A DNA stretch of 64,000 bases, taken from IMG/VR virus record IMGVR_UViG_3300042561_002102, one strand, 5' to 3'. Shown here one piece after another: positions 1-64,000 of the stretch; positions within the stretch are counted from its first letter, which is position 1, and each line of letters opens with the position of its first letter. Made by a program: the position numbers and the translations under genes. The notes under the pieces are model-generated. The model was not told the origin of the DNA. It searched no databases and was given only the letters and a program-made list of their open reading frames with translations. This DNA comes from a virus. Its lineage: Duplodnaviria > Caudoviricetes.

Positions 1-2529
1 CTCTAACATAAAACTCTTAAAACTTTTACCCGTGGATTCTACTTCTCTTTCATAGAAATTTTGGTAAGTTTCTAAATCTATTGTTGATAATCTTTGATTT
101 GGTGCACTTAAGAATTTATTATTTTGATCATAAAGTGCTGATAGTTGAATATTAGCCTCTCCTTCTTTACCATCTCCTTCGGGATCTTTTCTTCCAGAAT
201 AAAGTTGTGGATTTATTTTAACTTTTTGATAATGAACAGATCTAAAAGGAGATTCATTTATATCACAATAGAATATCCAAATTATACCATTTTTTTCGTA
301 CAAATATCCATAGTATATGTTAGGGTCAAGTTGTGTAACATCACTCCAATCTGTGTATCCAGTATAACTCGATCTATTATCTTCATAAAATTTATTTGCA
401 GATAATGGAGTCTTAAAAGTTATTTTGACAGGATAAAACTTTATCGACACACCACCTGATTTTGTTTCAACTTTATCTACTAATGATGTATCAAGAAAAT
501 TAACATAAATAGGAACATTACTTCCTGATTTATTTTGTAGAATATTACCGTAAGAAGTATTTTGTATTTCTGATTCCTCTTGTTGTGATATAGGATCTTT
601 AGTAGTTGGGATGCACCACATGAATCTTTGTGTTGTTAGCGATGGTTTTACGTTCCAATATAAAAAATTTTGATTTGTATCACTGTTTTTACTCTTGTCG
701 GCGGAATATCTCAAATCGGGTAATTTTTCTTGAATTTCTTGTCCAAAATATTTACGAGTGGCTTCGTCTATTAAATCTTCACCTCTACATTTTGATGGGG
801 TTGCTAAATCTTGAAGTAAGTTGAACAATACTGGTCCCATCTTGCCCTTCCCTTGAATTTTTGGTGTTGATGAGTCCTGATTTTCCAATAATAATTTCCA
901 TTTGTATGAATCATTGAATTTATCCTCTGCTCCTGGATAATCAAAGTTTATATTTGCAAATATCTTCCTTAATTTTTGGTCTTGAAGTAGTCGATTTACG
1001 AAAGTCTGAAACTTTCTATAGACGATCTTTTTTGCCCAAGGTCCGAAATCAGGAATTACAGCTTCTCCACCCGCATCTTTTAGTGTAGAACTAGCGTCTC
1101 TACCTTTAGATGGACCACCTCCCAATTTTTCATATTCTTGAAAAGTTTTCATCGAAACTCTACCACCTGGTCTACCCGAAGGTATATAATCTGTTGCAAA
1201 TAATCTATATGCTACTGTTAATAAGTTAAATAGTCTTACCATAGCATCCGAAGCTATTTGATAGTCGAGTGTGAATGTTCCAGCGGAAAGTTGATTCTCT
1301 AGTTCTTCTAGTTCTCTTTCATCATCTCTAGTAAGTCTGAAAGCTGTTAAATTTTTCTCATTTACCATAGAATATTCATAATGAAAATTCTCATTGATGC
1401 CTGCTTTTGGGAAATAACTTTTCCAAATATTAGCAATTGTTTCCGGTTTTAGTGTTGTTGTTGAGGTTGTTATTGTTGGCGTTGGAACTGGTGTTGTAGT
1501 AGTTGATGTTGTAATACTCTGTGTTGTAGTTGATGTATTTGTTTGCGTTACAGTTGAAGTATTTGTTTGAGTTACAGTTGAGGTATTTGTTTGAGTTACA
1601 GTTGAGGTATTTGTTTGCGTTACAGCTGGTGTAGAAGTATTGGTTTGTGTAACAACTGGTGTTGTTTTTATATTTTTTTTATTATATGAAGTAGAACCAA
1701 AACCTATTTTTCCCCTACCGTAATCCGTATTTTTAATACCTATTTGAGATTTTGTTTTTATTTCTTCTAATAATAATCTATATTCTTCAAATTCAGAAAA
1801 TTTACGGAAAATTCCTTTATTTAGTGATTCATTTTTTACAGAAATTTCTTTTCTCAATACTTCGTCTGAATCAGACACAACAGTTCTCTCTTTCCACTGT
1901 TGTTTTCTAGCATTATCGCCTCCTAGATCTCTAGTTGGATTACATTTTTTCCATCTAAATCTTCTAAGTTCGATAGCGAAATCCGAGTGAATATCTCTCA
2001 AATCATTCAATTCTTCTCTTTTGAAAAGTTTTTTTAGTTCTTCTAAAGTTTCTAATTCTAGTAATAAATCACCAATTAGTGAGCCTGGTGGTAGGTCTTT
2101 CCATTTATCTGTTATATCTTTATTGGAAATAAATTTAGCATCTGATGAATCGATGCCAATTAATAATTTTAGCTTTGTGTCATCTGTGCCCGTGCCATCA
2201 CAATCTACGTCTTCTTTCCAATCAGGTAGAGCATCATTTGTTGTTAAGCAAACATCTTTTATTTTAGCAACGTGATTTTTTATTCTTAGTCGATACAACT
2301 TTACTCTCAAATCTTTATTCATACTTTCTCTGAGAATCTCATAGATAGTATTTTCTATTTCTTGTAAAACCCCATCCATCCTCATAGAATCATATTGAAG
2401 TTTTAATTTTCTCAAAGTTGAGTTTATTAGCCTTCCAAATAAAGAACCACCCCAAGTTACTTCATTTTTGAATACTTCATTCATTTTATCTTTTTGTAAA
2501 AAAGTATCTCTTTTAAGAATATATCTCAT
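1..2529 (-). CDS. Large hypothetical, probably virion/head-associated protein with internal TQTNTSTV repeats (runs off window start; absent from ORF track)
   Basis: Manual translation from ATG at 2529 (MRYILKRDTFLQK...) stays open to position 1 (...STGKSFKSFMLE), 843 codons; AAATATATAG element upstream at ~2547-2556. Confidence 0.85.
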   Translation of the reverse strand, partial: MRYILKRDTFLQKDKMNEVFKNEVTWGGSLFGRLINSTLRKLKLQYDSMRMDGVLQEIENTIYEILRESMNKDLRVKLYRLRIKNHVAKIKDVCLTTNDALPDWKEDVDCDGTGTDDTKLKLLIGIDSSDAKFISNKDITDKWKDLPPGSLIGDLLLELETLEELKKLFKREELNDLRDIHSDFAIELRRFRWKKCNPTRDLGGDNARKQQWKERTVVSDSDEVLRKEISVKNESLNKGIFRKFSEFEEYRLLLEEIKTKSQIGIKNTDYGRGKIGFGSTSYNKKNIKTTPVVTQTNTSTPAVTQTNTSTVTQTNTSTVTQTNTSTVTQTNTSTTTQSITTSTTTTPVPTPTITTSTTTLKPETIANIWKSYFPKAGINENFHYEYSMVNEKNLTAFRLTRDDERELEELENQLSAGTFTLDYQIASDAMVRLFNLLTVAYRLFATDYIPSGRPGGRVSMKTFQEYEKLGGGPSKGRDASSTLKDAGGEAVIPDFGPWAKKIVYRKFQTFVNRLLQDQKLRKIFANINFDYPGAEDKFNDSYKWKLLLENQDSSTPKIQGKGKMGPVLFNLLQDLATPSKCRGEDLIDEATRKYFGQEIQEKLPDLRYSADKSKNSDTNQNFLYWNVKPSLTTQRFMWCIPTTKDPISQQEESEIQNTSYGNILQNKSGSNVPIYVNFLDTSLVDKVETKSGGVSIKFYPVKITFKTPLSANKFYEDNRSSYTGYTDWSDVTQLDPNIYYGYLYEKNGIIWIFYCDINESPFRSVHYQKVKINPQLYSGRKDPEGDGKEGEANIQLSALYDQNNKFLSAPNQRLSTIDLETYQNFYEREVESTGKSFKSFMLE
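1529..1655 (-). repeat. About five 24-bp coding tandem repeats encoding TQTNTSTV
   Basis: Unit gtatttgtttg(a/c)gttacagttga(a/g) repeated in tandem. Confidence 0.9.
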
Positions 2530-2555
2530 AATAATATTAAATTTGTTCTATATAT

Positions 2556-2993
2556 TTATTTAAGCATCTCGTTTTTCAGTGCGAACTCATAGATATCCAA
2601 AAAATTAACCTCTTTAAGAAATCCACTTCTTACATCTGAGAGTGTTTTTGCTTTTTTTGAGATTTTTACAATTTTATCTGACCACTTTTCTGAAAATTTA
2701 GAGGAGAATCTACCCCAATTACCTCGATAATGCTCTGGTTGTCTCCATTCTTTGTGACCACCTGTTAGCCAATAAAGTGATTTTACGGGGTTTATATTTC
2801 TATCAAAAACAATTTTTGTAGACCATATCGGATCATCTTTTCTTATCTTTGTCATCATTATAGCCACTGCTTCACAAAAATCTATTGTTATTTCATTTCC
2901 AATCTCGAAGAAAAATTGACCGTTGGCCTCTTTTTCGATAAGAACTACTTTAGTAGTTTTTAGGTTTTCTTTGCTCTCTAAATTCTTTTTCAT
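2556..2993 (-). CDS. Hypothetical protein
   Basis: 145-aa ORF in tight operon-like spacing with neighbours. Confidence 0.75.
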   Translation of the reverse strand: MKKNLESKENLKTTKVVLIEKEANGQFFFEIGNEITIDFCEAVAIMMTKIRKDDPIWSTKIVFDRNINPVKSLYWLTGGHKEWRQPEHYRGNWGRFSSKFSEKWSDKIVKISKKAKTLSDVRSGFLKEVNFLDIYEFALKNEMLK

Positions 2994-3022
2994 ATCCGTA
3001 AATTATTTTTTTTTTTAAGTGT

Positions 3023-3307
3023 TTATTCTCGAACACCACTTATGAACTTCCCATAAAATTGACCACCTTCGATAATACCATTATGAAAAGTTCCCCAGAA
3101 CTTTCCACCTTTCAAAATACCATAATACCAGTCACCTGAATAGAAAAATCCATCCCACCATATAAGAGTTCCCTTTTTTATTTCTATTTTGGCCATCTCT
3201 ATTTCCGAGTCTATTAGCCAGTGAAAACCTTCAGATTTCAGGATTTCATCAATACGATCCTGATCAGTTATTATCGAAGTAGCGAATTTTAGTTGTGAAT
3301 ACCTCAT
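3023..3307 (-). CDS. Hypothetical protein with Gly-aromatic (G-x-F/W) repeats
   Basis: C-terminal WWDGFFYSGDWYYGILKGGKFWGTFHNGIIEGGQFYGKF; TATATA upstream. Confidence 0.8.
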   Translation of the reverse strand: MRYSQLKFATSIITDQDRIDEILKSEGFHWLIDSEIEMAKIEIKKGTLIWWDGFFYSGDWYYGILKGGKFWGTFHNGIIEGGQFYGKFISGVRE

Positions 3308-3352
3308 AGATCAGATACTCTATATATAAAAAATAATATATAACTTCAAGAT

Positions 3353-4192
3353 ATGAAATCACACTTTTTCGATATAGATTGTTTATTGAAGGTTAATCAA
3401 AAAGCCTGGATTGTTGATAAGCTTAAACCAAACAAGCCTATCATGAAAATTTCACCCGAAGATTTCAATTTATTTGAATCGGGTATCTACCAAAAAATGG
3501 GTCATAAAATAGATTTTAATGGAAAAAATTTCTATTTAGACACCGATACCTACAACCGTCTTCGTGTAAAAATAAAAAAATCAGGTGTTAATCTGGGAAA
3601 TTTAGGTATTTCTCTACAAGAGTTCTTGAATCCAGATATTATTAATGAACTCGAATATAAAATAAACTATCAAATACTAGAACCTCTGAAAAATTCACCG
3701 GATGATATTTATATTATACTATCAAAACAAACTAGAAACTCATACAAAAAAATGCTTGAAAAAATAAAAGAAGCCTTTAGAGAGTTCGGTGTAAATATAA
3801 AGAGGTATTATTTTGTTGCGGAAACTTTTTATTCTCAAAACAGAGATGATGTGAAATATGCTAAACTTAAATTATTAGCCGAACATCTCACGGGTCACAA
3901 AATCGAAGAGGATAAATTTGTTGATAAAGAAGTTGAAGAATATCGTGTAGTGAACTATTGGGATAACTCAATAGAAACTCAAAAATATGGTAGTTATATT
4001 AATGATGTTATCAGACATTGTTTAAGGGGTTCGACTCCATCTATACAAGAAGTTATCAAAGAAAATCTTATTCAACTTCCTTGTAAGTTTATTACTCATC
4101 AAGTATTTGATAATGGTGTAAATCCAGTCTTAACTCGGGAAAATGATATTATACTTCAGAAGTTCATAAAAACTTTCGAGTCTTTCAAATAA
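3353..4192 (+). CDS. Hypothetical protein, possible HAD-superfamily fold
   Basis: N-terminal FFDID (DxD-like motif I) and later YWDNS; family call uncertain. Confidence 0.6.
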   Translation: MKSHFFDIDCLLKVNQKAWIVDKLKPNKPIMKISPEDFNLFESGIYQKMGHKIDFNGKNFYLDTDTYNRLRVKIKKSGVNLGNLGISLQEFLNPDIINELEYKINYQILEPLKNSPDDIYIILSKQTRNSYKKMLEKIKEAFREFGVNIKRYYFVAETFYSQNRDDVKYAKLKLLAEHLTGHKIEEDKFVDKEVEEYRVVNYWDNSIETQKYGSYINDVIRHCLRGSTPSIQEVIKENLIQLPCKFITHQVFDNGVNPVLTRENDIILQKFIKTFESFK

Positions 4193-4619
4193 TTTTGTTA
4201 CTATCTAAAAGTATTACACCTCTAGATTTTGCACTCTCTATAATATGTGGTCTTATTTTTTTCCAACCTTCTTTTGAATAATATCCGGTTACAAGAGTAA
4301 CCTCATTTTTTTTAGACCAATCTAAAATTTCATCGATAATGCTCCTTGCTAATCCCCTTGATTCATATCCTAAACGAGTAGAAATAAAAGTTATTTTCCA
4401 GGGATTTGGATGTCTAAAAGAAGATGTTTTTTGTGAAAAATCATAATCTTTGGATAGATGAGCTACACAAACTGGATTTGAATCCTTTTCAATTACAAAA
4501 AAAATTACCGAATTCTCTGGATATAAAAACTTATCAAGTGAAGTAAAAAATTTGAATTGACCAGAAAAGCAATCCATTTTCCAGAAATAATTTGATGCTT
4601 CCGAAGAGTTCAGTTTCAT
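4185..4619 (-). CDS. GNAT-family N-acetyltransferase
   Basis: ISTRLGYESRGLARSIIDEILDWSK matches the acetyl-CoA-binding motif A. Confidence 0.7.
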   Translation of the reverse strand: MKLNSSEASNYFWKMDCFSGQFKFFTSLDKFLYPENSVIFFVIEKDSNPVCVAHLSKDYDFSQKTSSFRHPNPWKITFISTRLGYESRGLARSIIDEILDWSKKNEVTLVTGYYSKEGWKKIRPHIIESAKSRGVILLDSNKII

Positions 4620-5227
4620 TCCTTATTCTTGAGATATTTATCAATCATATCGTTTAGTGAGCGATTATCCATAAGTCCAGTAGTTGAACCGCCTTGGTCA
4701 TCTCCATCGGAAATTAGTTCTTCTCCTGTTGAAATTTCATTCAATCCAAAATCTTTACGCATATCTTTGTAAAATTTCTCAAGTTCAGTTCTTTGCGATT
4801 GAGAGAATTTAGTATTTTCCCTAATTTGTGAAATAGATTGATTGATAACTTCATGCATTCTAGCTGAATTATCACCGTTATCTACTTGTTTAAGTTGAGT
4901 TAGAAAATTACGCCTTGCCATTCTCTGTAAAAAAAGAGCCTCTGCGTAAATATTGGCATCTTCCTTTAGTTTATTGATAACATAGGGATGCTTTCTAATT
5001 GAAGGATTATCACCCAGGTAAAGATCCACCAAACTCTCTAGTATTTCAATAGATTGTTCACTTGTTTCATCAATATCTTTGTCATAATCATAGATCTGAA
5101 TGGTTCCAAGATCGGGTAAATCATCTCTGGTTGCTAGATATTTACCTATTTCAATCTCTTTACTCTCGTTTTGTAATCTTGCGTATTCCTCTTGAAGTTG
5201 AGACATTTTTTGCTCTTTTTTATCCAT
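4616..5227 (-). CDS. Probable terminase small subunit (T4 gp16-like)
   Basis: Helical protein with GDNSARMHEVINQ resembling the gp16 SPR-x-EV motif; divergent from terL. Confidence 0.55.
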   Translation of the reverse strand: MDKKEQKMSQLQEEYARLQNESKEIEIGKYLATRDDLPDLGTIQIYDYDKDIDETSEQSIEILESLVDLYLGDNPSIRKHPYVINKLKEDANIYAEALFLQRMARRNFLTQLKQVDNGDNSARMHEVINQSISQIRENTKFSQSQRTELEKFYKDMRKDFGLNEISTGEELISDGDDQGGSTTGLMDNRSLNDMIDKYLKNKE

Positions 5228-5280
5228 TTACTTAAAAAACCGTTTTTTTTATATATATTATTAAAAACATACTGGTTCAT

Positions 5281-7425
5281 ATGGCAGTAGCAAAAAAAGA
5301 AGAAGTTGTTAAGCAGATAGTATTCACAACCAAAATGGTTGAGAATGTTACCAAAAATATAAACGACGGTGTAGTCGTAAAAAGATTTCAAAACCCTTGG
5401 TTTCAAAACGAAATCGGTGTAAGAAGAAGTGGAGTTGTATTCAATAGAACAGAAGAAGAACTTCAAGAATACATTAAATGTAAACTTGATATTAAATATT
5501 TTGCACAAAAATATTGTAAAATAAAAACAGAAGATGGAACGATAACACATATCGAGCTTCGTGATTACCAAAAAGAAATCTTAGATCTATTCTCAAAAAA
5601 TAGATTTTCTATACTTTGTTCGAGTAGACAAATAGGAAAAACCGTAAACACCGCGATCACGATATTACATTTTCTACTTTTCAACAACGATAAAAACGCG
5701 ATGATCGTAGCAAACGTAGCTGCTACAACAATTGAAATCGTAGATAAGATTAAGGCTATTTATGTTCTTCTACCTTTCTTTCTGAAGGCTGGTATAAAAA
5801 ACTGGAATCAACGAAGTATTGTATTTGATAATGGTTGTAGAATAAAAACTGCGGCTAGGTCTAAAACACCAGCTATTGGTTTTACGATTGACCTACTTTA
5901 TATGGACGAATTTGCGCATATTCCCTCGAATATCATCGAACCCTACTACACGGCTGCCTATCCAACGGTATCTGCTATACAGAACTCAAAAATTATTATT
6001 ACTTCAACCCCGAACGGTATGAACCTGTTCTATAAACTTTTAACAGCTGCTGAAAGACCTGAGGGAGATCCACTCAAGAACAACTACAAAGCTATGAGAG
6101 TTTATTGGTATCAAGTTCCTGGTAGGTTCGTGACTTACTACCGATTGAATCCATTTAAAATGAGAGATTTTGATCTTACCAAAGAAATGGTCTTCAATAT
6201 AGCTCGTGAAGAGTTTGAAGATTCTACAAAAGTTCTACTTAAATACAATCCAGATTTCGAGAAAGATGTTGTTCATGTTTATAACAACGATATTATTACG
6301 GAGGATGTATCTAAAGGATTTAGATTCTTAACACCATCGGGTAAAGAAATACACATTTCACAGATAGCTGAAGTTTCAACTTGGAAAGAAGAAGCTATCA
6401 AAGATATTGGTGGAGAAGATGCATTTAATCAAGAGTTTGGATTGAGATTTATTAACTCTTCAAGATCCCTACTTTCAGAGAGTGTAATAGAGGGTCTTAT
6501 AAAGGCTAAGAAAAACTATCAGTGGCAAGAGATTGATAAGATGGAGACTTTGCTTAATTTTTCCTATCAAGATCTTAAATGGATCGATGATCCTGATATT
6601 TTTTCTCAAGAAAGAAGAAAGTTAGTTAAAGGTGTAATATCAATCGATATATCTGAAGGTTTAGGTCAAGATTATTCTGTTATGAATATATTTAAGATCT
6701 CACCGAAATCACTAGACACGGTAGAAGCTTTCAGCGTTGATTATAAAAATTTATCTGATTTCTTTTGTCTAGAACAAATAGGTTTATTTAGAAGTAATGT
6801 TATTTCAGTAAAGCAACTAGCTGAACTTTTCTATGTTTTAGCTTTTGAGTTTTTTGATCCCGATAACTTTAAGGTTGTTCTAGAAATTAATACCTACGGA
6901 AATGAGTTTTTAGCTCATCTACCACATGTGTTTGATGGTAACAACAATTACGGTAGTAATATTTTCTTTAGATATAAGCATAAATCCGACGCTATAGAAG
7001 AAAAAGTCGGTCTTAAACTAGGTGAAAACAAAAATCTTTTAGTGAAAGATTATCAAGATAACATGAATAAGAAAAATATTATCATCAATAACGAAGATAA
7101 TATTAGAGAAATAACTACTTTTGTTAAGCACACAACAGCTCACGGCAACACTCGTTACGCCGCAGATATTGGAAATGATGATATAGTTATGACCGTAGTA
7201 AACTCATCGTCGGTTTTCCAAAAACATCCGTTCAGAGAAATTGTTGAAGATGCTGCTCCTGTCATAGCTGGAACCGAGTTATACAAACATTTTCAGGCAA
7301 TATTAGGAAATCAAGTTGATGAAAACTCAATCAACTACTCGTCGATTATTAGAGAGCAGAAGTTCAGAAAGGATAGACTAAAGAAGATGTCAAGTTACGA
7401 AAAAAGTCCTTGGGCTAGAGATTAA
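5281..7425 (+). CDS. terL: Terminase large subunit (T4 gp17-like) with ~80-aa insertion
   Basis: Walker A SSRQIGKT, Walker B LYMDEFAH, ITSTPNG, nuclease motifs SIDISEGLGQDYS and NDDIVMT. Confidence 0.95.
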   Translation: MAVAKKEEVVKQIVFTTKMVENVTKNINDGVVVKRFQNPWFQNEIGVRRSGVVFNRTEEELQEYIKCKLDIKYFAQKYCKIKTEDGTITHIELRDYQKEILDLFSKNRFSILCSSRQIGKTVNTAITILHFLLFNNDKNAMIVANVAATTIEIVDKIKAIYVLLPFFLKAGIKNWNQRSIVFDNGCRIKTAARSKTPAIGFTIDLLYMDEFAHIPSNIIEPYYTAAYPTVSAIQNSKIIITSTPNGMNLFYKLLTAAERPEGDPLKNNYKAMRVYWYQVPGRFVTYYRLNPFKMRDFDLTKEMVFNIAREEFEDSTKVLLKYNPDFEKDVVHVYNNDIITEDVSKGFRFLTPSGKEIHISQIAEVSTWKEEAIKDIGGEDAFNQEFGLRFINSSRSLLSESVIEGLIKAKKNYQWQEIDKMETLLNFSYQDLKWIDDPDIFSQERRKLVKGVISIDISEGLGQDYSVMNIFKISPKSLDTVEAFSVDYKNLSDFFCLEQIGLFRSNVISVKQLAELFYVLAFEFFDPDNFKVVLEINTYGNEFLAHLPHVFDGNNNYGSNIFFRYKHKSDAIEEKVGLKLGENKNLLVKDYQDNMNKKNIIINNEDNIREITTFVKHTTAHGNTRYAADIGNDDIVMTVVNSSSVFQKHPFREIVEDAAPVIAGTELYKHFQAILGNQVDENSINYSSIIREQKFRKDRLKKMSSYEKSPWARD

Positions 7426-7706
7426 ACAGATTCGATTGTTACTGAGAGACCGTTCAGCTTCAAGGCTTCGTAGGGTTTTTCAACTTCTGATTTCGATCCA
7501 CGTTTTACATCACAAATGCCACGAAAATGAACAATATGAGCACATTGATTAGCTTGATCATAATCATGATCACAAAACTCTATCAAGCAGTTTATAACAT
7601 GTTGAAAACTATTATGGTCATCGTTATGAAGATAAAGAATATATCCTGAAGAATAGATCTGATCTAGTTTTTCTTCGGTTTTATCTCTGGTGATTGTTTT
7701 AGACAT
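7422..7706 (-). CDS. clpS: ClpS N-degron adaptor
   Basis: LYLHNDDHNSFQHVINCL...DQANQCAHIVHFRGICDVK, Bacteroidota-type ClpS core. Confidence 0.9.
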   Translation of the reverse strand: MSKTITRDKTEEKLDQIYSSGYILYLHNDDHNSFQHVINCLIEFCDHDYDQANQCAHIVHFRGICDVKRGSKSEVEKPYEALKLNGLSVTIESV

Positions 7707-7756
7707 AGTGATTAATTTTTTTGTAAAGATAATGGATTTTTTTTATATATAAAAAT

Positions 7757-8194
7757 ATGAACGAACAAGATAACTCAAAAAAAGAAGCTCTCTGGAAGAT
7801 TCATCTTATCTATCTACTTATTATTATTCTTTTAGGTGGATGGATAGTTTATACTCAAATCAAATCAGAAGAAACCAATCCAGAAAATAAAAAACTACAC
7901 GAGGAGATTCAAAAACTCGAAGATCAAAGAGATTCACTTAGAACTGAAAGAGAAGGATTAAGGTCTAGAATACTAGGTATTGAATCTGATATCGAAAAGA
8001 AAGAACTCGAAATCAAAATAGTTAAGCAAAAAGTAGCTTCTCTTGAGGGAAAATTGACTTCGGCGACAACAGATTTAAAAAACTCCGATAAAAAAGTTTC
8101 TCAAGTAAGATCTGAAATTCAAAACCTTGAAAAAAATATACCTCTTAAAGAAGGAGATGATCTTCTAAACTCATTAAAAGATAAATACAAATGA
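7757..8194 (+). CDS. N-terminal TM plus coiled-coil protein (i-spanin-like)
   Basis: Hydrophobic IHLIYLLIIILLGGWIVY followed by heptad-rich region. Confidence 0.7.
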   Translation: MNEQDNSKKEALWKIHLIYLLIIILLGGWIVYTQIKSEETNPENKKLHEEIQKLEDQRDSLRTEREGLRSRILGIESDIEKKELEIKIVKQKVASLEGKLTSATTDLKNSDKKVSQVRSEIQNLEKNIPLKEGDDLLNSLKDKYK

Positions 8195-8688
8195 AAAAAA
8201 TATTATTAACCCTACTTACAACTTTTTTATTTTTCTCCCTCTCTGGCGCACAAACAACTGAAGAGAGTTTTCCACAACTTTACAAGCAAAATGGTAGTGT
8301 TGTGGGTATTGTTTTTAGTGTAAAACAAGCTCAACAGATTGATAGAGATAGAGAACTATTAGAACTACTAAAAACACTGACCTCGGAGCTAGAAACCAAC
8401 AAAGTAGCTAGTCTAGAAGTTATAAATGTTCAAAAGCAAACAATAGAAGCAAAAAATGATCAAATAAAAATCCTTGAGGATGAGATACTTGATTATAAAC
8501 TGGATATCAAAACAAGAGATTCTTTAGAAAATAATCTACAGACTGATGTTAAGTATTGTGATGAACAATCAAAGAAAAAAGACCAGATTATATCAAATAA
8601 AGATAAAGAAATTACTAAACTAAAAGGTCATAGATTACTTCTTGGTGGAACTACTTTATTATTTTTAGTTGTATCAATAATTTTCTAA
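8191..8688 (+). CDS. Signal-peptide, coiled-coil, C-terminal TM protein (possible spanin partner)
   Basis: MKKILLTLLTTFLFFSLSGA signal peptide, LLLGGTTLLFLVVSIIF C-terminal anchor; ATGA overlap with upstream gene. Confidence 0.7.
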   Translation: MKKILLTLLTTFLFFSLSGAQTTEESFPQLYKQNGSVVGIVFSVKQAQQIDRDRELLELLKTLTSELETNKVASLEVINVQKQTIEAKNDQIKILEDEILDYKLDIKTRDSLENNLQTDVKYCDEQSKKKDQIISNKDKEITKLKGHRLLLGGTTLLFLVVSIIF

Positions 8689-8737
8689 AAAAGTGATTTT
8701 TAAAAATAATATATAAACAAAAAAAAACGAACAATTT

Positions 8738-9373
8738 ATGAAAAGTTATGTAGCTAGATTTGATTCTTACCAAAAACAAAAAAGAAGAGAAGATATCATC
8801 AAAGAATCGGTTCTTCAAGTAAATGATATTTACAAGGTGAGAACCATGGTTGATATTCCACAGAGTCTTATCAACGCTTATGTTAAAAAAGTAAAAGATG
8901 TTACTGGTAACAATCTTAGACAATTTTTCGGTGATGTTGATATCGCTGAAGAAATAATCAAGCATATCAATCTTAATTATTTAGATGCTGATAAAATTCC
9001 AGCAAATGCTTTGATGGGTGGTCCATCACAAACACAAACACAGACACAAGGACAAGCTCAAGGACAAGCCCAGACACAAGCACAACCACAAGCCCAGCCA
9101 CAAGCACAACCACAAGGACAATCCCAGCCACAAGGTCAAGCTCAGGGACAAGTCGAGCCACAAGGTCAAGCTCAGGGACGACCACAAGCCGAGCCACAAG
9201 CTCAACCACAAGCACAACCAGAAGATGAAGGACAATCACAGGGTCAAGTTCAAGTTCAAACCCAAGTTCAAGGACAAGGCGAGCCTGAAGATGAAGATTT
9301 TGAAGATCTAGAAGATGAAGAAACTGGTGAAGATGAAGAAGAGAGAGAAGAAGATACGGAAGAACTTCCTTAA
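8738..9373 (+). CDS. Hypothetical protein with Gln-rich repeats and acidic tail
   Basis: QAQG/QPQA repeats then EDEETGEDEEE; AATATATA upstream, terminator downstream. Confidence 0.85.
   Translation: MKSYVARFDSYQKQKRREDIIKESVLQVNDIYKVRTMVDIPQSLINAYVKKVKDVTGNNLRQFFGDVDIAEEIIKHINLNYLDADKIPANALMGGPSQTQTQTQGQAQGQAQTQAQPQAQPQAQPQGQSQPQGQAQGQVEPQGQAQGRPQAEPQAQPQAQPEDEGQSQGQVQVQTQVQGQGEPEDEDFEDLEDEETGEDEEEREEDTEELP
9022..9280 (+). repeat. Gln/Pro/Ala/Gly low-complexity coding repeat
   Basis: caa-rich 12-bp-like units. Confidence 0.85.
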
Positions 9374-9396
9374 CATATAAAAAAAAATAGAAAATG

Positions 9397-9424
9397 ACCT
9401 CACTTTTTCAAGTGGGGTTTTTTT
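9397..9424 (+). terminator. Intrinsic terminator
   Basis: Stem ACCTCACT/AGTGGGGT, 6-nt loop, T tract. Confidence 0.8.
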
Positions 9425-9453
9425 CTGCCTCAAATATTTCAATATATAGAATT

Positions 9454-10065
9454 ATGATGATAAAAACCTTCGAAAAGTTCAGGCACCAGGAGATACTCAT
9501 TATTGTGGATGTTCAGAAAAGTTTCCGTAAATTTTTTACAGAGATGTATCTGAACGAGTTGAAAAAATACTGCAAAGAGTTTGATAAGGTCTATTATATT
9601 TTTGATAATCATGTTGATGGTAAAAATGTTGATCAAGATTATCTCTATGATAGAAATGTTCAGGTCGAAGGTCATCCGGATCTCTATGAGTTTCCTAATA
9701 TGGAAGATATGATTGAAAAAAGATATAATTATGATGTTGATGTTGAATTTTTCAAAGATGTTCTCACTCACAAAACTTATCAAGAGATTAAAAAATTAGA
9801 ATCAAGAAAAAAATTGAAACGTGGAGATTTTTTCAGAACAAAAGAAAATACGATACTCGTCTATATCGGAAATAATCATCAGTGGTTTCACTGCCCGAAG
9901 AAACTCTACGAAGTTTTAGTAGAGAACACAGAAAATACCATTACAATTGTGGGTGGTAGTGATAAAGAGTGCCTAGAAGATGTTTTTATCACTGCCTCTG
10001 CACTTGGCGTTGAGATGAAAAGAAATTGGAAATATATCTACTCGGGATCTCATTGTCCTTTATAA
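9454..10065 (+). CDS. Cysteine hydrolase, isochorismatase/nicotinamidase (PncA-like) family
   Basis: LIIVDVQ (Asp), FDNH (metal DxH), IEK (Lys), GGSDKECL (Cys). Start moved to 9454 because the track start lies in the terminator and AATATATA sits at 9441. Confidence 0.7.
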   Translation: MMIKTFEKFRHQEILIIVDVQKSFRKFFTEMYLNELKKYCKEFDKVYYIFDNHVDGKNVDQDYLYDRNVQVEGHPDLYEFPNMEDMIEKRYNYDVDVEFFKDVLTHKTYQEIKKLESRKKLKRGDFFRTKENTILVYIGNNHQWFHCPKKLYEVLVENTENTITIVGGSDKECLEDVFITASALGVEMKRNWKYIYSGSHCPL

Positions 10066-10068
10066 ATA
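10061..10068 (+). promoter_or_regulatory. Exact T4-type late promoter TATAAATA
   Basis: TATAAATA 10 nt upstream of the gp25-like ATG at 10079. Confidence 0.55.
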
Positions 10069-10078
10069 AGTATTGAAG

Positions 10079-10462
10079 ATGAGAAATATACTCGATTTTT
10101 ACATACTTTATCCGGGTCATCCAAGATACGAAAGTGCTAATTTAATTGAAGACGATCTTATACGTATCATTATTCAAAAATATGAGATGATTATTTTTAC
10201 TATTAAAGGAGATGTTCTTGGTGATCCAAATTTTGGAGCTTCCCTAGAAAGTCTTCTTCATACCACTCTATTATCAGGAATTGCGGTAGAAGAGAGTATC
10301 AAGGCTCAAATAGACACTTATATACCAGAGCTACAGGGAAGAAAATACACATTAAGAGTTGAATTTATTCAAGATAATACCGACTTCAGAGAAGTTATGG
10401 TAATTTATTTTCAAATCGCTGACTATGATGTCTATTCCATATTCGGCGAGAGTTCTATGTAA
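10079..10462 (+). CDS. gp25: Baseplate wedge protein gp25-like
   Basis: FTIKGDVLGDPNFGASLESLL...IKAQIDTYIPEL matches the GPW/gp25 pattern. Confidence 0.8.
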   Translation: MRNILDFYILYPGHPRYESANLIEDDLIRIIIQKYEMIIFTIKGDVLGDPNFGASLESLLHTTLLSGIAVEESIKAQIDTYIPELQGRKYTLRVEFIQDNTDFREVMVIYFQIADYDVYSIFGESSM

Positions 10463-11438
10463 GGCTGATTTCTCTCATACGACCTATGAACGCAACTGCT
10501 ACTACTAGAGGATCAGAGGAAGTTTGTAAAAATCTCTGAGATTCACTCAAAATCCAATTGTATTTGAATAATTTTTCAGAATCTACTTTTTTGTTTTCTA
10601 GATGCCAAAGTATAAAGCTCTTACCCCATAAATCTAAAAATTCTACTACACGATCAGAACCAAATTTATCTGATATAAAAAAATATATCTTTTCATAATC
10701 TATATTTTTGTCATAAATAAGAGAATAGCACTCTCTGATCAAATCATTTGAAATACTTATACCTGAAAAATTAGATTGACCAGAATTTTTATAATACTCA
10801 AGTTCAACTAGTATAGATCTGAAATCTGGGAATTTTTTTTTGATGAGAGAGACCAAATCTTCTTTGGACATCGACAGATTTTCACTAGGTAAGATTTGAT
10901 CGTTGATCTTTCTGAACATTTCTATTTTTAGTGCTCTCTCCTCATCAATACTTTGACACTCAAGATTAATTTGTATGAAACGACTTCGAATACCTTCAGA
11001 TATTTTACTAAGATGATTTGTAGATAGTATAAACCGAACATTCTTGGTAGAGTAATCTTCTATGTATGCTTTAAGAGCGTCTTGATATTGAATTGAAGTT
11101 CTATCGAATTCATCTAAAAAAACATACTTAATCAGATTGGTCTCTGATTGTTCTATATCAAAGTCGAGAAATACTTTAGAGCAGAACTCGTCTATTTTTC
11201 CTCTCAAAATATCTATAGAAGTATAGAAAGAAGAGTTTATCTCGATGTGTGGTGAATTTTTAGAGTATTTACCAATAAGAATTCTTGCAAGAGAAGTTTT
11301 ACCTATGCCGTAATGTCCATGTAGAATAACATTTTGGGTGAGGCCAGATGAAAAATAATCTCTGACTCTTTTTGGTAATAGAAGATCTTCGAACTTTTTA
11401 GGTCTCCACTTATCAGAAATAAGAAGTTGTCTGTCCAT
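10455..11438 (-). CDS. gp44: Clamp loader large subunit (gp44/RFC-like AAA+)
   Basis: DKWRPKKFEDL, Walker A GHYGIGKT, Walker B FLDEFD, FILSTN, IRSRF; likely start MDRQLL at 11438. Confidence 0.9.
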   Translation of the reverse strand: MDRQLLISDKWRPKKFEDLLLPKRVRDYFSSGLTQNVILHGHYGIGKTSLARILIGKYSKNSPHIEINSSFYTSIDILRGKIDEFCSKVFLDFDIEQSETNLIKYVFLDEFDRTSIQYQDALKAYIEDYSTKNVRFILSTNHLSKISEGIRSRFIQINLECQSIDEERALKIEMFRKINDQILPSENLSMSKEDLVSLIKKKFPDFRSILVELEYYKNSGQSNFSGISISNDLIRECYSLIYDKNIDYEKIYFFISDKFGSDRVVEFLDLWGKSFILWHLENKKVDSEKLFKYNWILSESQRFLQTSSDPLVVAVAFIGRMREISLT

Positions 11439-11508
11439 TGGGTTGATTATATGTGGAGGATTTCCGATTGTTTTCAAGAAAGATTAAAAAACAAATATAT
11501 ACAAAAAT

Positions 11509-12243
11509 ATGATAGGAAACAAATTTAATTTTGATGATGTCTATTTCAGGGATTTGACTATTTGTCTTTTAGACTTATTACAAGGTAAGTTGAAATGGAT
11601 AAATAGGTTTTCTGAAGGAGATAGACAAGTTGAAGTTCCTATGTATTATTCTCTAACAGGTGATGAAAGATACCTACTTGATTCTTTTTCCGATGACGTA
11701 GTTTCTAACAATCGTCTTGTTGAGATAAATACCGATATTATCCCACGAGGTCATATAACACTCAAGTCTTGGAACATCAAATCTGATGATTTCACGAATC
11801 CAAACGTTTGGCTTAAAACCATAGTTGAAAATGAAAGTGAAATAAAAACGATGCTTTCAAAAGTTAGAGCTATACCAATACAAGCTAGTTACGACCTTTC
11901 AATAAAAGTTAAAAGTGAAATAGACGTATTCAAATGTTCTCAAGCAATTATGAACACTCTGTGGTTGTATCGATATATGTATTTTGAGTATAATTATATG
12001 AACATCGATGCGGTGGTTATAGTTCCAGATACAGAACAAGTAACCATTTCTAGAGAAAAGAATTTAACTTCAGATAATACAATAAAAATTGATGTATCAC
12101 TTGAGGTTCACTCTTACTACCCAGCTTTTATGGAAAATTTAGAAGATTATAACTCTGCAGCTCTTTCACAATGGCGAGGTAATCTATATACAACAAAAAG
12201 TAGATCTGGTAAATCAACCAACGATTTGGTCCAAAAAATATAA
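11509..12243 (+). CDS. gp15: Tail terminator / sheath stabiliser (T4 gp15-like)
   Basis: YFRDLTICLLDL, QVEVPMYY, IIPRG, PIQASYDLSI, SLEVHSYYP follow the gp15 pattern. Confidence 0.75.
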   Translation: MIGNKFNFDDVYFRDLTICLLDLLQGKLKWINRFSEGDRQVEVPMYYSLTGDERYLLDSFSDDVVSNNRLVEINTDIIPRGHITLKSWNIKSDDFTNPNVWLKTIVENESEIKTMLSKVRAIPIQASYDLSIKVKSEIDVFKCSQAIMNTLWLYRYMYFEYNYMNIDAVVIVPDTEQVTISREKNLTSDNTIKIDVSLEVHSYYPAFMENLEDYNSAALSQWRGNLYTTKSRSGKSTNDLVQKI

Positions 12244-12313
12244 TTTAAAAAAAGGTAAAAAACACACTTTTTAAATAATATATATAGTTTAAAAAAAATA
12301 AACATTTTTTAAT

Positions 12314-13597
12314 ATGAAGAACTTGAAATTAGAATTATTTAACTTTGTAAGAAGTTTAAATTTAGATCAGGAAGAAATCTCGACCATAGTAAATTCACAT
12401 ATGGGTGCTATAGGTAGAGTATCTGAAAAGCAGGTAATTTCCTCCTTGAACGAATCATTGAAAATTCATACCTATGATAGATCAGTAAAGAATTTACTCG
12501 AATCACTCAATGATGACGTGGCAAATCATAGCCTTATTTATGAACTAAAGCACCTCTATAATGTTCTTAATTCTAAGAATCAAGGTGAGCTTTATAGACA
12601 ACCTATTAATGTTGTTCTTGAAGTTATCAACATGGAGTCTGATCAAGATAGATTAGGAAAAATTGTAAATGAGCTAGCTATTTATGACTGGGTTCCTGAA
12701 ATTAAACTATTTGTTCATAATCTTACTAAATCTCCTGAGCAAAGATCAAATCTTCTATCAGGGGGTAGTTCAGAAAGTGTCTATACTATAGTTGAGCAAG
12801 TAGAAGGTGGTTATTGTGCATTTATCAACGGCAGTTGGTTCCTTCTAACCGAGAGTGGCGTTGAAAAGACCCTTCTTGAAAACTGGGTTAAAAATGATGA
12901 AGATCTTAGAACTCTTAGAAACATCGAAACTGGTCTAAGGTATTCAATGATTCATGAAGATAGAATTAATTTCAGAATCTCTGAAAACTTAACTATCGGT
13001 CTTTCTGTAGCTAACGAAGGACTTATCTATATCAATGATGATAAGATGAACAAAGAAACTACACTAGAGACCTTATTTCAATCACCTATTATTCCTATTG
13101 CTAACAAAAACTTCTATCCCATTCTATTAGAAACACAGAAGAATATCGATAAGTTCGTTGAACTTGATGTAGTTAAAAGAGTAACTAATTTAGTTAATCC
13201 ATATTTAGAATGCTTTGTATTCAATTACAAAGCAGGCAACTATGTTTATCGTTGCGATCAAAGATACGGCAATTCATTCTATAAATACGACACGGCACTT
13301 GAGCTTGTAAATGAAATCAAAAATGAATTAAATAGCGATCTTACCTATTTCTTTGAGAATAAGTTAGATAAAGAAATTGTAAAAAATAGAAGATTAGAAG
13401 ATAAAGAAAGAGAAATAACTCTAAAATTAGAAGACGTAAATATAAATCTATCAAAAATCAATAATTCACTAAGAGTTACCGGAGAGTCAAAAATTCTTTT
13501 AGAGGCTCGTCAAAATCTTACAAAAAGAAAAGAACATTTAGAAGAAGAGTTGATGGCAGTCAAAGAAGTAAAGAGTTCAAATAAGTATAAAATGTAA
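12314..13597 (+). CDS. Hypothetical protein with C-terminal coiled coil
   Basis: 427-aa ORF with TATATA upstream and terminator downstream. Confidence 0.85.
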   Translation: MKNLKLELFNFVRSLNLDQEEISTIVNSHMGAIGRVSEKQVISSLNESLKIHTYDRSVKNLLESLNDDVANHSLIYELKHLYNVLNSKNQGELYRQPINVVLEVINMESDQDRLGKIVNELAIYDWVPEIKLFVHNLTKSPEQRSNLLSGGSSESVYTIVEQVEGGYCAFINGSWFLLTESGVEKTLLENWVKNDEDLRTLRNIETGLRYSMIHEDRINFRISENLTIGLSVANEGLIYINDDKMNKETTLETLFQSPIIPIANKNFYPILLETQKNIDKFVELDVVKRVTNLVNPYLECFVFNYKAGNYVYRCDQRYGNSFYKYDTALELVNEIKNELNSDLTYFFENKLDKEIVKNRRLEDKEREITLKLEDVNINLSKINNSLRVTGESKILLEARQNLTKRKEHLEEELMAVKEVKSSNKYKM

Positions 13598-13616
13598 AAA
13601 AAAAGTTCGGGAAGAT

Positions 13617-13654
13617 GTAAAAACCTCTATATAACATAGGGGTTTTTACTTTTT
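13617..13654 (+). terminator. Intrinsic terminator
   Basis: Stem GTAAAAACCTCTAT/ATAGGGGTTTTTAC with T tract. Confidence 0.85.
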
Positions 13655-13707
13655 AAACAAAAATTGAAAACTTTTAACAAATTATACAATAAAAAAAATT
13701 AAAACCT

Positions 13708-14073
13708 GTGTATCTTCATAATAAAGATCTTTACATGGAGATAATTGTCTCCAAAGCAACTGGAAAACTCACCAATAAATCTAAACTTATGCTAGAAATT
13801 CTAGCAAAAAGAACGATTAAAAAAATGAGATATAGAAGTAACGATGATAAACTTGACTGCTATCAGTCGGGAATTCTGGATATGTTCTCTAACTGGTATA
13901 ATTTCAATGAAGAAAAATCAGATAATGCCTTTGCTTACTTTACCGAAATATTTAAAAGAGGTATTGCTCGTGGTTACAACGATTTATACAAGAAAAAAGG
14001 AGATAATGATCATCAAATAAGACTTATTTCTATAGAATCATCAAACGATGGACAAGGATTACATTCTATTTAA
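13708..14073 (+). CDS. gp55: Late-transcription sigma factor (T4 gp55-like), compact
   Basis: YLHNKDL and NFNEEKSDNAFAYFTEIFKRG parallel T4 gp55 YVNNKEL and NFDETKYKNPHAYIT; GTG start. Confidence 0.8.
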   Translation: MYLHNKDLYMEIIVSKATGKLTNKSKLMLEILAKRTIKKMRYRSNDDKLDCYQSGILDMFSNWYNFNEEKSDNAFAYFTEIFKRGIARGYNDLYKKKGDNDHQIRLISIESSNDGQGLHSI

Positions 14074-14087
14074 GAAAAAATATTACT

Positions 14088-14525
14088 ATGAATAAAGTAT
14101 CACTTCGTAAAAAAATACAACTTTATCTTACTTATAGAAAAACTTTGGAAAAAAACAGAGAAGATCTATTTCAAAATTTCACTAGTCGTATCGATAAAGT
14201 TTATAGGATTTATACGGTAATAAATTTGCCTAAAGAAGAAATGGAAGAACCCTATAATTTCAGAAAAAGAGATTTAGATATTTTTGCAGAAAAATACATT
14301 CGAGAATATTCACAAAATATGGGTAAATATCTCAATAATTTAGGATTGAATGAACTTTATGATATTTATGAAGTAAAAAAAGTAGATAAATTTTCGTATT
14401 TAATTGTTATAGGATTCAGATTATTCAACACAGATAAACTAGCAAAGAATTTTTGGTTGAAAGTATTACCCTGGAGTCTCGGAACATTGATTTTAGGCTC
14501 TATAATTTTGAAACTTCTTCTATAG
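14088..14525 (+). CDS. Hypothetical protein with C-terminal TM
   Basis: LPWSLGTLILGSIILKLLL terminus. Confidence 0.8.
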   Translation: MNKVSLRKKIQLYLTYRKTLEKNREDLFQNFTSRIDKVYRIYTVINLPKEEMEEPYNFRKRDLDIFAEKYIREYSQNMGKYLNNLGLNELYDIYEVKKVDKFSYLIVIGFRLFNTDKLAKNFWLKVLPWSLGTLILGSIILKLLL

Positions 14526-14537
14526 GGTTTATATAAG
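14510..14537 (+). promoter_or_regulatory. Putative AACT-N16-TATA promoter
   Basis: GAAACT-N16-TATAAG upstream of 14555. Confidence 0.5.
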
Positions 14538-14554
14538 TTACAAACAATTTAAAA

Positions 14555-15010
14555 ATGTCAAAATATTATAATCTTTCACAAGACTCAATTAACCTATTCA
14601 ATCAGATTTTTGATACCAAAGCATTTCCATTAGGAATAAACTTTGCTTTTATTGGTCACGAAGAGCAAAAAGAACTTATTAAAATCTCAAAAGTTCCCGA
14701 TCAGTATAACTTTCTACTTCAAAATGAACTTCTTGTTTGTATGAACGAAGAGCTTATCTCTAAGTTTGATGAAGAAAGTGTTACTATTCTTATAGAACAA
14801 GAACTTGATAAAATAAGTATCAATCTAGATACTGGTAAAATTAAGTTTGTAAAACCTAATCTCTCTACTTTCACTTCTCTTATCTCGAAATATGGTCTTG
14901 AAAAAGTAGGAAGAGCTAATCAAATTGAAGATTTATACAACGAACAACAACTCGATTCTGAACAAGGATTTGTAGAACAAAAAAAATCACACTATGGAAA
15001 ACGAAAATAA
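14555..15010 (+). CDS. Phage metallopeptidase-like fold with degenerate HExxH
   Basis: ILIEQELDKISINLDTGKIKFVKPNLSTF...KYG resembles LIDHELxH...D..F...RYG. Confidence 0.55.
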   Translation: MSKYYNLSQDSINLFNQIFDTKAFPLGINFAFIGHEEQKELIKISKVPDQYNFLLQNELLVCMNEELISKFDEESVTILIEQELDKISINLDTGKIKFVKPNLSTFTSLISKYGLEKVGRANQIEDLYNEQQLDSEQGFVEQKKSHYGKRK

Positions 15011-15662
15011 AAAACTAATTGAAACCGCTACGGTAAAGCCAAAACTTACAATATTCGAAAACGAAATCGAATATAGACTTCTTGATCTAGAGGATGAAGT
15101 TCAAATGGATAGACTCATAAGTCAAATAGAAGACTATATGAAAAACAACAACGGATATGGTGAAAGTGATAACACGAAAGATATTCTTTATGCTGACGCA
15201 CAAGGATTATGGAACGAATACGCTAAAATCTTGAGAGATGTAAAATTTACTTTTTATATTAATAGAAAGCAGTATCAATTTTTGACTGAACTTCTTCGTG
15301 ATAAACTTGAATATGACGTTAATACAATATTTATAGCTATTGAACTGACCGATATGCTTGGAACTTGGGTCTCTGAAGGCACTAACAAAGATGATACTTC
15401 AGTAAAAGGGTACCAGGCTAATGCTACCGAAATGACCTATATGTATCACCTTATCGCAAAACATAAAGTAAAAGGTCTCGGATATTCTACCTATATTTTT
15501 GCTGATATTTTAAGGAGAATTGGTGAAATCTCTAAGATTATCAACTATTATGATAATCACGCTAAGCAACTCTCTACAGATATACAAAAATGGGTTGCTT
15601 CTTTTGAAGATCCAGAAACAGGTGATGATGTAGCACCACCAGAAGGTCAAGAAACAAAATAA
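14994..15662 (+). CDS. Hypothetical protein
   Basis: 222-aa ORF overlapping the previous gene. Confidence 0.8.
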   Translation: MENENKKLIETATVKPKLTIFENEIEYRLLDLEDEVQMDRLISQIEDYMKNNNGYGESDNTKDILYADAQGLWNEYAKILRDVKFTFYINRKQYQFLTELLRDKLEYDVNTIFIAIELTDMLGTWVSEGTNKDDTSVKGYQANATEMTYMYHLIAKHKVKGLGYSTYIFADILRRIGEISKIINYYDNHAKQLSTDIQKWVASFEDPETGDDVAPPEGQETK

Positions 15663-15687
15663 AATCCCAACAGATTTTATCTATCCG

Positions 15688-15722
15688 AAAAAAAAACACA
15701 CCTTAGGGTGTGTTTTTTTTTG
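15688..15722. terminator. Bidirectional intrinsic terminator
   Basis: A-tract-CACACC-TTAG-GGTGTG-T-tract between convergent genes. Confidence 0.9.
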
Positions 15723-15723
15723 A

Positions 15724-17451
15724 TCAAATACAGTAGTAAGAGGACATAATCGACCCATTTGTATTGATCTGTAGAGGTCTTTTTGTCCCTACACCACCAA
15801 CTGTAAGTGCTATCCACTTTCCACCACCATTTGTAGGTGTGGTAAGTGCGGCATCATCATAGATAATATCTCCATTAATTAAAAACGCTAATGATTTAGT
15901 GCTATAATAAGCTCTGACTGTTTGATAAGTTGAACAAGCACCAGCTGCGTTTATAGCATCCGGAGTAGTTCTACCTAAGAATGTAAATAAGGTTGGAGTT
16001 GGTGTGGGTGTTCTTGTTGGAGTAACAGTTGGTGTTTTGGTTACTGTAGGAGTTGGGGTTTTAGTTGATGTTATTGTGGGTGTAGGTGTAGGACTCATAA
16101 CAGGATTTTCATTCTGTGGCAAACCCCAAACGAGTTTAATGGATTTACTTTGTGAGTACAAATTGGAAAGATTAACAGAAATCTGAGAGAAAGTTCCAGA
16201 GAATTTTATTATACCTGTAGCCATGTTAGCACCACTTAAAATATAACTAGATTCTGATACTAATGAAGATTTTAGTTCTGGACAATCGTTACAATCACAA
16301 CACATAGAATAAGTTGAGCTAAATTGTAAATATTCCGTATTCGTAATACCTGATTGGGAGAAACCTAGATGATAGATAGCTAAAACAGGATCAGATACGG
16401 GAGAATTGAAGACAAAACTATGTGTTCCATTACAAACCATCCTGAATCCACCTGTTCTTTCAGGATTTCTAATATCACAACTCATGTAATTGTAGGCACT
16501 CGAATAAGTATTTCCACCACAAGAGAACGTAGCACAAGATCCAGCACCAATTTCGCAGTTGTGGCCAGCTATATCTATTGGATAAATTGTTCTACTTGGT
16601 GTTGTGCACAAACCAGATACGTTATTCTCTACCGTGTTTATGAATTGAGAAACTAAATTGTAAAGACTAGAAGATGATGTTGGTGAACTATAGAAATTTG
16701 CTGTTCTAGGAACAGGATCTACAAAACTACCACCGTTGGGTTGAGACCAGTCAAGACCATTCAAGTAAGACCATAAATAAACTCCATCACCTTGTGTACA
16801 TTCAGGACAACCAGGTGTTGCGCTAGGTGTCTGTGTTAATGTAGGTGTCAGGCTCGGTGTTAAAGTTGATGTGATTGATGGAGTAGGTGTGTTGGTGGGT
16901 GTCGCTTCTGGTGATGCACCGGGTGATCTTGTTATACTAGGTGTTACTGTTATTGTGGGTGTTAATGTAGGTGTAACTGTTGAGGTTGAACTTGGTGTGG
17001 ATGTAGGTGTGTCAGTTGGTATTGGACTCTCAGTTGATGATGGTGTAGAAGTATTCGTTGGTGTTGGATCTGGGGATATACCGGGAGTTTTAGTTAAAGT
17101 TGGTGTTGGTGTCGGGGTAGAAGTGACAGTGGATGTTACAGTTAGTGTTGGTGATACAGCAGGCAAAGAAGTGTGCGATGGAGATGGTGTAATAGAAGGT
17201 GTCAAAGTTATAGTAGGTGATGGTGTTGGTGTTAGAATATAGTTAGATACTAAAACTGTATAATCACAACCATCACAGGTAAAAATATAAGTTCCATTTA
17301 ACTCATCCGATCCTCGGCCGTATAAAATAGGATCAAAAGTCCAAGGAAAACTAAAAGTAGAACTAATATTTAAGACACCTCCACCACTGGGAAAAATAAG
17401 TTGTAATGTGCAGTTTGTAAGCGGACTAGCCTCAAAAGTTACTGTAGCCAT
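15724..17451 (-). CDS. Putative virion surface protein: shared N-terminal module, two Thr/Pro stalks, Cys-rich domains
   Basis: FPWTFDP..YG...GTYIFTCDGC module; TP repeats. Confidence 0.85.
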   Translation of the reverse strand: MATVTFEASPLTNCTLQLIFPSGGGVLNISSTFSFPWTFDPILYGRGSDELNGTYIFTCDGCDYTVLVSNYILTPTPSPTITLTPSITPSPSHTSLPAVSPTLTVTSTVTSTPTPTPTLTKTPGISPDPTPTNTSTPSSTESPIPTDTPTSTPSSTSTVTPTLTPTITVTPSITRSPGASPEATPTNTPTPSITSTLTPSLTPTLTQTPSATPGCPECTQGDGVYLWSYLNGLDWSQPNGGSFVDPVPRTANFYSSPTSSSSLYNLVSQFINTVENNVSGLCTTPSRTIYPIDIAGHNCEIGAGSCATFSCGGNTYSSAYNYMSCDIRNPERTGGFRMVCNGTHSFVFNSPVSDPVLAIYHLGFSQSGITNTEYLQFSSTYSMCCDCNDCPELKSSLVSESSYILSGANMATGIIKFSGTFSQISVNLSNLYSQSKSIKLVWGLPQNENPVMSPTPTPTITSTKTPTPTVTKTPTVTPTRTPTPTPTLFTFLGRTTPDAINAAGACSTYQTVRAYYSTKSLAFLINGDIIYDDAALTTPTNGGGKWIALTVGGVGTKRPLQINTNGSIMSSYYCI

Positions 17452-17495
17452 ATTAAACTATATATTCTAAAACAGAGCTATCACACAAACAAAAT

Positions 17496-17762
17496 TCATG
17501 AAAGTTTTATAAGTTTTATTTTTAGATCTCCTGAACCTTTGATTACTCGATGATAGACACCTTTTGGTATAAAAATTTTACCGGATATTATTTTAGGAAG
17601 TTCATTATCCATTTGTATCATCCAATCTGTTCCAGATAATGACTCAATTATTCTATCTTCTCGATCTCTATGCCAAACATAATCACCAGAATCAACATCT
17701 TGATCGAAAGTTCTTAGGAAGATATTTTCACCTATCGTTTTTTCTTTGAAAGGTAAATTCAT
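17496..17762 (-). CDS. Small cupin-like protein
   Basis: WHRD...FIPKGVYHRV cupin His motifs. Confidence 0.7.
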   Translation of the reverse strand: MNLPFKEKTIGENIFLRTFDQDVDSGDYVWHRDREDRIIESLSGTDWMIQMDNELPKIISGKIFIPKGVYHRVIKGSGDLKIKLIKLS

Positions 17763-17788
17763 AAATTTTTTTTTTAATATTTTTTATT

Positions 17789-18370
17789 TTACCAGAACCC
17801 CGGATATGACTTACCCCAAAGAGAGGAGAATCTGTTAGCACGACATGCCCAGTAACCAGGTGTCATTTTATCCTTTTTTTCACGACAATTATGTCTTTTC
17901 GAAAATCTAGCTCTTGCTTTCGGATCACTAACTTTAGCATTTAGACCACCTTTTACATCACCAAAATGAACTACTTTCACATTTCCAGTCTTGGGGTTTT
18001 TAACATAAACTTTATACTTTTTAGGTCCTGAACTTCTCATAGGTTTTCCAAGACTTACTTTTTTTCCTTTATATTCAGCTTCTGTAATAAACTCATCACA
18101 AAGTATCGGAAAATCAAGTGGCACCATTTCCCCTTCGAACTTTGCCCAAAGACCTAGATCACTCTCTTCAAAAAGAACTCGATCAGCATCACTCAATAAT
18201 TCTTGATGATTTCTTGATTCTCTTATCAACTCGAAAAATGAAGTAGATCCAGGTCTAAATATATTTTCCAAAACTGATATCTTATTTTCTAAGTGATAAA
18301 CTAGATTATTACTTGGCTTCTTATCGATGAAGTCCTCGAATTTTAATATATTCTCGTAAATATTTTCCAT
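17789..18370 (-). CDS. Hypothetical protein with basic C-terminal domain common in aquatic T4-like phages
   Basis: KYKVYVKNPKTGNVKVVHFGD...RHNC...PGYWAC; N-terminal KFEDF tag. Confidence 0.8.
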   Translation of the reverse strand: MENIYENILKFEDFIDKKPSNNLVYHLENKISVLENIFRPGSTSFFELIRESRNHQELLSDADRVLFEESDLGLWAKFEGEMVPLDFPILCDEFITEAEYKGKKVSLGKPMRSSGPKKYKVYVKNPKTGNVKVVHFGDVKGGLNAKVSDPKARARFSKRHNCREKKDKMTPGYWACRANRFSSLWGKSYPGFW

Positions 18371-18431
18371 AACTTTATCCAGGGGTATTTTTTGTTAGTT
18401 TATATATATATCTAAATTTGAAACTCAGAAA

Positions 18432-21400
18432 GTGATAGAAGAAAAACTTATTTTCTTTGATAAAGAAGGTAACCAGATTAATACCAAATGGAATGACGAA
18501 TCCCAAGTGTGGGAGGCTGATTTAATATTTTCTGAAAACTCTTCAGACACCTTTAGAACTTATGGTCTTTATTCATTTGAAAAAATTGATGCCTTTAATT
18601 ATCTCTCAGATAAGATGGTGCTTGAAAAATGGCAACTTTTCAATGAAAGAGGATTTGATTACTATGGATCTTCTACTCAAAGTTACAAAGTATCAAAAAT
18701 AGAACCAGAGAATAGAGATAACACATTCTATTCTAAATGGATCTATGGTCCTAATTTTGAAAGAAATTTTCCAAAAGGTTCCTATTTGAGATTTGAAAGT
18801 AATATTTTTAATCTAGGAGATACCAATACAATTTATCAAATTATCGATACTAAGAAAGATGCGGTGATGATTATATCAACACAAAGTAATTCTAGTTTTT
18901 ATACAAATTGGTCTGGTTCTTATTCAAATTCAAATACTTACCTAGGTGTTACAGTTTCTGGGGTAAATTTTCTTTCGGTTGGGGATTATAGATATTCTGA
19001 TGGTTCAACCAAATTATCAAGTTGGTCAGAACAATATTTCGATAAAAGAGTTTTTAACGGCAGAAAACTAACCGTTGTTAATTCTACAGAAAACGACGGC
19101 ATCTATACTATATTAAATAAAGATCTTAAAGATAGTGAATATACTGAATATTACTTTTTTGAAGACTCAGTAGATACAGATGATAATATCATAGCTCGAC
19201 TAACACTTCTTACAAGACTTCCTATTGTTTACCAGGGAAATATAGGTCTGAGTGGTAGTAATATATTTTTTTCGAATAGTATAGGAGATTTTCTAAAGCC
19301 AGGGAGCGTATTCTACATACCTGAATCTTCTTTGAATACTTCAACACTTCAAGTTGATAATATCTTAAATTTCAATCAGATTCTAACAGGTAGACTTTTT
19401 GATCAACGTGATTTGGTTGTTTATAATGGAAAAATTTATCAGTGTATTCAATCTTATACACATAGTATAAACTCACCAGTATATCCATCAGATACTCTCT
19501 ATTGGTCAGATTCACCAGATTATCTACCACTTACCTCAACAGTAACTACAGAAAATTTATCCAATGCTACTATTCAATTAAATAATAATGTTTTGATATT
19601 TGAGGGTGGAACTTATTCACCAGCAAATATTACTAATACCCAAAACATAGCAAAATTTGTAGATAAGTTTGAAGATGAATTTCTTAAGTTCGGTCTTATT
19701 TTAACATTTGATGGTAGAAAACTACTCGTAAAACCACAATATTCATCGAAATACTTTGATATAAAATTCTATAAGAATAGTTACCTTACCGAAATCACCT
19801 CGAGTGAAATCACATACAATAGAAATTTAGAGATCACTGAAAAACTAGTTCTAGAGAAAAATAGAGATTTTTCCCAAATTTTCAATTATAATATTTACCT
19901 TTCAGATATAGATGATTTTGGTATCGAAATTACTGTAAACTCACAGATTTATCATCAAGATACTGTTTGGGCTTATAATGGAGTGAGTGTAGATATTGAA
20001 AAAACAATAAATCTTACTCTTAAAGCTTGGAGAGATAAACATTTTGCCGAGCTTTCTAAGCTAGGTGTGGTTATTACTCTATCAAGTAAATGGGGAACAT
20101 CCTACTACAACATTATAAATCTATCTAGTTTTTATCCAAATGTCGAGTTAAGATTCTCAGTTAGGGTAGGAACTACAGCAAAATATGATATTCTCTACTA
20201 TGTTGGTGAGTTTTCACGCGTAGGGCCAAGATTAGGGTTAGTGCTTAACGGTCAAGAATTTACTGTAACATCAGCAACATCTAATTCTGGATACTTAGTG
20301 AAAGAGACCATCGATAGTTTAATTACAACTTGGCAAGCTTATTTGAATCAATTGGGAGTGTTCATAACAAGAGTTAATGATACTACTATAGAGGTCAATA
20401 CTCAAGATATTACTAAAATTAGATCCCTTACATTTAATACCTATTTAAACCTTTTGCCTGGTGATTCTGCTGAAAATTATATTATCAAAGCAACCGGTAA
20501 TTTAGGAAATCTTATCACATCAAACGCACTCATTTTGGGTAATTATCTAGGTGTGACTACTAGCAATGTCCAGGATTTTTACGATGTGAATTTTTCTTTG
20601 GGTATGCCAGTATCTTTACTCAATTCTACTTTTACCTATAATAATCGTGATTATAACATCATAAACTTATTCAGAATGTTTATGAATCTGAGTTATGAAG
20701 GTCCTTTCTGGTCTTCCCCCTGCAGAGATACGGATAATATTATAGTTAGTTATCCGGATGGATTTACCTATACTTATTGTCAGCCCTATTCAAATGTTAT
20801 CGGTGCTGAATTTAGTATAGGCGCTTGGACTAGTTCTTTTTTTACTGGAACTTTTAGTCAAATTTCAAGTTATTTTTTATCTTCACAAAATATTCTTTCA
20901 GGTGCTGTTGATGTGATATACACACCTATTTCACAAAAATATTATGTTTTAAGTAATAGTCTTGAATCATTTGATGCTGTCTCTAAATATCGTCTAAAAA
21001 ATATTAATTTAACAGGTAATTCTGGGTCAAGATTCCTAAGAAATAACAGTTACAACGGATATCTTTATGTAGCAACACAGTTTCTCATTTATAAAATAAA
21101 TCCGTTCTCAGATGAAATTGTTTCAACTTTTTCAGTTCAAGAACCATATGATCTTGAAGTAAATGAAGTAAATGGTGATATTTATCTTACACTTACTTAT
21201 GAAAATGATTTTCTTATTTATGACAAAAATCACACACTTTTAAAGAATCACGATCTTTTACAAAATGGTAGAAGAATTGAAATAAATCCAGTAGAGAAAA
21301 AAGTATACGCAACAACACAAACCAACAAACTTGTCGAGATAGATACACAAACAAGAGAAGTTTCAGCTTCTTATTCAATTACTAATTTGGGAAGAGATAT

Positions 21401-24188
21401 ATTTTATCACCCACCTTCTTCTACAATTATTGGTCTTGCTAATAATACAATCTATACACTCAAGAGTGGGACAGTTTCAACAAGTTATCCTATCACTTTG
21501 GATACTACTGGAAATGCCTTTTTCTCCTACAATACAGACAGATCAATTTCAATTCTCATGGATCCAGCAGGAAAATTATATGGATTCGATGATGAACTAA
21601 ATAATGTATATTCGAGTAACTTTGCTAGTAACGGTCGTATTTCAACTAATCCAGTAGATCAAAACTTTTATGTTGGTCTGACCAATAAAGCTACTGTTAT
21701 AAATTCACTTACCGGTCTTACTAGATACTCACTTACTACATCTGCAAATCTTACAACAAATACACACAATCCCCAAAGAAGAAGTATTTTATTTTTACAA
21801 CCCTCTTTGAATAAATTAGTTGAGGTGAGTGTTCAAATTGTTATAGCTCAATCATCTATTATTCAGAATTTCGAAGAGATTGCTGATGAATATTTTGGAG
21901 CTCTTTCACAAGACTACATACCTGAGAGTACATATTGGGTAAGAGGCAGAGAATTTATAAGAAAACCAAGAGAAAAATTTGATTTTGAAGCTCCATATCC
22001 TACACAATTCATCTGGAAATGGAAAGATGTTGTAAATACTGATTTTTTTCTTTTTGATTTTTCTGGAAATTTACTCGAAACCACTGGTTCCTATTCATAT
22101 ACAGGTCCGAAACCATTGACTGAAATTGTTCTTAACAAAAAACCAAATAGATATCTAGATAGAGTAAAAGATCCCAAATATCAACAAACTATATTTGATG
22201 ATATTTATTATAGTTTACCCTATAAAAACTCAAATACCGACCTAAGTTTTTTACCACAATCACAAGAAATTTTTATTGGTTTCAATACAAAAATTGAAGG
22301 TGTTAGTCTAAACACACTACAACTTTTCAAAAGAGATGTAGCTACTTTTTCTGTTATACCTACTCTATCAAATAATAATATAATTCATTTAAAATTAGAT
22401 ACACGTGATGAAAAGATCATAGGTAAAATTTCTCTCGATTCAAATTCACTAGAAAATTTTCTAGAAGATTCGAATGATGTGCCAAGAGGTTTCATAATAG
22501 GACAAATCATACAAATTAATTTAGTAGATGTAACAAATCTAAAAAATCAATATATTTCTTATAACAACGGATTAAAAGTAAAAATATTAGAAATATACCC
22601 CAAAGAAATTGTAGTCGATTTTCTAGAGGATGCCTTTATACCGGAATCAAACATAGTTTATGATTATCCAGAGAATGGTTCGAATACTTTTTTGAAAACA
22701 ACAATTTTTGTTGTTGATAAGTTATTGGCTAAATTTAATTTTCTAGCACAAACAGAAATAGAAGATCCACGTTTTGAGGTTGAAATTTCAAACACCGGAA
22801 AAGATCTATCAACTGAAATTGCTTGGATATTCAAACAATATGATATAAATGAACAGGGTATAGACTGGAATTTTTTGAATCCAAAAAGAAAAGAATTTCT
22901 CTATACTAGAGATGAAATATTCAATTATGTAGGTAGTTATAAAGCTATTATTAATAGTATAAATTATTTTGGATATAATGATCTTATCCTCAATGAATAC
23001 TATAGAAATATTGATCCTGAATCTCAAAATTTTGGTAAACTATTCAAAGTTGAAATACCAGATATTTTTGATAATACAATAAAGGGTTGGAATGAAAGAG
23101 ATTTTCTAAAATTCAATCTACCCAATCCTAAGTTTACATCTACGAAATTATTCAATCTAGCCTATAAAATAACTGATAGAGAAGGGAATTATGTAATTCA
23201 CTATTCTGTAATAGAAGCTCTTGTAAAATTACACGGATTAAAATTATGGCTTTCAAAAAATGTTATACCGATTACACATCGTATTTTAGATATTACCGGA
23301 GAAGCTAGTTTTGTTGGAACTAATACAGTTACACATAGAAATTATGATGTTAAAATCATTAAAATTTCAGAAGATTTTTCACCAATAGATTTTAAAATTA
23401 ATGAAGCTTACCTACTACCCATAACAAGTGGTTCTTATGTATTCAATGTAGCAGTTGATTTCTTTACTAAATTGACCTTGGAAGATCCTTTTAGTGTAGA
23501 AATACGAACCTATCAAACATTCAAAGAATGGGAACCGTTCAAATCTTATACGATAGGTGATAAGGTTAGATATTTTGATAAGTTATATGAATCTGTTAAG
23601 AATAACAACAAAATTAATAATCCGAGAAAGTATGAAAATACATCAAATTGGAATGAACTTACGAACTATACGCCTGGACAGATTACGATTTATGATAATT
23701 TAGCCTATATTTATGTTGGAACACAGAGCTTGTTCGATTATTCGACCTTTTCACAAAGTCCTGTAGTAGATACAAACAAATGGACAAATATTTCTTATTG
23801 GAAAAAAATCGGACTAGAACCTGTTCAATCTATTAATCAATATAAAAACACACTAGATACTTTCAATTTTACTGTTGATACAACGGTTGATCCTTTTATT
23901 ACTCTAAAAACAATATCTGAAAATGGTAGAGGCGGATATTATATTGTTAAGAAAAACTATGAAATAAGATGGCTTGACGATAAAACACAACCAGTTCTTA
24001 TTCTAGCCGAAGATCCACTACCTGATAGAACTTTATATACAACCACTACGACTTCTACAACAACAACTTGTCCAGATAATTGTATCAACTATCAGTTCTG
24101 TGAAGATATTAACTTTACCTGGTATTTCTGTAGGAATGATGATTTTTCATATTGTGTGGATGATTTTACCTATTCAACAACATCTTAA
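18432..24188 (+). CDS. Very large baseplate/tail-associated structural protein (1918 aa)
   Basis: CBM5/12-like modules (LVVYNGKIYQC; YTIGDKVRY), beta-propeller-like region, wedge-like YVGSYKAIINSINYFG, Thr/Cys-rich tail. Confidence 0.8.
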   Translation: MIEEKLIFFDKEGNQINTKWNDESQVWEADLIFSENSSDTFRTYGLYSFEKIDAFNYLSDKMVLEKWQLFNERGFDYYGSSTQSYKVSKIEPENRDNTFYSKWIYGPNFERNFPKGSYLRFESNIFNLGDTNTIYQIIDTKKDAVMIISTQSNSSFYTNWSGSYSNSNTYLGVTVSGVNFLSVGDYRYSDGSTKLSSWSEQYFDKRVFNGRKLTVVNSTENDGIYTILNKDLKDSEYTEYYFFEDSVDTDDNIIARLTLLTRLPIVYQGNIGLSGSNIFFSNSIGDFLKPGSVFYIPESSLNTSTLQVDNILNFNQILTGRLFDQRDLVVYNGKIYQCIQSYTHSINSPVYPSDTLYWSDSPDYLPLTSTVTTENLSNATIQLNNNVLIFEGGTYSPANITNTQNIAKFVDKFEDEFLKFGLILTFDGRKLLVKPQYSSKYFDIKFYKNSYLTEITSSEITYNRNLEITEKLVLEKNRDFSQIFNYNIYLSDIDDFGIEITVNSQIYHQDTVWAYNGVSVDIEKTINLTLKAWRDKHFAELSKLGVVITLSSKWGTSYYNIINLSSFYPNVELRFSVRVGTTAKYDILYYVGEFSRVGPRLGLVLNGQEFTVTSATSNSGYLVKETIDSLITTWQAYLNQLGVFITRVNDTTIEVNTQDITKIRSLTFNTYLNLLPGDSAENYIIKATGNLGNLITSNALILGNYLGVTTSNVQDFYDVNFSLGMPVSLLNSTFTYNNRDYNIINLFRMFMNLSYEGPFWSSPCRDTDNIIVSYPDGFTYTYCQPYSNVIGAEFSIGAWTSSFFTGTFSQISSYFLSSQNILSGAVDVIYTPISQKYYVLSNSLESFDAVSKYRLKNINLTGNSGSRFLRNNSYNGYLYVATQFLIYKINPFSDEIVSTFSVQEPYDLEVNEVNGDIYLTLTYENDFLIYDKNHTLLKNHDLLQNGRRIEINPVEKKVYATTQTNKLVEIDTQTREVSASYSITNLGRDIFYHPPSSTIIGLANNTIYTLKSGTVSTSYPITLDTTGNAFFSYNTDRSISILMDPAGKLYGFDDELNNVYSSNFASNGRISTNPVDQNFYVGLTNKATVINSLTGLTRYSLTTSANLTTNTHNPQRRSILFLQPSLNKLVEVSVQIVIAQSSIIQNFEEIADEYFGALSQDYIPESTYWVRGREFIRKPREKFDFEAPYPTQFIWKWKDVVNTDFFLFDFSGNLLETTGSYSYTGPKPLTEIVLNKKPNRYLDRVKDPKYQQTIFDDIYYSLPYKNSNTDLSFLPQSQEIFIGFNTKIEGVSLNTLQLFKRDVATFSVIPTLSNNNIIHLKLDTRDEKIIGKISLDSNSLENFLEDSNDVPRGFIIGQIIQINLVDVTNLKNQYISYNNGLKVKILEIYPKEIVVDFLEDAFIPESNIVYDYPENGSNTFLKTTIFVVDKLLAKFNFLAQTEIEDPRFEVEISNTGKDLSTEIAWIFKQYDINEQGIDWNFLNPKRKEFLYTRDEIFNYVGSYKAIINSINYFGYNDLILNEYYRNIDPESQNFGKLFKVEIPDIFDNTIKGWNERDFLKFNLPNPKFTSTKLFNLAYKITDREGNYVIHYSVIEALVKLHGLKLWLSKNVIPITHRILDITGEASFVGTNTVTHRNYDVKIIKISEDFSPIDFKINEAYLLPITSGSYVFNVAVDFFTKLTLEDPFSVEIRTYQTFKEWEPFKSYTIGDKVRYFDKLYESVKNNNKINNPRKYENTSNWNELTNYTPGQITIYDNLAYIYVGTQSLFDYSTFSQSPVVDTNKWTNISYWKKIGLEPVQSINQYKNTLDTFNFTVDTTVDPFITLKTISENGRGGYYIVKKNYEIRWLDDKTQPVLILAEDPLPDRTLYTTTTTSTTTTCPDNCINYQFCEDINFTWYFCRNDDFSYCVDDFTYSTTS

Positions 24189-24248
24189 AAAAAAATATAG
24201 AGTTAGGATATAGAAAAATTTTATATATAATCAAAAAGTGTTAAATAA

Positions 24249-24893
24249 ATGGCAATAGTAACTTGGAATACAGCAAATCAAAATAATTGCACACTTACCT
24301 ATACATCCAATTTAGGTGGTTCGATAACTGCTACAGCTGGTAATCCGTCCTTCCCTTGGGTATTCAATCCGACAGATTATGGTCTAACTTCAAATGATAT
24401 TTATGGCACTTATAGCTTTAATTGTAGTGGTTGTATTTATACTAGATTTTTAAATACACCTTCTACAACTACTACTACTACTTCTACAACCACAGTAGCT
24501 CCAGCTAGCTCTACCCCAACACCAACTGTTACCAAAACACCAACAATTACACCCACACCAACTATCACTGGAACACCGGGAACATCGCCATCGAATACAC
24601 CAACAGAAACACCAACAGAAACACCGACACCTAGTGTCACCGGAACTCCAAATGCTTCACCTAGCCAAACACCAACAGAAACACCAACAGAAACACCGAC
24701 ACCTAGTGTCACCGGAACTCCAAATGCTTCACCTAGCCAAACACCAACTGAAACACCAACAGAAACTCCAACACCAACAGTGACAGAAACACCTACATCA
24801 ACACCAACCCAAACCGTAACTATGACACCTAGTCAAACACCAACTACATCAGCCACAACATTATGTGCACCAGTCAGATTAACACTACTATAA
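24249..24893 (+). CDS. Shared N-terminal module plus Thr/Pro stalk protein
   Basis: FPWVFNP..YG...[10 protein letters not shown] module then TP repeats. Confidence 0.85.
24597..24740 (+). repeat. Exact 72-bp tandem duplication ([24 protein letters not shown] x2)
   Basis: 24597-24668 identical to 24669-24740. Confidence 0.85.
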
Positions 24894-24916
24894 AATTAAT
24901 AATATAAAATACATGA

Positions 24917-27900
24917 ATGGCAACATTCTCAGCGATAGAAAACTATTATGGAATCACCTCGAGTGCTAATGTCAATATATTTGGCGGTAAGTATATCGAT
25001 TGCTCTATATGTAATGCCTTCATATCAGATTCTAAACTTCAAAATTGTTCATTAGATAATGATTTTGTTGAAAGAACAATAGTCATAGATACCAAGTTTA
25101 CTGAATCGATTGTTAAAGATTCAGATATTGAATCTAGCAATTCCATTATTGTAAAAACAGTTGATATTTGGACTTTTTTACCAAGTGCAACATCAAGTGA
25201 TTTAGATAATGCGACTGGTGTTCTAAAGATTTATGTGAATGATTTTGATATTGAAAAGTTTAATATTTTCGATTCTATTTATACAACTAACTTAAATAAG
25301 AAGAACCTTATTCAAAATCTTAATTTAGATCAAATTATAGAACTACCCTATGAAACAAGATGGGTGTTCAATAACTTTTTGAATGATGATATATCGAATG
25401 ATTTGATATCTGTTACATTCAAAAAATCTGATGAAAATAAATATAAGACTATTGTTATAAATGAATTAGATATTTATAATAGTTTTACATATTTAAATGA
25501 TCTATTAGACGAGAACAACAAACCCTACGGTTCAATTGATATTGAAATTGGAAACTATTTAGCTAATAGCTATTTTGGTTTAAGACACTATATTGATTTT
25601 CATATTGACGTATATTCTAGACCAATACTTATTTCGGCTACTGTTTCTTTTGTGCCTTTACTTGATGTAGATACTTCAATAAGTTTAAATTTAGTAATTA
25701 AAAATAGTTCACTTATTGACGTAAGTTTACCAAGTACATATTTTATAGCTAAGCAAAATAACTCAACATTCAAAGTAACAAATACTCTTCGTAACTTCAT
25801 TTTGGATACCTCAACATATTCAATTAGTTATTCAATATCTAGTGATACGAGGGTTAGTTGGGTTCCACGTTTTCATGTAAGGCTCATACCTGGGGATCCT
25901 CTCTGTGAATGTTGTACATCGACTACAACACTACCGGTTTGTGCAACAGATTTATTTACTTACTCTATTATACTTGGATGTGCTCTAGATGATTTTACAT
26001 ATTCTTTTGTTTTACCAACACCTACACCGACAATTACATCAACGAACACACCTACAACTACTCCAACTGAAACACCTATTACTTCTGCTTCGTCTACTCC
26101 AACGGAAACACCTACACCAACAGTAACAAAAACACCATCCACATCACCGTCACAAACACCAACGAATACACCTACATTATCAGTAACACCTACTATAACA
26201 CAAACTATTTCTGAGACACCAACACTCACACCAACAAATACTCAAACACCAACGAATACACCTACATTATCGGTAACACCTACTGTAACACAAACTATTT
26301 CTGAGACACCAACAAATACACCTACATTATCGGTAACACCTACTATAACACAAACTATTTCGGAAACACCTACAGAAACTCCTACCAATACACCAACTGT
26401 TACTATAACAAAAACACCAGGACTTTCTGATACACCTACACCAACTATAACTGATACTCCAACTCAAACCCCCACGAATACACCAACACTAACCTCTACT
26501 CCAACTCTCACTCCTACAAAGAGTTTAACACCAACCCCTACTCAAACACCAACTCTCACACCTACAAGTAGTTTAACACAGACCCCTACAAATACACCAA
26601 CACTTACACAAACACCAACTCTCACACCTACAAGTAGTTTAACACAGACCCCTACAAATACACCAACACTTACACAAACACCAACTACCACCTCATCATT
26701 GACCCCGACACCAACTGTTACTGAAACTCCAACCGAAACACCAACCGAAACACCAACACCTACACCAACACCGATAGATGAACAGCAACAATCAGTCTAT
26801 TTTTACGGGAATCAGGGATACGGTTCTGGAGAAGGTTCTTATCTATCGTTCTCAAACACAACATTTATGAGCTTAACTGGATCTTTAATGGACGGAACAC
26901 CAACCGTAGTTCCGAAATTTACATTATCTATGTGGATCGAACCAGATTGGACACCGGGGTTAGGATATCCAGCCTATCTATTCGAATTGAGAACACAGGA
27001 ATATCCGATAGCTTATGGGATCACAGGAAGTCAAATGAGAATTTATTATGATGCAGAGACCGGGTATAATGCAGTGCAGATGAGCTTAGAGTATTTTATA
27101 GATGGAAAGTCTGCATCTACATATATGAATTGGATACTTTCTACTGGTAGTAACGCCGATATAACAGGTATCTACGCTACTGGCCAATCATCTTGGAATT
27201 CATCGACTAGTCCTACATTTTCTATGCTCACTTTTGTTATGGATGGTGATCAGACTGGAATTACAAATCAGTTCAGAATGTTCTGGAATGGATTTACTCT
27301 TTCTGGAACGGGTAGTGCGACACCGGGGTTTGTTGCCGAAGAATCTGTGTATAGTTTTTACTCATCCAATAGATCAAGTTACATACCGGCAACCATGAGT
27401 GGCGTATTAGGTGCTTACTTTTGGCCAAGAGCTTTCTGGGCTGATAACCTATTCTTCTACTGGAATTCTCTTTCTCAACAGCAGATTAGAGACCAATTGT
27501 GGAACACTTCTCAACCACTTTGTAACTATTCAAATCTATTCACTGGATCCTTATATTGGAACTTTAATTCCAACATGAATCCATACAGATCGGTTGGTAA
27601 CCAACTAACTCTATCACCGGTGGGTGTAATACTTGATGCACCTACAATCTCAACAACTCATTCGGTTTCGTGTGTTACTCAGCTGTTGGATAATGTTTGG
27701 ACTAATGTTTATGATAATTACTTTGGATGTGCTAACTATGTCAGAGGTGTCTATTGTGATGGATCTGGAGATCAATCATGTATGTCGTCACCCGATACTT
27801 ACTATACAGACTATAACATTGGTTCAGAAGATAGGTTCTATCTAGGAATGACTTTCTATTCTGATGCTGCACTTTCTACACCTGTATCACTAGGGGGCAC

Positions 27901-28009
27901 TTGGTATTTTGCCTTCACTCTTAGTGTTGCTCCTGGTAGTGGAACTCTTTATGAAATGAATAATTACAATCTTTCTGCCACATATAGTTTGGGCGAAAGT
28001 TGTGTATAG
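24917..28009 (+). CDS. Putative virion protein: N-terminal domain, long Thr/Pro stalk, LamG/ConA-like domain
   Basis: ~250-aa TP region; FTLSMWIEP...LTFVMDG...MFWNG...[15 protein letters not shown] is LamG-like. Confidence 0.8.
26015..26775 (+). repeat. Thr/Pro mucin-like coding repeats
   Basis: acacc/aca-rich tandem units. Confidence 0.9.
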
Positions 28010-28030
28010 TAAATATATAACCTAAAAAAA

Positions 28031-28834
28031 ATGGCAAGAACCAGATTTAACTCACCAAACATAGGAAATTGTTCTCTTGTCTACTACTCAGATCTTGGAT
28101 CTACTCTAAGTGTAAGTGGGCCAATATATTTTCCCTGGTCATTTGATCCCACACTCTATGGTTTGACTGCCACAGATTTGAACGGCACTTATAGTTTTCT
28201 TTGTAATGGTTGTGCTTATGTAGTTTCTGTGACAGAGTATAGTCCAGCATTGACACCGACACCTACAAAAACTTTAACACCAACACCAACACTTACACAG
28301 ACACCTACTATAACATCCACAGTAACTGTAACACAGACCTCAACACAAACGAATACTATAACACCTACAGAAACACCAACTGTGACTCCAACACCAACTA
28401 TTACTTCAACACCAACAATCACAAATTCCTCAACACCGACCCCTTCAATTACACCAACTCTTGAAACTTCATCAACACCAACACCCACCGTAACTAACAC
28501 ACCTACTGAAACACCAACAAATACACCTAGCTCTACTATTACAAATACACCAACAATCACACCTACACCAACACTTACACCTACTATATCTTTGACTCCT
28601 ACCCTAACACCAACACCAACTTGTCCTGCTTGCTACGAATACGAAATAAGTCAAGTTGGAAAAGCTAGTGGTGGTGAATATTCTATGATCTTATGTAGCG
28701 GAACACTGACTTCGGTAACAGTTAGTTTAGGTAATACATTCTCTACTGGCTGCCTAAAAGAAGGAACAATTACACTTACCTCTGGTGTTCAGGGTGATAT
28801 AACACAAGGTGTTAATTGTGGATCGGCTTGCTAA
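28031..28834 (+). CDS. Shared N-terminal module, Thr/Pro stalk and small Cys-rich tip protein
   Basis: FPWSFDP..YG...GTYSFLCNGC module. Confidence 0.85.
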   Translation: MARTRFNSPNIGNCSLVYYSDLGSTLSVSGPIYFPWSFDPTLYGLTATDLNGTYSFLCNGCAYVVSVTEYSPALTPTPTKTLTPTPTLTQTPTITSTVTVTQTSTQTNTITPTETPTVTPTPTITSTPTITNSSTPTPSITPTLETSSTPTPTVTNTPTETPTNTPSSTITNTPTITPTPTLTPTISLTPTLTPTPTCPACYEYEISQVGKASGGEYSMILCSGTLTSVTVSLGNTFSTGCLKEGTITLTSGVQGDITQGVNCGSAC

Positions 28835-29565
28835 TCCAAGCTATACATATAATCGTAAGCTTTTGATTTAATCTCTAGAAGTTTTCCGATATATCCATTT
28901 CTACGAAGAAGCTTAAAGACTAAATTTTCAATTGAAAATTCTCCTGATTTTTCAAGTGATGATTTTCTAGCATCTTTAATTTTTTTCCAAATCTTTCTGA
29001 ATCTTTGAGATATCTCTTCGTAATCCTTTGTTCTTTCGAGATCGAATCCTAACTCATCAATATCGTTCATTATTTTAGAAGCTTTTGTTTTGATGAGCTC
29101 TTCATCTGGCTTAAAATTTGATAAACTTGGTTTAATAATCCATTTATTTTTAAGTATTGAAAATTGACCTGATGGTGTTCCCTTGTGAGATACATCTTGA
29201 ATAAAACTCTCCACGTTGTAACCTTTTATTTTAATATCATGCTTTTCGTTCCAAATTTTACGAACTGAATCCATATACTTCTCAACAAGTTCATATTCTT
29301 TGTTGACATCTAAAAAATCAATAACAATGTGCAGATCAATATCAGAATATTTAGACCAGTTGTAGTTTGCTAAACTGCCTGTAAAAACAATATCTTCAAT
29401 TTCAATACTCATTTCTAGACTATCAATAATATCAGTGGCTATTTTAATAAGATTGCCTCTAACTTCGGTATCGAGTTCCATTTTATCGTTCCAGAATTTC
29501 TTATTGAGCTCTTTTTGAAGATAGAAAGATTTTATAGGTGTAAATTTTTTAGTTCTGCTTATCAT
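28831..29565 (-). CDS. Pol-beta-superfamily nucleotidyltransferase
   Basis: TGSLANYNWSKYSDIDLH (GS...DxD) plus a third acidic residue in NVESFIQD. Confidence 0.8.
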   Translation of the reverse strand: MISRTKKFTPIKSFYLQKELNKKFWNDKMELDTEVRGNLIKIATDIIDSLEMSIEIEDIVFTGSLANYNWSKYSDIDLHIVIDFLDVNKEYELVEKYMDSVRKIWNEKHDIKIKGYNVESFIQDVSHKGTPSGQFSILKNKWIIKPSLSNFKPDEELIKTKASKIMNDIDELGFDLERTKDYEEISQRFRKIWKKIKDARKSSLEKSGEFSIENLVFKLLRRNGYIGKLLEIKSKAYDYMYSLD

Positions 29566-29607
29566 AAATTGTGATATAAATTTTTAATATATATTAAATC
29601 TTAAACT

Positions 29608-31146
29608 ATGATAATCACTAAACTTGAAAATTTTATTGGCGAATCTATTCTACAAGCTTCCAGTGAGTTGAAATCTTTACTTACTAATCTTGACGATCGG
29701 ATATCGAAGGTATTACTGAGCCTAATTGGTAAAGATGTAAAAACAAATTATAATTTCTTAAACTTAAGTGACGAAGCTGGTAAATTTACTTTTACAAGTG
29801 ATTCTCAAGCTAGTAGAAAACTCTCTAAAGGTGTAACTGAAGAAGAAATATTCTCTACTGGCAGTAAATCTTATGTAGGAAGAATAGTTCACTCAATACT
29901 AGAAGACAACGGTATTGAACATACTATGCAAGAAATCGAAATATTCACCAATAAATTCAAAGCAGCCGTAGAGTTGGGAAGATTTCGTGATAGAATAAAA
30001 GTAGTTAGTGGTGATGATATAGCTTTTTGGTATTCAGAAAATAACTACAATGAGAGAACAAGAAAAGGTATGGGTCAACTTGGAAAATCTTGTATGAGAA
30101 GTAGCAGAATCTCGAAATTTTTCAAGATTTATACGATGAATCCAGATACGGTTAGAATGGTCATTATTTTAGATGATGCTGAAAAACTCTCAGCTAGAGC
30201 ACTACTTTGGAACTATTCAGGTAAATTTTATCTAGATAGAATTTACTTTACAGAAGATTCAGAGCAAGAGTTGATGAAAAAATGGCTTGAAAAATATTAT
30301 TTACTAAGACCGTTAGATAAACTTTCTCTTTCGGATGATGTTGTTATTAAAAATACTGAAAACCCAGATGGAACATTTAATAAGTATCCTTATATGGATA
30401 CTTTTAAATTTTACAACCCAAAAAAGAAAACTCTTCGTGTTTTAGAACCATCAGACAAAAGTGGTTGGATTCAGATTTCAGATACTGGTGGTGGATTTGA
30501 GTATTTAGATAGAATATGGTGTGAGAATGAACAGGAGTGGTATCCAGAAGACAAGTGTGTTTATTCACAATATGATGATATTTACATACATAGAGATAAC
30601 GCGGTTTATTCTAAGTATTACTCGGATTACCTATATCGACCAGATGCTGTTTTTTCCGAAACGCAAAATAGTTGGCTTAAAGAAGGAAACTCTATTACCT
30701 TTTACACAGATTTCAATCAAAATGGAAAGGACGTCGTTGATAGAGATGAAATTATGGGTATTTGTTTTCCTAAACTAATAGAAGTTAAAAAAACTTACAA
30801 GGTTGTGTGGTTTAGTGATAAACTTTTCGATTCTGGTGAAAATAGTAGAACGCTAGTTGAGGATTACTACGATCTCCTAGTAAAATATTTTCCTCCAGAA
30901 GATGTCGAAATAAAATCAGAAGGTGAAAATAGGTATACCTTAAGTTCTCGTGAATATCCAAACTTTCTGGTGGTCGAAAAAAGGATATTGCTTGCTAATT
31001 TTTCATATCCAACATTACAGAAATTTTTTTGGGAAAAATTCAAATTAGTTGTTGATTATCATCTTGAAAAATATTGGTTTGAACAGGGCCTTAAAAGATA
31101 CTGGAAAGAGATAAAGGCTAAAAAAAATATTCAAGTAGAGTGGTAA
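29608..31146 (+). CDS. Uncharacterised SCM/RALLW/DRIY/YPYMD-family protein (paralog of 32880), CTS-like N-terminus
   Basis: GKSCMRS, ARALLW, YLDRIY, YPYMDTF. Confidence 0.8.
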   Translation: MIITKLENFIGESILQASSELKSLLTNLDDRISKVLLSLIGKDVKTNYNFLNLSDEAGKFTFTSDSQASRKLSKGVTEEEIFSTGSKSYVGRIVHSILEDNGIEHTMQEIEIFTNKFKAAVELGRFRDRIKVVSGDDIAFWYSENNYNERTRKGMGQLGKSCMRSSRISKFFKIYTMNPDTVRMVIILDDAEKLSARALLWNYSGKFYLDRIYFTEDSEQELMKKWLEKYYLLRPLDKLSLSDDVVIKNTENPDGTFNKYPYMDTFKFYNPKKKTLRVLEPSDKSGWIQISDTGGGFEYLDRIWCENEQEWYPEDKCVYSQYDDIYIHRDNAVYSKYYSDYLYRPDAVFSETQNSWLKEGNSITFYTDFNQNGKDVVDRDEIMGICFPKLIEVKKTYKVVWFSDKLFDSGENSRTLVEDYYDLLVKYFPPEDVEIKSEGENRYTLSSREYPNFLVVEKRILLANFSYPTLQKFFWEKFKLVVDYHLEKYWFEQGLKRYWKEIKAKKNIQVEW

Positions 31147-32867
31147 TCAAAGATTTCAGGCAGTTTCTTATCAGGGAAAACTTAGATGCTGCTAGAAAGT
31201 TTTTAGATAAAACTATTTATAAAGAGGATGAACCTGCACAAAAATTGTTTCGTAAAACTTTTGACAGGATTATCAAAAGATTAGGATCGAAAGTTGGATG
31301 GTCATTACTTTTTACCCGATTTTATTTTCAAGAAGGTATCGAATTGTCTAGACTTTTTAGAGATGAGAATACACCTGAAATCGGAGCTCTTTACGATAGA
31401 CTTTCAGGTATAAATCCGGGCGATCTACCTCGTCAATTGGATGAATATCCAAAGCTTGAAAATGGATTCGAAATACTTTCTGATGATATTAGAGATTTAG
31501 AAGAGAGGGCGAGTGTGAAAGATTTCATACAAAACTTACCAGGTCAATTTGTTGTAACAAATAAATATTCATCTAAACTTGGTCAAACTATACCTTCTAT
31601 GAAAGAGGAGTTTAGAAGAATGTCGCCAGAAAAAAAAAGAGAAGTTATTCAACTTGCGATAGCTATTCGTCAATCAGGAGAGGCTAAATACAAAGCTTTC
31701 ATACAAAAAGTTAAAAGATATGGATCCCTATCAGAACTTATAACAGCAGGTAAAAAATATTTACTTGCTCTAAATCTTGAACAGGAAGAAAACTATCTAG
31801 AAAAGATAAGTTCACTTCCTGAGAAATTTGTAGAAGTTCTTTTCGATAGATTTTCTATCTATATTGTAAAAGTAGATAGTTTTTTTGTAAATCAAAGATT
31901 ACACGGTATGACTTCACATTGTATAGCAAAAGATATTGGACACTGGAATACCTATTATCTACCTGAAAATACACAATACTATATTACAAACTTTAATCTT
32001 GATTCGTCAGATCCTCTATCAGTTATAGGAGCGACGGTTTATCCCAATGGGAAATTCAAGACTATTCACTCTAAATTCGATAAAAAGATGAGTACAGACG
32101 AACTTATTTCGTATCTTGATGGATTAGAAAAAGAATTTAGAATTGATATCGATTTACTAAAATTTCTAAAACCGATAACATATCCAGAAATATTAGTTCG
32201 AGAAAAAAGAAAAGAGGCAAATATAAAAATTAAAAAAACAGGACTTTCTTTAGTAGAGATCCAAAAATTACTAGAGGATGGAGCAGATCCAAATGGAACT
32301 TTTGGAGAACCTCTCAAAAATGCCATAAACGAAAATAACATAGAAAAAGTTGAATATCTTTTACAAAACGGAGCGGATCCCAATATCTTAGAAAGAGAAC
32401 TATCTTTCGGAAATGTTTTTAGTATAAAATCAAAAGAGATTTTTTTCTTACTTATTCGTTATGGATTAAAGAACACATCTACTAAAACTTTATTTAGAAT
32501 ATACGATGATTTTTCTAAAGAGGGTCTACAATATTTAGTTAGAGAACTAGGTATAGAATCTATAAATCGGTTTGATGCTCATTTATTGAGAAAGTCGGTT
32601 GTTCGTAAAGAAGTAGATTCTGTTAGGTGGCTGCTCCAAAAAGGAGCTAATCCTACCGTTAGAGGTGGCGAGCCTATACATCTAGCTATTGATGAATATA
32701 AAAAAATCGAGAAGATTTCACCTGAACAAGCTAAAAAAGTTCTAGATATTATTGGTTTATTATACAATAGTCTTGAGACGAGTGAAATAGGTAGAAAAAT
32801 TATTCAGGGTGTTAGTAAAAGTCCAGATAGATTGGAGATATTGAATAAATCTAGAAAAAAATATTAA
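31140..32867 (+). CDS. PcfJ-like (HC motif) domain plus C-terminal ankyrin repeats, CTS-like N-terminus
   Basis: TSHCIAKDIGHWNTY; LLEDGADPN, LLQNGADPN, LLQKGANPT ankyrin signatures. Confidence 0.75.
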   Translation: MVIKDFRQFLIRENLDAARKFLDKTIYKEDEPAQKLFRKTFDRIIKRLGSKVGWSLLFTRFYFQEGIELSRLFRDENTPEIGALYDRLSGINPGDLPRQLDEYPKLENGFEILSDDIRDLEERASVKDFIQNLPGQFVVTNKYSSKLGQTIPSMKEEFRRMSPEKKREVIQLAIAIRQSGEAKYKAFIQKVKRYGSLSELITAGKKYLLALNLEQEENYLEKISSLPEKFVEVLFDRFSIYIVKVDSFFVNQRLHGMTSHCIAKDIGHWNTYYLPENTQYYITNFNLDSSDPLSVIGATVYPNGKFKTIHSKFDKKMSTDELISYLDGLEKEFRIDIDLLKFLKPITYPEILVREKRKEANIKIKKTGLSLVEIQKLLEDGADPNGTFGEPLKNAINENNIEKVEYLLQNGADPNILERELSFGNVFSIKSKEIFFLLIRYGLKNTSTKTLFRIYDDFSKEGLQYLVRELGIESINRFDAHLLRKSVVRKEVDSVRWLLQKGANPTVRGGEPIHLAIDEYKKIEKISPEQAKKVLDIIGLLYNSLETSEIGRKIIQGVSKSPDRLEILNKSRKKY

Positions 32868-32879
32868 TAAATAGATATT

Positions 32880-34388
32880 ATGAAGATAAAAGGTTGGCAA
32901 GATTTCATACTAGAAAGTGTTCTACATAGTTCTGATAAGTTTTTAGATTATCTTAGAAGGATTGACAATAAGATAGCTAGAGAATTGATAAATCTTCTAG
33001 GAAAGGATATTAAAACAAAGTATAACTTCTTGAATGTTGCAGATAGTGAGGGTGATATTTTTTTCTGGCCAGATTCTAAAGTTCAGAAAGATAGTTCAAC
33101 ACTTTCAACTAGACCCTCTAAAGGATCACTTGGAAGAGTTATAGGCGGAATACTTAGAGATAATCAGATTGAGTTTACCTCTAAAGAACTCGAAGATTTT
33201 GTAAGAAGATTCGGAGCTCTATGGCTAGCCGAAAACGTTGACCCCAATAGATATCAAATAGTTGAAGGTGATGATATTCGTAAATGGTATTTAGAATCTA
33301 ACTACTCAGAAGAAACCAAATCAGGGGTGGGGACTTTGGGAAAATCTTGTATGAGATACAAACATTGTAGTAAGTTTTTGGATATTTATGTTCTCAATCC
33401 AAAGGTAGTAAAGATGTTGATTCTTTTAGACCAGAAGGGTGAGCTAAGAATGAGAATGCTCGTTTGGGATTTAGATGATGAGTATTACTGCGATAGATGT
33501 TACTATACAAGAGAATCAGAACAAGGTGCAGCTATTCAATGGCTTGAAAAAAACCTAGACAAACCTCTTATAACCGATTTGGATTCAGAATATGAATACT
33601 ACATAAAATTAGAAAAATCTACTCTATCTGGCGGTGAATTTACACATTACCCCTATATGGATAGTTTCAAGTATTATAATCCAAAAGAAATGGAGCTATC
33701 GACTGAAGAACCTGAAACTGAAAGAAAAGATTGGTATTTAATCAATCAAACGGATGGTGGCTGTGAACGACTAGGTATCGTCTATTGTGTTTATGAAGAC
33801 GGAGAGTATCCCGAAGAGGATTGTGTTTGGAGTGAACCAACCGGCACTTGGCTCTTACGAACCAATGCCGTAGAATCCACTTACCACCAGGGATGGTTAC
33901 ACAAACCAGCTAGCGTGTGGTCTGAAAAACTCGGAAGTTGGATAGTGAAAGCTGTCTCAAAAGAAGCTTGGATTGATCTAAAAAAGACTAAAAAAAGTTG
34001 GTTACCTACTAATTTAACTTCTAGTTTTATAAGTGGTGGTCGTCTAGAGTATTGGGATTCAGACCTAAAAAAGCAAGATGAAAAACCAGAAAAGGTTATA
34101 TTGGACTGGTTACTCGAAAAATATCCAGTAAGTGAGCTAAAAATAAGTAAGCGGGAAAAAGATCAACTTATGGATTCTCAAATTTACTACAAAAACTTTC
34201 CCGTTCTTGAGTTCATTTCTAAGATTGGTATAGTTGGTGGTACTGTTTTTTCAGATGAAATTACGAGAGAAATTATCCAAACTTTTTTCTCTGGTGAAGA
34301 AGATAGTTCTAATTATGAGATGGGTCAAATAATGCACAGTGCTAGATTTAATTATACAAAGATGATCCAAAAACACTTTGAAAAATAA
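32880..34388 (+). CDS. Paralog of 29608 (SCM/DRxY/YPYMD family), CTS-like N-terminus
   Basis: GKSCMRY, RMLVW, YCDRCY, YPYMDSF. Confidence 0.8.
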   Translation: MKIKGWQDFILESVLHSSDKFLDYLRRIDNKIARELINLLGKDIKTKYNFLNVADSEGDIFFWPDSKVQKDSSTLSTRPSKGSLGRVIGGILRDNQIEFTSKELEDFVRRFGALWLAENVDPNRYQIVEGDDIRKWYLESNYSEETKSGVGTLGKSCMRYKHCSKFLDIYVLNPKVVKMLILLDQKGELRMRMLVWDLDDEYYCDRCYYTRESEQGAAIQWLEKNLDKPLITDLDSEYEYYIKLEKSTLSGGEFTHYPYMDSFKYYNPKEMELSTEEPETERKDWYLINQTDGGCERLGIVYCVYEDGEYPEEDCVWSEPTGTWLLRTNAVESTYHQGWLHKPASVWSEKLGSWIVKAVSKEAWIDLKKTKKSWLPTNLTSSFISGGRLEYWDSDLKKQDEKPEKVILDWLLEKYPVSELKISKREKDQLMDSQIYYKNFPVLEFISKIGIVGGTVFSDEITREIIQTFFSGEEDSSNYEMGQIMHSARFNYTKMIQKHFEK

Positions 34389-34398
34389 AACTAAGCTG

Positions 34399-36003
34399 TT
34401 ATACAGATTTACTTACAAGTAATTTTTCTTTAACAAAATATAAATAATCTATTTGTGTGTTTAAGAAACAATCTATGGCGTGCTTTGGTGTTTCTACAAT
34501 TGGTTCTTGGTTATTGAAAGAAGTGTTTAAAATCATCGGAACTCCTGTTTTTTCAAAAAACATCCTTATAAGATCATAGTAATATCCATTATCTTGTGAA
34601 GTTACTGTTTGAAGACGCGCAGTATTGTCGTTATGTAAAATAGCAGGTACAAATTGTCTTTTTTCTTCTCTCACAGGAACTGCAAAGCTCATGTAGGGAC
34701 TGTCTATATCAAATTCAAACCAATTTGGCACCTCTTCTCTCAATACCGAGGGAGCGAATGGTCGGTAACTTTTCCTGTGTTTAACTTTTAAATTGATAAG
34801 ATCTTTCATATATGCAAATCTTGGATCTGCTATAATACTTCGATTACCAAGAGCTCTTTTTCCTGATTCACTGCCTTCGTTGAATAGAGAAATTATTTTT
34901 GAACCTGTCAATAAATCTACTATCTTATCAACATCTATATTCTGAGTAATAGTTAGATTTTCATAGTTTGTAAGAGTATCTAAGACTTGTGATGAAGTAT
35001 AAGTTTTTCCCAAATAAGAGGTATGATGCTCTTGAACTCTTGGATTATCTAAAATATGATACCAAGTATATTTAGCAGCTCCTATTGATAGTCCACTATC
35101 ATTTGGTGCCTGATCACAAAATACGTTATATCCCTTTTCGATTAATATTTTAGATATTTTACCAAGTGCTACACAATTTAGAGAAACACCACCAGAAAAA
35201 CAAATATTTTTAATTTGTTTGGTGTCCGGCGTAGTGTCTAGATGGGAAAATACAAAATGTATCATCAACTCTTCTGTTGTGTATTGTAGAGCGGCTGCTA
35301 TATGAAATCTATTCTCGTCTGATTTTTGGATCTCTTCTCTAAAAAAAGTTATGAGTTCGGTATATTTCATATTGGAAGATTCTTGCCAAGCCCAAAGATT
35401 TTCAAATCTTAGTTCATTTATTTTAGATAAATATTTTGAATGATCACCAAATGATGCCATAGCCATTAATGTTCCTGATTCATCCCCTTTGGGCGAACAG
35501 GCAAATCCCATATCTAATACAGATTGTAGAAAGAATGTCCATATAGATCCTATATTGAAAGTATGTCCACGATATACTGGATATATTTTATTTTCATTTC
35601 CAAGAAAAACACAATTTGTGGCGAGATACCAATCGTTTTCAAAGCCGCCACCATCAAATGTGAATATTATAGATTTTTCGAAGTTAGAGTTATAAAAAAC
35701 AGATGATGCGTGACAAGTATGATGTCCTACATAATCAATTTTTTTTCCTGTCTCGGTGAATATTTCTTCACCTATATCTGTGTGCCAACCCCATACACTA
35801 ACAAACTGATCAAAATCTTCTATCTTGAAATCCTTAAAGATCAAATTCTTGATTGTATCTGAAAAGGGTGGTTTATTGTTAAAAAGGCCATCGTGTTTTA
35901 TCCTAGTAAATCTTTCTAGTTCATTATGTAGAACTATTTTACCATTTTCTATTACACAATAAGATGCGTCATGTGGGGTAGAGGCATAAGATAATATTCT
36001 CAT
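34399..36003 (-). CDS. Carbamoyltransferase (NodU/CmcH/TobZ family)
   Basis: HDAS, ELERFTRIKH, HHTCHA, GGVSLNC, RALGNRS, RPFAPS, TARLQTV, LNTSFN. Confidence 0.93.
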   Translation of the reverse strand: MRILSYASTPHDASYCVIENGKIVLHNELERFTRIKHDGLFNNKPPFSDTIKNLIFKDFKIEDFDQFVSVWGWHTDIGEEIFTETGKKIDYVGHHTCHASSVFYNSNFEKSIIFTFDGGGFENDWYLATNCVFLGNENKIYPVYRGHTFNIGSIWTFFLQSVLDMGFACSPKGDESGTLMAMASFGDHSKYLSKINELRFENLWAWQESSNMKYTELITFFREEIQKSDENRFHIAAALQYTTEELMIHFVFSHLDTTPDTKQIKNICFSGGVSLNCVALGKISKILIEKGYNVFCDQAPNDSGLSIGAAKYTWYHILDNPRVQEHHTSYLGKTYTSSQVLDTLTNYENLTITQNIDVDKIVDLLTGSKIISLFNEGSESGKRALGNRSIIADPRFAYMKDLINLKVKHRKSYRPFAPSVLREEVPNWFEFDIDSPYMSFAVPVREEKRQFVPAILHNDNTARLQTVTSQDNGYYYDLIRMFFEKTGVPMILNTSFNNQEPIVETPKHAIDCFLNTQIDYLYFVKEKLLVSKSV

Positions 36004-36069
36004 TCAATATTATATATCCTATATTGTAGTTGTTTAACAACCAAATGAAATATTTTAATAAAATGAGTT

Positions 36070-36630
36070 ATGAATACACCATTTTCAAATATTACTTTTC
36101 CGTCTAGGAAATCTATCTTAGAAAACAACAAAACACCAAATCTTGACTCTAGTGGATATGTCCAGAAGCTAGTTGAAGACGCACAAAAAATAGATCTTGA
36201 TAAAGTTGATTTTTCCAACGAGGGAAATTTCAAACCTCGTTCTAAAATTGTAGAGAAACAAAAAGAATATTTTTGGGTAAGAATTTATCTAGAACACGAA
36301 GTTAATCTTAAACAAGAAGATAAAATCATTATTAAAGATTTACTCTACGATGAAGAGCTTGAAGTAGAGTTTATGTTCTGGGGAAAAAAGTATAAAAAAG
36401 GTTCAGATGGAAGAGAACTTACCGAGTTTGATCCAGAAGACGATAAGAAATGCGCAGTTTTAATGATTGATTCTATACGTATCAATACTAAATCTGATGA
36501 TATTCCCTATATAAGAACTCTCTTTCCCTTAAGTAGATGGTTTAGACCCAATTATATTAAAAGAGAAGATCTTCAGTTTATACCAAAGAAAACTGGTGTT
36601 CCGATTGAGTATTATTCAGTAGATTTTTAA
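36070..36630 (+). CDS. Hypothetical protein
   Basis: 186-aa ORF. Confidence 0.8.
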   Translation: MNTPFSNITFPSRKSILENNKTPNLDSSGYVQKLVEDAQKIDLDKVDFSNEGNFKPRSKIVEKQKEYFWVRIYLEHEVNLKQEDKIIIKDLLYDEELEVEFMFWGKKYKKGSDGRELTEFDPEDDKKCAVLMIDSIRINTKSDDIPYIRTLFPLSRWFRPNYIKREDLQFIPKKTGVPIEYYSVDF

Positions 36631-36632
36631 GT

Positions 36633-36660
36633 GAAACTAAATAGTGTTTTTTTCTATAAA
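36633..36660 (+). promoter_or_regulatory. Putative AACT-N16-TATA promoter for DNA polymerase
   Basis: GAAACT-N16-TATAAA, 5 nt before the ATG. Confidence 0.55.
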
Positions 36661-36665
36661 TCTCT

Positions 36666-38162
36666 ATGTTAGTCGATGCTGTTTATATTTCACCAAAAAA
36701 GAAACTACTGGTTTCATACGTAGATAAAACCGGTAATATCAAATTTAAAAACTATAACTGGACCAATCCAAAAAGATATATTACATGTGATAGTGGAGAT
36801 CCAGATAAACATCCAAAATACAAATCTTGGGATGGTAAGTGTGCTAAGTTAGTAGATACCGATAATCCTGATAGATACGCTATTTACGAGTATCTAGATG
36901 CTCTTCCCGAAGCTGAAAGAGATATTCTTTTTGAGTATAATCTACCTAAAATTTACTTCATTGATATCGAAACCGAGATCGTAGATGGTTTTCCAACAGC
37001 CGAAGATACACCTACACAAGTTCTCTCAATTTCTATTGTTTATGACGATAAAATTATATTACTTGGTCTAAAAGATCTCTCGATTGAATCTCAAGAAAAA
37101 ATCATTTCAGATACCAACGAATATTTCAAAGATTTCAAAGCAGATTATAAACTTAAATACTTGAAATACGACGATGAGTTCGATCTATTGAACTCTTTTT
37201 TCAACAAGATGGTTCCACAAATGCCCCTTCTAACGGGTTGGAACTTCCTTGATTACGACTGGAAATATCTAGTTAATCGTTCTAGAAAACTTAAAAAGAT
37301 TATTAACGGTGTTGAATATACAATCGATCCGAATGTATCGTCACCAACCAAAAGAATGAGTAAAATCTGGATGAAAGAGATTGATATTCCCCAACATCGT
37401 ATGGTGTTTGACTATATGCAACTCTACGAGATTTGTGATACTTCAATCAAAGTTAAAGAATCATCTTCTTTGGATTTTGTAGCTAATAAACTGACTGGAA
37501 CTCAGAAGATTAAATATTCAGGTTCGTTACAAAAACTTTATGAAGATGACTTTGAGCTATTCATGTATTACAACGCAGTTGACTCGGTGCTAGTTCAAAA
37601 GATACACGATGTCAAAAATTACATCTCTATTATTTTCGCTATATCGTGCCTTGCTAAAATAAAGATTGTTGATGTTATTTCTCAAATGAATAACTCTCTA
37701 GCTTCTCTTGCTATTACTGAAGGTGTGTTGAGATGTAGATTCAGAGAAGAAGAGAATATGGTATTATTCAAAGAAGAGAAAAAAGGAGCCGACGCAGAAG
37801 GATTGAGTGGTGGTTGGGTTAAAGATCCGGTTGTAGGTATGAATAAGTGGTGTGCTATTTATGATTTTGCATCACTTTATCCTACGACCCAGCGTCAGTT
37901 CTACATAGCTCCTGAGACTTGTCTTGGTAAAAAAGATAAAGCTCGGCCTACACACACCGAGAGTGGTATTGAGATCCAAAGTGACAAACATGTACTATGC
38001 GTGAATGATGTTATTTTTGAGAAAAGAGATTCACCAACACTAAGAATGCTGAAAGATGTTTATTCTGATAGAAAAAAGAATAAAAAGATAATGCTTCAAA
38101 GAAAAGAAGAGCTTAAAGAAGTTCAAGAAAAAATAAAAAAATTAGAAGCTAGTCTTCTGTAA
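36666..38162 (+). CDS. gp43: Family B DNA polymerase, N-terminal half (exonuclease plus motif A) of a split enzyme
   Basis: ExoI FIDIETE, ExoII TGWNFLDYD, ExoIII YNAVDS, motif A YDFASLYP; ends before KxxxNSxYG and YGDTDS. Confidence 0.9.
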   Translation: MLVDAVYISPKKKLLVSYVDKTGNIKFKNYNWTNPKRYITCDSGDPDKHPKYKSWDGKCAKLVDTDNPDRYAIYEYLDALPEAERDILFEYNLPKIYFIDIETEIVDGFPTAEDTPTQVLSISIVYDDKIILLGLKDLSIESQEKIISDTNEYFKDFKADYKLKYLKYDDEFDLLNSFFNKMVPQMPLLTGWNFLDYDWKYLVNRSRKLKKIINGVEYTIDPNVSSPTKRMSKIWMKEIDIPQHRMVFDYMQLYEICDTSIKVKESSSLDFVANKLTGTQKIKYSGSLQKLYEDDFELFMYYNAVDSVLVQKIHDVKNYISIIFAISCLAKIKIVDVISQMNNSLASLAITEGVLRCRFREEENMVLFKEEKKGADAEGLSGGWVKDPVVGMNKWCAIYDFASLYPTTQRQFYIAPETCLGKKDKARPTHTESGIEIQSDKHVLCVNDVIFEKRDSPTLRMLKDVYSDRKKNKKIMLQRKEELKEVQEKIKKLEASLL

Positions 38163-38171
38163 AAACCAAAA

Positions 38172-39824
38172 ATGTCACTATACAAAGATGTAAATAGATT
38201 CAAACCAAGGCAAGAGCAAGTAGATTGCCTTGAGCATATGAAAGTTGTTTTAGATGAAAATCCAAAAACAAAGTTTTTTCTACTGAACCTTCCGGTCGGA
38301 ACTGGTAAATCACATCTAGCGATGATGTTTTCAGATTACTATACCAGAAAGATAAATAAAACTGCGAAAATCGATATCGTAACAGCTTCGAAAATCCTAC
38401 AAGATCAATACGAGGATGAGTATGTAAGTATTTGTAATCTCAAAGGTAAAGAAAACTATAACTGTCAGCAGTATAGCTGCTCGTGTATGCAGGGTAAAGA
38501 GTTTGGAAAACTTAATAAATCTCCCTGTGATATGTGCCCCTATGACGAAGCTAGAAACGGTTGGATTGGTGGTAAAATTTCTCTTACTAACTTCTACCTC
38601 TATCTTATTTATACAATTTATAATGAAAAACTACTCGATCTGAGAAGTCCAAATGTTTTAATCGTAGATGAAGCTCATGAACTTGATTCGGTGATATCTG
38701 ATTTTATTTCTATTAAAATTACAGAAAACACAATCAAAAAGTTGAAGTTTCCAGATGAAAGAGGTATTATCAATAAACTCAAACGTGTTACGAATATCGC
38801 CACCTACATTAACTTTCTAAAAGAGTTTGTTATTGATATTTCAGAGAATATAGCTGAGCTTCAAAAAACGATGGGTGAATCACCAAGAAGTGCGAAAGCC
38901 GACAGACGTGAAAATAGAATAGGAAAAATCACTGGTAGTAAAAACCCTGATATGAAGCTCATGAATATCTTGAATGATCTGACAAGCTATATCACCAAGA
39001 TTGAACTTTTTCTAAAAGAATGGGAAGCCACACCAGACAATTGGGTATTAGAAACTAACTGGAACGAAAAGACACGTCAAAAAGAACTCTCACTTGAACC
39101 TATCTGGTCACAAGAATACTTGAATAAATATCTTTGGTCTAAGTATGATCTAGTTATTTTAATGTCTGGAACTATTATTGATAAGGAACTTTTTTGTGAT
39201 ATCAATGGTATCAATCCAAAAGAGGCTATTTATTACTCTATACCTTCCCCTTTTGATGCTCAGAATAGAAAGATTTTCTATTTACCGATGGGGAAAATGT
39301 CTTGGGAGAAAAAAGAAGAAACTTTCAAGAACTATGTCGAGGTCTTACCGAAAATCTTGAAAAAATATTCCGGTAAAAAAGGTATTATCCATACGAACTC
39401 GTTTGAGCTTTCTGGTTGGATAAAAGAGGCGGTATCGGATGATAGACTACTTTTTCATGATAGTGATAATAAAAATGAAATTTTACAACATCACTACCAA
39501 ACCGACAAGCCTTCGGTGATTGTTTCACCATCGATGTCCACAGGTGTTTCTTTTGATCATGATAGAGCTAGATTTCAGGTGATTGCTAAGATTCCCTACC
39601 CAAGTCTTGGTTCTCAGAAAAATAAAATGAGAAAGCAGCAAAATCCAAACTATTACGCCTGGAAAACTTGCTGTGGTATTATACAAATGTGTGGAAGAGC
39701 TGTTCGTTCACATACAGACTTCGCTGATACGATTATTATTGATTCGTCTTTTGGTGATGTTTTGAGGTATTCATCTAAGTATTTACCTCAATGGTTTTTG
39801 AGTTCAGTTCAGAGTAAAGGTTAG
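38172..39824 (+). CDS. DinG/Rad3-like SF2 helicase
   Basis: PVGTGKS, DEAH, MSGT, Cys cluster, QMCGRAVR. Confidence 0.88.
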   Translation: MSLYKDVNRFKPRQEQVDCLEHMKVVLDENPKTKFFLLNLPVGTGKSHLAMMFSDYYTRKINKTAKIDIVTASKILQDQYEDEYVSICNLKGKENYNCQQYSCSCMQGKEFGKLNKSPCDMCPYDEARNGWIGGKISLTNFYLYLIYTIYNEKLLDLRSPNVLIVDEAHELDSVISDFISIKITENTIKKLKFPDERGIINKLKRVTNIATYINFLKEFVIDISENIAELQKTMGESPRSAKADRRENRIGKITGSKNPDMKLMNILNDLTSYITKIELFLKEWEATPDNWVLETNWNEKTRQKELSLEPIWSQEYLNKYLWSKYDLVILMSGTIIDKELFCDINGINPKEAIYYSIPSPFDAQNRKIFYLPMGKMSWEKKEETFKNYVEVLPKILKKYSGKKGIIHTNSFELSGWIKEAVSDDRLLFHDSDNKNEILQHHYQTDKPSVIVSPSMSTGVSFDHDRARFQVIAKIPYPSLGSQKNKMRKQQNPNYYAWKTCCGIIQMCGRAVRSHTDFADTIIIDSSFGDVLRYSSKYLPQWFLSSVQSKG

Positions 39825-40126
39825 TCTTGTGGCTTAGAGGCAAGAAGTTGTCTTCTTCTGGCAGCTCCTGCTTTTTGTCTAATCATCTTCATTATTTCTT
39901 CACGAGACTTTCTTTTGGGAGTTCTAGTCATAGAATTTCTCTCGGATCTTGATTCACCAAGTGGTGAGATACCCTCTGGCATATCATCATCACCTTCGAT
40001 AGTATCTTCTCCTTCGAGATCAAACTCAGTAATCTTTTCTTTACCCTTTAACATAGGTGAGTCTTGCTCTATATTTTGAATTTCCTGCTCTGGTTCGTAA
40101 TTTTCGAAAGTCTTTAAAAATTTCAT
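39821..40126 (-). CDS. Small hypothetical protein with CTS-like N-terminus
   Basis: MKFLKTFENY; TATATA upstream at ~40146. Confidence 0.8.
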   Translation of the reverse strand: MKFLKTFENYEPEQEIQNIEQDSPMLKGKEKITEFDLEGEDTIEGDDDMPEGISPLGESRSERNSMTRTPKRKSREEIMKMIRQKAGAARRRQLLASKPQD

Positions 40127-40284
40127 GTTGTGTTTTTTTTCTTGTATATATAAAATTTATTTTCTGGAAAAAATCAACTTTTTGATACAAAATATTTGAA
40201 TATTCTCTGGGTGAGTCTTATACGAGCTTGTGAAAGAAATTCATCAATTGTATCGATTATGAAAATATATATTTGAGAAATTAT

Positions 40285-40315
40285 TTTGTATAGAGAGATA
40301 AAATGGGTATATTTG
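40285..40315 (+). promoter_or_regulatory. Bacteroidota-type housekeeping promoter
   Basis: TTTG (40285-88), 19-nt spacer, TATATTTG (40308-15), matching TTTG-N19-21-TAnnTTTG. Confidence 0.7.
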
Positions 40316-40331
40316 CATATAAATAGACTAT

Positions 40332-42785
40332 ATGAAGAAACTATTATCCTGGGCACTTAACGAGAAAGATGTTGAGAATTTTTGGAGAGCTCAACTTATG
40401 AAACTTTTTCCAGGTGGAAAAATGACCTCACCGTTCAATACAGACGGATATTTAGAGGATGACGGTGGTAAAGTCACTGTCTTGTTCGAAGCTAAATACG
40501 AACAAAATCTTAGCGATAAGTTGTCCCAGGTTTCTGTTTTATCTCAGACCTTATTCTACTTGAAAAAGTTTGAAAAAAATGGTCAAAGACTACCCAGAGT
40601 AGTTTTTATTGCTGATAGAAATGAAGCTTTCGCTCTACATACAAATTGTCTTGCAAAATATCTAGATTTTCCACTAGACTGGAACTCGGCAGCTTCGTCT
40701 AGTTCCAGATTGAATCCAGAGTTGATTTCTAAAATGTTAGAAGATGATACTATTTTACCTTTCGTTTTTAATGTAGTCGAAGGTTTCAATTTTGTAGCTA
40801 TTCAAAAAAAGATATTGAGTCTATCTCACGATGTAAAAAGATTAATAAAGATCACTGAGCACAACATCACTTCAGTGTTTGAATATTTTCAGAAAAATGT
40901 CTTAGTCAAGAATAAATTATCAGTCAATGAAACCGCTAATTTGTTTATTAACTTGATTATCAATCCTGAAGATAATTATCTACATCCAGTAAAAAGGCAT
41001 ACTCTAGTAACTAAATCGTTTGGTCCTATACAGATCAACGGTGAGAAGTTAATGGCATTTTTAGAGCACTTTGATGGTAATCAATATTGTATGGAAGAAA
41101 AAGAAAAACTTACTTCTATTGTTGATAGGCTTATCGAAGATGAAACAAGAAGAAGAAAAGGTGAGTTCTTCACACCTACAGTTTGGGTAGATGAAGCACA
41201 CAAGATGATCTCTGAAGCTTTTGGTGATAACTGGAAAGACGAGTATGTTGTGTGGGATCCCGCTTCGGGAACACTTAACTTGACCCGGGATTATCATTTT
41301 AGGGAGTTATACTGCTCAACTATTGAGGCGTCGGATTTACAAACAGCCGATCAGATGGGATATAATCCAGAGGCAGTCAAGTTTCAGTATGATTTTCTTA
41401 ATGATGGTATAGTTGATGGTAATATTGATATTGAAGGTGATACAAAATTACCAGAGGGTTTGAAAAGAGCTCTGTTAGAGGGTAAGAAGATGATTGTTTT
41501 GATGAATCCACCTTATGGAACTGCTAATAATGCCGGAACCACAGAAGGTGATCATAAATCAGGCATCGCCATGACCGAACTGAATAAGATGATGAAAGTT
41601 GAAAAATGGGGCGCTTCGTCTCAACAACTATATGCGCAATTTCTGTTTAGATTGACTAAGTATCACAATCTGAAAATTTGTCTTTTTTCTCCACCACTTT
41701 TTATGAGTGGAAGTTCTTATAAAGAATTCAGAAAAAAGTATTTTGATTTTTATGGATTTGATAGAGGATTTCTTATGAATGCAGGTGAATTTGATGGAAC
41801 ATCTGATTGGGGGTTGTCTTTCACAATTTGGTCAGATGTGAACAATGACAGAACTGATTTTGAGCTAAGTGTTGGAAGTTCTAATGAACTTGGTGATGTT
41901 GAGTTTTTTACAAATAAACTTATCTATAACTTAGATAATAAATTAGAAGCCTCGAAATGGGTTAGGTCGCCATTGAAAGGATTGAAAACTTTTGATGTTC
42001 CAAATTTTTCTAGTGGATTAAAACTCAAAAATTCTGGTATATGTAAAGTTATCAAAAATAATCTAGGTTATTCATACAGTGATAATAATAATATTGCTAA
42101 AAATAATCAGAGTGTTGGGTTATATAGTCTGTCCAACGCTGCTGCTCATGGATTTTCTATCAATGAATCTAATTTTATAATTTCATCCTGTCTATTCACT
42201 TCTAGAAGACTTATTTCTGGAAAACAAGCCACGTGGATAAATTGGTGTGACGAATATATGGCACCAGATGAATCACATCCACTTTGGGAACAATTTAGTT
42301 TAGATTCTATTGTCTATTCTCTATTTGAATCCAAATCAAACCAATCCTCCCTTCGTCAAATAGATTACAAAGACAAAAAGTGGGACATCAAGAATGAATT
42401 TTTCTGGATGTCTAAATCTGATATGTTAAAACTAGCATCGGATCATTCTTATGATGAACTCTATCGTGACGCCAGAACAACTGAAGAAAGACACGTCTAT
42501 AATCTTCTTCATAATGAGGGTATATACTCTCGTCTTTCACCTGACGCTCGTGAGGTTCTTGATATGGCAACAGAACTTGTTAAAAAGTCATTCCCTATGA
42601 GAAAACCACTCAATGAACAACATCCAGAGTATCACTTAAATACTTGGGACGCAGGTTGGTACCAAATCAAACTTATACTCAAAAAGTTCTATCCCGCTGA
42701 ACTTATCGAATTCGGTAGAAAATACAGAGCCTTTGAGGACAGAATGAGACCACTCGTGTATGAGGTTGGATTTTTGAGGAAATAA
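40332..42785 (+). CDS. Type IIG-like restriction endonuclease / N6-adenine methyltransferase fusion
   Basis: N-terminal TDG...FEAK (PD-(D/E)xK), GEFFTP, motif I VWDPASGT, motif IV NPPY, TRD-like C-terminus. Confidence 0.8.
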   Translation: MKKLLSWALNEKDVENFWRAQLMKLFPGGKMTSPFNTDGYLEDDGGKVTVLFEAKYEQNLSDKLSQVSVLSQTLFYLKKFEKNGQRLPRVVFIADRNEAFALHTNCLAKYLDFPLDWNSAASSSSRLNPELISKMLEDDTILPFVFNVVEGFNFVAIQKKILSLSHDVKRLIKITEHNITSVFEYFQKNVLVKNKLSVNETANLFINLIINPEDNYLHPVKRHTLVTKSFGPIQINGEKLMAFLEHFDGNQYCMEEKEKLTSIVDRLIEDETRRRKGEFFTPTVWVDEAHKMISEAFGDNWKDEYVVWDPASGTLNLTRDYHFRELYCSTIEASDLQTADQMGYNPEAVKFQYDFLNDGIVDGNIDIEGDTKLPEGLKRALLEGKKMIVLMNPPYGTANNAGTTEGDHKSGIAMTELNKMMKVEKWGASSQQLYAQFLFRLTKYHNLKICLFSPPLFMSGSSYKEFRKKYFDFYGFDRGFLMNAGEFDGTSDWGLSFTIWSDVNNDRTDFELSVGSSNELGDVEFFTNKLIYNLDNKLEASKWVRSPLKGLKTFDVPNFSSGLKLKNSGICKVIKNNLGYSYSDNNNIAKNNQSVGLYSLSNAAAHGFSINESNFIISSCLFTSRRLISGKQATWINWCDEYMAPDESHPLWEQFSLDSIVYSLFESKSNQSSLRQIDYKDKKWDIKNEFFWMSKSDMLKLASDHSYDELYRDARTTEERHVYNLLHNEGIYSRLSPDAREVLDMATELVKKSFPMRKPLNEQHPEYHLNTWDAGWYQIKLILKKFYPAELIEFGRKYRAFEDRMRPLVYEVGFLRK

Positions 42786-42867
42786 TACTATATAATTAAA
42801 CAACATAATTTCAAATTATATAAATGATAACCTTGATACAGCTTCAGGGTAAAAAAAAAATCATAGT

Positions 42868-44478
42868 ATGAATAATAATCAATTAGATCATTACGAACAA
42901 CCAGATGTTGAATTAAAAGATTTTTCAACAAATCAACAAAAACACAAAATCATCTTTACACCTAGATCTTTACAAGATATGGTGAAAGGTTCAGGATTTA
43001 CATTTAATCAATCTATAGCAGAATTTATCGATAATTCTTTAGATGCTGGCTCTACAAAAATAGAAATAAGTGCTAGGCGTCAAAAAAATGATTATTTTTC
43101 TATAGAAATAAAAGATAATGGAAGTGGTATGTCTGATGATATACTAGAAAAATTTACACAAATAGGTTATGGAAACCCGGAAAATTACTCTACTACACAA
43201 ATTTCTAATTATGGTTTAGGTGCGAAATTTGCTATAATCAACATTTGTAAAGAAGGCCCGGTCGTTATTGAAAGTGTATCTAATGGAAATAAAATAAAAT
43301 TGAATTTTTATACAGATATACAAGAACCTTATGTTTCAATTGAAAAAAAGGAAATTACTAACGAGGCTAATTATACAAAATTATACATACCTAATCTTGA
43401 GGTTAATGGTGCTAAAATTTCTAAAAATCAACTTGATTCTCTAAAAAAATTTATAGGCGCCACCTATTTTCCACACATAGAACGCGGAAATCCTTTGAAA
43501 ATTGAATTTTCCGTAGATAGAGAAGAACCAGTTAGTATAGATTTCACAGATCCCATTTATAGAAATTTAACAGAAAGGGACGGAGTAGAGAAAAATGATG
43601 AACAATGTATGATAGATGGATACCTAATCTCAGTAAGAGGAAGGTGGTTCAATAAAATGCTATTTTCTACAGATAATTTCAATTTACACGACAGTAAACA
43701 AGGTGGAACTGGTTTTGCTGCAGCTAGAAGTGGGATTTATTGGAGACTCAACGGAAGATATATCAAAATGGGTGATGGGGATTTTATGAGTAGAGATTCT
43801 TTTCAACAAAAACTTAATCATTTAAGAATAGAGGTGGATTTAGATAGAGTTTTTATTGAAACTTTTGGTATAGGGTTCAATAAATCTAAAATTTCAATTG
43901 ATCGAAACAATGAAAAATTGAAAGATTTTTTCAATTTAATAAACGATATCATTAAATGGGCTGAGAAAAAATACATAGATCAAAATAAACAAAATACCTC
44001 ACAAGATCCAGAAATTACAGAAGAAAGAGACAATATAAATAGAGATCTTTCTGCTATTAGAAGACAAATAGGTCATGAAAATTATAATGAGCTTTTACCA
44101 GAACTCTCAAAAGCTAAAGTCTTAACAGAAAAAGAAAAAACCGAGAAAACCAAAAATAGACCTGATGGATTGCAATATAAAAAATCTAACCTTCAGTTTA
44201 GGTATGTCAACAATGGAAAGTTTGATAGAGCTTTTGGTTACGGTAAAGAAAACGGTCAATTGGTCGTAGATCTAAATTTGGATCATCCATTTGTTGAAAA
44301 TTATATAAAAGCAGATAGATCGTCGAAAAAAGCTTTTGATATGATGCTTTTATCCTTCATAGAGGGATTACTTGATACTAGACGTGAATTCAACTCTGAT
44401 GTAGATTTTGCTAATTGGGAAGATTACATGGTAGACAACTTCAGTCGTAGAATGTCCAGGTACTTTACACACTATTGA
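42868..44478 (+). CDS. MORC-type GHKL ATPase
   Basis: AEFIDNSLDA, DNGSGM, SNYGLGAK; S5-like GIYWRLNGR; C-terminal LNLDHPF. Confidence 0.85.
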   Translation: MNNNQLDHYEQPDVELKDFSTNQQKHKIIFTPRSLQDMVKGSGFTFNQSIAEFIDNSLDAGSTKIEISARRQKNDYFSIEIKDNGSGMSDDILEKFTQIGYGNPENYSTTQISNYGLGAKFAIINICKEGPVVIESVSNGNKIKLNFYTDIQEPYVSIEKKEITNEANYTKLYIPNLEVNGAKISKNQLDSLKKFIGATYFPHIERGNPLKIEFSVDREEPVSIDFTDPIYRNLTERDGVEKNDEQCMIDGYLISVRGRWFNKMLFSTDNFNLHDSKQGGTGFAAARSGIYWRLNGRYIKMGDGDFMSRDSFQQKLNHLRIEVDLDRVFIETFGIGFNKSKISIDRNNEKLKDFFNLINDIIKWAEKKYIDQNKQNTSQDPEITEERDNINRDLSAIRRQIGHENYNELLPELSKAKVLTEKEKTEKTKNRPDGLQYKKSNLQFRYVNNGKFDRAFGYGKENGQLVVDLNLDHPFVENYIKADRSSKKAFDMMLLSFIEGLLDTRREFNSDVDFANWEDYMVDNFSRRMSRYFTHY

Positions 44479-44640
44479 AAGAACTTAAATTTTTCAATTT
44501 TTATTCCACTTTTTTTATTTTTATTCGTATTATTGTCTAATAAAATACAAAGAACTCTATCTGATAACGAATCAATATGTCCATTCAAAGTATTTTTACA
44601 AAAAACTCGTGCTGGACGAAGAAAAAAATAATTTATTAAA

Positions 44641-45285
44641 ATGATAAGAACTTTTCATCAATTTATTCGACAAACATGTTGGAAATCAGATGACAAATAT
44701 GCTATAATAGGAACAATTCATCCACATAGAGTAGATGATTTTGATCTGAACTTTTTTTATGGAAATAAGGGTTTTCTCTGGAGCATACTCGGACAAGCTT
44801 TTCCAAATCTAGATTTTACAACCGTAGAATCTATAAAAAGAATACTATCGAGAAATCGTATTTGGATTACAGATATGATTGAAGAATGTAGTAGGCCACA
44901 TGAGAGAGAAACCAGAGATAGTCATCTATATGATTTGAAATTGAATACTAAACTTATAGAAGAAGGTCTTCGGGGATCACAAATTGATACTATATTTCTA
45001 ACTTCAAGATTTGAAAGGAATAACGCTGCTGAATTGTTTATAAGAGCTTTTGGTTTAGATCTTTTATCATGGAACGAAGAATTATCACAGTTCATTATAC
45101 CTTCTTCTAAATTTGGTAGAGAAATCAGAGCAGTAGTTCTCTTCTCACCGTCTGGTCGTGCGAATCTTGGTATTTCTAGATCAAAATCATATCTAGCCAG
45201 TAAAGATAGATACGGTCAAGAAAAGAATCCAGTGGCTTTATTCAAGATTGATTTTTATAGAGATAAATTCGCATTCTTAGTATAA
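44641..45285 (+). CDS. Uracil-DNA glycosylase superfamily (Mug-like) protein
   Basis: IIGTIHP, FFYGN..FLW, IWITD, C-terminal LFSPSG. Confidence 0.65.
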   Translation: MIRTFHQFIRQTCWKSDDKYAIIGTIHPHRVDDFDLNFFYGNKGFLWSILGQAFPNLDFTTVESIKRILSRNRIWITDMIEECSRPHERETRDSHLYDLKLNTKLIEEGLRGSQIDTIFLTSRFERNNAAELFIRAFGLDLLSWNEELSQFIIPSSKFGREIRAVVLFSPSGRANLGISRSKSYLASKDRYGQEKNPVALFKIDFYRDKFAFLV

Positions 45286-45306
45286 ATATTTTTATATATA
45301 CCCAAG

Positions 45307-46080
45307 ATGACAAACAACTTTAGAGTCTTAAAATGGAAAGATCATTCGCAAAGTATCGATCTAGCTCAAGATTTTCTAGAAAATATCAAATCTTCTCTAT
45401 TTGAGGCGAAAACCGAAAACGATGAAAATGAAATAAAAAAGTTTCTCGAAAAAGTTAAAGCGGACCTTTCTCTAAACTTTGCCTTTGCCTCTACTTTTGG
45501 AACCGGTGTTGGATTTGCTCTACCTATTGTTAAAGATCTTATAGAAAATGGGAATCTTCAAATCGAAGCTTCTTCAGAAAACTTGATACTTCTTACGATT
45601 ACTTGTTTTACTATAACCTACTTAGAAATCAAAAAAGGTCAACTAGAACCTTTACAAGTAGATCTTCTTAGAAAAGATTCAAAAAGTCTTCTTACAGAAC
45701 TTAAACTCAGAGGTATTGGTGGTGGCATTGTTAAAAAAGTTATTCAAGTTTTTGAGGTCATTTCTCAGATTTTCAACTACATTTTCAAGGCTTTCGGTCT
45801 AGTTGTTCAGGGATTTTTAGATATTTTTGCCTATACAACGATTCTTGTTCCTTTTATGAACGGCGTGAAACATATCGTAGGTAAATACGATCTCACGGTT
45901 GATAATTTTGTAGGAAACTTTACTTCACTTGGTATTGGTGTTACTTCACTTGTTGCTAAGCATGGAATAAACTACATCAAATCAAAACTCAAGAAGAACC
46001 TTGGTAAAGATTTTGATGGATTAGATACAACGAAATCTTCACAAAACGAAGTAGAAATAATACAAGATAAGTTTTTTTAG
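45307..46080 (+). CDS. Hypothetical membrane-associated protein
   Basis: Several Gly-rich hydrophobic segments; TATATA 6 nt upstream. Confidence 0.75.
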   Translation: MTNNFRVLKWKDHSQSIDLAQDFLENIKSSLFEAKTENDENEIKKFLEKVKADLSLNFAFASTFGTGVGFALPIVKDLIENGNLQIEASSENLILLTITCFTITYLEIKKGQLEPLQVDLLRKDSKSLLTELKLRGIGGGIVKKVIQVFEVISQIFNYIFKAFGLVVQGFLDIFAYTTILVPFMNGVKHIVGKYDLTVDNFVGNFTSLGIGVTSLVAKHGINYIKSKLKKNLGKDFDGLDTTKSSQNEVEIIQDKFF

Positions 46081-46113
46081 AACATTTTTAGCTTTTTTAT
46101 ATAGAAATGAAAC

Positions 46114-47451
46114 ATGACTATTTCTCTAGAAAAGATATTCTTTGTTTGGATATTACAAAATAAAAGCTTCTTTGCTAAAGTAGAATCAAACTACTTTAGA
46201 AATAAGGAGATTGAAACCATTTATAGAATAGTTAAAAAATACCTGGTAGAAAATCCAGAAGCAGAAGTTCCTTCACCAAAACAAATCTGGGAGATGGTAT
46301 CTCTAGAAGATAGAGATGGTCTTATTACTCGAGAAATCTTTAAGGCTATTCTTACAACTTCACTGAGTGAATATAATGAAGATCACTTTATACGACCTAA
46401 AATAGCTACTTGGATACTTACCAACCGTATGAAAAGCGGTGGTGTTGATATTATCGAAGAGCTCAGATCACTTGATAACAAAGTAGAGCTCGAAGAGGTA
46501 CAAACTTCAGCAGGTAAGATAAAAGAAATCGTTGATCTTATGTCTAAAGTTGAACTTGAAGACGACGAAGATCTAGGTAGTGATTTCGATGTAGCTGAAT
46601 CACACGTTCAAGATAACTCAAAGTTTAAGGTAAAGTCAGGATTTGAAACGATTGATCATATGCTCGGTGGTGGGTGGGATATACAAACCTTAAATTGTGT
46701 GATGGCCGAGACCTCGAACGGTAAGTCGTTATGGATGCAGAACTTCGCCTGTAAATCAGCCGATAACGGATTTAATGTTCTCTACATCACTTTAGAGATG
46801 AGTGAAAGAAAAGTCATGAAACGACTGGGTTCAATGCGACTTAAAGTTCCTATTAACGATTACGACAGAATATCAAAAGATACACCACTCATCTCTAGAA
46901 AAATCGAAGCCTTGAAATCTCAAGGTCAAGATATGGGTCAAGATCTTTTTGAGAAGAAACTTGGTAAAATCATTACCAAATTCTGGGCTGCTGGAACAGC
47001 TACCGTAGCTGATTTTGATAACTTTATACAAAAACTTCGTGATAAAAGAGGAATCAAAATTGATTTGATTATTGTAGATTATATTACACTTGTAGCTCCA
47101 CCAAAAGGCATCGGTGGTGATTCACTCTATATCCGCGGAAAGAATATAGCCGAAGGTCTAAGAGCTCTGGGAGCTAAGTGGAACGCACCGGTCATCACCG
47201 GTATACAAGTAGCTAAAGACGCATGGAACTCGTCTGATATAACACTAGAATCAGTTCCAGAATCAAAAGCCATCGCTGAGACAGCAGATACATTTTTTGC
47301 CATTATAAGAACTGAAGAGATGAAACGGGCTAAATATTATAGATTTAAATTATTAAAACAAAGAGACGGCGATTTTTTAAGATCACAAATAAAAATAAAT
47401 TTGAACGATAGTTACTTAACTCTCGAAAATGATCAATTTATTGATCAGTAA
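46114..47451 (+). CDS. gp41: Replicative DNA helicase (T4 gp41/DnaB-like)
   Basis: MAETSNGKS, YITLEMSE, IIVDY, ITGIQ, LKQR. Confidence 0.9.
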   Translation: MTISLEKIFFVWILQNKSFFAKVESNYFRNKEIETIYRIVKKYLVENPEAEVPSPKQIWEMVSLEDRDGLITREIFKAILTTSLSEYNEDHFIRPKIATWILTNRMKSGGVDIIEELRSLDNKVELEEVQTSAGKIKEIVDLMSKVELEDDEDLGSDFDVAESHVQDNSKFKVKSGFETIDHMLGGGWDIQTLNCVMAETSNGKSLWMQNFACKSADNGFNVLYITLEMSERKVMKRLGSMRLKVPINDYDRISKDTPLISRKIEALKSQGQDMGQDLFEKKLGKIITKFWAAGTATVADFDNFIQKLRDKRGIKIDLIIVDYITLVAPPKGIGGDSLYIRGKNIAEGLRALGAKWNAPVITGIQVAKDAWNSSDITLESVPESKAIAETADTFFAIIRTEEMKRAKYYRFKLLKQRDGDFLRSQIKINLNDSYLTLENDQFIDQ

Positions 47452-47486
47452 ATTCAATTAATTGAACTAAAAAGAAAAAATTATGA

Positions 47487-48380
47487 ATGAAAGAAAACGA
47501 CGAAGAACCGATCGTCCCTGAGCCAAATGATGAAGAAATCAGCGAAGAGATTATCTTTGATGATGACGAATCTGGAGATATAGTAATAGAAATTGAAGAA
47601 GACCTGGACGATTTCTTAAAACCAGTAGAAGAGATAGCAGTAGAGAGCGATCCATTTGGCTCAGCGGATCTTAGCGTTTCCAAGCACGCTGAAGAAGGTA
47701 AGCACCGCCTAAAATACGATACTATTTTCAAGGGCAAAAAAGATAACATCACACCAGAAGATGAACTCGAAGAACATATCAACTACGAAAATCTAGAGGT
47801 TGATAAATCATCAACTTATTGGTTTGAATCTCAAGATAATGAAAATTATATTCGCGAGAAAAAAGTAAAAGAGCGAATCTATAAAGTTCTTTCCCAAAAA
47901 ACCGATTTAAACTTTGTAAATAATCGTAGAAAACCATCAAGAGTAGATTTCAATAACTACTATTACATCTTAAAAACATCTCTAGTAGATGAAGGTTTCA
48001 CAAACGTTGAGATATTTAATGAGTTATCGGTTTATTTTTCAGATAACCTTTTCAATATGTTCAAGCTTCTAGATAATAAATGGAGAAATCTCATTATAAA
48101 CGAACTACAAGAGCATATCGGCAAAAGAAACTACTCAAAGGATGTTGAATATAAAAATATTTTTATAGGAACAGAGATAGAATTTGCCTGGTTCGATGAA
48201 TTCGGAAACGAGATAAAAATAACCGGCGCGGTAGTTGAGAAGGTAGAATCGGAAGATTATCTAAAAGTTGATTCCTACGAGAGATTCTATGAGATGAAGC
48301 TCTCGAACGTTCTTAGAATATTAAATAACACAAAGTTCAAAAATAATCTCAATAAGTTAAACAACCTAGACTTTCTATAA
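47487..48380 (+). CDS. Hypothetical protein with acidic N-terminus
   Basis: 297-aa ORF. Confidence 0.8.
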   Translation: MKENDEEPIVPEPNDEEISEEIIFDDDESGDIVIEIEEDLDDFLKPVEEIAVESDPFGSADLSVSKHAEEGKHRLKYDTIFKGKKDNITPEDELEEHINYENLEVDKSSTYWFESQDNENYIREKKVKERIYKVLSQKTDLNFVNNRRKPSRVDFNNYYYILKTSLVDEGFTNVEIFNELSVYFSDNLFNMFKLLDNKWRNLIINELQEHIGKRNYSKDVEYKNIFIGTEIEFAWFDEFGNEIKITGAVVEKVESEDYLKVDSYERFYEMKLSNVLRILNNTKFKNNLNKLNNLDFL

Positions 48381-48421
48381 ATCTTTTTTTGCTCTAACTA
48401 TATAATAATCCACTAAAAAAA

Positions 48422-50977
48422 ATGAAGACAAAAATGAATATAAGCGTTACGAAAAGAAACGGAAAAAAAGAACCCCTAATGCTCGATAAGATACTAGAAA
48501 GAATCAATCAGCAGACCTACAATCTTGACTCAAAATACATAGCACCTTTTGATATTGCTCAAAAAGTTATCGAAGGTATCTTTCCAGATATCGAAACCAG
48601 AGTTCTAGACAACCTAGCCATGGAGACTTCAGCTGCGCTGACAACAAAACATCCAGACTACTCAATACTAGCAGCTAGACTAGCTATTACTTCTCTTCAT
48701 AAAGAAACGAAGAAAAGTTTTTCTGAAACTATGAAAGATCTTTATGACTACATAGATCCAAAAAGTAAAAGGCATTCACCTGTAATTGCTAAGAATTTCT
48801 TGGATCTAGTTCTTTCTAATAGTGATAAACTAGACTCTGCTATTGTTCACTCGAGAGATCACCTCTTTGATTATTTCGGCTACAAAGTTTTAGAAAAATC
48901 ATACCTTCTTAAACTAAATGGTCGAGTAGCTGAAAGACCACAATATATGTTCATGAGAACTGCTCTACAGATTTGGGGTCAAGATATCGATAAAGCTATC
49001 GAGACCTACAATCTCATGAGTGAAGGATACTACACACACGCCACACCAACACTCTTCAACTCTGGAACATCTAGACCACAACTTTCAAGTTGTTTTCTAC
49101 TTGATGTAGAATCTGATTCTATTGAAGGTATCTTCAACACACTTCGCGAGTCAGCTCAGATTTCTAAAAACGCAGGTGGTATCGGAATTGCTTTTTCTAA
49201 AGTAAGAGCTAAAGGAACTTACATCGCTGGAACCAACGGTTCGTCAAATGGTATTATTCCTTTCTTGAAAATTTTTAACGAAACAGCAAGAGCAGTCGAC
49301 CAAGGCGGCGGAAAAAGAAAAGGATCGATATCTATCTACATCGAGCCCTGGCACTCGGATGTTATGGAGTTTTTAGATCTCAGAAAAAACCAAGGTAAAG
49401 ACGAAATCCGCGCTAGAGATTTGTTTCTCGCGATATGGATGAACGATCTTTTTATGGAAAGAGTAGATTCTGATCTCGATTGGACCTTGATGTGTCCTCA
49501 CGAATGCCCAGGTCTTACCGATACTTGGGGTCAAGAGTTTAGAGATCTCTACATAAAATACGAAAGTGAAGGACGTGGTAAAAGAACAATGAAAGCTCGT
49601 GAAGTTTGGAATAAAATTTTAGAATCACAAGTAGAAACCGGAACGCCTTACATTCTTTACAAAGATTCCATTAACGAAAAATCAAACCAGGCAAACATCG
49701 GTATGATTAAAAACTCGAATCTTTGTGCTGAAATCGTAGAAGCCGTAGGTATCACCAGGGCCGGAACTGAAGCTCTGAAAAATAAAGAACTTCTCGAGAG
49801 TGTTGGACTGGGTGATTTCTGGGGTAGAGAAACTATCAATGAAACAGCAGTTTGTAACCTAGCATCGATATCACTACCGAAGTTCATAAACAAAAACAAA
49901 AGCTACAATTTCAAGAAACTAAGTGAAGTTGCATATGCGGCTACTATAAACCTCAATAATGTTATTGATACTAACTTCTACCCTATTGAAGGAGCAAAAT
50001 TCTCGAATCTTCTTCACAGACCGATCGGCCTTGGAGTTCAAGGGTTAAGTGATGTGTTTTTTATTCTACAACTCGCTCATGATTCACAAGAGGCAAGAAA
50101 TCTTAATCGTGAAATTTTTGAGACGATTTATTTCTCTGCTTTAAGAGCGTCTTGTGATCTAGCTAAGGCACATGGTCACTATGCTACTTATCCAGGTTCT
50201 CCTATCTCACAGGGTCTTCTCCAACCTGATCTATGGGGCGTAACTCCATCAGATCGTTGGGAATGGAAAAAACTTCGTGAGGATATCAAAAAATGGGGTG
50301 TAAGAAACTCACTACTAACTTGTATTATGCCAACAGCTTCGACCGCTTCTATTCTAGGAAATGAGGCTTCTTGTGAAGCGCAGACCTCAAATCTTTATCT
50401 AAGAAGAGTTCTATCGGGTGAATATATTATTATCAACAAACATCTTGTTAGAGAACTATCGAAACTAGGTATATGGAACGAATCGGTTAAAAATAAAATC
50501 ATACAAGAAAACGGTTCTGTTCAGAATGTTCCTGAAATACCTACAAACATCAAAGAGATCTATAAAACCGTCTGGGAAATCAAACAAAAAGATGTTATCG
50601 ATCTAGCTGCTGACAGAGGAGCCTTCATCGATCAAACTCAATCGATGAATATCTTTATGGAAAATCCAAATTTCGCAAAACTCACAGCGATGCACTTTTA
50701 CGGATGGGGTCGTCGTAACTTCTTAAATGATAATGAAGGAAATCCACAAATACCTACTGGTGAAGATATCCAGATCTATTATGATGGAAACGGAAATCCA
50801 AAATATTATCGTCATAAGAAATCAAATCTAAAAACAGGTATCTATTACCTAAGAAACAAATCAGCCGCAGATGCGGTGAAATTCACCGTTCAAAACGAAC
50901 AAAAGTCACAAGAAGAGCAACTCGAACAAATAGCTTGTTCTCTTGATTCGGATGATTGTCAAGCGTGTAGCGCTTGA
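48422..50977 (+). CDS. nrdA: Ribonucleotide reductase class Ia alpha subunit with ATP cone
   Basis: VTKRNG ATP cone, SSCFL, NLCAE, VCNLAS, C-terminal CQAC. Confidence 0.96.
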   Translation: MKTKMNISVTKRNGKKEPLMLDKILERINQQTYNLDSKYIAPFDIAQKVIEGIFPDIETRVLDNLAMETSAALTTKHPDYSILAARLAITSLHKETKKSFSETMKDLYDYIDPKSKRHSPVIAKNFLDLVLSNSDKLDSAIVHSRDHLFDYFGYKVLEKSYLLKLNGRVAERPQYMFMRTALQIWGQDIDKAIETYNLMSEGYYTHATPTLFNSGTSRPQLSSCFLLDVESDSIEGIFNTLRESAQISKNAGGIGIAFSKVRAKGTYIAGTNGSSNGIIPFLKIFNETARAVDQGGGKRKGSISIYIEPWHSDVMEFLDLRKNQGKDEIRARDLFLAIWMNDLFMERVDSDLDWTLMCPHECPGLTDTWGQEFRDLYIKYESEGRGKRTMKAREVWNKILESQVETGTPYILYKDSINEKSNQANIGMIKNSNLCAEIVEAVGITRAGTEALKNKELLESVGLGDFWGRETINETAVCNLASISLPKFINKNKSYNFKKLSEVAYAATINLNNVIDTNFYPIEGAKFSNLLHRPIGLGVQGLSDVFFILQLAHDSQEARNLNREIFETIYFSALRASCDLAKAHGHYATYPGSPISQGLLQPDLWGVTPSDRWEWKKLREDIKKWGVRNSLLTCIMPTASTASILGNEASCEAQTSNLYLRRVLSGEYIIINKHLVRELSKLGIWNESVKNKIIQENGSVQNVPEIPTNIKEIYKTVWEIKQKDVIDLAADRGAFIDQTQSMNIFMENPNFAKLTAMHFYGWGRRNFLNDNEGNPQIPTGEDIQIYYDGNGNPKYYRHKKSNLKTGIYYLRNKSAADAVKFTVQNEQKSQEEQLEQIACSLDSDDCQACSA

Positions 50978-50985
50978 CAATCGTC

Positions 50986-52452
50986 TTACTTTTTAAATTT
51001 AGAGATTAACTCTACTTTTTCGTTGATTCTTTCAAGCTCTTGAAGATAAACTTTCGATTCTTTAAGATATTTCGAAAGTTCTTTAACCCTATCGAAGTCG
51101 GCCTTATCAAGTGCCTGATCTATCTCATCATTAAGACGAGATTGTGACCAGGTAGATGGGTCGGCTTCTTTTTGTGCTGTTTTTTGCTTGAGATCAGCTA
51201 TATCATCCTGTTCTTCTCCATCCGAACTAGTAGTTGCTAGATCACCATCATCTGGATAATCACGAGTAATCCAATCTATAATACCATCTATCTGGTTTTT
51301 AGCACTTGATGCTTTATATTTAGCATCATTAAGAACAAATCTACCATTCTGGAGATCGAAACAAGAGAATATTTCTTTAACAATATCTAAAAATAATTTA
51401 TCCGAATATTCTCCGCCATTATTTGGGTGTCTTGAAAGTTCGATCAATACGAACTCGACCATGTTTTCACCATCATCAATTCTTTTTGAGCTATTTTTAA
51501 TACAACGTTTTGTAAATTCAATAAACATCATACGAGCAACTGGCCCATAACGAAAATCTTCAGTTTCATCTTTGAAGGATGAGGTATACTTTTTAATATC
51601 TTGTTCTTTTTCAACATCTCCGGTGTTAGATACTGCTCTTGGACCAAGACGAATAAGTGCTTTTGAAGCTTCGTGTAGTAGCATTGTAAAATCAAGAGCT
51701 CTTACGATAATCCATATTTGTTTTGGATCTCTATTCCAATCAACGTCATTTGAACCGGCCATACCAGCTGGTTGATTCTTCATCATTCTTGCTTTATCAT
51801 CACCCGGCCAAGCCCAGTCTAATTTATTTCCTAAGCGCATCGTATCGCTTGTTATTCTTTTAAATTCAGTAGCTTTATATCCGAATATTTCTTCAAGATC
51901 TTGATCGATAGTAGGATAACTATTCATTATTTCTTCTACCTCAAATCCAGCACCTTGACCGAGCATATCAATTATTTTTTGTTTTGACACGCTATATTTG
52001 ATATCTTTAGGTGTGTCAGATGATAGAGTTTTTTGCGGAAATGCCGGTTTTTCTCTCAATCTTGGAGATTCATCAATAACATCTTTACCTTCTGGTAAGA
52101 TTTGCATATCAAAGATGATTCGTCTTTTCGTGGTCGCCTCAGCTACTTCGATAAGATCTTTATATTTGTGTTGAATAATCTTTTCTGCTAACTCAGAAAG
52201 ACTATTTAATCTCTCTATTTTTTCAACTTGAGTTAATTTTTTACCCCTATCGTCTTTTGACATAATATCTTTAGCACGATCAAGTAACCCCATGAGCTCT
52301 GGTCCAAACTGACGCATTTGACTTGGATCATCGGGTGTTGTTCCTAGAGTTTCTCTAGCGTATCTTTTCGATTTTGGAATAAAATCATCTGGTAATCCTT
52401 CGATATCTTTAACATCGACTTCTTCTTTGATAAACTTTAGAAAATTCTTCAT
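50986..52452 (-). CDS. Hypothetical protein, CTS-like N-terminus, HExxK motif
   Basis: MKNFLKFIKEE; MLLHEASKA. Confidence 0.8.
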   Translation of the reverse strand: MKNFLKFIKEEVDVKDIEGLPDDFIPKSKRYARETLGTTPDDPSQMRQFGPELMGLLDRAKDIMSKDDRGKKLTQVEKIERLNSLSELAEKIIQHKYKDLIEVAEATTKRRIIFDMQILPEGKDVIDESPRLREKPAFPQKTLSSDTPKDIKYSVSKQKIIDMLGQGAGFEVEEIMNSYPTIDQDLEEIFGYKATEFKRITSDTMRLGNKLDWAWPGDDKARMMKNQPAGMAGSNDVDWNRDPKQIWIIVRALDFTMLLHEASKALIRLGPRAVSNTGDVEKEQDIKKYTSSFKDETEDFRYGPVARMMFIEFTKRCIKNSSKRIDDGENMVEFVLIELSRHPNNGGEYSDKLFLDIVKEIFSCFDLQNGRFVLNDAKYKASSAKNQIDGIIDWITRDYPDDGDLATTSSDGEEQDDIADLKQKTAQKEADPSTWSQSRLNDEIDQALDKADFDRVKELSKYLKESKVYLQELERINEKVELISKFKK

Positions 52453-52616
52453 CTTTTTTCAAAATATTGATTTATCTCTCCCTTCCCTTCGTTGGAGAGT
52501 GTTTTATAGATCTCTTGTAATCTCTCTACCATCATATCTGCACCACTTTTTGTCACAGGTTTTTGTTGTGTTGTGGCAGGATCCGAGAAACTTTCGAACT
52601 TACGAATGTGCTTCAT
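52449..52616 (-). CDS. 55-aa protein with CTS-like N-terminus (below ORF-track cutoff)
   Basis: MKHIRKFESFSDPATT...QYFEKR*; TATATA at 52634; stop overlaps next ATG. Confidence 0.75.
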   Translation of the reverse strand: MKHIRKFESFSDPATTQQKPVTKSGADMMVERLQEIYKTLSNEGKGEINQYFEKR

Positions 52617-52648
52617 AATAAACTTTTTTTAGGTATATATAAAAAACT

Positions 52649-52675
52649 AAACTTTATTATTCTTCTTCATATACT
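52649..52675 (+). promoter_or_regulatory. Putative AACT-N16-TATA promoter for clpP
   Basis: AAACT-N16-TATACT. Confidence 0.5.
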
Positions 52676-52696
52676 ATCTACTAAACGAAAAAACTC

Positions 52697-53413
52697 ATGA
52701 AAGAAGAATTTTTAAAGTATTTACAACTGGACCACGGTATTCCGAAAGACGGTCTTCTATCCCAGGTATCTAATATGACACCTTACATCTTAGAAGAAAG
52801 AGAGATGCGTGTTACACAAATTGATGTATTCTCCCGTCTTATGCGTGATAGGATCATCTGGTTGTCAGGTGGCGTCGATCAGCACATGGCTGATATTGTT
52901 CAAGCTCAACTACTTTTTCTTGACTCGGTTGAAAAGAAAGATATTACTCTTTATATCAACTCACCAGGTGGATCGGTTATGTGTGGATTGGGAATCATCG
53001 ATGTAATGAACTATATTAAGTCTGATATTGTAACGGTGAATGTTGGTATGGCAGCGTCGATGGGAGCTGTTCTATTATCTTCGGGAACTAAAGGTAAAAG
53101 AGCTTCCCTGGTCTATTCAAAAGTAATGACCCACCAAGTAAGTCACGGTCTTTCTGGTAATGTTCAAGATACCACAATTAGTCATCTCGAATCTCATAAA
53201 TATAACTATATTTTATTCAAGATTCTAGCTCAAAATTGCGGAAAAACATTCGATGAAATTTTCGAGATTTCAAGACGAGACAGATGGTTCAACTCTGATG
53301 AAGCACAGAAATACGGTCTTATCGATGAGGTCATCAAACCAGAAGGTTCAAAATCTATTACCCAACTTTTGGAAGGTTTTGACGAATACTACAAAAAAGA
53401 AATCTCTAGGTAA
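52697..53413 (+). CDS. clpP: ClpP protease proteolytic subunit
   Basis: DVFSRLMRDRI, YINSPGG, AASMG (Ser), HQ (His), DRW (Asp). Confidence 0.96.
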   Translation: MKEEFLKYLQLDHGIPKDGLLSQVSNMTPYILEEREMRVTQIDVFSRLMRDRIIWLSGGVDQHMADIVQAQLLFLDSVEKKDITLYINSPGGSVMCGLGIIDVMNYIKSDIVTVNVGMAASMGAVLLSSGTKGKRASLVYSKVMTHQVSHGLSGNVQDTTISHLESHKYNYILFKILAQNCGKTFDEIFEISRRDRWFNSDEAQKYGLIDEVIKPEGSKSITQLLEGFDEYYKKEISR

Positions 53414-53471
53414 AAAAAGAATCTTTTCATCTCCAAAGTTTTATATATACTAAAAATATAAAATAAACAGG

Positions 53472-53945
53472 ATGAAAAGATTTTCTCAAGACTTACGATT
53501 TCCATCAAGACCACTACAAAAAATATTCGAACAAGACCAGAGTGTTCAAGTTGTAGAAACTAAAACAGGACCAGCTCAGTTTTTCTCTAAGATTTTTGAA
53601 TCTAGAGAAATAGCACACGTATATCATCTACAGCTCAAGGGTGACATGGGTTCCTATGCTTCTCACATAGCTCTTGGTGAATACTACGACGGAGTAGTCG
53701 ATCTTCTAGATGAACTTATTGAGGTTTATCAAGGTCAATACGATATCGTTCAAGGTTATAATATAATTGATACGACTTCTACTCAAAATCAAGATAAACT
53801 AGAATATTTCAGTAGTGTAGTGGATTATCTTAAAAATTCAAGATATACCTTACTAAGTCAAGATGATCCACATTATCAAGCTATAATTGATGAGATTATT
53901 AATCTATTATACAGACTTATCTATAAATTAAGATTTTTGAAGTAG
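53472..53945 (+). CDS. Ferritin/Dps-like four-helix protein
   Basis: HVYHLQ...SYASHIALGEYYDGVVDLLDELIEVYQG. Confidence 0.65.
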   Translation: MKRFSQDLRFPSRPLQKIFEQDQSVQVVETKTGPAQFFSKIFESREIAHVYHLQLKGDMGSYASHIALGEYYDGVVDLLDELIEVYQGQYDIVQGYNIIDTTSTQNQDKLEYFSSVVDYLKNSRYTLLSQDDPHYQAIIDEIINLLYRLIYKLRFLK

Positions 53946-53989
53946 ATTTTTATTCCTTCCAAAAATAGTAAAATTTTATATATATTTTA

Positions 53990-56401
53990 ATGATAAAATT
54001 TTACTCGTCCAGACTTCTCAATAAAGTAGAAAAAACTACAATATCTGGAGTAGCCAAAACTTCTTTTTTTACAGAAATATCTACGGGTGTTTCTCCTGGA
54101 ACCAGAATGTTTATTCTGAACGGTAACTACGACTCGAATGATTTCATTCGTAAAAGTAGATATGGTAAATTTGTGGATGGTTATCGAGTATTGAGAAGTG
54201 AAGCCAATAAACTTACACTTGATATAGATTGGACCGGGCTTCCACCAACGGGTGACGCACTATCCGGAAATTCTATCAACATCTGGGTTGTAAGAACAAA
54301 ATCAGAGTTTGATTATTTGGATAGTATTCTTGTGGATCTATACGATACGAGATGTTCAAAATTTGAATATCGTATTACTTCTAATGTTATCTATACTGAG
54401 AACTTAGTGTTTACCAATCAGTTTTTTATTAAAGGTTTCTGGGCAAAAGATGGTAATACTTGGAAACTTATATCAACACATTTCGATCAAGGTTTTATTA
54501 ACTATTTCTTACCAAAATGGACCGATTATGGATATTCTACGAACTATAAAATAAAGATAAGAAATCATGGTTTTGTTTATAAAAATCAAGAGTTTATTAA
54601 AGGAGCTACCTACTTTTTCAACAATCCTGTTTGGCTTTATGATATACAAGTAGCAAATTCTTTTATATCTCGTCTTAATTTTAGAGATGGTCTTTTCAAG
54701 GGAACTTTCAAAGACGGATTATTTGGTAGCAACGAGAAAAAGTTACTTTTCGAAGCTAAATGGATGTCGGGTATTACCATCAACTCACAAATAAAAGATT
54801 CACAAATAAGAACTAAATCTCAAGTAGGTGAAAATGTTACACTTGGGTTTGTTCAAGATAACATTATTAACTTCTTTTCTGATAAGAGTAACAACGATAG
54901 TTATGGTCTTAGTTACTTTTTTGATTCAACAATTGAAAGTGCTCAGATTTATGCTGGTAATTTCATCAATTGTAACTTTGCTTGTGATCTAAATCCTGAA
55001 GTTACAGATATCATACCTACAACAACTACCAATTGTCTTCAATACGGCAATTGTTGTACTACAACAACTACAACTACTTCTACATCAACCACTTCTACTA
55101 CAACACTCTGTCCGTGTTGCGATCCAACACCATCGGTAACACAAACAAATACACAATCACCAACAATTTCACTCACCCCAACTATCACACCAACAAATAC
55201 TGGAACACCAACAAATACCGAAACACCAACCGAAACACCTACAAATACATCAACCAATACGGAAACTCCCACAAACACTTCAACTCAGACAACTACACCA
55301 ACAATTACCGATACTCCTACGCAAACTCCAACCGAAACACCCACATCTACAATAACAGTTACAAATACTGAAACACCAGGTACGTCACCATCTGAAACCC
55401 CTACCGAAACTCCGACTGAAACTCCTACACCAACACACACAAATACCGAAACTCCTACAAACACACCCACTGTTACACCAACAATCTCTTATTATTTTTA
55501 CTTTCTTTTAGACTGTGATTTGAGTAATAATAAAATAGGTAGAAGTATTTCAAGTAGTCTAACCGGAACTTACAATGTCTCACCTAACAAGTGCTATCAA
55601 ATAGCAGGAATAGATTTAGGCCCTTCTTGGGATTATGATCTAGACATCTCAACCTCTGTTGCAAATTGTTCTGATATTTTGTGTATCCCTGTTACACCGA
55701 CACAAACACCTACACCAACAATTACCGATACTCCTACCGAGACCCCAACTCAAACACCAACCAATACTGAAACACCAACCGAAACTCCAACGGAGACCCC
55801 AATCGAAACACCAACCGAAACACCTACACCAACAATTACTGATACTCCTACCGAGACTCCAACTCAAACCTCAACCAGTACAGAGACACCAACAAATACC
55901 GAAACACCGGGTGCGTCACCATCCGAAACCCCTACTGAAACACCTACGCCGACAAATACCGATACTCCTACGGAGACACCAACTCAAACACAAACACAGA
56001 CACCTACTGAAACACCTATACCGACAAATACCGAAACACCAACCGAAACTCCTACGGAGACACCTACTGAAACACCAACTGAAACACCAACCAATACCGA
56101 AACACCAACTGAAACTCCTACGGAGACACCTACTGAAACACCAACTCAAACACCAACCAATACCGAAACACCGACTGAAACTCCTACGGAGACACCTACT
56201 GAAACACCAACTGAAACACCAACACAGACACCTACTGAAACATCTACACCAACACCTACACCAACACAGACACCTACTGAAACATCCACACCAACACCTA
56301 CACCAACAATAACACCAACTGAGACTGAAACATTTTTCTTATTACAAGAAAATCTATCCACACTACTCCAGGAAAATGGTTCAAGAATACTAATCAATTG
56401 A
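53990..56401 (+). CDS. Putative virion protein with two long Thr/Glu/Pro stalks
   Basis: ~340-aa globular N-terminus, CC-TTTT linker, TETP repeats, short interstalk domain. Confidence 0.85.
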   Translation: MIKFYSSRLLNKVEKTTISGVAKTSFFTEISTGVSPGTRMFILNGNYDSNDFIRKSRYGKFVDGYRVLRSEANKLTLDIDWTGLPPTGDALSGNSINIWVVRTKSEFDYLDSILVDLYDTRCSKFEYRITSNVIYTENLVFTNQFFIKGFWAKDGNTWKLISTHFDQGFINYFLPKWTDYGYSTNYKIKIRNHGFVYKNQEFIKGATYFFNNPVWLYDIQVANSFISRLNFRDGLFKGTFKDGLFGSNEKKLLFEAKWMSGITINSQIKDSQIRTKSQVGENVTLGFVQDNIINFFSDKSNNDSYGLSYFFDSTIESAQIYAGNFINCNFACDLNPEVTDIIPTTTTNCLQYGNCCTTTTTTTSTSTTSTTTLCPCCDPTPSVTQTNTQSPTISLTPTITPTNTGTPTNTETPTETPTNTSTNTETPTNTSTQTTTPTITDTPTQTPTETPTSTITVTNTETPGTSPSETPTETPTETPTPTHTNTETPTNTPTVTPTISYYFYFLLDCDLSNNKIGRSISSSLTGTYNVSPNKCYQIAGIDLGPSWDYDLDISTSVANCSDILCIPVTPTQTPTPTITDTPTETPTQTPTNTETPTETPTETPIETPTETPTPTITDTPTETPTQTSTSTETPTNTETPGASPSETPTETPTPTNTDTPTETPTQTQTQTPTETPIPTNTETPTETPTETPTETPTETPTNTETPTETPTETPTETPTQTPTNTETPTETPTETPTETPTETPTQTPTETSTPTPTPTQTPTETSTPTPTPTITPTETETFFLLQENLSTLLQENGSRILIN
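55015..56330 (+). repeat. TETP/TNTETP coding repeats (two blocks)
   Basis: 12-bp gaaacaccaac-like units. Confidence 0.9.
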
Positions 56402-56483
56402 GAATAATCTAAATTTATGATAAATTCAATAGTTCATCCCCACAAAATATACAATAATCTCCTAAATAAAATTATAAAATCCT

Positions 56484-57167
56484 ATGAGAAGAACTTACAT
56501 ATCACCTGAATTCACTTACGAACAAGTTCCAGGAACTCTCAATATGAAGGAGACTCGATTTTTCCAAGGATCGAAAATGATGGAAATAGAAGATACCATT
56601 TCTATTTCAGAAGATACTATCTATTGGTATCAGAACTCACAAAAAGAGCAAATAAATCCTATTTCAGAGGCTTCTACGAATCCTGTAGGTGTTAATTTAG
56701 TTGAGATCAAGCAAACAAATAGTAAACTATATCTACAGACAAATCAATCACCTTTAGCTATTGAAAGTAACGCTAGATGGGTTCTAGAAATTGAGTGGCG
56801 TGAGATATTGATACAATATATCTTTGCTAGAATAAAAGAATCCAGAACTTTCGAAGGTGTTACTGCTAGAGATACTCTTCGTCAAAATGTTGATCTTTCT
56901 ATAAGAGATTATATAAACTTTAATATCTTATCAAGATACGAGCTTTCAGAAAATTTATTTTGGACCAGATACTTAAAGATTTTAGATACCGGAAGACTAC
57001 AATACGATAATCTCTATGATAGAACTACAAAACTTGAGATGTTTAAGAACCGTCAATTTTCAACACGCATATCTGAAGGAAAGCTCTTTATTGAGTTTAA
57101 CCAACAACAACCAGCACTTGACTGGGTTTTTGATTATTATTATACCTTAAACTTTAGAAAAATCTAA
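56484..57167 (+). CDS. Hypothetical protein, probably structural
   Basis: 227-aa ORF. Confidence 0.8.
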   Translation: MRRTYISPEFTYEQVPGTLNMKETRFFQGSKMMEIEDTISISEDTIYWYQNSQKEQINPISEASTNPVGVNLVEIKQTNSKLYLQTNQSPLAIESNARWVLEIEWREILIQYIFARIKESRTFEGVTARDTLRQNVDLSIRDYINFNILSRYELSENLFWTRYLKILDTGRLQYDNLYDRTTKLEMFKNRQFSTRISEGKLFIEFNQQQPALDWVFDYYYTLNFRKI

Positions 57168-57532
57168 TGAAAAATAAAGCACATAAAAACCTAGCACATA
57201 TTATTCACTCTTTTGGATTTAGACCAAATCTTTTAGCTAAATATTTCCTAGACAACGATGTCTTAAAACCAGCTTTTCTGAAAGTATTAGAGGAAGGGGA
57301 CTATTCAGATCTTGAAAAATCAGCACCGGTTTTTTCACATTTCTCACAAATTAGGGATTATTATAATGATGTGTTGAAAACCATCGATCTAAATTTGGAC
57401 GATGAAAACTTAGCACACAAGCTAAATGAAAAGCTTGATGAACTTATTCTTCAGGAGAGATACGAAGAAGCTATTGCTATTCGAGATTTCATGACTATAA
57501 AAAAAATACCTAGAAAATCGTCTGGATTCTGA
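57167..57532 (+). CDS. Hypothetical protein with C-terminal UVR motif
   Basis: KLDELILQERYEEAIAIRD. Confidence 0.75.
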   Translation: MKNKAHKNLAHIIHSFGFRPNLLAKYFLDNDVLKPAFLKVLEEGDYSDLEKSAPVFSHFSQIRDYYNDVLKTIDLNLDDENLAHKLNEKLDELILQERYEEAIAIRDFMTIKKIPRKSSGF

Positions 57533-57557
57533 ACTTTTTTTCACCTCTCTCTATAAA
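57531..57557 (+). promoter_or_regulatory. Putative AACT-N16-TATA promoter for the S1 homolog
   Basis: GAACT-N16-TATAAA. Confidence 0.55.
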
Positions 57558-57576
57558 GAGAGTTAAACAACAAATA

Positions 57577-58650
57577 ATGACAGACCATTTAATCGATACA
57601 CAAGATCCTTTTGAAGAATATTCATTTATTACTAAAAAGACAAAAAAACTTTCTCCTTACCAAAAACAATTTCTGAGTCTTTACGAATCAGAAAGTGTTA
57701 GATTTCCGAAAATCGGAACTATTTATTCCCTGAAATATTTGGGAAGAACCAAAAAAGATCACCTTTTCGACGGTGGATTCAAAGACTTTGTTATGGTCGA
57801 AGCCAGACAAGTTGAAAATAAATACCTCGAAAACACCGAAATCGGACAAGATGTTGATGTTCTTGTTCTTGATGTAGTTGAAACTCCTTTCACTATCCGT
57901 GGATCGATTTCAGCTATCTACGAAAGTAGAGTACAAAGAGAACTAGTTCAACTCTCTGAAGATGATTTCATTGTTGGACTTATTAAGGAATCTTCTCCAG
58001 CTGGCTACAAAGTAGCTTTCTCTTACGGTGGTGTTACACTTACTGGATTCATGCCAAATACCCTAGCTGGTATGAATAAACTCTCGAACCCAGAGAGTAT
58101 TGTAGGAAAAACACTTGAGCTTGGCGTTGAATCTTTTTCAAGAGAAGAGGGAACTTATATTGTTTCGAGAAGGAAATACCTTTATACATTGGTTCCTGAA
58201 ATGATGAAAAAACTTCAACTCAATGTAGCTTATCGTGGTATTGTTACTGGAACTACTGATTTTGGAATTTTTGTTGAGTGGTGGGACTGCCTAACCGGTA
58301 TGATTCACAAAACAAACATGAACCCAGATTATAAGATGTCCCAAATCCATCCAGGTATGGCTATTGAGTTCTACATCAAAGAGGTGATTAAAGATAAGAT
58401 TATACTTACTCAAATCTTGAAAGCTTCTCTTTGGGATGAAATCAAAGTAGGTATGGTTCTTCGTGGTAGGGTTAAAGAAAACAAAAACTTCGGAACACTC
58501 GTTGCTTTTGATGAAGAAACAGTGGGTCTAGTTCATAACTCAGAGATAGAAAAACATTCTCTGAAATTTACACCAGACACCGAAGCTGACGTGAAGATAA
58601 TCGCTATTGATAGACTCAATAGAAAGATTTTCCTCTCGGTTCCTCGATAG
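57577..58650 (+). CDS. rpsA: Ribosomal protein bS1 homolog (about four S1 domains)
   Basis: GFMPNT...IVSRR, GIVTGTTDFGIFVE..GMIH, NFGTLV..GLVHNSEI...KIIAIDRLNRKIFLS. Confidence 0.85.
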   Translation: MTDHLIDTQDPFEEYSFITKKTKKLSPYQKQFLSLYESESVRFPKIGTIYSLKYLGRTKKDHLFDGGFKDFVMVEARQVENKYLENTEIGQDVDVLVLDVVETPFTIRGSISAIYESRVQRELVQLSEDDFIVGLIKESSPAGYKVAFSYGGVTLTGFMPNTLAGMNKLSNPESIVGKTLELGVESFSREEGTYIVSRRKYLYTLVPEMMKKLQLNVAYRGIVTGTTDFGIFVEWWDCLTGMIHKTNMNPDYKMSQIHPGMAIEFYIKEVIKDKIILTQILKASLWDEIKVGMVLRGRVKENKNFGTLVAFDEETVGLVHNSEIEKHSLKFTPDTEADVKIIAIDRLNRKIFLSVPR

Positions 58651-58689
58651 GTATAAATGTGGTAGAAGGCATAATCTTTACGAGGTTCT

Positions 58690-58725
58690 AAAAGTAGATA
58701 GTCAAAAGCTATCTACTTTTTTTTT
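58690..58725. terminator. Bidirectional intrinsic terminator
   Basis: AAAAGTAGATAG/CTATCTACTTTT stem with T tract between convergent genes. Confidence 0.88.
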
Positions 58726-59440
58726 ACAATCTAAGTAGTCTTTCGAGCTCTATATGTTTAATAAGATCAAAATCTGAAGCTGTAAGATCCAGTTTAGGTT
58801 CAATTTTTTCGATAGCCCAGTCCATCACTGAAAGGTTATTTCTTTTTGGATCAAGTAGTGACTTACAAGTAGCTTCGAGTAAGATTTTCATCTTTACCTC
58901 TTGAGAGTTTCTATCAAATTTACGTATATGACGTTGAACTCGCATATCAGGCACTTTTTCATCAAATAGATTACTCAACTGAATCTCGCGAAGCTCTTGC
59001 TGGGTAGCTCTACGAAAAGCGCCAATCGCGAGCCACCTTTGATAACCTTCTATTTTGACCTTCACATCAAACCATCTACCTGATGAACCACGTTGAACTT
59101 TATTAACTTCTAGAATCTTGTAAAACTCACCACGTCGAAGGTATTTAGAAGACTCCCTTTCACAAACTAAAATCTCACCTCGAGTAAGTTGTTCGGGATT
59201 TTCAACCCAGGTTTTATAATCACTACCTACTCCATATCCAGAGGCTGTCCAGTTTGTTACCGGGATGGGATTTCCATTCTCAAGTGTGAAATATTCAGGC
59301 AAGTAGTGACCTAGAGATTTAATAACTACGTAAGGTCTAAAAAAACGATTGGTGTTTCCACTAACCATAACGGTTTTAACGCATTCGTAAGTTGCTCCTT
59401 TGACTAGACTTCGGTTTGCCTTTACACATTTCAAGTTCAT
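58724..59440 (-). CDS. Hypothetical protein (two similar SH3-like modules)
   Basis: 238-aa ORF; TATATTTG host-type -7 element upstream at ~59457-59464. Confidence 0.8.
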   Translation of the reverse strand: MNLKCVKANRSLVKGATYECVKTVMVSGNTNRFFRPYVVIKSLGHYLPEYFTLENGNPIPVTNWTASGYGVGSDYKTWVENPEQLTRGEILVCERESSKYLRRGEFYKILEVNKVQRGSSGRWFDVKVKIEGYQRWLAIGAFRRATQQELREIQLSNLFDEKVPDMRVQRHIRKFDRNSQEVKMKILLEATCKSLLDPKRNNLSVMDWAIEKIEPKLDLTASDFDLIKHIELERLLRL

Positions 59441-59503
59441 AGATTACTTTTTTTTACAAATATACGAAAAACTTTTCAGAGTTTATATATACAAACTAAA
59501 ATT

Positions 59504-59977
59504 ATGAAATACCCCGTAACCAGAGAAGGCCTACAAAAAATGGAAGGCGAACTAAAAGACCTAAGATCCAACAAACTTAGACGAGCGATTGAACTTTTAC
59601 AAGATGCTAGAGAAAGAGGTGATCTTCTAGAAAACTCAGAATATCATACTGCTCGAGAAATCTACGAAGATTGTCAGAACCGTATCCAAAAACTCGAACA
59701 TCTTATATCTACAGCGCTTATCATCGAACAAGGCGCAGTTGGATCACAAACCGTTCAAATACTAACACTTGTTAGCGTCAAGAACCAAAAGACCGGAACT
59801 ATCCAAAAATTTGAGATTGTTCCAGAAAACGAGATAGATACCAAATCCGGGAAAATATCCTATAAAAGTCCGGTGGGTAGTGGTCTTATCGGAAAATCTC
59901 GAGGCGAGAGCGCTACTATACAAACACCAACTGGATCTATTGAACTTGAAATCTTAGATATTTCACCCTTAATCTAA
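59504..59977 (+). CDS. greA: Transcription elongation / cleavage factor GreA
   Basis: ARERGDLLENSEY (catalytic D and E), ISYKSPVGSGLIGK. Confidence 0.93.
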   Translation: MKYPVTREGLQKMEGELKDLRSNKLRRAIELLQDARERGDLLENSEYHTAREIYEDCQNRIQKLEHLISTALIIEQGAVGSQTVQILTLVSVKNQKTGTIQKFEIVPENEIDTKSGKISYKSPVGSGLIGKSRGESATIQTPTGSIELEILDISPLI

Positions 59978-59983
59978 AAAAAA

Positions 59984-60865
59984 ATGAATATAAGAGAACT
60001 TTTTCTAGAACTCACTACTAGAACGTATCCTTCTGGAACTGAAGATGAGATGTTTCATCTTTTACCAAAAGGAACTATTCGTGATTTTTCTGGAAATTAT
60101 TTTATAGAAATCGGAGATTCTCAAACTATTTTTACCTCTCATTTAGATACGCACGGAGATACCGTTCAACCTATCAATCATCGTTTCAGTGGAGATCTTA
60201 TTCTCTCTGATGGTAAGACTATACTTGGTGCTGACGATAAAGCAGGTGTCTCTCTAATGATGTATATGATACACCACAAAGTTCCAGGTCTCTATTACTT
60301 TTTTAGATCAGAAGAAGTAGGATGCCTTGGTTCAAAAGAAATAGCTAATGAGATGAACTTGAGTAACTGGAAAAGAATTGTATCTTTTGATAGACGAGGA
60401 TATAACTCAGTAGTAACCCATCAATCTTTGGTAAGAACTTGTAGTGATGATTTTGCTAACTCACTCGCCCAAAAACTAAATAGACACGGACTTGAGTATA
60501 AACTAGATACTCAAGGTGTTTCATCTGATTCTTACTCTTTTATCGATAATATTTGTGAATGTACGAACTTATCGGTTGGATACCAAAACGAACACCTCAC
60601 CAAAGAATCTCAAGATATACGGTTTCTTGATCTACTTGCTACAACTCTTATTAGAATAGATTGGGAAGATTTACCTACACAAAGAAAACCTCGACAAAGA
60701 GAATGGATCGGTCAATCTCAAATCAAACCATCAGATTATAAACCTCCACAAAAATCTTCTAAATCTTCAAATAAGGTTTCGACTGAATCTAAGAAATCAA
60801 AGAAATTCTCGAAAAGATTAAATCTTTTTGGTTCAAGTAAAGAATCAGGCTTCTGGACTCGCTGA
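59984..60865 (+). CDS. M20/M28 family metallopeptidase
   Basis: SHLDT, LGADDKAG, SEEVG, SFDRRG, EH. Confidence 0.88.
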   Translation: MNIRELFLELTTRTYPSGTEDEMFHLLPKGTIRDFSGNYFIEIGDSQTIFTSHLDTHGDTVQPINHRFSGDLILSDGKTILGADDKAGVSLMMYMIHHKVPGLYYFFRSEEVGCLGSKEIANEMNLSNWKRIVSFDRRGYNSVVTHQSLVRTCSDDFANSLAQKLNRHGLEYKLDTQGVSSDSYSFIDNICECTNLSVGYQNEHLTKESQDIRFLDLLATTLIRIDWEDLPTQRKPRQREWIGQSQIKPSDYKPPQKSSKSSNKVSTESKKSKKFSKRLNLFGSSKESGFWTR

Positions 60866-61060
60866 TATAATATCTTTACGAGTGATTAGCTCGGCGGGTG
60901 CGTTTTTTATTTGTGAACCAGCCACCCCGTGATCTACTAAATACTTTCTACCACGAATTTCTTTAATACGCACCGGTGTTATCATGCCGTTATACCAATA
61001 AGATATATAAACAACATCATCTACTCCATAGTAGTTACTCCATTCGAGTAAGTATTCCAT
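60845..61060 (-). CDS. Small hypothetical protein
   Basis: 71 aa, MEYLLEWSNY start, AATATATA upstream. Confidence 0.7.
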   Translation of the reverse strand: MEYLLEWSNYYGVDDVVYISYWYNGMITPVRIKEIRGRKYLVDHGVAGSQIKNAPAELITRKDIISASPEA

Positions 61061-61072
61061 AGAGAGTATATA

Positions 61073-61846
61073 TTATTTTGTAAGTCTGTTTTTAAGCATT
61101 TTTGCTACGACACGTGAGTTATTTTCGAGATTCTCGTTACCGATAATCCAATCTAGGTAATCAAGGTTTTCCCGAACAAGTGTTCCTTTCCATTTTCCTT
61201 TACCAAAAAAGAACTCACCATCTTTATGACGAAACCATCCTGAAAAATCTAGGATTTTTTCTCCGTATTGAGTAGAACGTATAATACTTGAGATTTCATT
61301 CATCGGTGTTTCTTCAAGTCCATAGAGTTTGATCTGGTGCTCGAAAACACGAATCGTTGCTTGAATATCATTTAGCGCTGAGTGCTGTCCATCAAAAGTT
61401 TCACCAAAGAAACGTTTATAGACTTCACCGAGCTTTCTAGTCTCGAATTTATTGAGAAGATTGTAGCAATCAATAATATTGACACCGAAAAAATTAATGT
61501 TTTTACCACACCTTGAAAATTCTTCATAGAGTATAGGTATATCAAAAAGTAAGCAGTTGTATCCACCAAGATCACATCCATTAAAGAAGTTGAAAAGATC
61601 ATCTGAAAGATCCTTGAAAGTAGGACATCCTACCAAGTCTTCGTTTTTTATACCATGAACTTCTGTAGCTTGTGGGTGGATTTCTTTTTCTGGGTTTATT
61701 CTACTTTGATAGGTTAGTTTTGAGCCGTCTTTTTTAAATTTTATAGCACAAATCTCGATTATTCTATCTTCTTTTAAGAGAATACCGGTTGTTTCAAGAT
61801 CAAAAAAGATAATATCTTTTTCAATTTTATCAAAAATAGTTTTCAA
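61073..61846 (-). CDS. DEDDh 3'-5' exonuclease (DnaQ-like)
   Basis: FFDLETTG, YN..FD, HSALND; TTG start. Confidence 0.9.
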   Translation of the reverse strand: MKTIFDKIEKDIIFFDLETTGILLKEDRIIEICAIKFKKDGSKLTYQSRINPEKEIHPQATEVHGIKNEDLVGCPTFKDLSDDLFNFFNGCDLGGYNCLLFDIPILYEEFSRCGKNINFFGVNIIDCYNLLNKFETRKLGEVYKRFFGETFDGQHSALNDIQATIRVFEHQIKLYGLEETPMNEISSIIRSTQYGEKILDFSGWFRHKDGEFFFGKGKWKGTLVRENLDYLDWIIGNENLENNSRVVAKMLKNRLTK

Positions 61847-61858
61847 GTTAGGTGTGAT

Positions 61859-62263
61859 TTAAGAGCCGAGTTGTTTAGCTAACTTATATCTTGATTGACG
61901 AGGAAGTTTTTTAATTTTTTTCCAGCCAAGTGCTCCGTGAAAGCCAACACCTGATAGATCATCAACTACAAAAATGAGATGTTTGATACCCTGGTAGGAT
62001 TCATCTAATGTTTTCTCTAAAAAAATAATGAAATCTTTTTGCTCTTGAGAAAAGAGGAACTCACCTTCAAAATGGTTGAAGAATCTAAAGTGTCCAGGAT
62101 AAATCTCGATCCAACCACCAAATCCTATAATTGTATCCTGTTTTTCGAGGTAGTAAAGATTCCATTTATCTTCTAGATCCATCGAGAAGATTTCCAGAAA
62201 TTTATCTTTTGCCCAATCTTTTGTTAGAGAGCAGATTCTTTTTGGTGAGCTATGTTCAATCAC
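61859..62263 (-). CDS. Hypothetical protein, possibly degenerate GNAT fold
   Basis: IIGFGG and GFHGALGWKK; weak. Confidence 0.6.
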   Translation of the reverse strand: MIEHSSPKRICSLTKDWAKDKFLEIFSMDLEDKWNLYYLEKQDTIIGFGGWIEIYPGHFRFFNHFEGEFLFSQEQKDFIIFLEKTLDESYQGIKHLIFVVDDLSGVGFHGALGWKKIKKLPRQSRYKLAKQLGS

Positions 62264-62265
62264 TT

Positions 62266-62841
62266 TTAAATATTCAAATACGAACGAAACTTCATTAGAC
62301 CCCAGTCTGTTATTATATCAGAAGGAATCAAATTGTTTATGTATTTTATATCTACACCTACTGTATGTGAAAGACTCTCGGTTCTACTACCATCACCACG
62401 AATAGGTATTTCATCATAATCACGAGAGGTTAGATTAATAATAGAGAAATAAACTTTATTGACTTGACTTTTGTTGAAAAAGAAAGGTGGTTCAAAGTTT
62501 AATTTAAAGGTATCAGAAAGAACAAGTCCGGCCTCTTCTTGTAGTTCTCTAAGTAGTGCTGTTTCTGGTGATTCACCTTCTTCGATACCACCACCAACGA
62601 GAGCTAAGTGATATTCAGAACCATCTCTATACTTGAATGTAGGTATGTATTCTTTTCTTATAATAAACTTGTTTTTCTCAATTAGATAGGGAATACAAAA
62701 AACTGCGTCTTTTTGTTCGACTAGTGACCAGTCTTCGTATTCAATAACTTTCATAAAATCGTTGGACCATTTAACCCCCTTATGGTTTTTAGATGAAAAC
62801 TCATCAACTAGTTTAGGTTTAATTTTTGAGAATGGTTTCAT
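62266..62841 (-). CDS. NUDIX hydrolase
   Basis: GGIEEGESPETALLRELQEEAG Nudix box. Confidence 0.92.
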   Translation of the reverse strand: MKPFSKIKPKLVDEFSSKNHKGVKWSNDFMKVIEYEDWSLVEQKDAVFCIPYLIEKNKFIIRKEYIPTFKYRDGSEYHLALVGGGIEEGESPETALLRELQEEAGLVLSDTFKLNFEPPFFFNKSQVNKVYFSIINLTSRDYDEIPIRGDGSRTESLSHTVGVDIKYINNLIPSDIITDWGLMKFRSYLNI

Positions 62842-62875
62842 AATACAGAGGTATATATAAAAATTATAGAGTTGA

Positions 62876-64000
62876 TTAATTCACTATCCAGGTTCCAACA
62901 GCTGAAGTTACTATCCAGTCACCGTTTGTATTCACTGAAATAAGAGCTGCTGCGTCTCTAGCGAAAGCCGCGGTCGATTGAATGTAACCACTTGTTACAG
63001 TTTCACTATCACCGAAATATATTTTCTTTCCCGATGGTGCTTGAACTCTATACCAACAATCACTTTGTGGTCCGAATCCAACAAACCTACATTCAGTTCC
63101 AATACTTGTTACGGCAGGTAGAGTTATTGTAATAAAACACGATTCGGCTATATTACCGTAATTTTCTTGAGAAGTTCCGTCGTTAGGCCAACTTGTCCAG
63201 AGTAAGTAATTATAACCTGAACTACCAGAAGTACCGGAGGAATTAGAAACACCTGAAGTTCCAGCAGATCCTGAAGTTCCAGAAGTTCCAGAAGATCCTC
63301 TGGAACCTGAGCTGCCTGAGGTTCCGGATGATCCCCTAGATCCAGAGGAACCAGAAGTTCCGGATGATCCCCTAGATCCAGAGGAACCAGAAGTTCCAGA
63401 TGAACCAGATGATCCTGAATTACCGGAAGTTCCTGATGAACCTCTAGAACCTGATGATCCTGAAGTTCCTGATGATCCAGAGGATCCAGATGAACCTGAA
63501 GTTCCTGATGAGCCCCTAGAACCCGATGATCCTGAAGTTCCTGATGATCCTGATGAACCTGTAGTTCCCGAAGAACCAGAAGATCCTGATGAACCAGAAG
63601 TCCCAGAATTACCATCTACGCCAGCAGTTCCAGAAGATCCTGATGATCCCGATGAACCTGAAGTTCCCGAAGAACCAGAAGATCCCGATGAACCAGAAGT
63701 TCCCGAGGAACCTCTAGATCCCGACGAACCAGAAGTTCCTGATGAACCTGATGAACCTGAATTACCAGAAGTTCCAGAAGAACCAGAAGATCCAGACGAA
63801 CCAGAAGTTCCTGATGAACCGGACGAACCTGAATTACCAGAAGTTCCTGATGAACCTGAAGATCCCGATGAACCGGAAGTTCCTGATGAACCTGAGGATC
63901 CAGATGAACCAGAAGTTCCAGAAGAACCTGATGAACCAGAGGTTCCGGAAGATCCCGATGAACCTGAATTACCAGAAGTTCCAGAAGATCCAGAAGATCC
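62876..64000 (-). CDS. Collagen-like (Gly-Ser-Ser/Gly-Thr-Ser) fibre protein, C-terminal part (absent from ORF track)
   Basis: Manual translation: GSSGSSGTSGNSG... then ~115-aa globular tip ending ...SAVGTWIVN* at 62876; frame open from 64000. Confidence 0.88.
   Translation of the reverse strand, partial: GSSGSSGTSGNSGSSGSSGTSGSSGSSGTSGSSGSSGSSGTSGSSGSSGSSGTSGNSGSSGSSGTSGSSGSSGSSGTSGNSGSSGSSGTSGSSGSRGSSGTSGSSGSSGSSGTSGSSGSSGSSGTAGVDGNSGTSGSSGSSGSSGTTGSSGSSGTSGSSGSRGSSGTSGSSGSSGSSGTSGSSGSRGSSGTSGNSGSSGSSGTSGSSGSRGSSGTSGSSGSRGSSGTSGSSGSRGSSGTSGTSGSAGTSGVSNSSGTSGSSGYNYLLWTSWPNDGTSQENYGNIAESCFITITLPAVTSIGTECRFVGFGPQSDCWYRVQAPSGKKIYFGDSETVTSGYIQSTAAFARDAAALISVNTNGDWIVTSAVGTWIVN
63215..64000 (-). 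repeat. Gly-X-Y triplet repeat (9-bp periodicity)
   Basis: gaacc/gatcc/agttcc units at 9-bp period. Confidence 0.92.

Follow-up and report, generated by a model that had tools for sequence, protein, structure and literature searches.

A short N-terminal tag resembling the T4 capsid targeting sequence on about one in eight proteins of a huge freshwater Bacteroidota phage and its relatives

In phage T4, the capsid targeting sequence (CTS) MKTYQEFIAE (PMC8442874) is carried by the internal proteins IPI-III and the Alt propeptide and is removed by gp21 (Mullaney and Black 1996; PMC9026906, PMC3012670, PMC8442874). In IPIII, targeting is directed by residues 4 and 7 (Tyr4 and Phe7), and processing by residues 8 and 10 (PMC9026906). 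The hypervariable internal-protein loci of T-even phages contain diverse genes which have only the CTS in common (PMC3012670). Propeptides are also found on head and ejection proteins of the phiKZ-like giant phages (phiKZ gp175, 201phi2-1 and SPN3US gp245; PMC5694885, PMC7411985), one of which, SPN3US, has roughly 50 head proteins (PMC5694885). Proteases of the S77 and S80 families cleave on the C-terminal side of Glu (PMC9026906, PMC5694885).

In a huge freshwater Bacteroidota phage and its relatives, about one protein in eight begins with the same tag of about 10 residues. To our knowledge, no member of this megaphage clade has been cultured, and no paper describing such tags in megaphages was found in the literature. 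Like the T4 CTS, the tag is strictly N-terminal, about 10 residues long and opened by M-K, with a hydrophobic or aromatic residue at position 4, Phe at position 7 and, in a subset, a final (I/L)-x-E, and it is borne by unrelated, fast-evolving accessory proteins. The clade further resembles T4 in its gp23-type capsid protein, its T4-type terminase and its gp21-related protease. In contrast to T4, the majority consensus is F-E-x-F without (I/L)-x-E and changes between lineages, the protease is fused to its own scaffold, and about 60 proteins per genome are tagged instead of about five. The phiKZ-like phages are also giant, with tens of head-internal proteins and an S80-family protease cutting after Glu, and the protease of a relative studied here exceeds the Pfam S80 cut-off. 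However, most of their propeptides are long, often exceeding 100 residues, and they have only an (S/A/G)-x-E site in common, not a 10-residue N-terminal peptide. The number of tagged proteins per genome, far above the handful of T4, is comparable only with the SPN3US head. As in the T-even loci, unrelated small genes each opening with the tag form arrays (for example at 39.4-43.6 kb of the relative G001), but tagged genes are here dispersed genome-wide and include clade-core proteins of 200-500 aa.

Tagged genes and enrichment of the tag

The window, i.e. the whole stretch of 64,000 nucleotides that was analysed, contains 58 ORFs. A sequence-only reading had noted a common N-terminal pattern on about ten of its proteins, and all ten N-termini were confirmed in the window translations, with starts at 8738, 9454, 29608, 31140 and 32880 on the + strand and at 18370, 40126, 52452, 52616 and 61060 on the - strand; the phenomenon proved larger than first noted. 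The tagged genes and two further candidates are as follows.

8738..9373, + strand: 211-aa protein, MKSYVARFDSY; degenerate tag
9454..10065, + strand: 203-aa clade-conserved protein, MMIKTFEKF
12314..13597, + strand: 427-aa clade-core protein, MKNLKLELFNF; possible further member
17789..18370, - strand: 193-aa protein, starts MENIYENILKFEDFID; tag offset by 4 residues
29608..31146, + strand: 512-aa protein, starts MIITKLENFIGES; T4-like form with I-G-E
31140..32867, + strand: 575-aa ankyrin-repeat protein, GTG start, begins (V)VIKDFRQFLIRE
32880..34388, + strand: 502-aa protein, starts MKIKGWQDFILES; T4-like form with I-L-E
39821..40126, - strand: 101-aa acidic ORF, MKFLKTFENY; majority form, TATATA box at -26
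44641..45285, + strand: 214-aa protein, MIRTFHQFIRQ; further candidate, not among the first ten; T4-like form with Gln in place of the expected Glu
50986..52452, - strand: 488-aa protein, MKNFLKFIKEE
52449..52616, - strand: 55-aa ORF, MKHIRKFESF; exact majority form (I4, F7, E8, F10), TATATA box at -25; overlaps the start of the next tagged gene (50986..52452)
60845..61060, - strand: 71-aa protein, MEYLLEWSNY (L4, W7, Y10)

In three of these proteins the motif starts not at residue 1 but at residue 8 (18370), residue 5 (8738) or residue 4 (61060). Orthologues of the 8738 protein begin with MNHIRKFQSF or MKHVRNYEKF, and the G001 orthologues of the 31140, 18370 and 61060 proteins with MLKKYTTFLKE, MRYINLFNKF (68% identity from residue 20 on) and MKFILEYKNY, respectively. 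The best match in the T4 register is the 488-aa protein (M1, K2, F4, F7, I8, E10), of which all 16 homologues start with MK.[FY]..FIKEE and for which the Pfam search matched no known family. The 32880 protein is one of a large family of huge-phage proteins, nearly all of which begin with MK.K.Y.EF[IL].ES, and the N-terminus of the 12314 protein is kept as far out as LR756501. No homologue of the 55-aa ORF was found among the relatives' loci compared.

A post hoc pattern, [KR].?[FWL][EDQRHS].[FY], sought within the first 16 residues, was found in 10 of the 58 window ORFs, against 0.7 expected from internal windows and 1.2 from composition-preserving shuffles. With a fixed structured rule (hydrophobic residue at i-3, aromatic at i, F/Y at i+3 and K/R before), 8/58 ORFs (13.8%) were tagged versus 0.8% of internal windows. 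The same rule, applied to G001 (464.6 kb) as an independent replication, selected 70/535 ORFs (13.1%) over a background of 0.5-0.7% in internal windows and about 2% in shuffled N-termini. Tagged proteins numbered 46/483 in other IMG/VR relatives, 41/535 in LR756500 and 54/545 in LR756501, and the enrichment over internal windows was 15- to 25-fold across the window and four relatives. In the negative control, the Tenacibaculum phage PTm1 (an AT-rich T4-like jumbo phage of a Bacteroidota host, with GC similar to the tagged phages), the tag was present in 0/55 annotated CDS.

The majority consensus is M-K-(Y/H)-(L/I)-K-x-F-E-x-F, and a minority form, aromatic-x-x-F-(I/L)-x-E, matches the T4 sequence (Y-Q-E-F-I-A-E). 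At the T4 targeting positions the consensus has L/I (position 4) and F (position 7), and the earlier suggestion of likeness to the CTS holds in register, as it has M1, K2, the hydrophobic or aromatic residue 4 and F7, the positions by which T4 IPIII is targeted (PMC9026906). The first aromatic residue occupies position 7 in 46 of the 70 G001 tags, and straight after F10 the information content is at background level. The consensus is lineage-specific, being MKYIKEYEEF(I/L)xE in LR756500 and MIKKFxxF in LR756501.

Peptide-level conservation and annotation of tagged proteins

The tag is portable and selected as a peptide. BLAST sorted the 71 proteins chosen by a looser tag pattern into 66 groups that are unrelated beyond the tag, and in five of five window/G001 orthologue pairs both aromatic residues are kept while the other tag positions differ. 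Ser is encoded in the tags by TCA, AGT or TCC and Leu by TTA, CTA, TTG or CTN; the DNA upstream of the G001 tagged genes is not conserved, and twelve window gene starts had no common DNA longer than 13-19 nt. Since synonymous codons vary and no 5' DNA is common, selection acts on the tag peptide. In AlphaFold (AF2) models, the pLDDT is 43-50 over the tag and 81-97 over the following residues. For example, residues 1-10 of the 32880 protein are below 50 and the residues after them confident, and the 203-aa protein has low confidence over its tag. The tag is modelled as a flexible extension.

The 9394 ORF, which encodes the 203-aa protein, has its true start at 9454, the point at which orthologues begin and which is preceded by a terminator-like hairpin and a TATATA box. 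In the protein, the tag is followed by a short linker and then strand beta-1 (ILIIVDVQ). The 114 readable homologues (of 120) keep M.[YF][IL]K.FE.[FYH], and the linker behind it is about 3-10 residues long, in most cases 3-6. At about 60% identity among homologues, the tag is under purifying selection while the adjacent linker drifts. This protein had been called nicotinamidase-like, a label that obtained no Pfam match at E<=0.01 but weak support at the fold level: the best Foldseek rows were nicotinamidases/isochorismatases, although weak (E=1e-3, TM 0.42-0.54). The fold is thus weakly suggested by the model to be isochorismatase/nicotinamidase-like, and the invariant D19, K89 and C173 are candidates for its Asp-Lys-Cys catalytic triad.

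The ankyrin label on the 31140 protein was borne out by Pfam (PF00023 Ank, 28.6 bits vs a curated cut-off of 21.1, residues 395-416). The genes at 29608 and 32880, which had been labelled PcfJ-like, matched no Pfam family at E<=0.01, and the fold search gave only weak GNAT/FemX-like (GNAT/Fem-like) rows; the PcfJ label is thus not supported. Some tagged proteins have Pfam matches, among them to NUDIX, an Acb1-type 2H phosphoesterase and an M12 peptidase.

Head module, promoter box and processing site

G001 encodes a gp23-family capsid protein, a portal and a protease-scaffold fusion. The T4-type head module is seen in G001, LR756500, LR756501, LR756502 and LR756504 and in 38 IMG/VR loci, that of G001 among them; it was sought within the 64-kb window and is absent there. 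The G001 protease domain scores 30.6 bits with Pfam Peptidase_S80, above the cut-off, and 21.8 bits with S77, below the cut-off of 27. Its tblastn matches include annotated gp21 of cyanophages and RaK2 (E 1e-13 to 1e-18). In 34 full-length protease-scaffold homologues of the relatives, the scaffold carries 9-15 repeats ending in (I/L/V)-A-E, with the unit Y-S-E-Y-(I/L)-A-E. A PSSM made from the scaffold repeats alone placed N-termini in 3 of its top 40 matches vs 1.8 expected; because it fails to pick N-termini, the likeness of scaffold and tag exists only at the level of the degenerate pattern.

It had been noted that a TATATA element precedes most tagged genes. This is true for 7/10 named genes in the window, but does not discriminate there, since 25/48 other genes also have the box (P=0.49). 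In G001, by comparison, it lies upstream of 49/70 tagged genes (70%) and 162/465 untagged genes (35%), an odds ratio of 4.4 (P=3e-8). The box is also found upstream of the G001 capsid, protease, portal and terminase genes, so that the tagged and head genes of G001 have this promoter box in common.

A Glu site of the form (I/L)-x(1-2)-E is present in only 4/10 window tags (29608, 31140, 32880 and 52452). In the majority form F-E-x-F this site is missing, and the conserved Glu8 has no consistent P3 residue. With strict spacing, i.e. (I/L/V)-x-E straight after the aromatic pair, the site occurs in 11% of G001, 26% of LR756501 and 49% of LR756500 tags, against a background frequency of 2-3%.

Proposed role of the tag and other explanations

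By analogy with the T4 capsid targeting sequence, we lean towards reading the shared N-termini as a portable peptide address, roughly 10 residues in length. The TATATA-box promoters that drive the head genes would also drive the tagged genes, and the flexible N-terminal peptide would dock each protein onto the scaffolding core of an assembling T4-type prohead, made up of a gp23-like shell, a portal and an S77/S80-family protease fused to the 9-15-repeat scaffold. The Glu-specific protease would then degrade the scaffold and clip those tags with (I/L)-x-E, and the cargo would be retained in the head and enter the host along with the DNA. NUDIX, Acb1-type and M12 peptidase enzymes are of kinds that would be useful on host entry. 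More tentatively, and rather less likely than the address peptide itself, Mahaphage-clade megaphages may load and co-inject about 10% of their proteome (about 60 proteins, most of them uncharacterised), including enzymes of anti-defence type such as an Acb1-like phosphoesterase and a NUDIX hydrolase, by means of a lineage-specific N-terminal code derived from the aromatic-x-x-aromatic-(I/L)-x-E unit of the scaffold.

If the tag works as in T4, dozens of ready-made proteins would enter the host together with the DNA of these phages. For a capsid-loading signal, the proteins delivered by the largest known phages could be listed from sequence, so that the injected proteome of uncultured megaphages would become directly readable, and the dozens of tagged proteins would be candidates for immediate-early host takeover or counter-defence. 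Furthermore, the tag would then be a short, transplantable peptide with which foreign proteins could be packaged into Bacteroidota phages. The lineage-specific variants MKYLKxFExF, MKYIKEYEEF(I/L)xE and MIKKFxxF would constitute a natural experiment on the co-evolution of a sorting signal and its receptor.

A portable, peptide-selected tag need not mean the capsid, and the tag might be a real address peptide for another hub, such as the phage-encoded ClpP system (an N-terminal degron or adaptor site), a chaperone, a modifying enzyme or some other structure that the phage builds. We regard this as unlikely. In its favour, the majority form is without the T4-type cleavage site, and some 13% of the proteome would be a great deal for one capsid to take up. 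A strong ClpP gene (193 bits) adjoins two tagged genes in the window, and ClpP adjoins tagged genes in G001 too; however, such adjacency is expected by chance because 13% of genes are tagged. The radical-SAM search (PF04055) found no match in the 98%-complete G001, whereas the control search matched 14/14 genomes, and this speaks against a leader for a radical-SAM/SPASM maturase. Against any other hub, both register and residues agree with the T4 CTS positions that were mapped by experiment (PMC9026906), and the (I/L/V)-x-E enrichment and the promoter box common to head genes point to the head.

Compared with capsid loading, it is improbable that the tag is only an intrinsic N-terminal helix favouring expression or folding, a clade-optimal coding start with no sorting role. 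In AT-rich genomes, codons for Lys, Phe, Glu and Asn are preferred at N-termini, and TTT at Phe7 (25/27) and GAA at Glu8 (23/25) are somewhat above their genome-wide usage (67% and 76%). However, the composition-preserving shuffles gave about 2% versus the 13% observed, PTm1, with similar GC and the same host phylum, has no tag, the order of residues is conserved and not their composition, with Ser and Leu switching codon families, and the replication and nucleotide-metabolism genes of the window are without the tag. Least probable of all is a functionless by-product of a DNA-level 5' cassette or recombination site (promoter, start and first codons) or of paralogy, since, although the 29608 and 32880 genes are paralogous (35% identity over 467 aa) and some G001 tagged genes lie in arrays, the looser-pattern proteins are largely unrelated beyond the tag, the common DNA at window gene starts is short, G001 upstream regions and synonymous sites vary, conservation of nucleotides across the start codon (upstream and synonymous sites), as in a cassette junction, was not found, and the tag of the 203-aa protein is under purifying selection beside a drifting linker.

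Occurrence of the N-terminal tag

The sequence-only reading had listed ten window proteins as sharing an N-terminal tag, and all ten N-termini were found where it had placed them. A pattern defined post hoc on the first 16 residues matched 10 of the 58 window ORFs, against 0.7 predicted from internal windows and 1.2 from composition-preserving shuffles. To avoid post hoc fitting, a fixed rule was set up (hydrophobic residue at i-3, F/Y/W at i, F/Y at i+3, K/R before, i = 5-10) and then run on independent genomes. It was positive for 13.8% of the window ORFs and for 70 of the 535 ORFs (13.1%) of G001, a 464.6-kb IMG/VR relative with a CheckV completeness of 98%. Both values exceed the background of about 2% in shuffled N-termini and 0.5-0.8% in internal windows. 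The rate was 9.5% in other IMG/VR relatives, and 7.7% and 9.9% in the more distant relatives LR756500 and LR756501. The Tenacibaculum phage PTm1, an AT-rich, T4-like control with a Bacteroidota host, scored 0/55, and therefore the tag signal is not a composition effect.

Tag anatomy and the head module

The consensus in G001 is M1-K2-(Y/H)3-(L/I)4-K5-x-F7-E8-x-F10, with the first aromatic residue at position 7 in 46 of the 70 tags and information content at background level directly past F10. A second form, aromatic-x-x-F-(I/L)-x-E, is carried in the window by the genes starting at 29608, 31140, 32880 and 52452. The last of these encodes a 488-aa protein (50986..52452, -) beginning MKNFLKFIKE, whose homologues begin MK(T/S/R)F(E/S)(K/E)FIKE. 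Overall, (I/L/V)-x-E stands right behind the aromatic pair in 11-49% of tags, compared with 2-3% of internal aromatic pairs. The consensus is lineage-specific, being MKYIKEYEEF(I/L)xE in LR756500 (loci L092-L111) and MIKKFxxF, extended as MIKKFxxF(I/L)NE, in LR756501 (L112-L131). Such a sharp, separate consensus in each distant relative points to a signal evolving by lineage.

The capsid targeting sequence (CTS) of T4 has been known since 1996. It reads MKTYQEFIAE (PMC8442874), and in T4 IPIII targeting is directed by residues 4 and 7 and processing by residues 8 and 10 (PMC9026906), the same positions that are conserved in the present tags. The megaphage tag would be a T4 CTS-like signal that differs from that of T4 in its consensus, its lineage-specific versions, its roughly tenfold larger scale and the fusion of the clade's protease to the scaffold. 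Among the papers listed, none tied a capsid targeting sequence to megaphages, and in the Mahaphage papers it goes unmentioned.

The 64-kb window does not include a head module of its own. Among the head genes of G001 are those for a portal and for a gp23-family capsid protein (86.7 bits), and also the following:

L023:11866-13938 (-), 690-aa protease-scaffold protein, between capsid protein and portal

In this protein a protease is followed by scaffold-like repeats, then by an acidic tract and finally by a C-terminal domain that is conserved; the fusion also occurs in loci L048-L051 and L053-L088 of the relatives. The N-terminal domain has its PHROG matches among head-maturation proteases; direct hmmscan gave Peptidase_S80 above the cut-off (30.6 bits) and S77 below it (21.8 bits), and tblastn retrieved annotated gp21 of cyanophages, RaK2 and others (E 1e-13 to 1e-18). 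Neither a genome-wide search of G001 with PF03420 nor a phmmer search of PDB sequences with the protease-scaffold produced a match. The S77/S80 families cleave after Glu (PMC9026906, PMC5694885). Midway along the protein lie tandem repeats of 14 residues, built on the core Y-S-E-Y-(I/L)-A-E (consensus NIAYSEY(I/L)AE(N/H)LDK); they are present in 9-15 copies in the 34 full-length homologues in relatives and are degenerate in LR756500.

Of the 57 occurrences of the degenerate pattern aromatic-x-x-[FY]-[ILV]-x-E in the G001 proteome, 10 fall in the scaffold and 15 in the first 12 residues of other proteins, where about 1.5 were expected. When a PSSM was trained on nothing but the scaffold repeats, its hits were not enriched at N-termini, and therefore the likeness of tag and repeat is loose, a degenerate resemblance only; the strong claim that the tag copies or mimics the repeat was dropped. 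A complex prediction, run without controls on G001 scaffold residues 240-440 and the first 40 residues of the 101-aa tagged protein (39821..40126, -), scored 0.00 and is uninformative.

TATATA boxes lie upstream of 49 of the 70 tagged G001 genes against 162 of the 465 untagged ones (odds ratio 4.4, P=3e-8), and also upstream of its capsid, protease-scaffold, portal and terminase genes. The same comparison inside the window was not significant.

The best-supported reading takes the tag for a capsid-targeting signal of the T4 kind. Through it, cargo would be docked onto the scaffold core of a T4-type prohead, where the S77/S80 protease would clip those tags that carry (I/L)-x-E; this reading as a whole is held with moderate confidence. 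The main rival, rated as rather unlikely, is that the tag addresses another hub, for which ClpP, a chaperone, a modifying enzyme or another structure are candidates; G001 was found to have no radical-SAM partner. A bias of expression or folding is disfavoured as the source of the tag, since the shuffle test, the codon test and the control phage all speak against it.

Selection on the peptide

Codon choice at synonymous sites differs among 27 strict G001 tags (Ser as TCA, AGT or TCC; Leu as TTA, CTA, TTG or CTN; Tyr as TAC in 6 and TAT in 5), and the DNA 5' of them has only TATATA boxes in common, at variable distance. Common DNA at the twelve window gene starts does not exceed 13-19 nt. A DNA-level repeat as the origin of the tag was rejected on the codon variation, the unconserved upstream DNA and the lack of long common DNA, and hitch-hiking at the DNA level, opposed also by the shuffle and control-phage tests, is disfavoured. 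When the first 16 residues were cut off, 71 G001 proteins selected by a looser tag pattern fell into 66 unrelated BLAST groups. The only paralogues among the window tagged genes are 29608 and 32880, and paralogy was rejected as a general explanation, holding for this pair only.

The tag was kept while drifting in 5/5 window/G001 orthologue pairs. All 114 readable homologues (of 120) of the 203-aa protein (9454..10065, +) keep it, and the linker behind it is mostly 3-6 residues long (range about 3-10); in the family of the 502-aa protein (32880..34388, +) it is kept down to 25% identity. AlphaFold models of these two proteins gave pLDDT values of 43-50 for the tag and 81-97 for the subsequent residues, as fits a flexible appendage.

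Tagged proteins and other genes of the window

Most tagged proteins have no known family; in Pfam searches of 66 from G001, few matches came up beyond a NUDIX hydrolase, an M12 metallopeptidase, an Acb1-type 2H phosphoesterase and an OmpA domain. Among the labels of the sequence-only reading, ankyrin for 31140 was borne out by matching repeats. For the nicotinamidase-like label of 9454, what stands is a weak match to a nicotinamidase/isochorismatase-like fold, with D19, K89 and C173 invariant. PcfJ was not matched by the 29608/32880 family, and the weak fold matches there are GNAT/Fem-like. For the 488-aa protein, the leads of a protein-atlas look-up all stayed below 0.9 and were set aside; they pointed to LPD-type polyvalent-protein domains. 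Basic/aromatic extensions on S21 have been described (Al-Shayeb et al., PMC7162821). These are not the present tag in these genomes, because the rpS21 genes of the relatives lack an N-terminal extension. No tag is present on the window's genes for replication and nucleotide metabolism.

Recognised genes of the window
5281-7425, large terminase, T4-type
34399-36003 (-), carbamoyltransferase, NodU/CmcH-type (Carbam_trans_C 202 bits)
36666-38162 (+), family-B DNA polymerase, truncated
52697-53413 (+), ClpP (Pfam CLP_protease 193 bits)
Clamp loader, gp44-like
Helicases, DnaB-type and XPD-type
Ribonucleotide reductase

The GC content of the window is 32%. Its terminase is 65% identical to that of G001, 59-61% to those of LR756502 and LR745206 ('uncultured phage' records of 634-735 kb) and 41-43% to those of LR756504 and LR756501. 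Genomes >634 kb all belong to the Mahaphage clade, with Bacteroidetes as predicted hosts (Al-Shayeb et al., PMC7162821). A 12-kb piece of the window had no megablast match among GenBank phages, and a 36-mer taken from the window had no exact copy in IMG/VR.

The carbamoyltransferase, an unusual auxiliary enzyme in a phage, is surrounded by tagged genes. The polymerase ORF runs through the exonuclease domain but breaks off about one third of the way into the polymerase domain (profile positions 24-149 of 453), and the XPD-like helicase gene lies directly 3' of it; the polymerase appears to be split. A GHKL/MORC-like ATPase (42868-44478, +; HATPase_c_3 71 bits) follows the gene for an 817-aa protein without a match in Pfam or PHROG.

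The window ClpP also matches PHROG head-maturation protease families and is followed by a DUF5856 protein (53472-53945, +); its G001 orthologue lies at 357258-357788. Beside the S77/S80 prohead protease that this clade encodes, ClpP may serve as a second maturation protease or in the turnover of host or phage proteins.

An N-terminal module of about 100 aa (BLAST E ~1e-8), starting MA.V.F/W...NC(T/S)L, is common to the proteins at 15724-17451 (-), 24249-24893 (+) and 28031-28834 (+). A wider set of 575-1030 aa, one cut by the window edge, matches phrog_15511 and includes 15724-17451, 24917-28009, 53990-56401 and 1-2529; the two sets overlap only in 15724-17451. Together they look like a fibre or receptor-binding family with a common anchor and variable ends.

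Back-to-back TATATA boxes at 3308-3352, between the divergent genes 3023-3307 (-) and 3353-4192 (+), look like a compact bidirectional promoter, and similar arrangements are present at 5228-5280 and 7707-7756.

What the first reader, a model, noticed from the sequence alone, without database searches (positions are those of the whole stretch)
40285..45285. Candidate phage-borne defence cassette: type IIG REase-MTase + MORC ATPase + UDG-superfamily glycosylase
Seen: three co-oriented genes lie between core-type genes, and the first has a perfect Bacteroidota host promoter (TTTG-N19-TATATTTG), which would allow expression right after entry. The REase motif (TDG...EAK), MTase motifs (DPASGT, NPPY) and GHKL motifs all look intact. 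Established: prokaryotic MORC ATPases are typically embedded in restriction-modification operons. Inference: a lytic jumbo phage carries a three-part DNA-targeting system for excluding competing phages or degrading host DNA while methylating itself. I do not recognise this IIG+MORC+UDG combination as a named system.
Basis: partly seen in the sequence, partly recalled or inferred. Interest (0 to 1): 0.82.

Follow-up and report, generated by a model that had tools for sequence, protein, structure and literature searches.

The report
Three unlinked DNA-conflict genes in jumbo phage
The first belongs to a very large, unannotated family of phage restriction-methylation enzymes whose DNA-recognition module is swapped between near-identical phages, and the other two are separately acquired passenger genes in a variable slot beside it.

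Summary
Observation confirmed. Three co-oriented ORFs (40332-42785, 42868-44478, 44641-45285) carry the motifs described.

Fold and profile evidence supports all three identities:
- ORF1 matches type IIG/IIL enzymes (DrdV, Z 20.8).
- ORF2 is a MORC-like GHKL ATPase (MORC2, E 1e-11).
- ORF3 has a UDG-superfamily fold (TDG/MUG, Z 12).

The three-part system is not supported:
- ORF1 belongs to a family of >2,500 clusters on huge-phage contigs. None of 84 homolog loci (up to 10 kb of flank each side) carries a relative of ORF2 or ORF3, and no neighbour is conserved.
- The trio recurs only on two short contigs of strain-level relatives. A sister phage (PolB piece 96% identical) keeps ORF1 but has other cargo in that slot, including a PADLOC defence-candidate gene.
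- ORF2 occurs alone at 89% nucleotide identity next to a classical type II RM system.
- ORF3's relatives are stand-alone Bacteroidota chromosomal genes, and none was found in IMG/VR.

The notable result concerns ORF1:
- No Pfam, PADLOC, PHROG or NCBIfam model detects the family.
- Nuclease and methylase motifs are near-invariant.
- Nine near-identical alleles carry eight different target-recognition modules.
- Variants exist with inteins, as split genes and as methylase-only forms.

Other first readers of this scan noted split relatives of ORF1 in other genomes.

The parts
40285..40315 (+). Bacteroidota-type promoter-like site (TTTG-N19-TATATTTG), 17 nt upstream of the ORF1 ATG
   Evidence: Exact match, but 0.63 matches are expected by chance. 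The -7 box and 5' leader are conserved in L122, L123 and L003. Function is inferred, not shown.
40332..42785 (+). ORF1 (P0001, 817 aa): single-chain type IIG-like enzyme. Domain order is PD-(D/E)xK nuclease, helical linker, gamma-class N6-adenine methyltransferase, target-recognition domain, conserved C-terminal helical domain.
   Evidence: AF2 model, pLDDT 85.7. Foldseek top hits are DrdV, BpuSI, MmeI and BsaXI. VIA-align gives DrdV Z 20.8 over model residues 1-586, and M.TaqI, CamA and MmeI over the C-terminal half. Catalytic motifs are invariant. No Pfam, PADLOC, PHROG, NCBIfam or PDB sequence hit.
40332..40780 (+). N-terminal nuclease domain of ORF1 with D38...E53-x-K55 (codons at 40443-40445, 40488-40490, 40494-40496)
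   Evidence: The model shows alpha-beta-beta-beta-alpha-beta order, with D38 just before strand 39-42 and E53/K55 at the end of strand 49-54. Aligned with DrdV and BsaXI from residue 1. D38 90/92, E53 90/92, K55 89/92.
41142..41831 (+). Methyltransferase core of ORF1: motif X GEFFTP, motif I DPASGT, motif IV NPPY
   Evidence: Structural matches to type I HsdM, M.TaqI and PacII at Z 17-19. Inteins sit inside motif I in four homologs.
41499..42371 (+). Hypervariable cassette of ORF1 (about aa 390-680: distal methylase core plus target-recognition domain), exchanged between near-identical phages
   Evidence: L122 is 99-100% nt identical outside this segment and 42-72% inside it. Nine alleles with 90-100% identical N-termini carry 8 recognition-domain types at 25-64% identity. 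The same pattern is seen across 54 homologs.
42868..44478 (+). ORF2 (P0002, 536 aa): MORC-like GHKL ATPase with no recognised effector domain
   Evidence: Pfam HATPase_c_3 1.2e-19. The profile's best PDB matches are MORC2 (1.2e-11), then Topo VI-B and PMS2/MutL. PADLOC and NCBIfam MzaB match the N-terminal ~100 aa only, far below cut-off. Atlas structural neighbours are HATPase_c_3 clusters, some carrying Morc6_S5.
42807..44494 (+). Segment shared at 89% nt identity with the unrelated contig L008: ORF2 plus 61 bp upstream and 16 bp downstream
   Evidence: blastn of the window against L008 matches nothing else. In L008 the neighbours are a type II MTase (PADLOC MTase_II 7e-111), an HTH_3 protein and a 301-aa ORF.
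44641..45285 (+). ORF3 (P0003, 214 aa): UDG-superfamily fold protein with invariant GTIHPH and SPSGxAN motifs
   Evidence: AF2 pLDDT 91.6. TDG/MUG Z 11.7-12.0 and 2l3f Z 11.1. Foldseek hits are UDG families only. AFDB cluster hits are named DNA-deoxyinosine glycosylase or UDG-like. Invariant residues. No Pfam or NCBIfam hit.
38172..39824 (+). Left syntenic anchor: XPD/DinG-like helicase. The 101-aa minus-strand ORF at 39821-40126 is also syntenic.
   Evidence: 95% aa identity in L003, where three extra genes are inserted between this anchor and the ORF1 homolog.
45307..46080 (+). Right syntenic anchor of the variable slot: 257-aa ORF of unknown function
   Evidence: 59% aa identity to the ORF at L003 15239-15793, which lies after four different cargo genes. 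No family hit.

Best explanation
The region holds three functionally independent DNA-conflict or DNA-maintenance genes that are adjacent only in one narrow phage lineage.

ORF1 is a stand-alone, single-polypeptide type IIG-like restriction-methylation enzyme of a large family found on huge-phage contigs. Inferred mechanism: the recognition domain binds a short asymmetric site. The gamma-class methylase marks an adenine there with SAM, which protects the phage's own replicating DNA. The N-terminal PD-(D/E)xK domain cuts unmarked DNA, either host DNA or the DNA of co-infecting phages. The recognition module is exchanged by recombination between otherwise identical phages, as expected if rare specificities are favoured in phage-phage or phage-host conflict.

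The slot between ORF1 and the 257-aa gene is a variable cargo site. In this lineage it holds a MORC-like GHKL ATPase, a rare gene that travels on its own and tends to land beside adenine-methylase or RM genes. It also holds a UDG-fold glycosylase-like gene captured from a Bacteroidota host, most likely a base-excision repair enzyme related to hypoxanthine/mismatch glycosylases.

Shown here: folds, motifs, distribution, lack of co-occurrence, cassette swapping. Inferred: all enzymatic activities, the targets, and the timing of expression.
For: ORF1 fold and architecture: DrdV Z 20.8 (model 1-586), BsaXI, MmeI, BpuSI, and M.TaqI/CamA for the C-terminal half.

Purifying selection on both active sites: D38/E53/K55 in 89-90 of 92 and NPP[YF] in 91 of 92 representatives.

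Family size: >2,514 clusters at 90% identity and 1,499 at 50%. Members lie on IMG/VR contigs up to 673 kb and on LR756498.1, a 332-kb record with a Gp23 capsid gene.

Stand-alone status: 0 of 84 loci have ORF2 or ORF3 relatives within the flanks held, up to 10 kb each side. The commonest neighbour family occurs in only 14 of 82 loci.

Cassette swap: L122 is 99-100% nt identical except about aa 390-680, where identity is 42-72%. There are 8 recognition-domain types among 9 near-identical alleles, with mosaic incongruence between segments.

Modularity: split forms break at the methylase/recognition-domain junction in L046, L062 and L056.

Variable slot: L003 (PolB piece 96%, helicase 95% aa) keeps ORF1. 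In place of ORF2 and ORF3 it carries a 638-aa PDC-S02/PDC-S11-like gene (4e-39, 3e-16) and three others.

ORF2 autonomy: only 42807-44494 is shared with L008. Its other homologs sit by D12 Dam-type methylases.

ORF3 origin: 45-53% identical proteins in Fontibacter, Mucilaginibacter and Mariniphaga, in housekeeping-type contexts without a GHKL gene. None was found in IMG/VR.
Against: The trio is kept, in the same order and spacing, in two relatives: L122 (96-99% nt identity) and L123 (80-87%). Selection for the arrangement within this lineage cannot be excluded.

In all four contexts seen, ORF2-family genes lie beside an adenine-methylase or RM gene (window, L008, L009, L010). That fits Iyer et al. 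2008 and could mean ORF2 works with whatever RM enzyme it lands next to.

No terminator was predicted between the three genes, so co-transcription is possible.

No activity of any of the three proteins was measured, and the nuclease domain was not folded and searched on its own.

The closest huge phages in the phage collection (LR745206.1 and LR756502.1) gave no ORF1 match, so ORF1 is widespread but not universal.
Confidence: 0.68

Rival explanations
1. Two-component reading. ORF1 and the MORC-like ATPase form a functional RM unit, with the ATPase looping or remodelling DNA between recognition and cleavage sites as Iyer et al. 2008 proposed for MORC-RM operons. ORF3 is an unrelated passenger.
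For: ORF2-family genes sit beside an adenine-methylase or RM gene in 4 of 4 contexts, involving three different methylase families. MORC-RM association is published (PMC2292703). ORF1 and ORF2 are 82 bp apart with no predicted terminator.
Against: 0 of 84 other ORF1-family loci have an ORF2 relative, so ORF1 works without it. ORF2 is shared with L008 as a single-gene segment with its own upstream region. ORF2 stays 97-99% identical while the ORF1 recognition module changes. Only about 11 homolog clusters exist, so the neighbourhood statistic rests on roughly three independent contexts.
Confidence: 0.17
2. All three genes cooperate as one phage-borne DNA-targeting system: the IIG enzyme cuts and marks, MORC assists, and the glycosylase attacks modified DNA of rivals.
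For: Adjacent, co-oriented, and conserved as a trio in L122 and L123. All three act on DNA by homology.
Against: No co-occurrence beyond strain-level relatives. Three different origins. ORF3 relatives are stand-alone chromosomal genes in bacteria and none was found in IMG/VR. The sister phage L003 replaces both ORF2 and ORF3. The L008 contig holds ORF2 but no ORF3 relative in the 825 bp downstream.
Confidence: 0.05
3. ORF1 acts mainly as a protective methylase that pre-empts host restriction. On this reading the recognition module tracks the specificities of host RM systems, and the nuclease is weak, regulatory or vestigial.
For: Methylase-only relatives lacking residues 1-265 exist in 6 of 84 loci. 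Inteins target methylase motif I. Phage methylases for anti-restriction are common in jumbo phages (PMC7824862).
Against: The nuclease triad is retained in 89-90 of 92 divergent full-length representatives, which argues for a selected catalytic function. 78 of 84 loci keep the N-terminal domain.
Confidence: 0.1

Closest known systems
Type IIG/IIL single-chain restriction-modification enzymes (DrdV, MmeI, BpuSI; BsaXI type IIB as a relative)
   Same: Same domain order: N-terminal PD-(D/E)xK nuclease, helical linker, gamma-class N6-adenine methylase with motifs X-I-IV, and a TaqI-like recognition domain. These are the best structural matches (Z 15-21). The recognition domain evolves modularly, as in the MmeI family.
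   Different: No sequence-level match to any Pfam (Eco57I, N6_Mtase, MmeI_*), PADLOC REase_MTase_IIG, NCBIfam or PDB sequence. At 817 aa it is shorter than DrdV and MmeI. It has a strongly conserved ~160-aa C-terminal helical domain. It is carried on huge-phage contigs rather than in bacterial defence islands. Intein-bearing, split and methylase-only variants exist. Cleavage and methylation are untested.
Prokaryotic MORC/paraMORC GHKL ATPases of RM neighbourhoods (Iyer, Abhiman and Aravind 2008, PMC2292703); MzaB; Tiamat
   Same: HATPase_c_3-type Bergerat fold with all ATP-binding boxes. Best PDB sequence match is human MORC2. A conserved Lys (K339) lies in the region where an S5 transducer domain would be. 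It sits next to methylase or RM genes.
   Different: No SFII helicase partner and no fused or adjacent recognisable nuclease. The MzaB match covers ~100 aa and scores 42 bits against a cut-off of 850. PADLOC listed no family other than MzaB at E <= 0.1. The C-terminal ~180 aa have no known family. Very rare (11 clusters) and phage- or metagenome-borne.
UDG superfamily, nearest family 2 (MUG/TDG) and the family-6-like protein 2L3F (hypoxanthine/deoxyinosine DNA glycosylases)
   Same: Whole-protein alpha/beta UDG fold (Z 11-12, 153-177 residues aligned). Motif A and motif B are in the expected positions. The FFYGN...LW block aligns with YYGN...FW of 2L3F.
   Different: Motif A is GTIHPH (His where MUG/TDG have the catalytic Asn) and motif B is SPSGxAN. 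No Pfam UDG or NCBIfam hit. The profile match to 2L3F is only E 0.078. Substrate unknown.
RM genes of chlorella viruses and phage P1 (from general knowledge, not tested here)
   Same: Virus-encoded restriction plus self-methylation used against host or rival DNA.
   Different: Those are multi-gene type II or type III systems. Here one chain carries all functions, and the family is spread across thousands of uncultivated phage contigs.

Membership tests
Type IIG restriction-modification enzyme | Nuclease and methyltransferase in one polypeptide, with an N-terminal PD-(D/E)xK domain | tested here: met
   Model aligns with DrdV from residue 1 to 586 (Z 20.8) and with BsaXI over 1-525. D38...E53xK55 lie on the expected strands and are near-invariant. 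The nuclease domain was not folded and searched alone.
Type IIG restriction-modification enzyme | Gamma-class N6-adenine methylase motifs in the order X (GxFxTP), I (DxxxGxG-like), IV (NPPY) | tested here: met
   GEFFTP 277-282, DPASGT 309-314, NPPY 392-395. Invariant G277, T281, G313 and NPP. Motif I lacks the second Gly.
Type IIG restriction-modification enzyme | C-terminal target-recognition domain that sets specificity | tested here: met
   Residues ~500-660 align with the M.TaqI, CamA and MmeI recognition domains. This is the least conserved part of the protein and is swapped between near-identical alleles.
Type IIG restriction-modification enzyme | SAM-dependent site-specific methylation, and cleavage at a fixed distance from the site | not testable with these tools
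   Needs enzyme assays or a methylome.
Type IIG restriction-modification enzyme | Recognised by curated sequence models (Pfam Eco57I/N6_Mtase/MmeI_*, PADLOC REase_MTase_IIG) | tested here: not met
   No hit at E <= 0.1 to 1. The A1 profile against PDB gives only 3ufb at E 0.062. Membership rests on fold and motifs only.
MORC / paraMORC ATPase | GHKL (Bergerat) ATP-binding domain of the HATPase_c_3 type with intact N, G1 and G2 boxes | tested here: met
   PF13589 1.2e-19. E52, D55, N56, D83, G85, G87, G116, G118 and K120 are invariant. MORC2 is the best PDB match.
MORC / paraMORC ATPase | S5-fold transducer domain after the GHKL domain, with an ATP-contacting Lys | tested here: inconclusive
   No Morc6_S5 Pfam hit. 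Atlas structural neighbours include clusters where 18-88% of members carry Morc6_S5 (TM 0.51-0.66). N338 and K339 are invariant.
MORC / paraMORC ATPase | Conserved operon with an SFII helicase and/or nuclease of an RM system | tested here: inconclusive
   A methylase or RM gene is adjacent in 4 of 4 contexts, but there is no helicase or nuclease partner conserved across them. The only helicase nearby is the XPD-like gene upstream of ORF1, which is part of the replication module.
MZA system (MzaB) | Full-length MzaB match plus MzaA/C/D/E partners | tested here: not met
   41.7 bits against a cut-off of 850, covering residues 38-133 only. No partner genes nearby.
UDG superfamily | Four-stranded parallel-sheet alpha/beta UDG fold over the whole protein | tested here: met
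   TDG Z 12.0 (171 aa, rmsd 3.5), MUG Z 11.7, 2l3f Z 11.1. Every Foldseek hit with E < 1e-3 is a UDG.
UDG superfamily | Catalytic motif A (e.g. GQDPY, GINPG, GEAPG) and motif B (HPSPLS, NPSGLS) | tested here: inconclusive
   The equivalent blocks GTIHPH and SPSGxAN are invariant in 31 homologs but match no described family consensus. His27 stands where MUG/TDG have Asn. This comparison uses consensus motifs recalled from the literature.
Multi-gene defence system (three-gene cassette) | Conserved co-occurrence of the components across unrelated genomes | tested here: not met
   0 of 84 ORF1-homolog loci carry ORF2 or ORF3 relatives. The trio occurs only in L122 and L123. L003 lacks both.
Multi-gene defence system (three-gene cassette) | Match to a named system in PADLOC | tested here: not met
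   Only a partial MzaB domain match for ORF2, and nothing for ORF1 or ORF3.

The most novel reading that the evidence does not exclude
ORF1 represents a phage-specific clade of type IIG enzymes, thousands of members strong and invisible to current profile libraries. On this reading huge phages use it as a self/non-self marker in phage-phage competition and to destroy host DNA, and specificity is renewed by cassette exchange of a detachable recognition module. The flank downstream of the gene would be a 'defence island' inside a virulent jumbo phage. There, accessory conflict genes such as the MORC-like ATPase, a PDC-S02/S11-like gene and a glycosylase turn over, and the ATPase may boost whichever RM enzyme it lands beside.
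Probability: 0.3. Interest if true: 0.7.

Novelty: new variant of a known kind. Interest (0 to 1): 0.45.

Why it matters
The proposed IIG+MORC+UDG system would have been a new defence architecture, and the comparative evidence argues against it. This prevents a false system from entering catalogues.

What remains is useful in three ways.

First, a very large family of single-chain restriction-methylation enzymes carried by uncultivated huge phages is missed by Pfam, PADLOC, PHROGs and NCBIfam. Defence and anti-defence surveys of viromes that rely on these libraries will therefore under-count phage-borne RM.

Second, the near-identical strains that differ only in the recognition cassette are a natural experiment on how specificity evolves. 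They offer ready-made chimeras for engineering new specificities.

Third, the family shows inteins in motif I, splitting at the methylase/recognition junction (in one case with a GIY-YIG homing endonuclease between the halves) and loss of the nuclease. Together these document the evolutionary routes between type IIG, two-subunit and orphan-methylase forms within one family.

Tried and rejected
- Pfam, PADLOC, PHROGs, NCBIfam and PDB sequence searches gave nothing for ORF1 and ORF3. The A1 profile against PDB gave only a marginal HsdM hit.
- blastn and tblastn of the region, ORF1 and ORF3 against 50,697 phage records found no match.
- No whole genome is held for this window.
- The ORF2 profile in IMG/VR found no relative. 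In GTDB genomes it found only GHKL-domain-level hits of 23-52% identity over 40-300 aa. The ORF3 profile in IMG/VR found none.
- I considered ORF2 as a T4 rIIA-type GHKL protein (idea from PMC7824862). I set this aside because its only PHROG matches are two families of unknown function and one annotated 'kinase', and because it is sporadic.
- I considered ORF2 as Topo VI-B or a topoisomerase subunit (NCBIfam top6b 3.5e-7). I set this aside because no Toprim/Spo11 partner is present, MORC2 scores better, and the gene is absent from the sister phage.
- I considered a Tiamat-like reading (bioRxiv 10.64898/2026.09.30.754977). PADLOC listed no Tiamat model at E <= 0.1, and ORF2 has no PD-(D/E)xK tail that I could recognise.
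- I looked for a conserved partner of ORF1 by clustering 1,282 neighbouring ORFs. None was found beyond lineage synteny.
- The sigma-70 promoter and terminator scan was uninformative: 36 promoter-like sites against 28.9 expected.
- Complex prediction was not run. The two full chains exceed the size limit and the report does not claim binding.
- Sequencing-run tools were not used because they cannot show methylation.

Full report
WHAT IS THERE

The window is phage DNA. It encodes a large terminase, a clamp loader, a prohead protease, a PolB fragment, XPD-like and DnaB-like helicases and an RNR large subunit. The protein of ORF1 is also recorded on a 335-kb contig. The nearest phage records by the helicase are the 634-642-kb uncultured huge phages LR745206.1 and LR756502.1, at 57-58% aa identity.

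Between the XPD-like helicase (38172-39824) and a 257-aa ORF (45307-46080) lie three + strand ORFs, at 40332-42785, 42868-44478 and 44641-45285.
- ORF1: TDG...EAK (D38, E53, K55), GEFFTP, DPASGT and NPPY.
- ORF2: the GHKL N, G1 and G2 boxes.

The TTTG-N19-TATATTTG site at 40285-40315 is real. It is the only such match in 64 kb, against 0.63 expected by chance. With a relaxed spacer there are 6 matches against 3.0 expected. Its -7 box and leader are conserved in four relatives. It is a plausible host-type promoter and nothing more.

GENE IDENTITIES

ORF1 has no hit in Pfam, PADLOC, PHROGs, NCBIfam or PDB sequences. An AlphaFold2 model built on 54 homologs (pLDDT 85.7) matches the type IIG/IIL enzymes DrdV, BpuSI, MmeI and BsaXI best.
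- VIA-align gives DrdV Z 20.8 over model residues 1-586.
- Type I HsdM and M.TaqI score Z 17-19 on the methylase core.
- M.TaqI, CamA, M.BseCI and MmeI cover the C-terminal recognition part.

The model's N-terminal alpha-beta-beta-beta-alpha-beta unit places D38 and E53-x-K55 where a PD-(D/E)xK site is expected.

ORF2 is a HATPase_c_3 GHKL ATPase. Its family profile hits human MORC2 best (1.2e-11), ahead of Topo VI-B and PMS2/MutL. Atlas neighbours are prokaryotic HATPase_c_3 proteins, some with a Morc6_S5 domain. Its MzaB match is a domain-level match far below cut-off.

ORF3 (model pLDDT 91.6) has a UDG-superfamily fold:
- TDG/MUG Z about 12 and the family-6-like 2L3F Z 11.1.
- AFDB cluster hits are named DNA-deoxyinosine glycosylase.
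- The invariant blocks GTIHPH and SPSGxAN correspond to UDG motifs A and B but fit no described family.

IS IT ONE SYSTEM?

No, on present evidence.

(1) ORF1 is a family of its own.
- More than 2,514 clusters at 90% identity and 1,499 at 50%.
- Nearly all about 810-830 aa.
- Found on IMG/VR contigs of up to 673 kb and on LR756498.1 (332 kb), which carries a Gp23 capsid gene nearby.

(2) The other two genes are absent from its relatives' flanks. Of 84 loci encoding an ORF1 homolog, each with up to 10 kb on either side, none has a relative of ORF2 or ORF3. Clustering 1,282 neighbouring ORFs found no partner beyond lineage synteny; the largest family is in 14 of 82 loci.

(3) The trio recurs only at strain level. 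It is seen in L122 (96-99% nt identity) and L123 (80-87%). L003 keeps the flanking replication genes, with PolB 96% and helicase 95% identical. It also keeps the ORF1 homolog and the 257-aa gene. In between, it carries four other genes. One is a 638-aa protein matching the PADLOC defence candidates PDC-S02 (4e-39) and PDC-S11 (3e-16). L003 also has three extra genes upstream of the ORF1 homolog. The ORF1 alleles of L123 and L003 are 98% identical over the N-terminal 380 aa, so slot content turned over among close relatives.

(4) ORF2 moves alone. Contig L008 shares only 42807-44494 with the window, at 89% nt identity. There the gene lies by a classical type II RM unit (MTase_II 7e-111, an HTH_3 controller and a 301-aa ORF). 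More distant homologs lie by D12 Dam-type methylases in L009, which also carries a terminase gene, and in L010. The family is tiny, with 11 clusters. No relative was found in IMG/VR, and GTDB genomes gave domain-level matches only.

(5) ORF3 comes from the host side. The only named relatives among its 45-53% identical homologs are from Bacteroidota (Fontibacter, Mucilaginibacter, Mariniphaga). They sit singly among housekeeping genes with no GHKL gene nearby. None was found in IMG/VR.

WHAT ORF1 LOOKS LIKE AS A FAMILY

Both active sites are under strong constraint. Among 92 full-length representatives that are no more than 50% identical to each other:
- D38 90/92, E53 90/92, K55 89/92.
- G277 and T281 92/92, G313 92/92.
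- NPP[YF] 91/92.

Residues ~390-680, and above all 510-650, are the least conserved part and behave as an exchangeable cassette.
- The L122 allele is 99-100% nt identical to the window's on both sides and 42-72% identical inside.
- Nine alleles with 90-100% identical N-termini and 92-100% identical C-termini carry eight recognition-domain types at 25-64% identity.
- Groupings are incongruent between segments.

This is the signature of recombinational specificity switching known from type I and MmeI-like enzymes. It argues that sequence specificity is under diversifying selection, which in turn argues that ORF1 is a working conflict gene rather than a housekeeping methylase.

Four further variants show modularity and age:
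- Inteins inserted inside motif I (WDxx | C...GN | CGT) in four homologs, one with a LAGLIDADG domain.
- Genes split at the methylase/recognition-domain junction, into about 491-496 aa plus 267-307 aa, in L046, L062 and L056. In L056 a GIY-YIG endonuclease gene lies between the halves.
- Methylase-only forms lacking residues 1-265 in 6 of 84 loci.
- First readers of other windows in this scan had independently noted split relatives in other genomes. I confirmed the phenomenon only on my own loci.

MECHANISM (INFERRED)

ORF1 would bind an asymmetric site through the recognition domain and methylate an adenine with SAM, so that the phage's own DNA is marked. It would cut unmarked DNA through the N-terminal nuclease. 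The targets would be host DNA or co-infecting phages that carry another cassette.

ORF2 would be an ATP-driven DNA clamp or remodeller. Its tendency to lie by methylase genes agrees with Iyer et al. 2008 (PMC2292703), and a facultative helper role for ORF1 cannot be excluded (rival, 0.17).

ORF3 is most simply a base-excision glycosylase of host origin. A Brig1-like attack on modified rival DNA, suggested in another first-reader note, is possible but has no support here.

NOVELTY AND SCORE

The claimed new three-part system is not supported. The components are divergent members of known superfamilies.

The ORF1 family is a phage-borne, profile-invisible clade of type IIG-like enzymes with documented cassette switching. 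It deserves an HMM and a biochemical test. In the few full-text searches run I found no paper describing it.

Interest is 0.45. Novelty is a new variant of a known kind.

Noticed in passing
window 36666-38162; also L003 2098-3594 and L122 564-2060: The family-B DNA polymerase is present only as a 498-aa N-terminal piece (exonuclease domain plus the start of the polymerase domain, PHROG positions 19-500 of 856). The same 498-aa ORF is conserved in two relatives. The scanned ORFs between 34399 and 52452 gave no C-terminal half.
   Followed up: partly
L003 10455-12371 (sister phage, the slot downstream of the ORF1 homolog): A 638-aa protein matches the PADLOC defence candidates PDC-S02 (4e-39) and PDC-S11 (3e-16) and Pfam DUF8426 + DUF4268. 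It occupies the place of ORF2 and ORF3. This suggests a cargo hotspot for conflict genes inside a jumbo phage.
   Followed up: partly
proteins P0194, P0199, P0224, P0245 (homologs of ORF1): Inserts of 209-346 aa sit exactly inside methylase motif I. They begin with Cys-Tyr, end in Gly-Asn and are followed by Cys. One carries a LAGLIDADG domain. They are probable inteins in a restriction-methylation enzyme.
   Followed up: partly
L046 9959-12240; L062 9944-12239; L056 788-4263: ORF1 homologs are split into a nuclease+methylase ORF (491-496 aa) and a recognition/C-terminal ORF (267-307 aa). In L056 a 349-aa GIY-YIG endonuclease gene on the opposite strand lies between the halves.
   Followed up: partly
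L041, L048, L069, L070, L073, L090: These are shorter relatives of ORF1 that start at about residue 265 (methylase, recognition domain and C-terminal domain only). No nuclease part was detectable in up to 10 kb upstream, so they are orphan-methylase derivatives.
   Followed up: partly
locus without DNA (169.9-kb contig); L015 8087-9509; L062 12241-12882: In one sub-lineage the ORF1 homolog is followed by a DUF6576 protein and a sigma-70-like factor. In another phage a GmrSD_N+HNH (type IV restriction-like) gene lies directly upstream.
   Followed up: no
window 34399-36003 (-): A NodU/CmcH-type carbamoyltransferase (PHROG 'Nol-like', 1.3e-109) lies next to the replication module. It is conserved in L003. 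Its substrate is unknown.
   Followed up: no
window 1-2529(-), 15724-17451(-), 24917-28009, 53990-56401: Four large proteins share a region matching phrog_15511 (unknown function). This is a repeated domain family scattered through the window.
   Followed up: no
L005 398-4993 (Fontibacter flavus): A 1,531-aa type IIG-like enzyme (DUF7149, DUF559, Eco57I, N6_Mtase, TaqI_C) lies 2 kb upstream of the bacterial ORF3 homolog. This is a single case and is not seen in L006 or L007.
   Followed up: no
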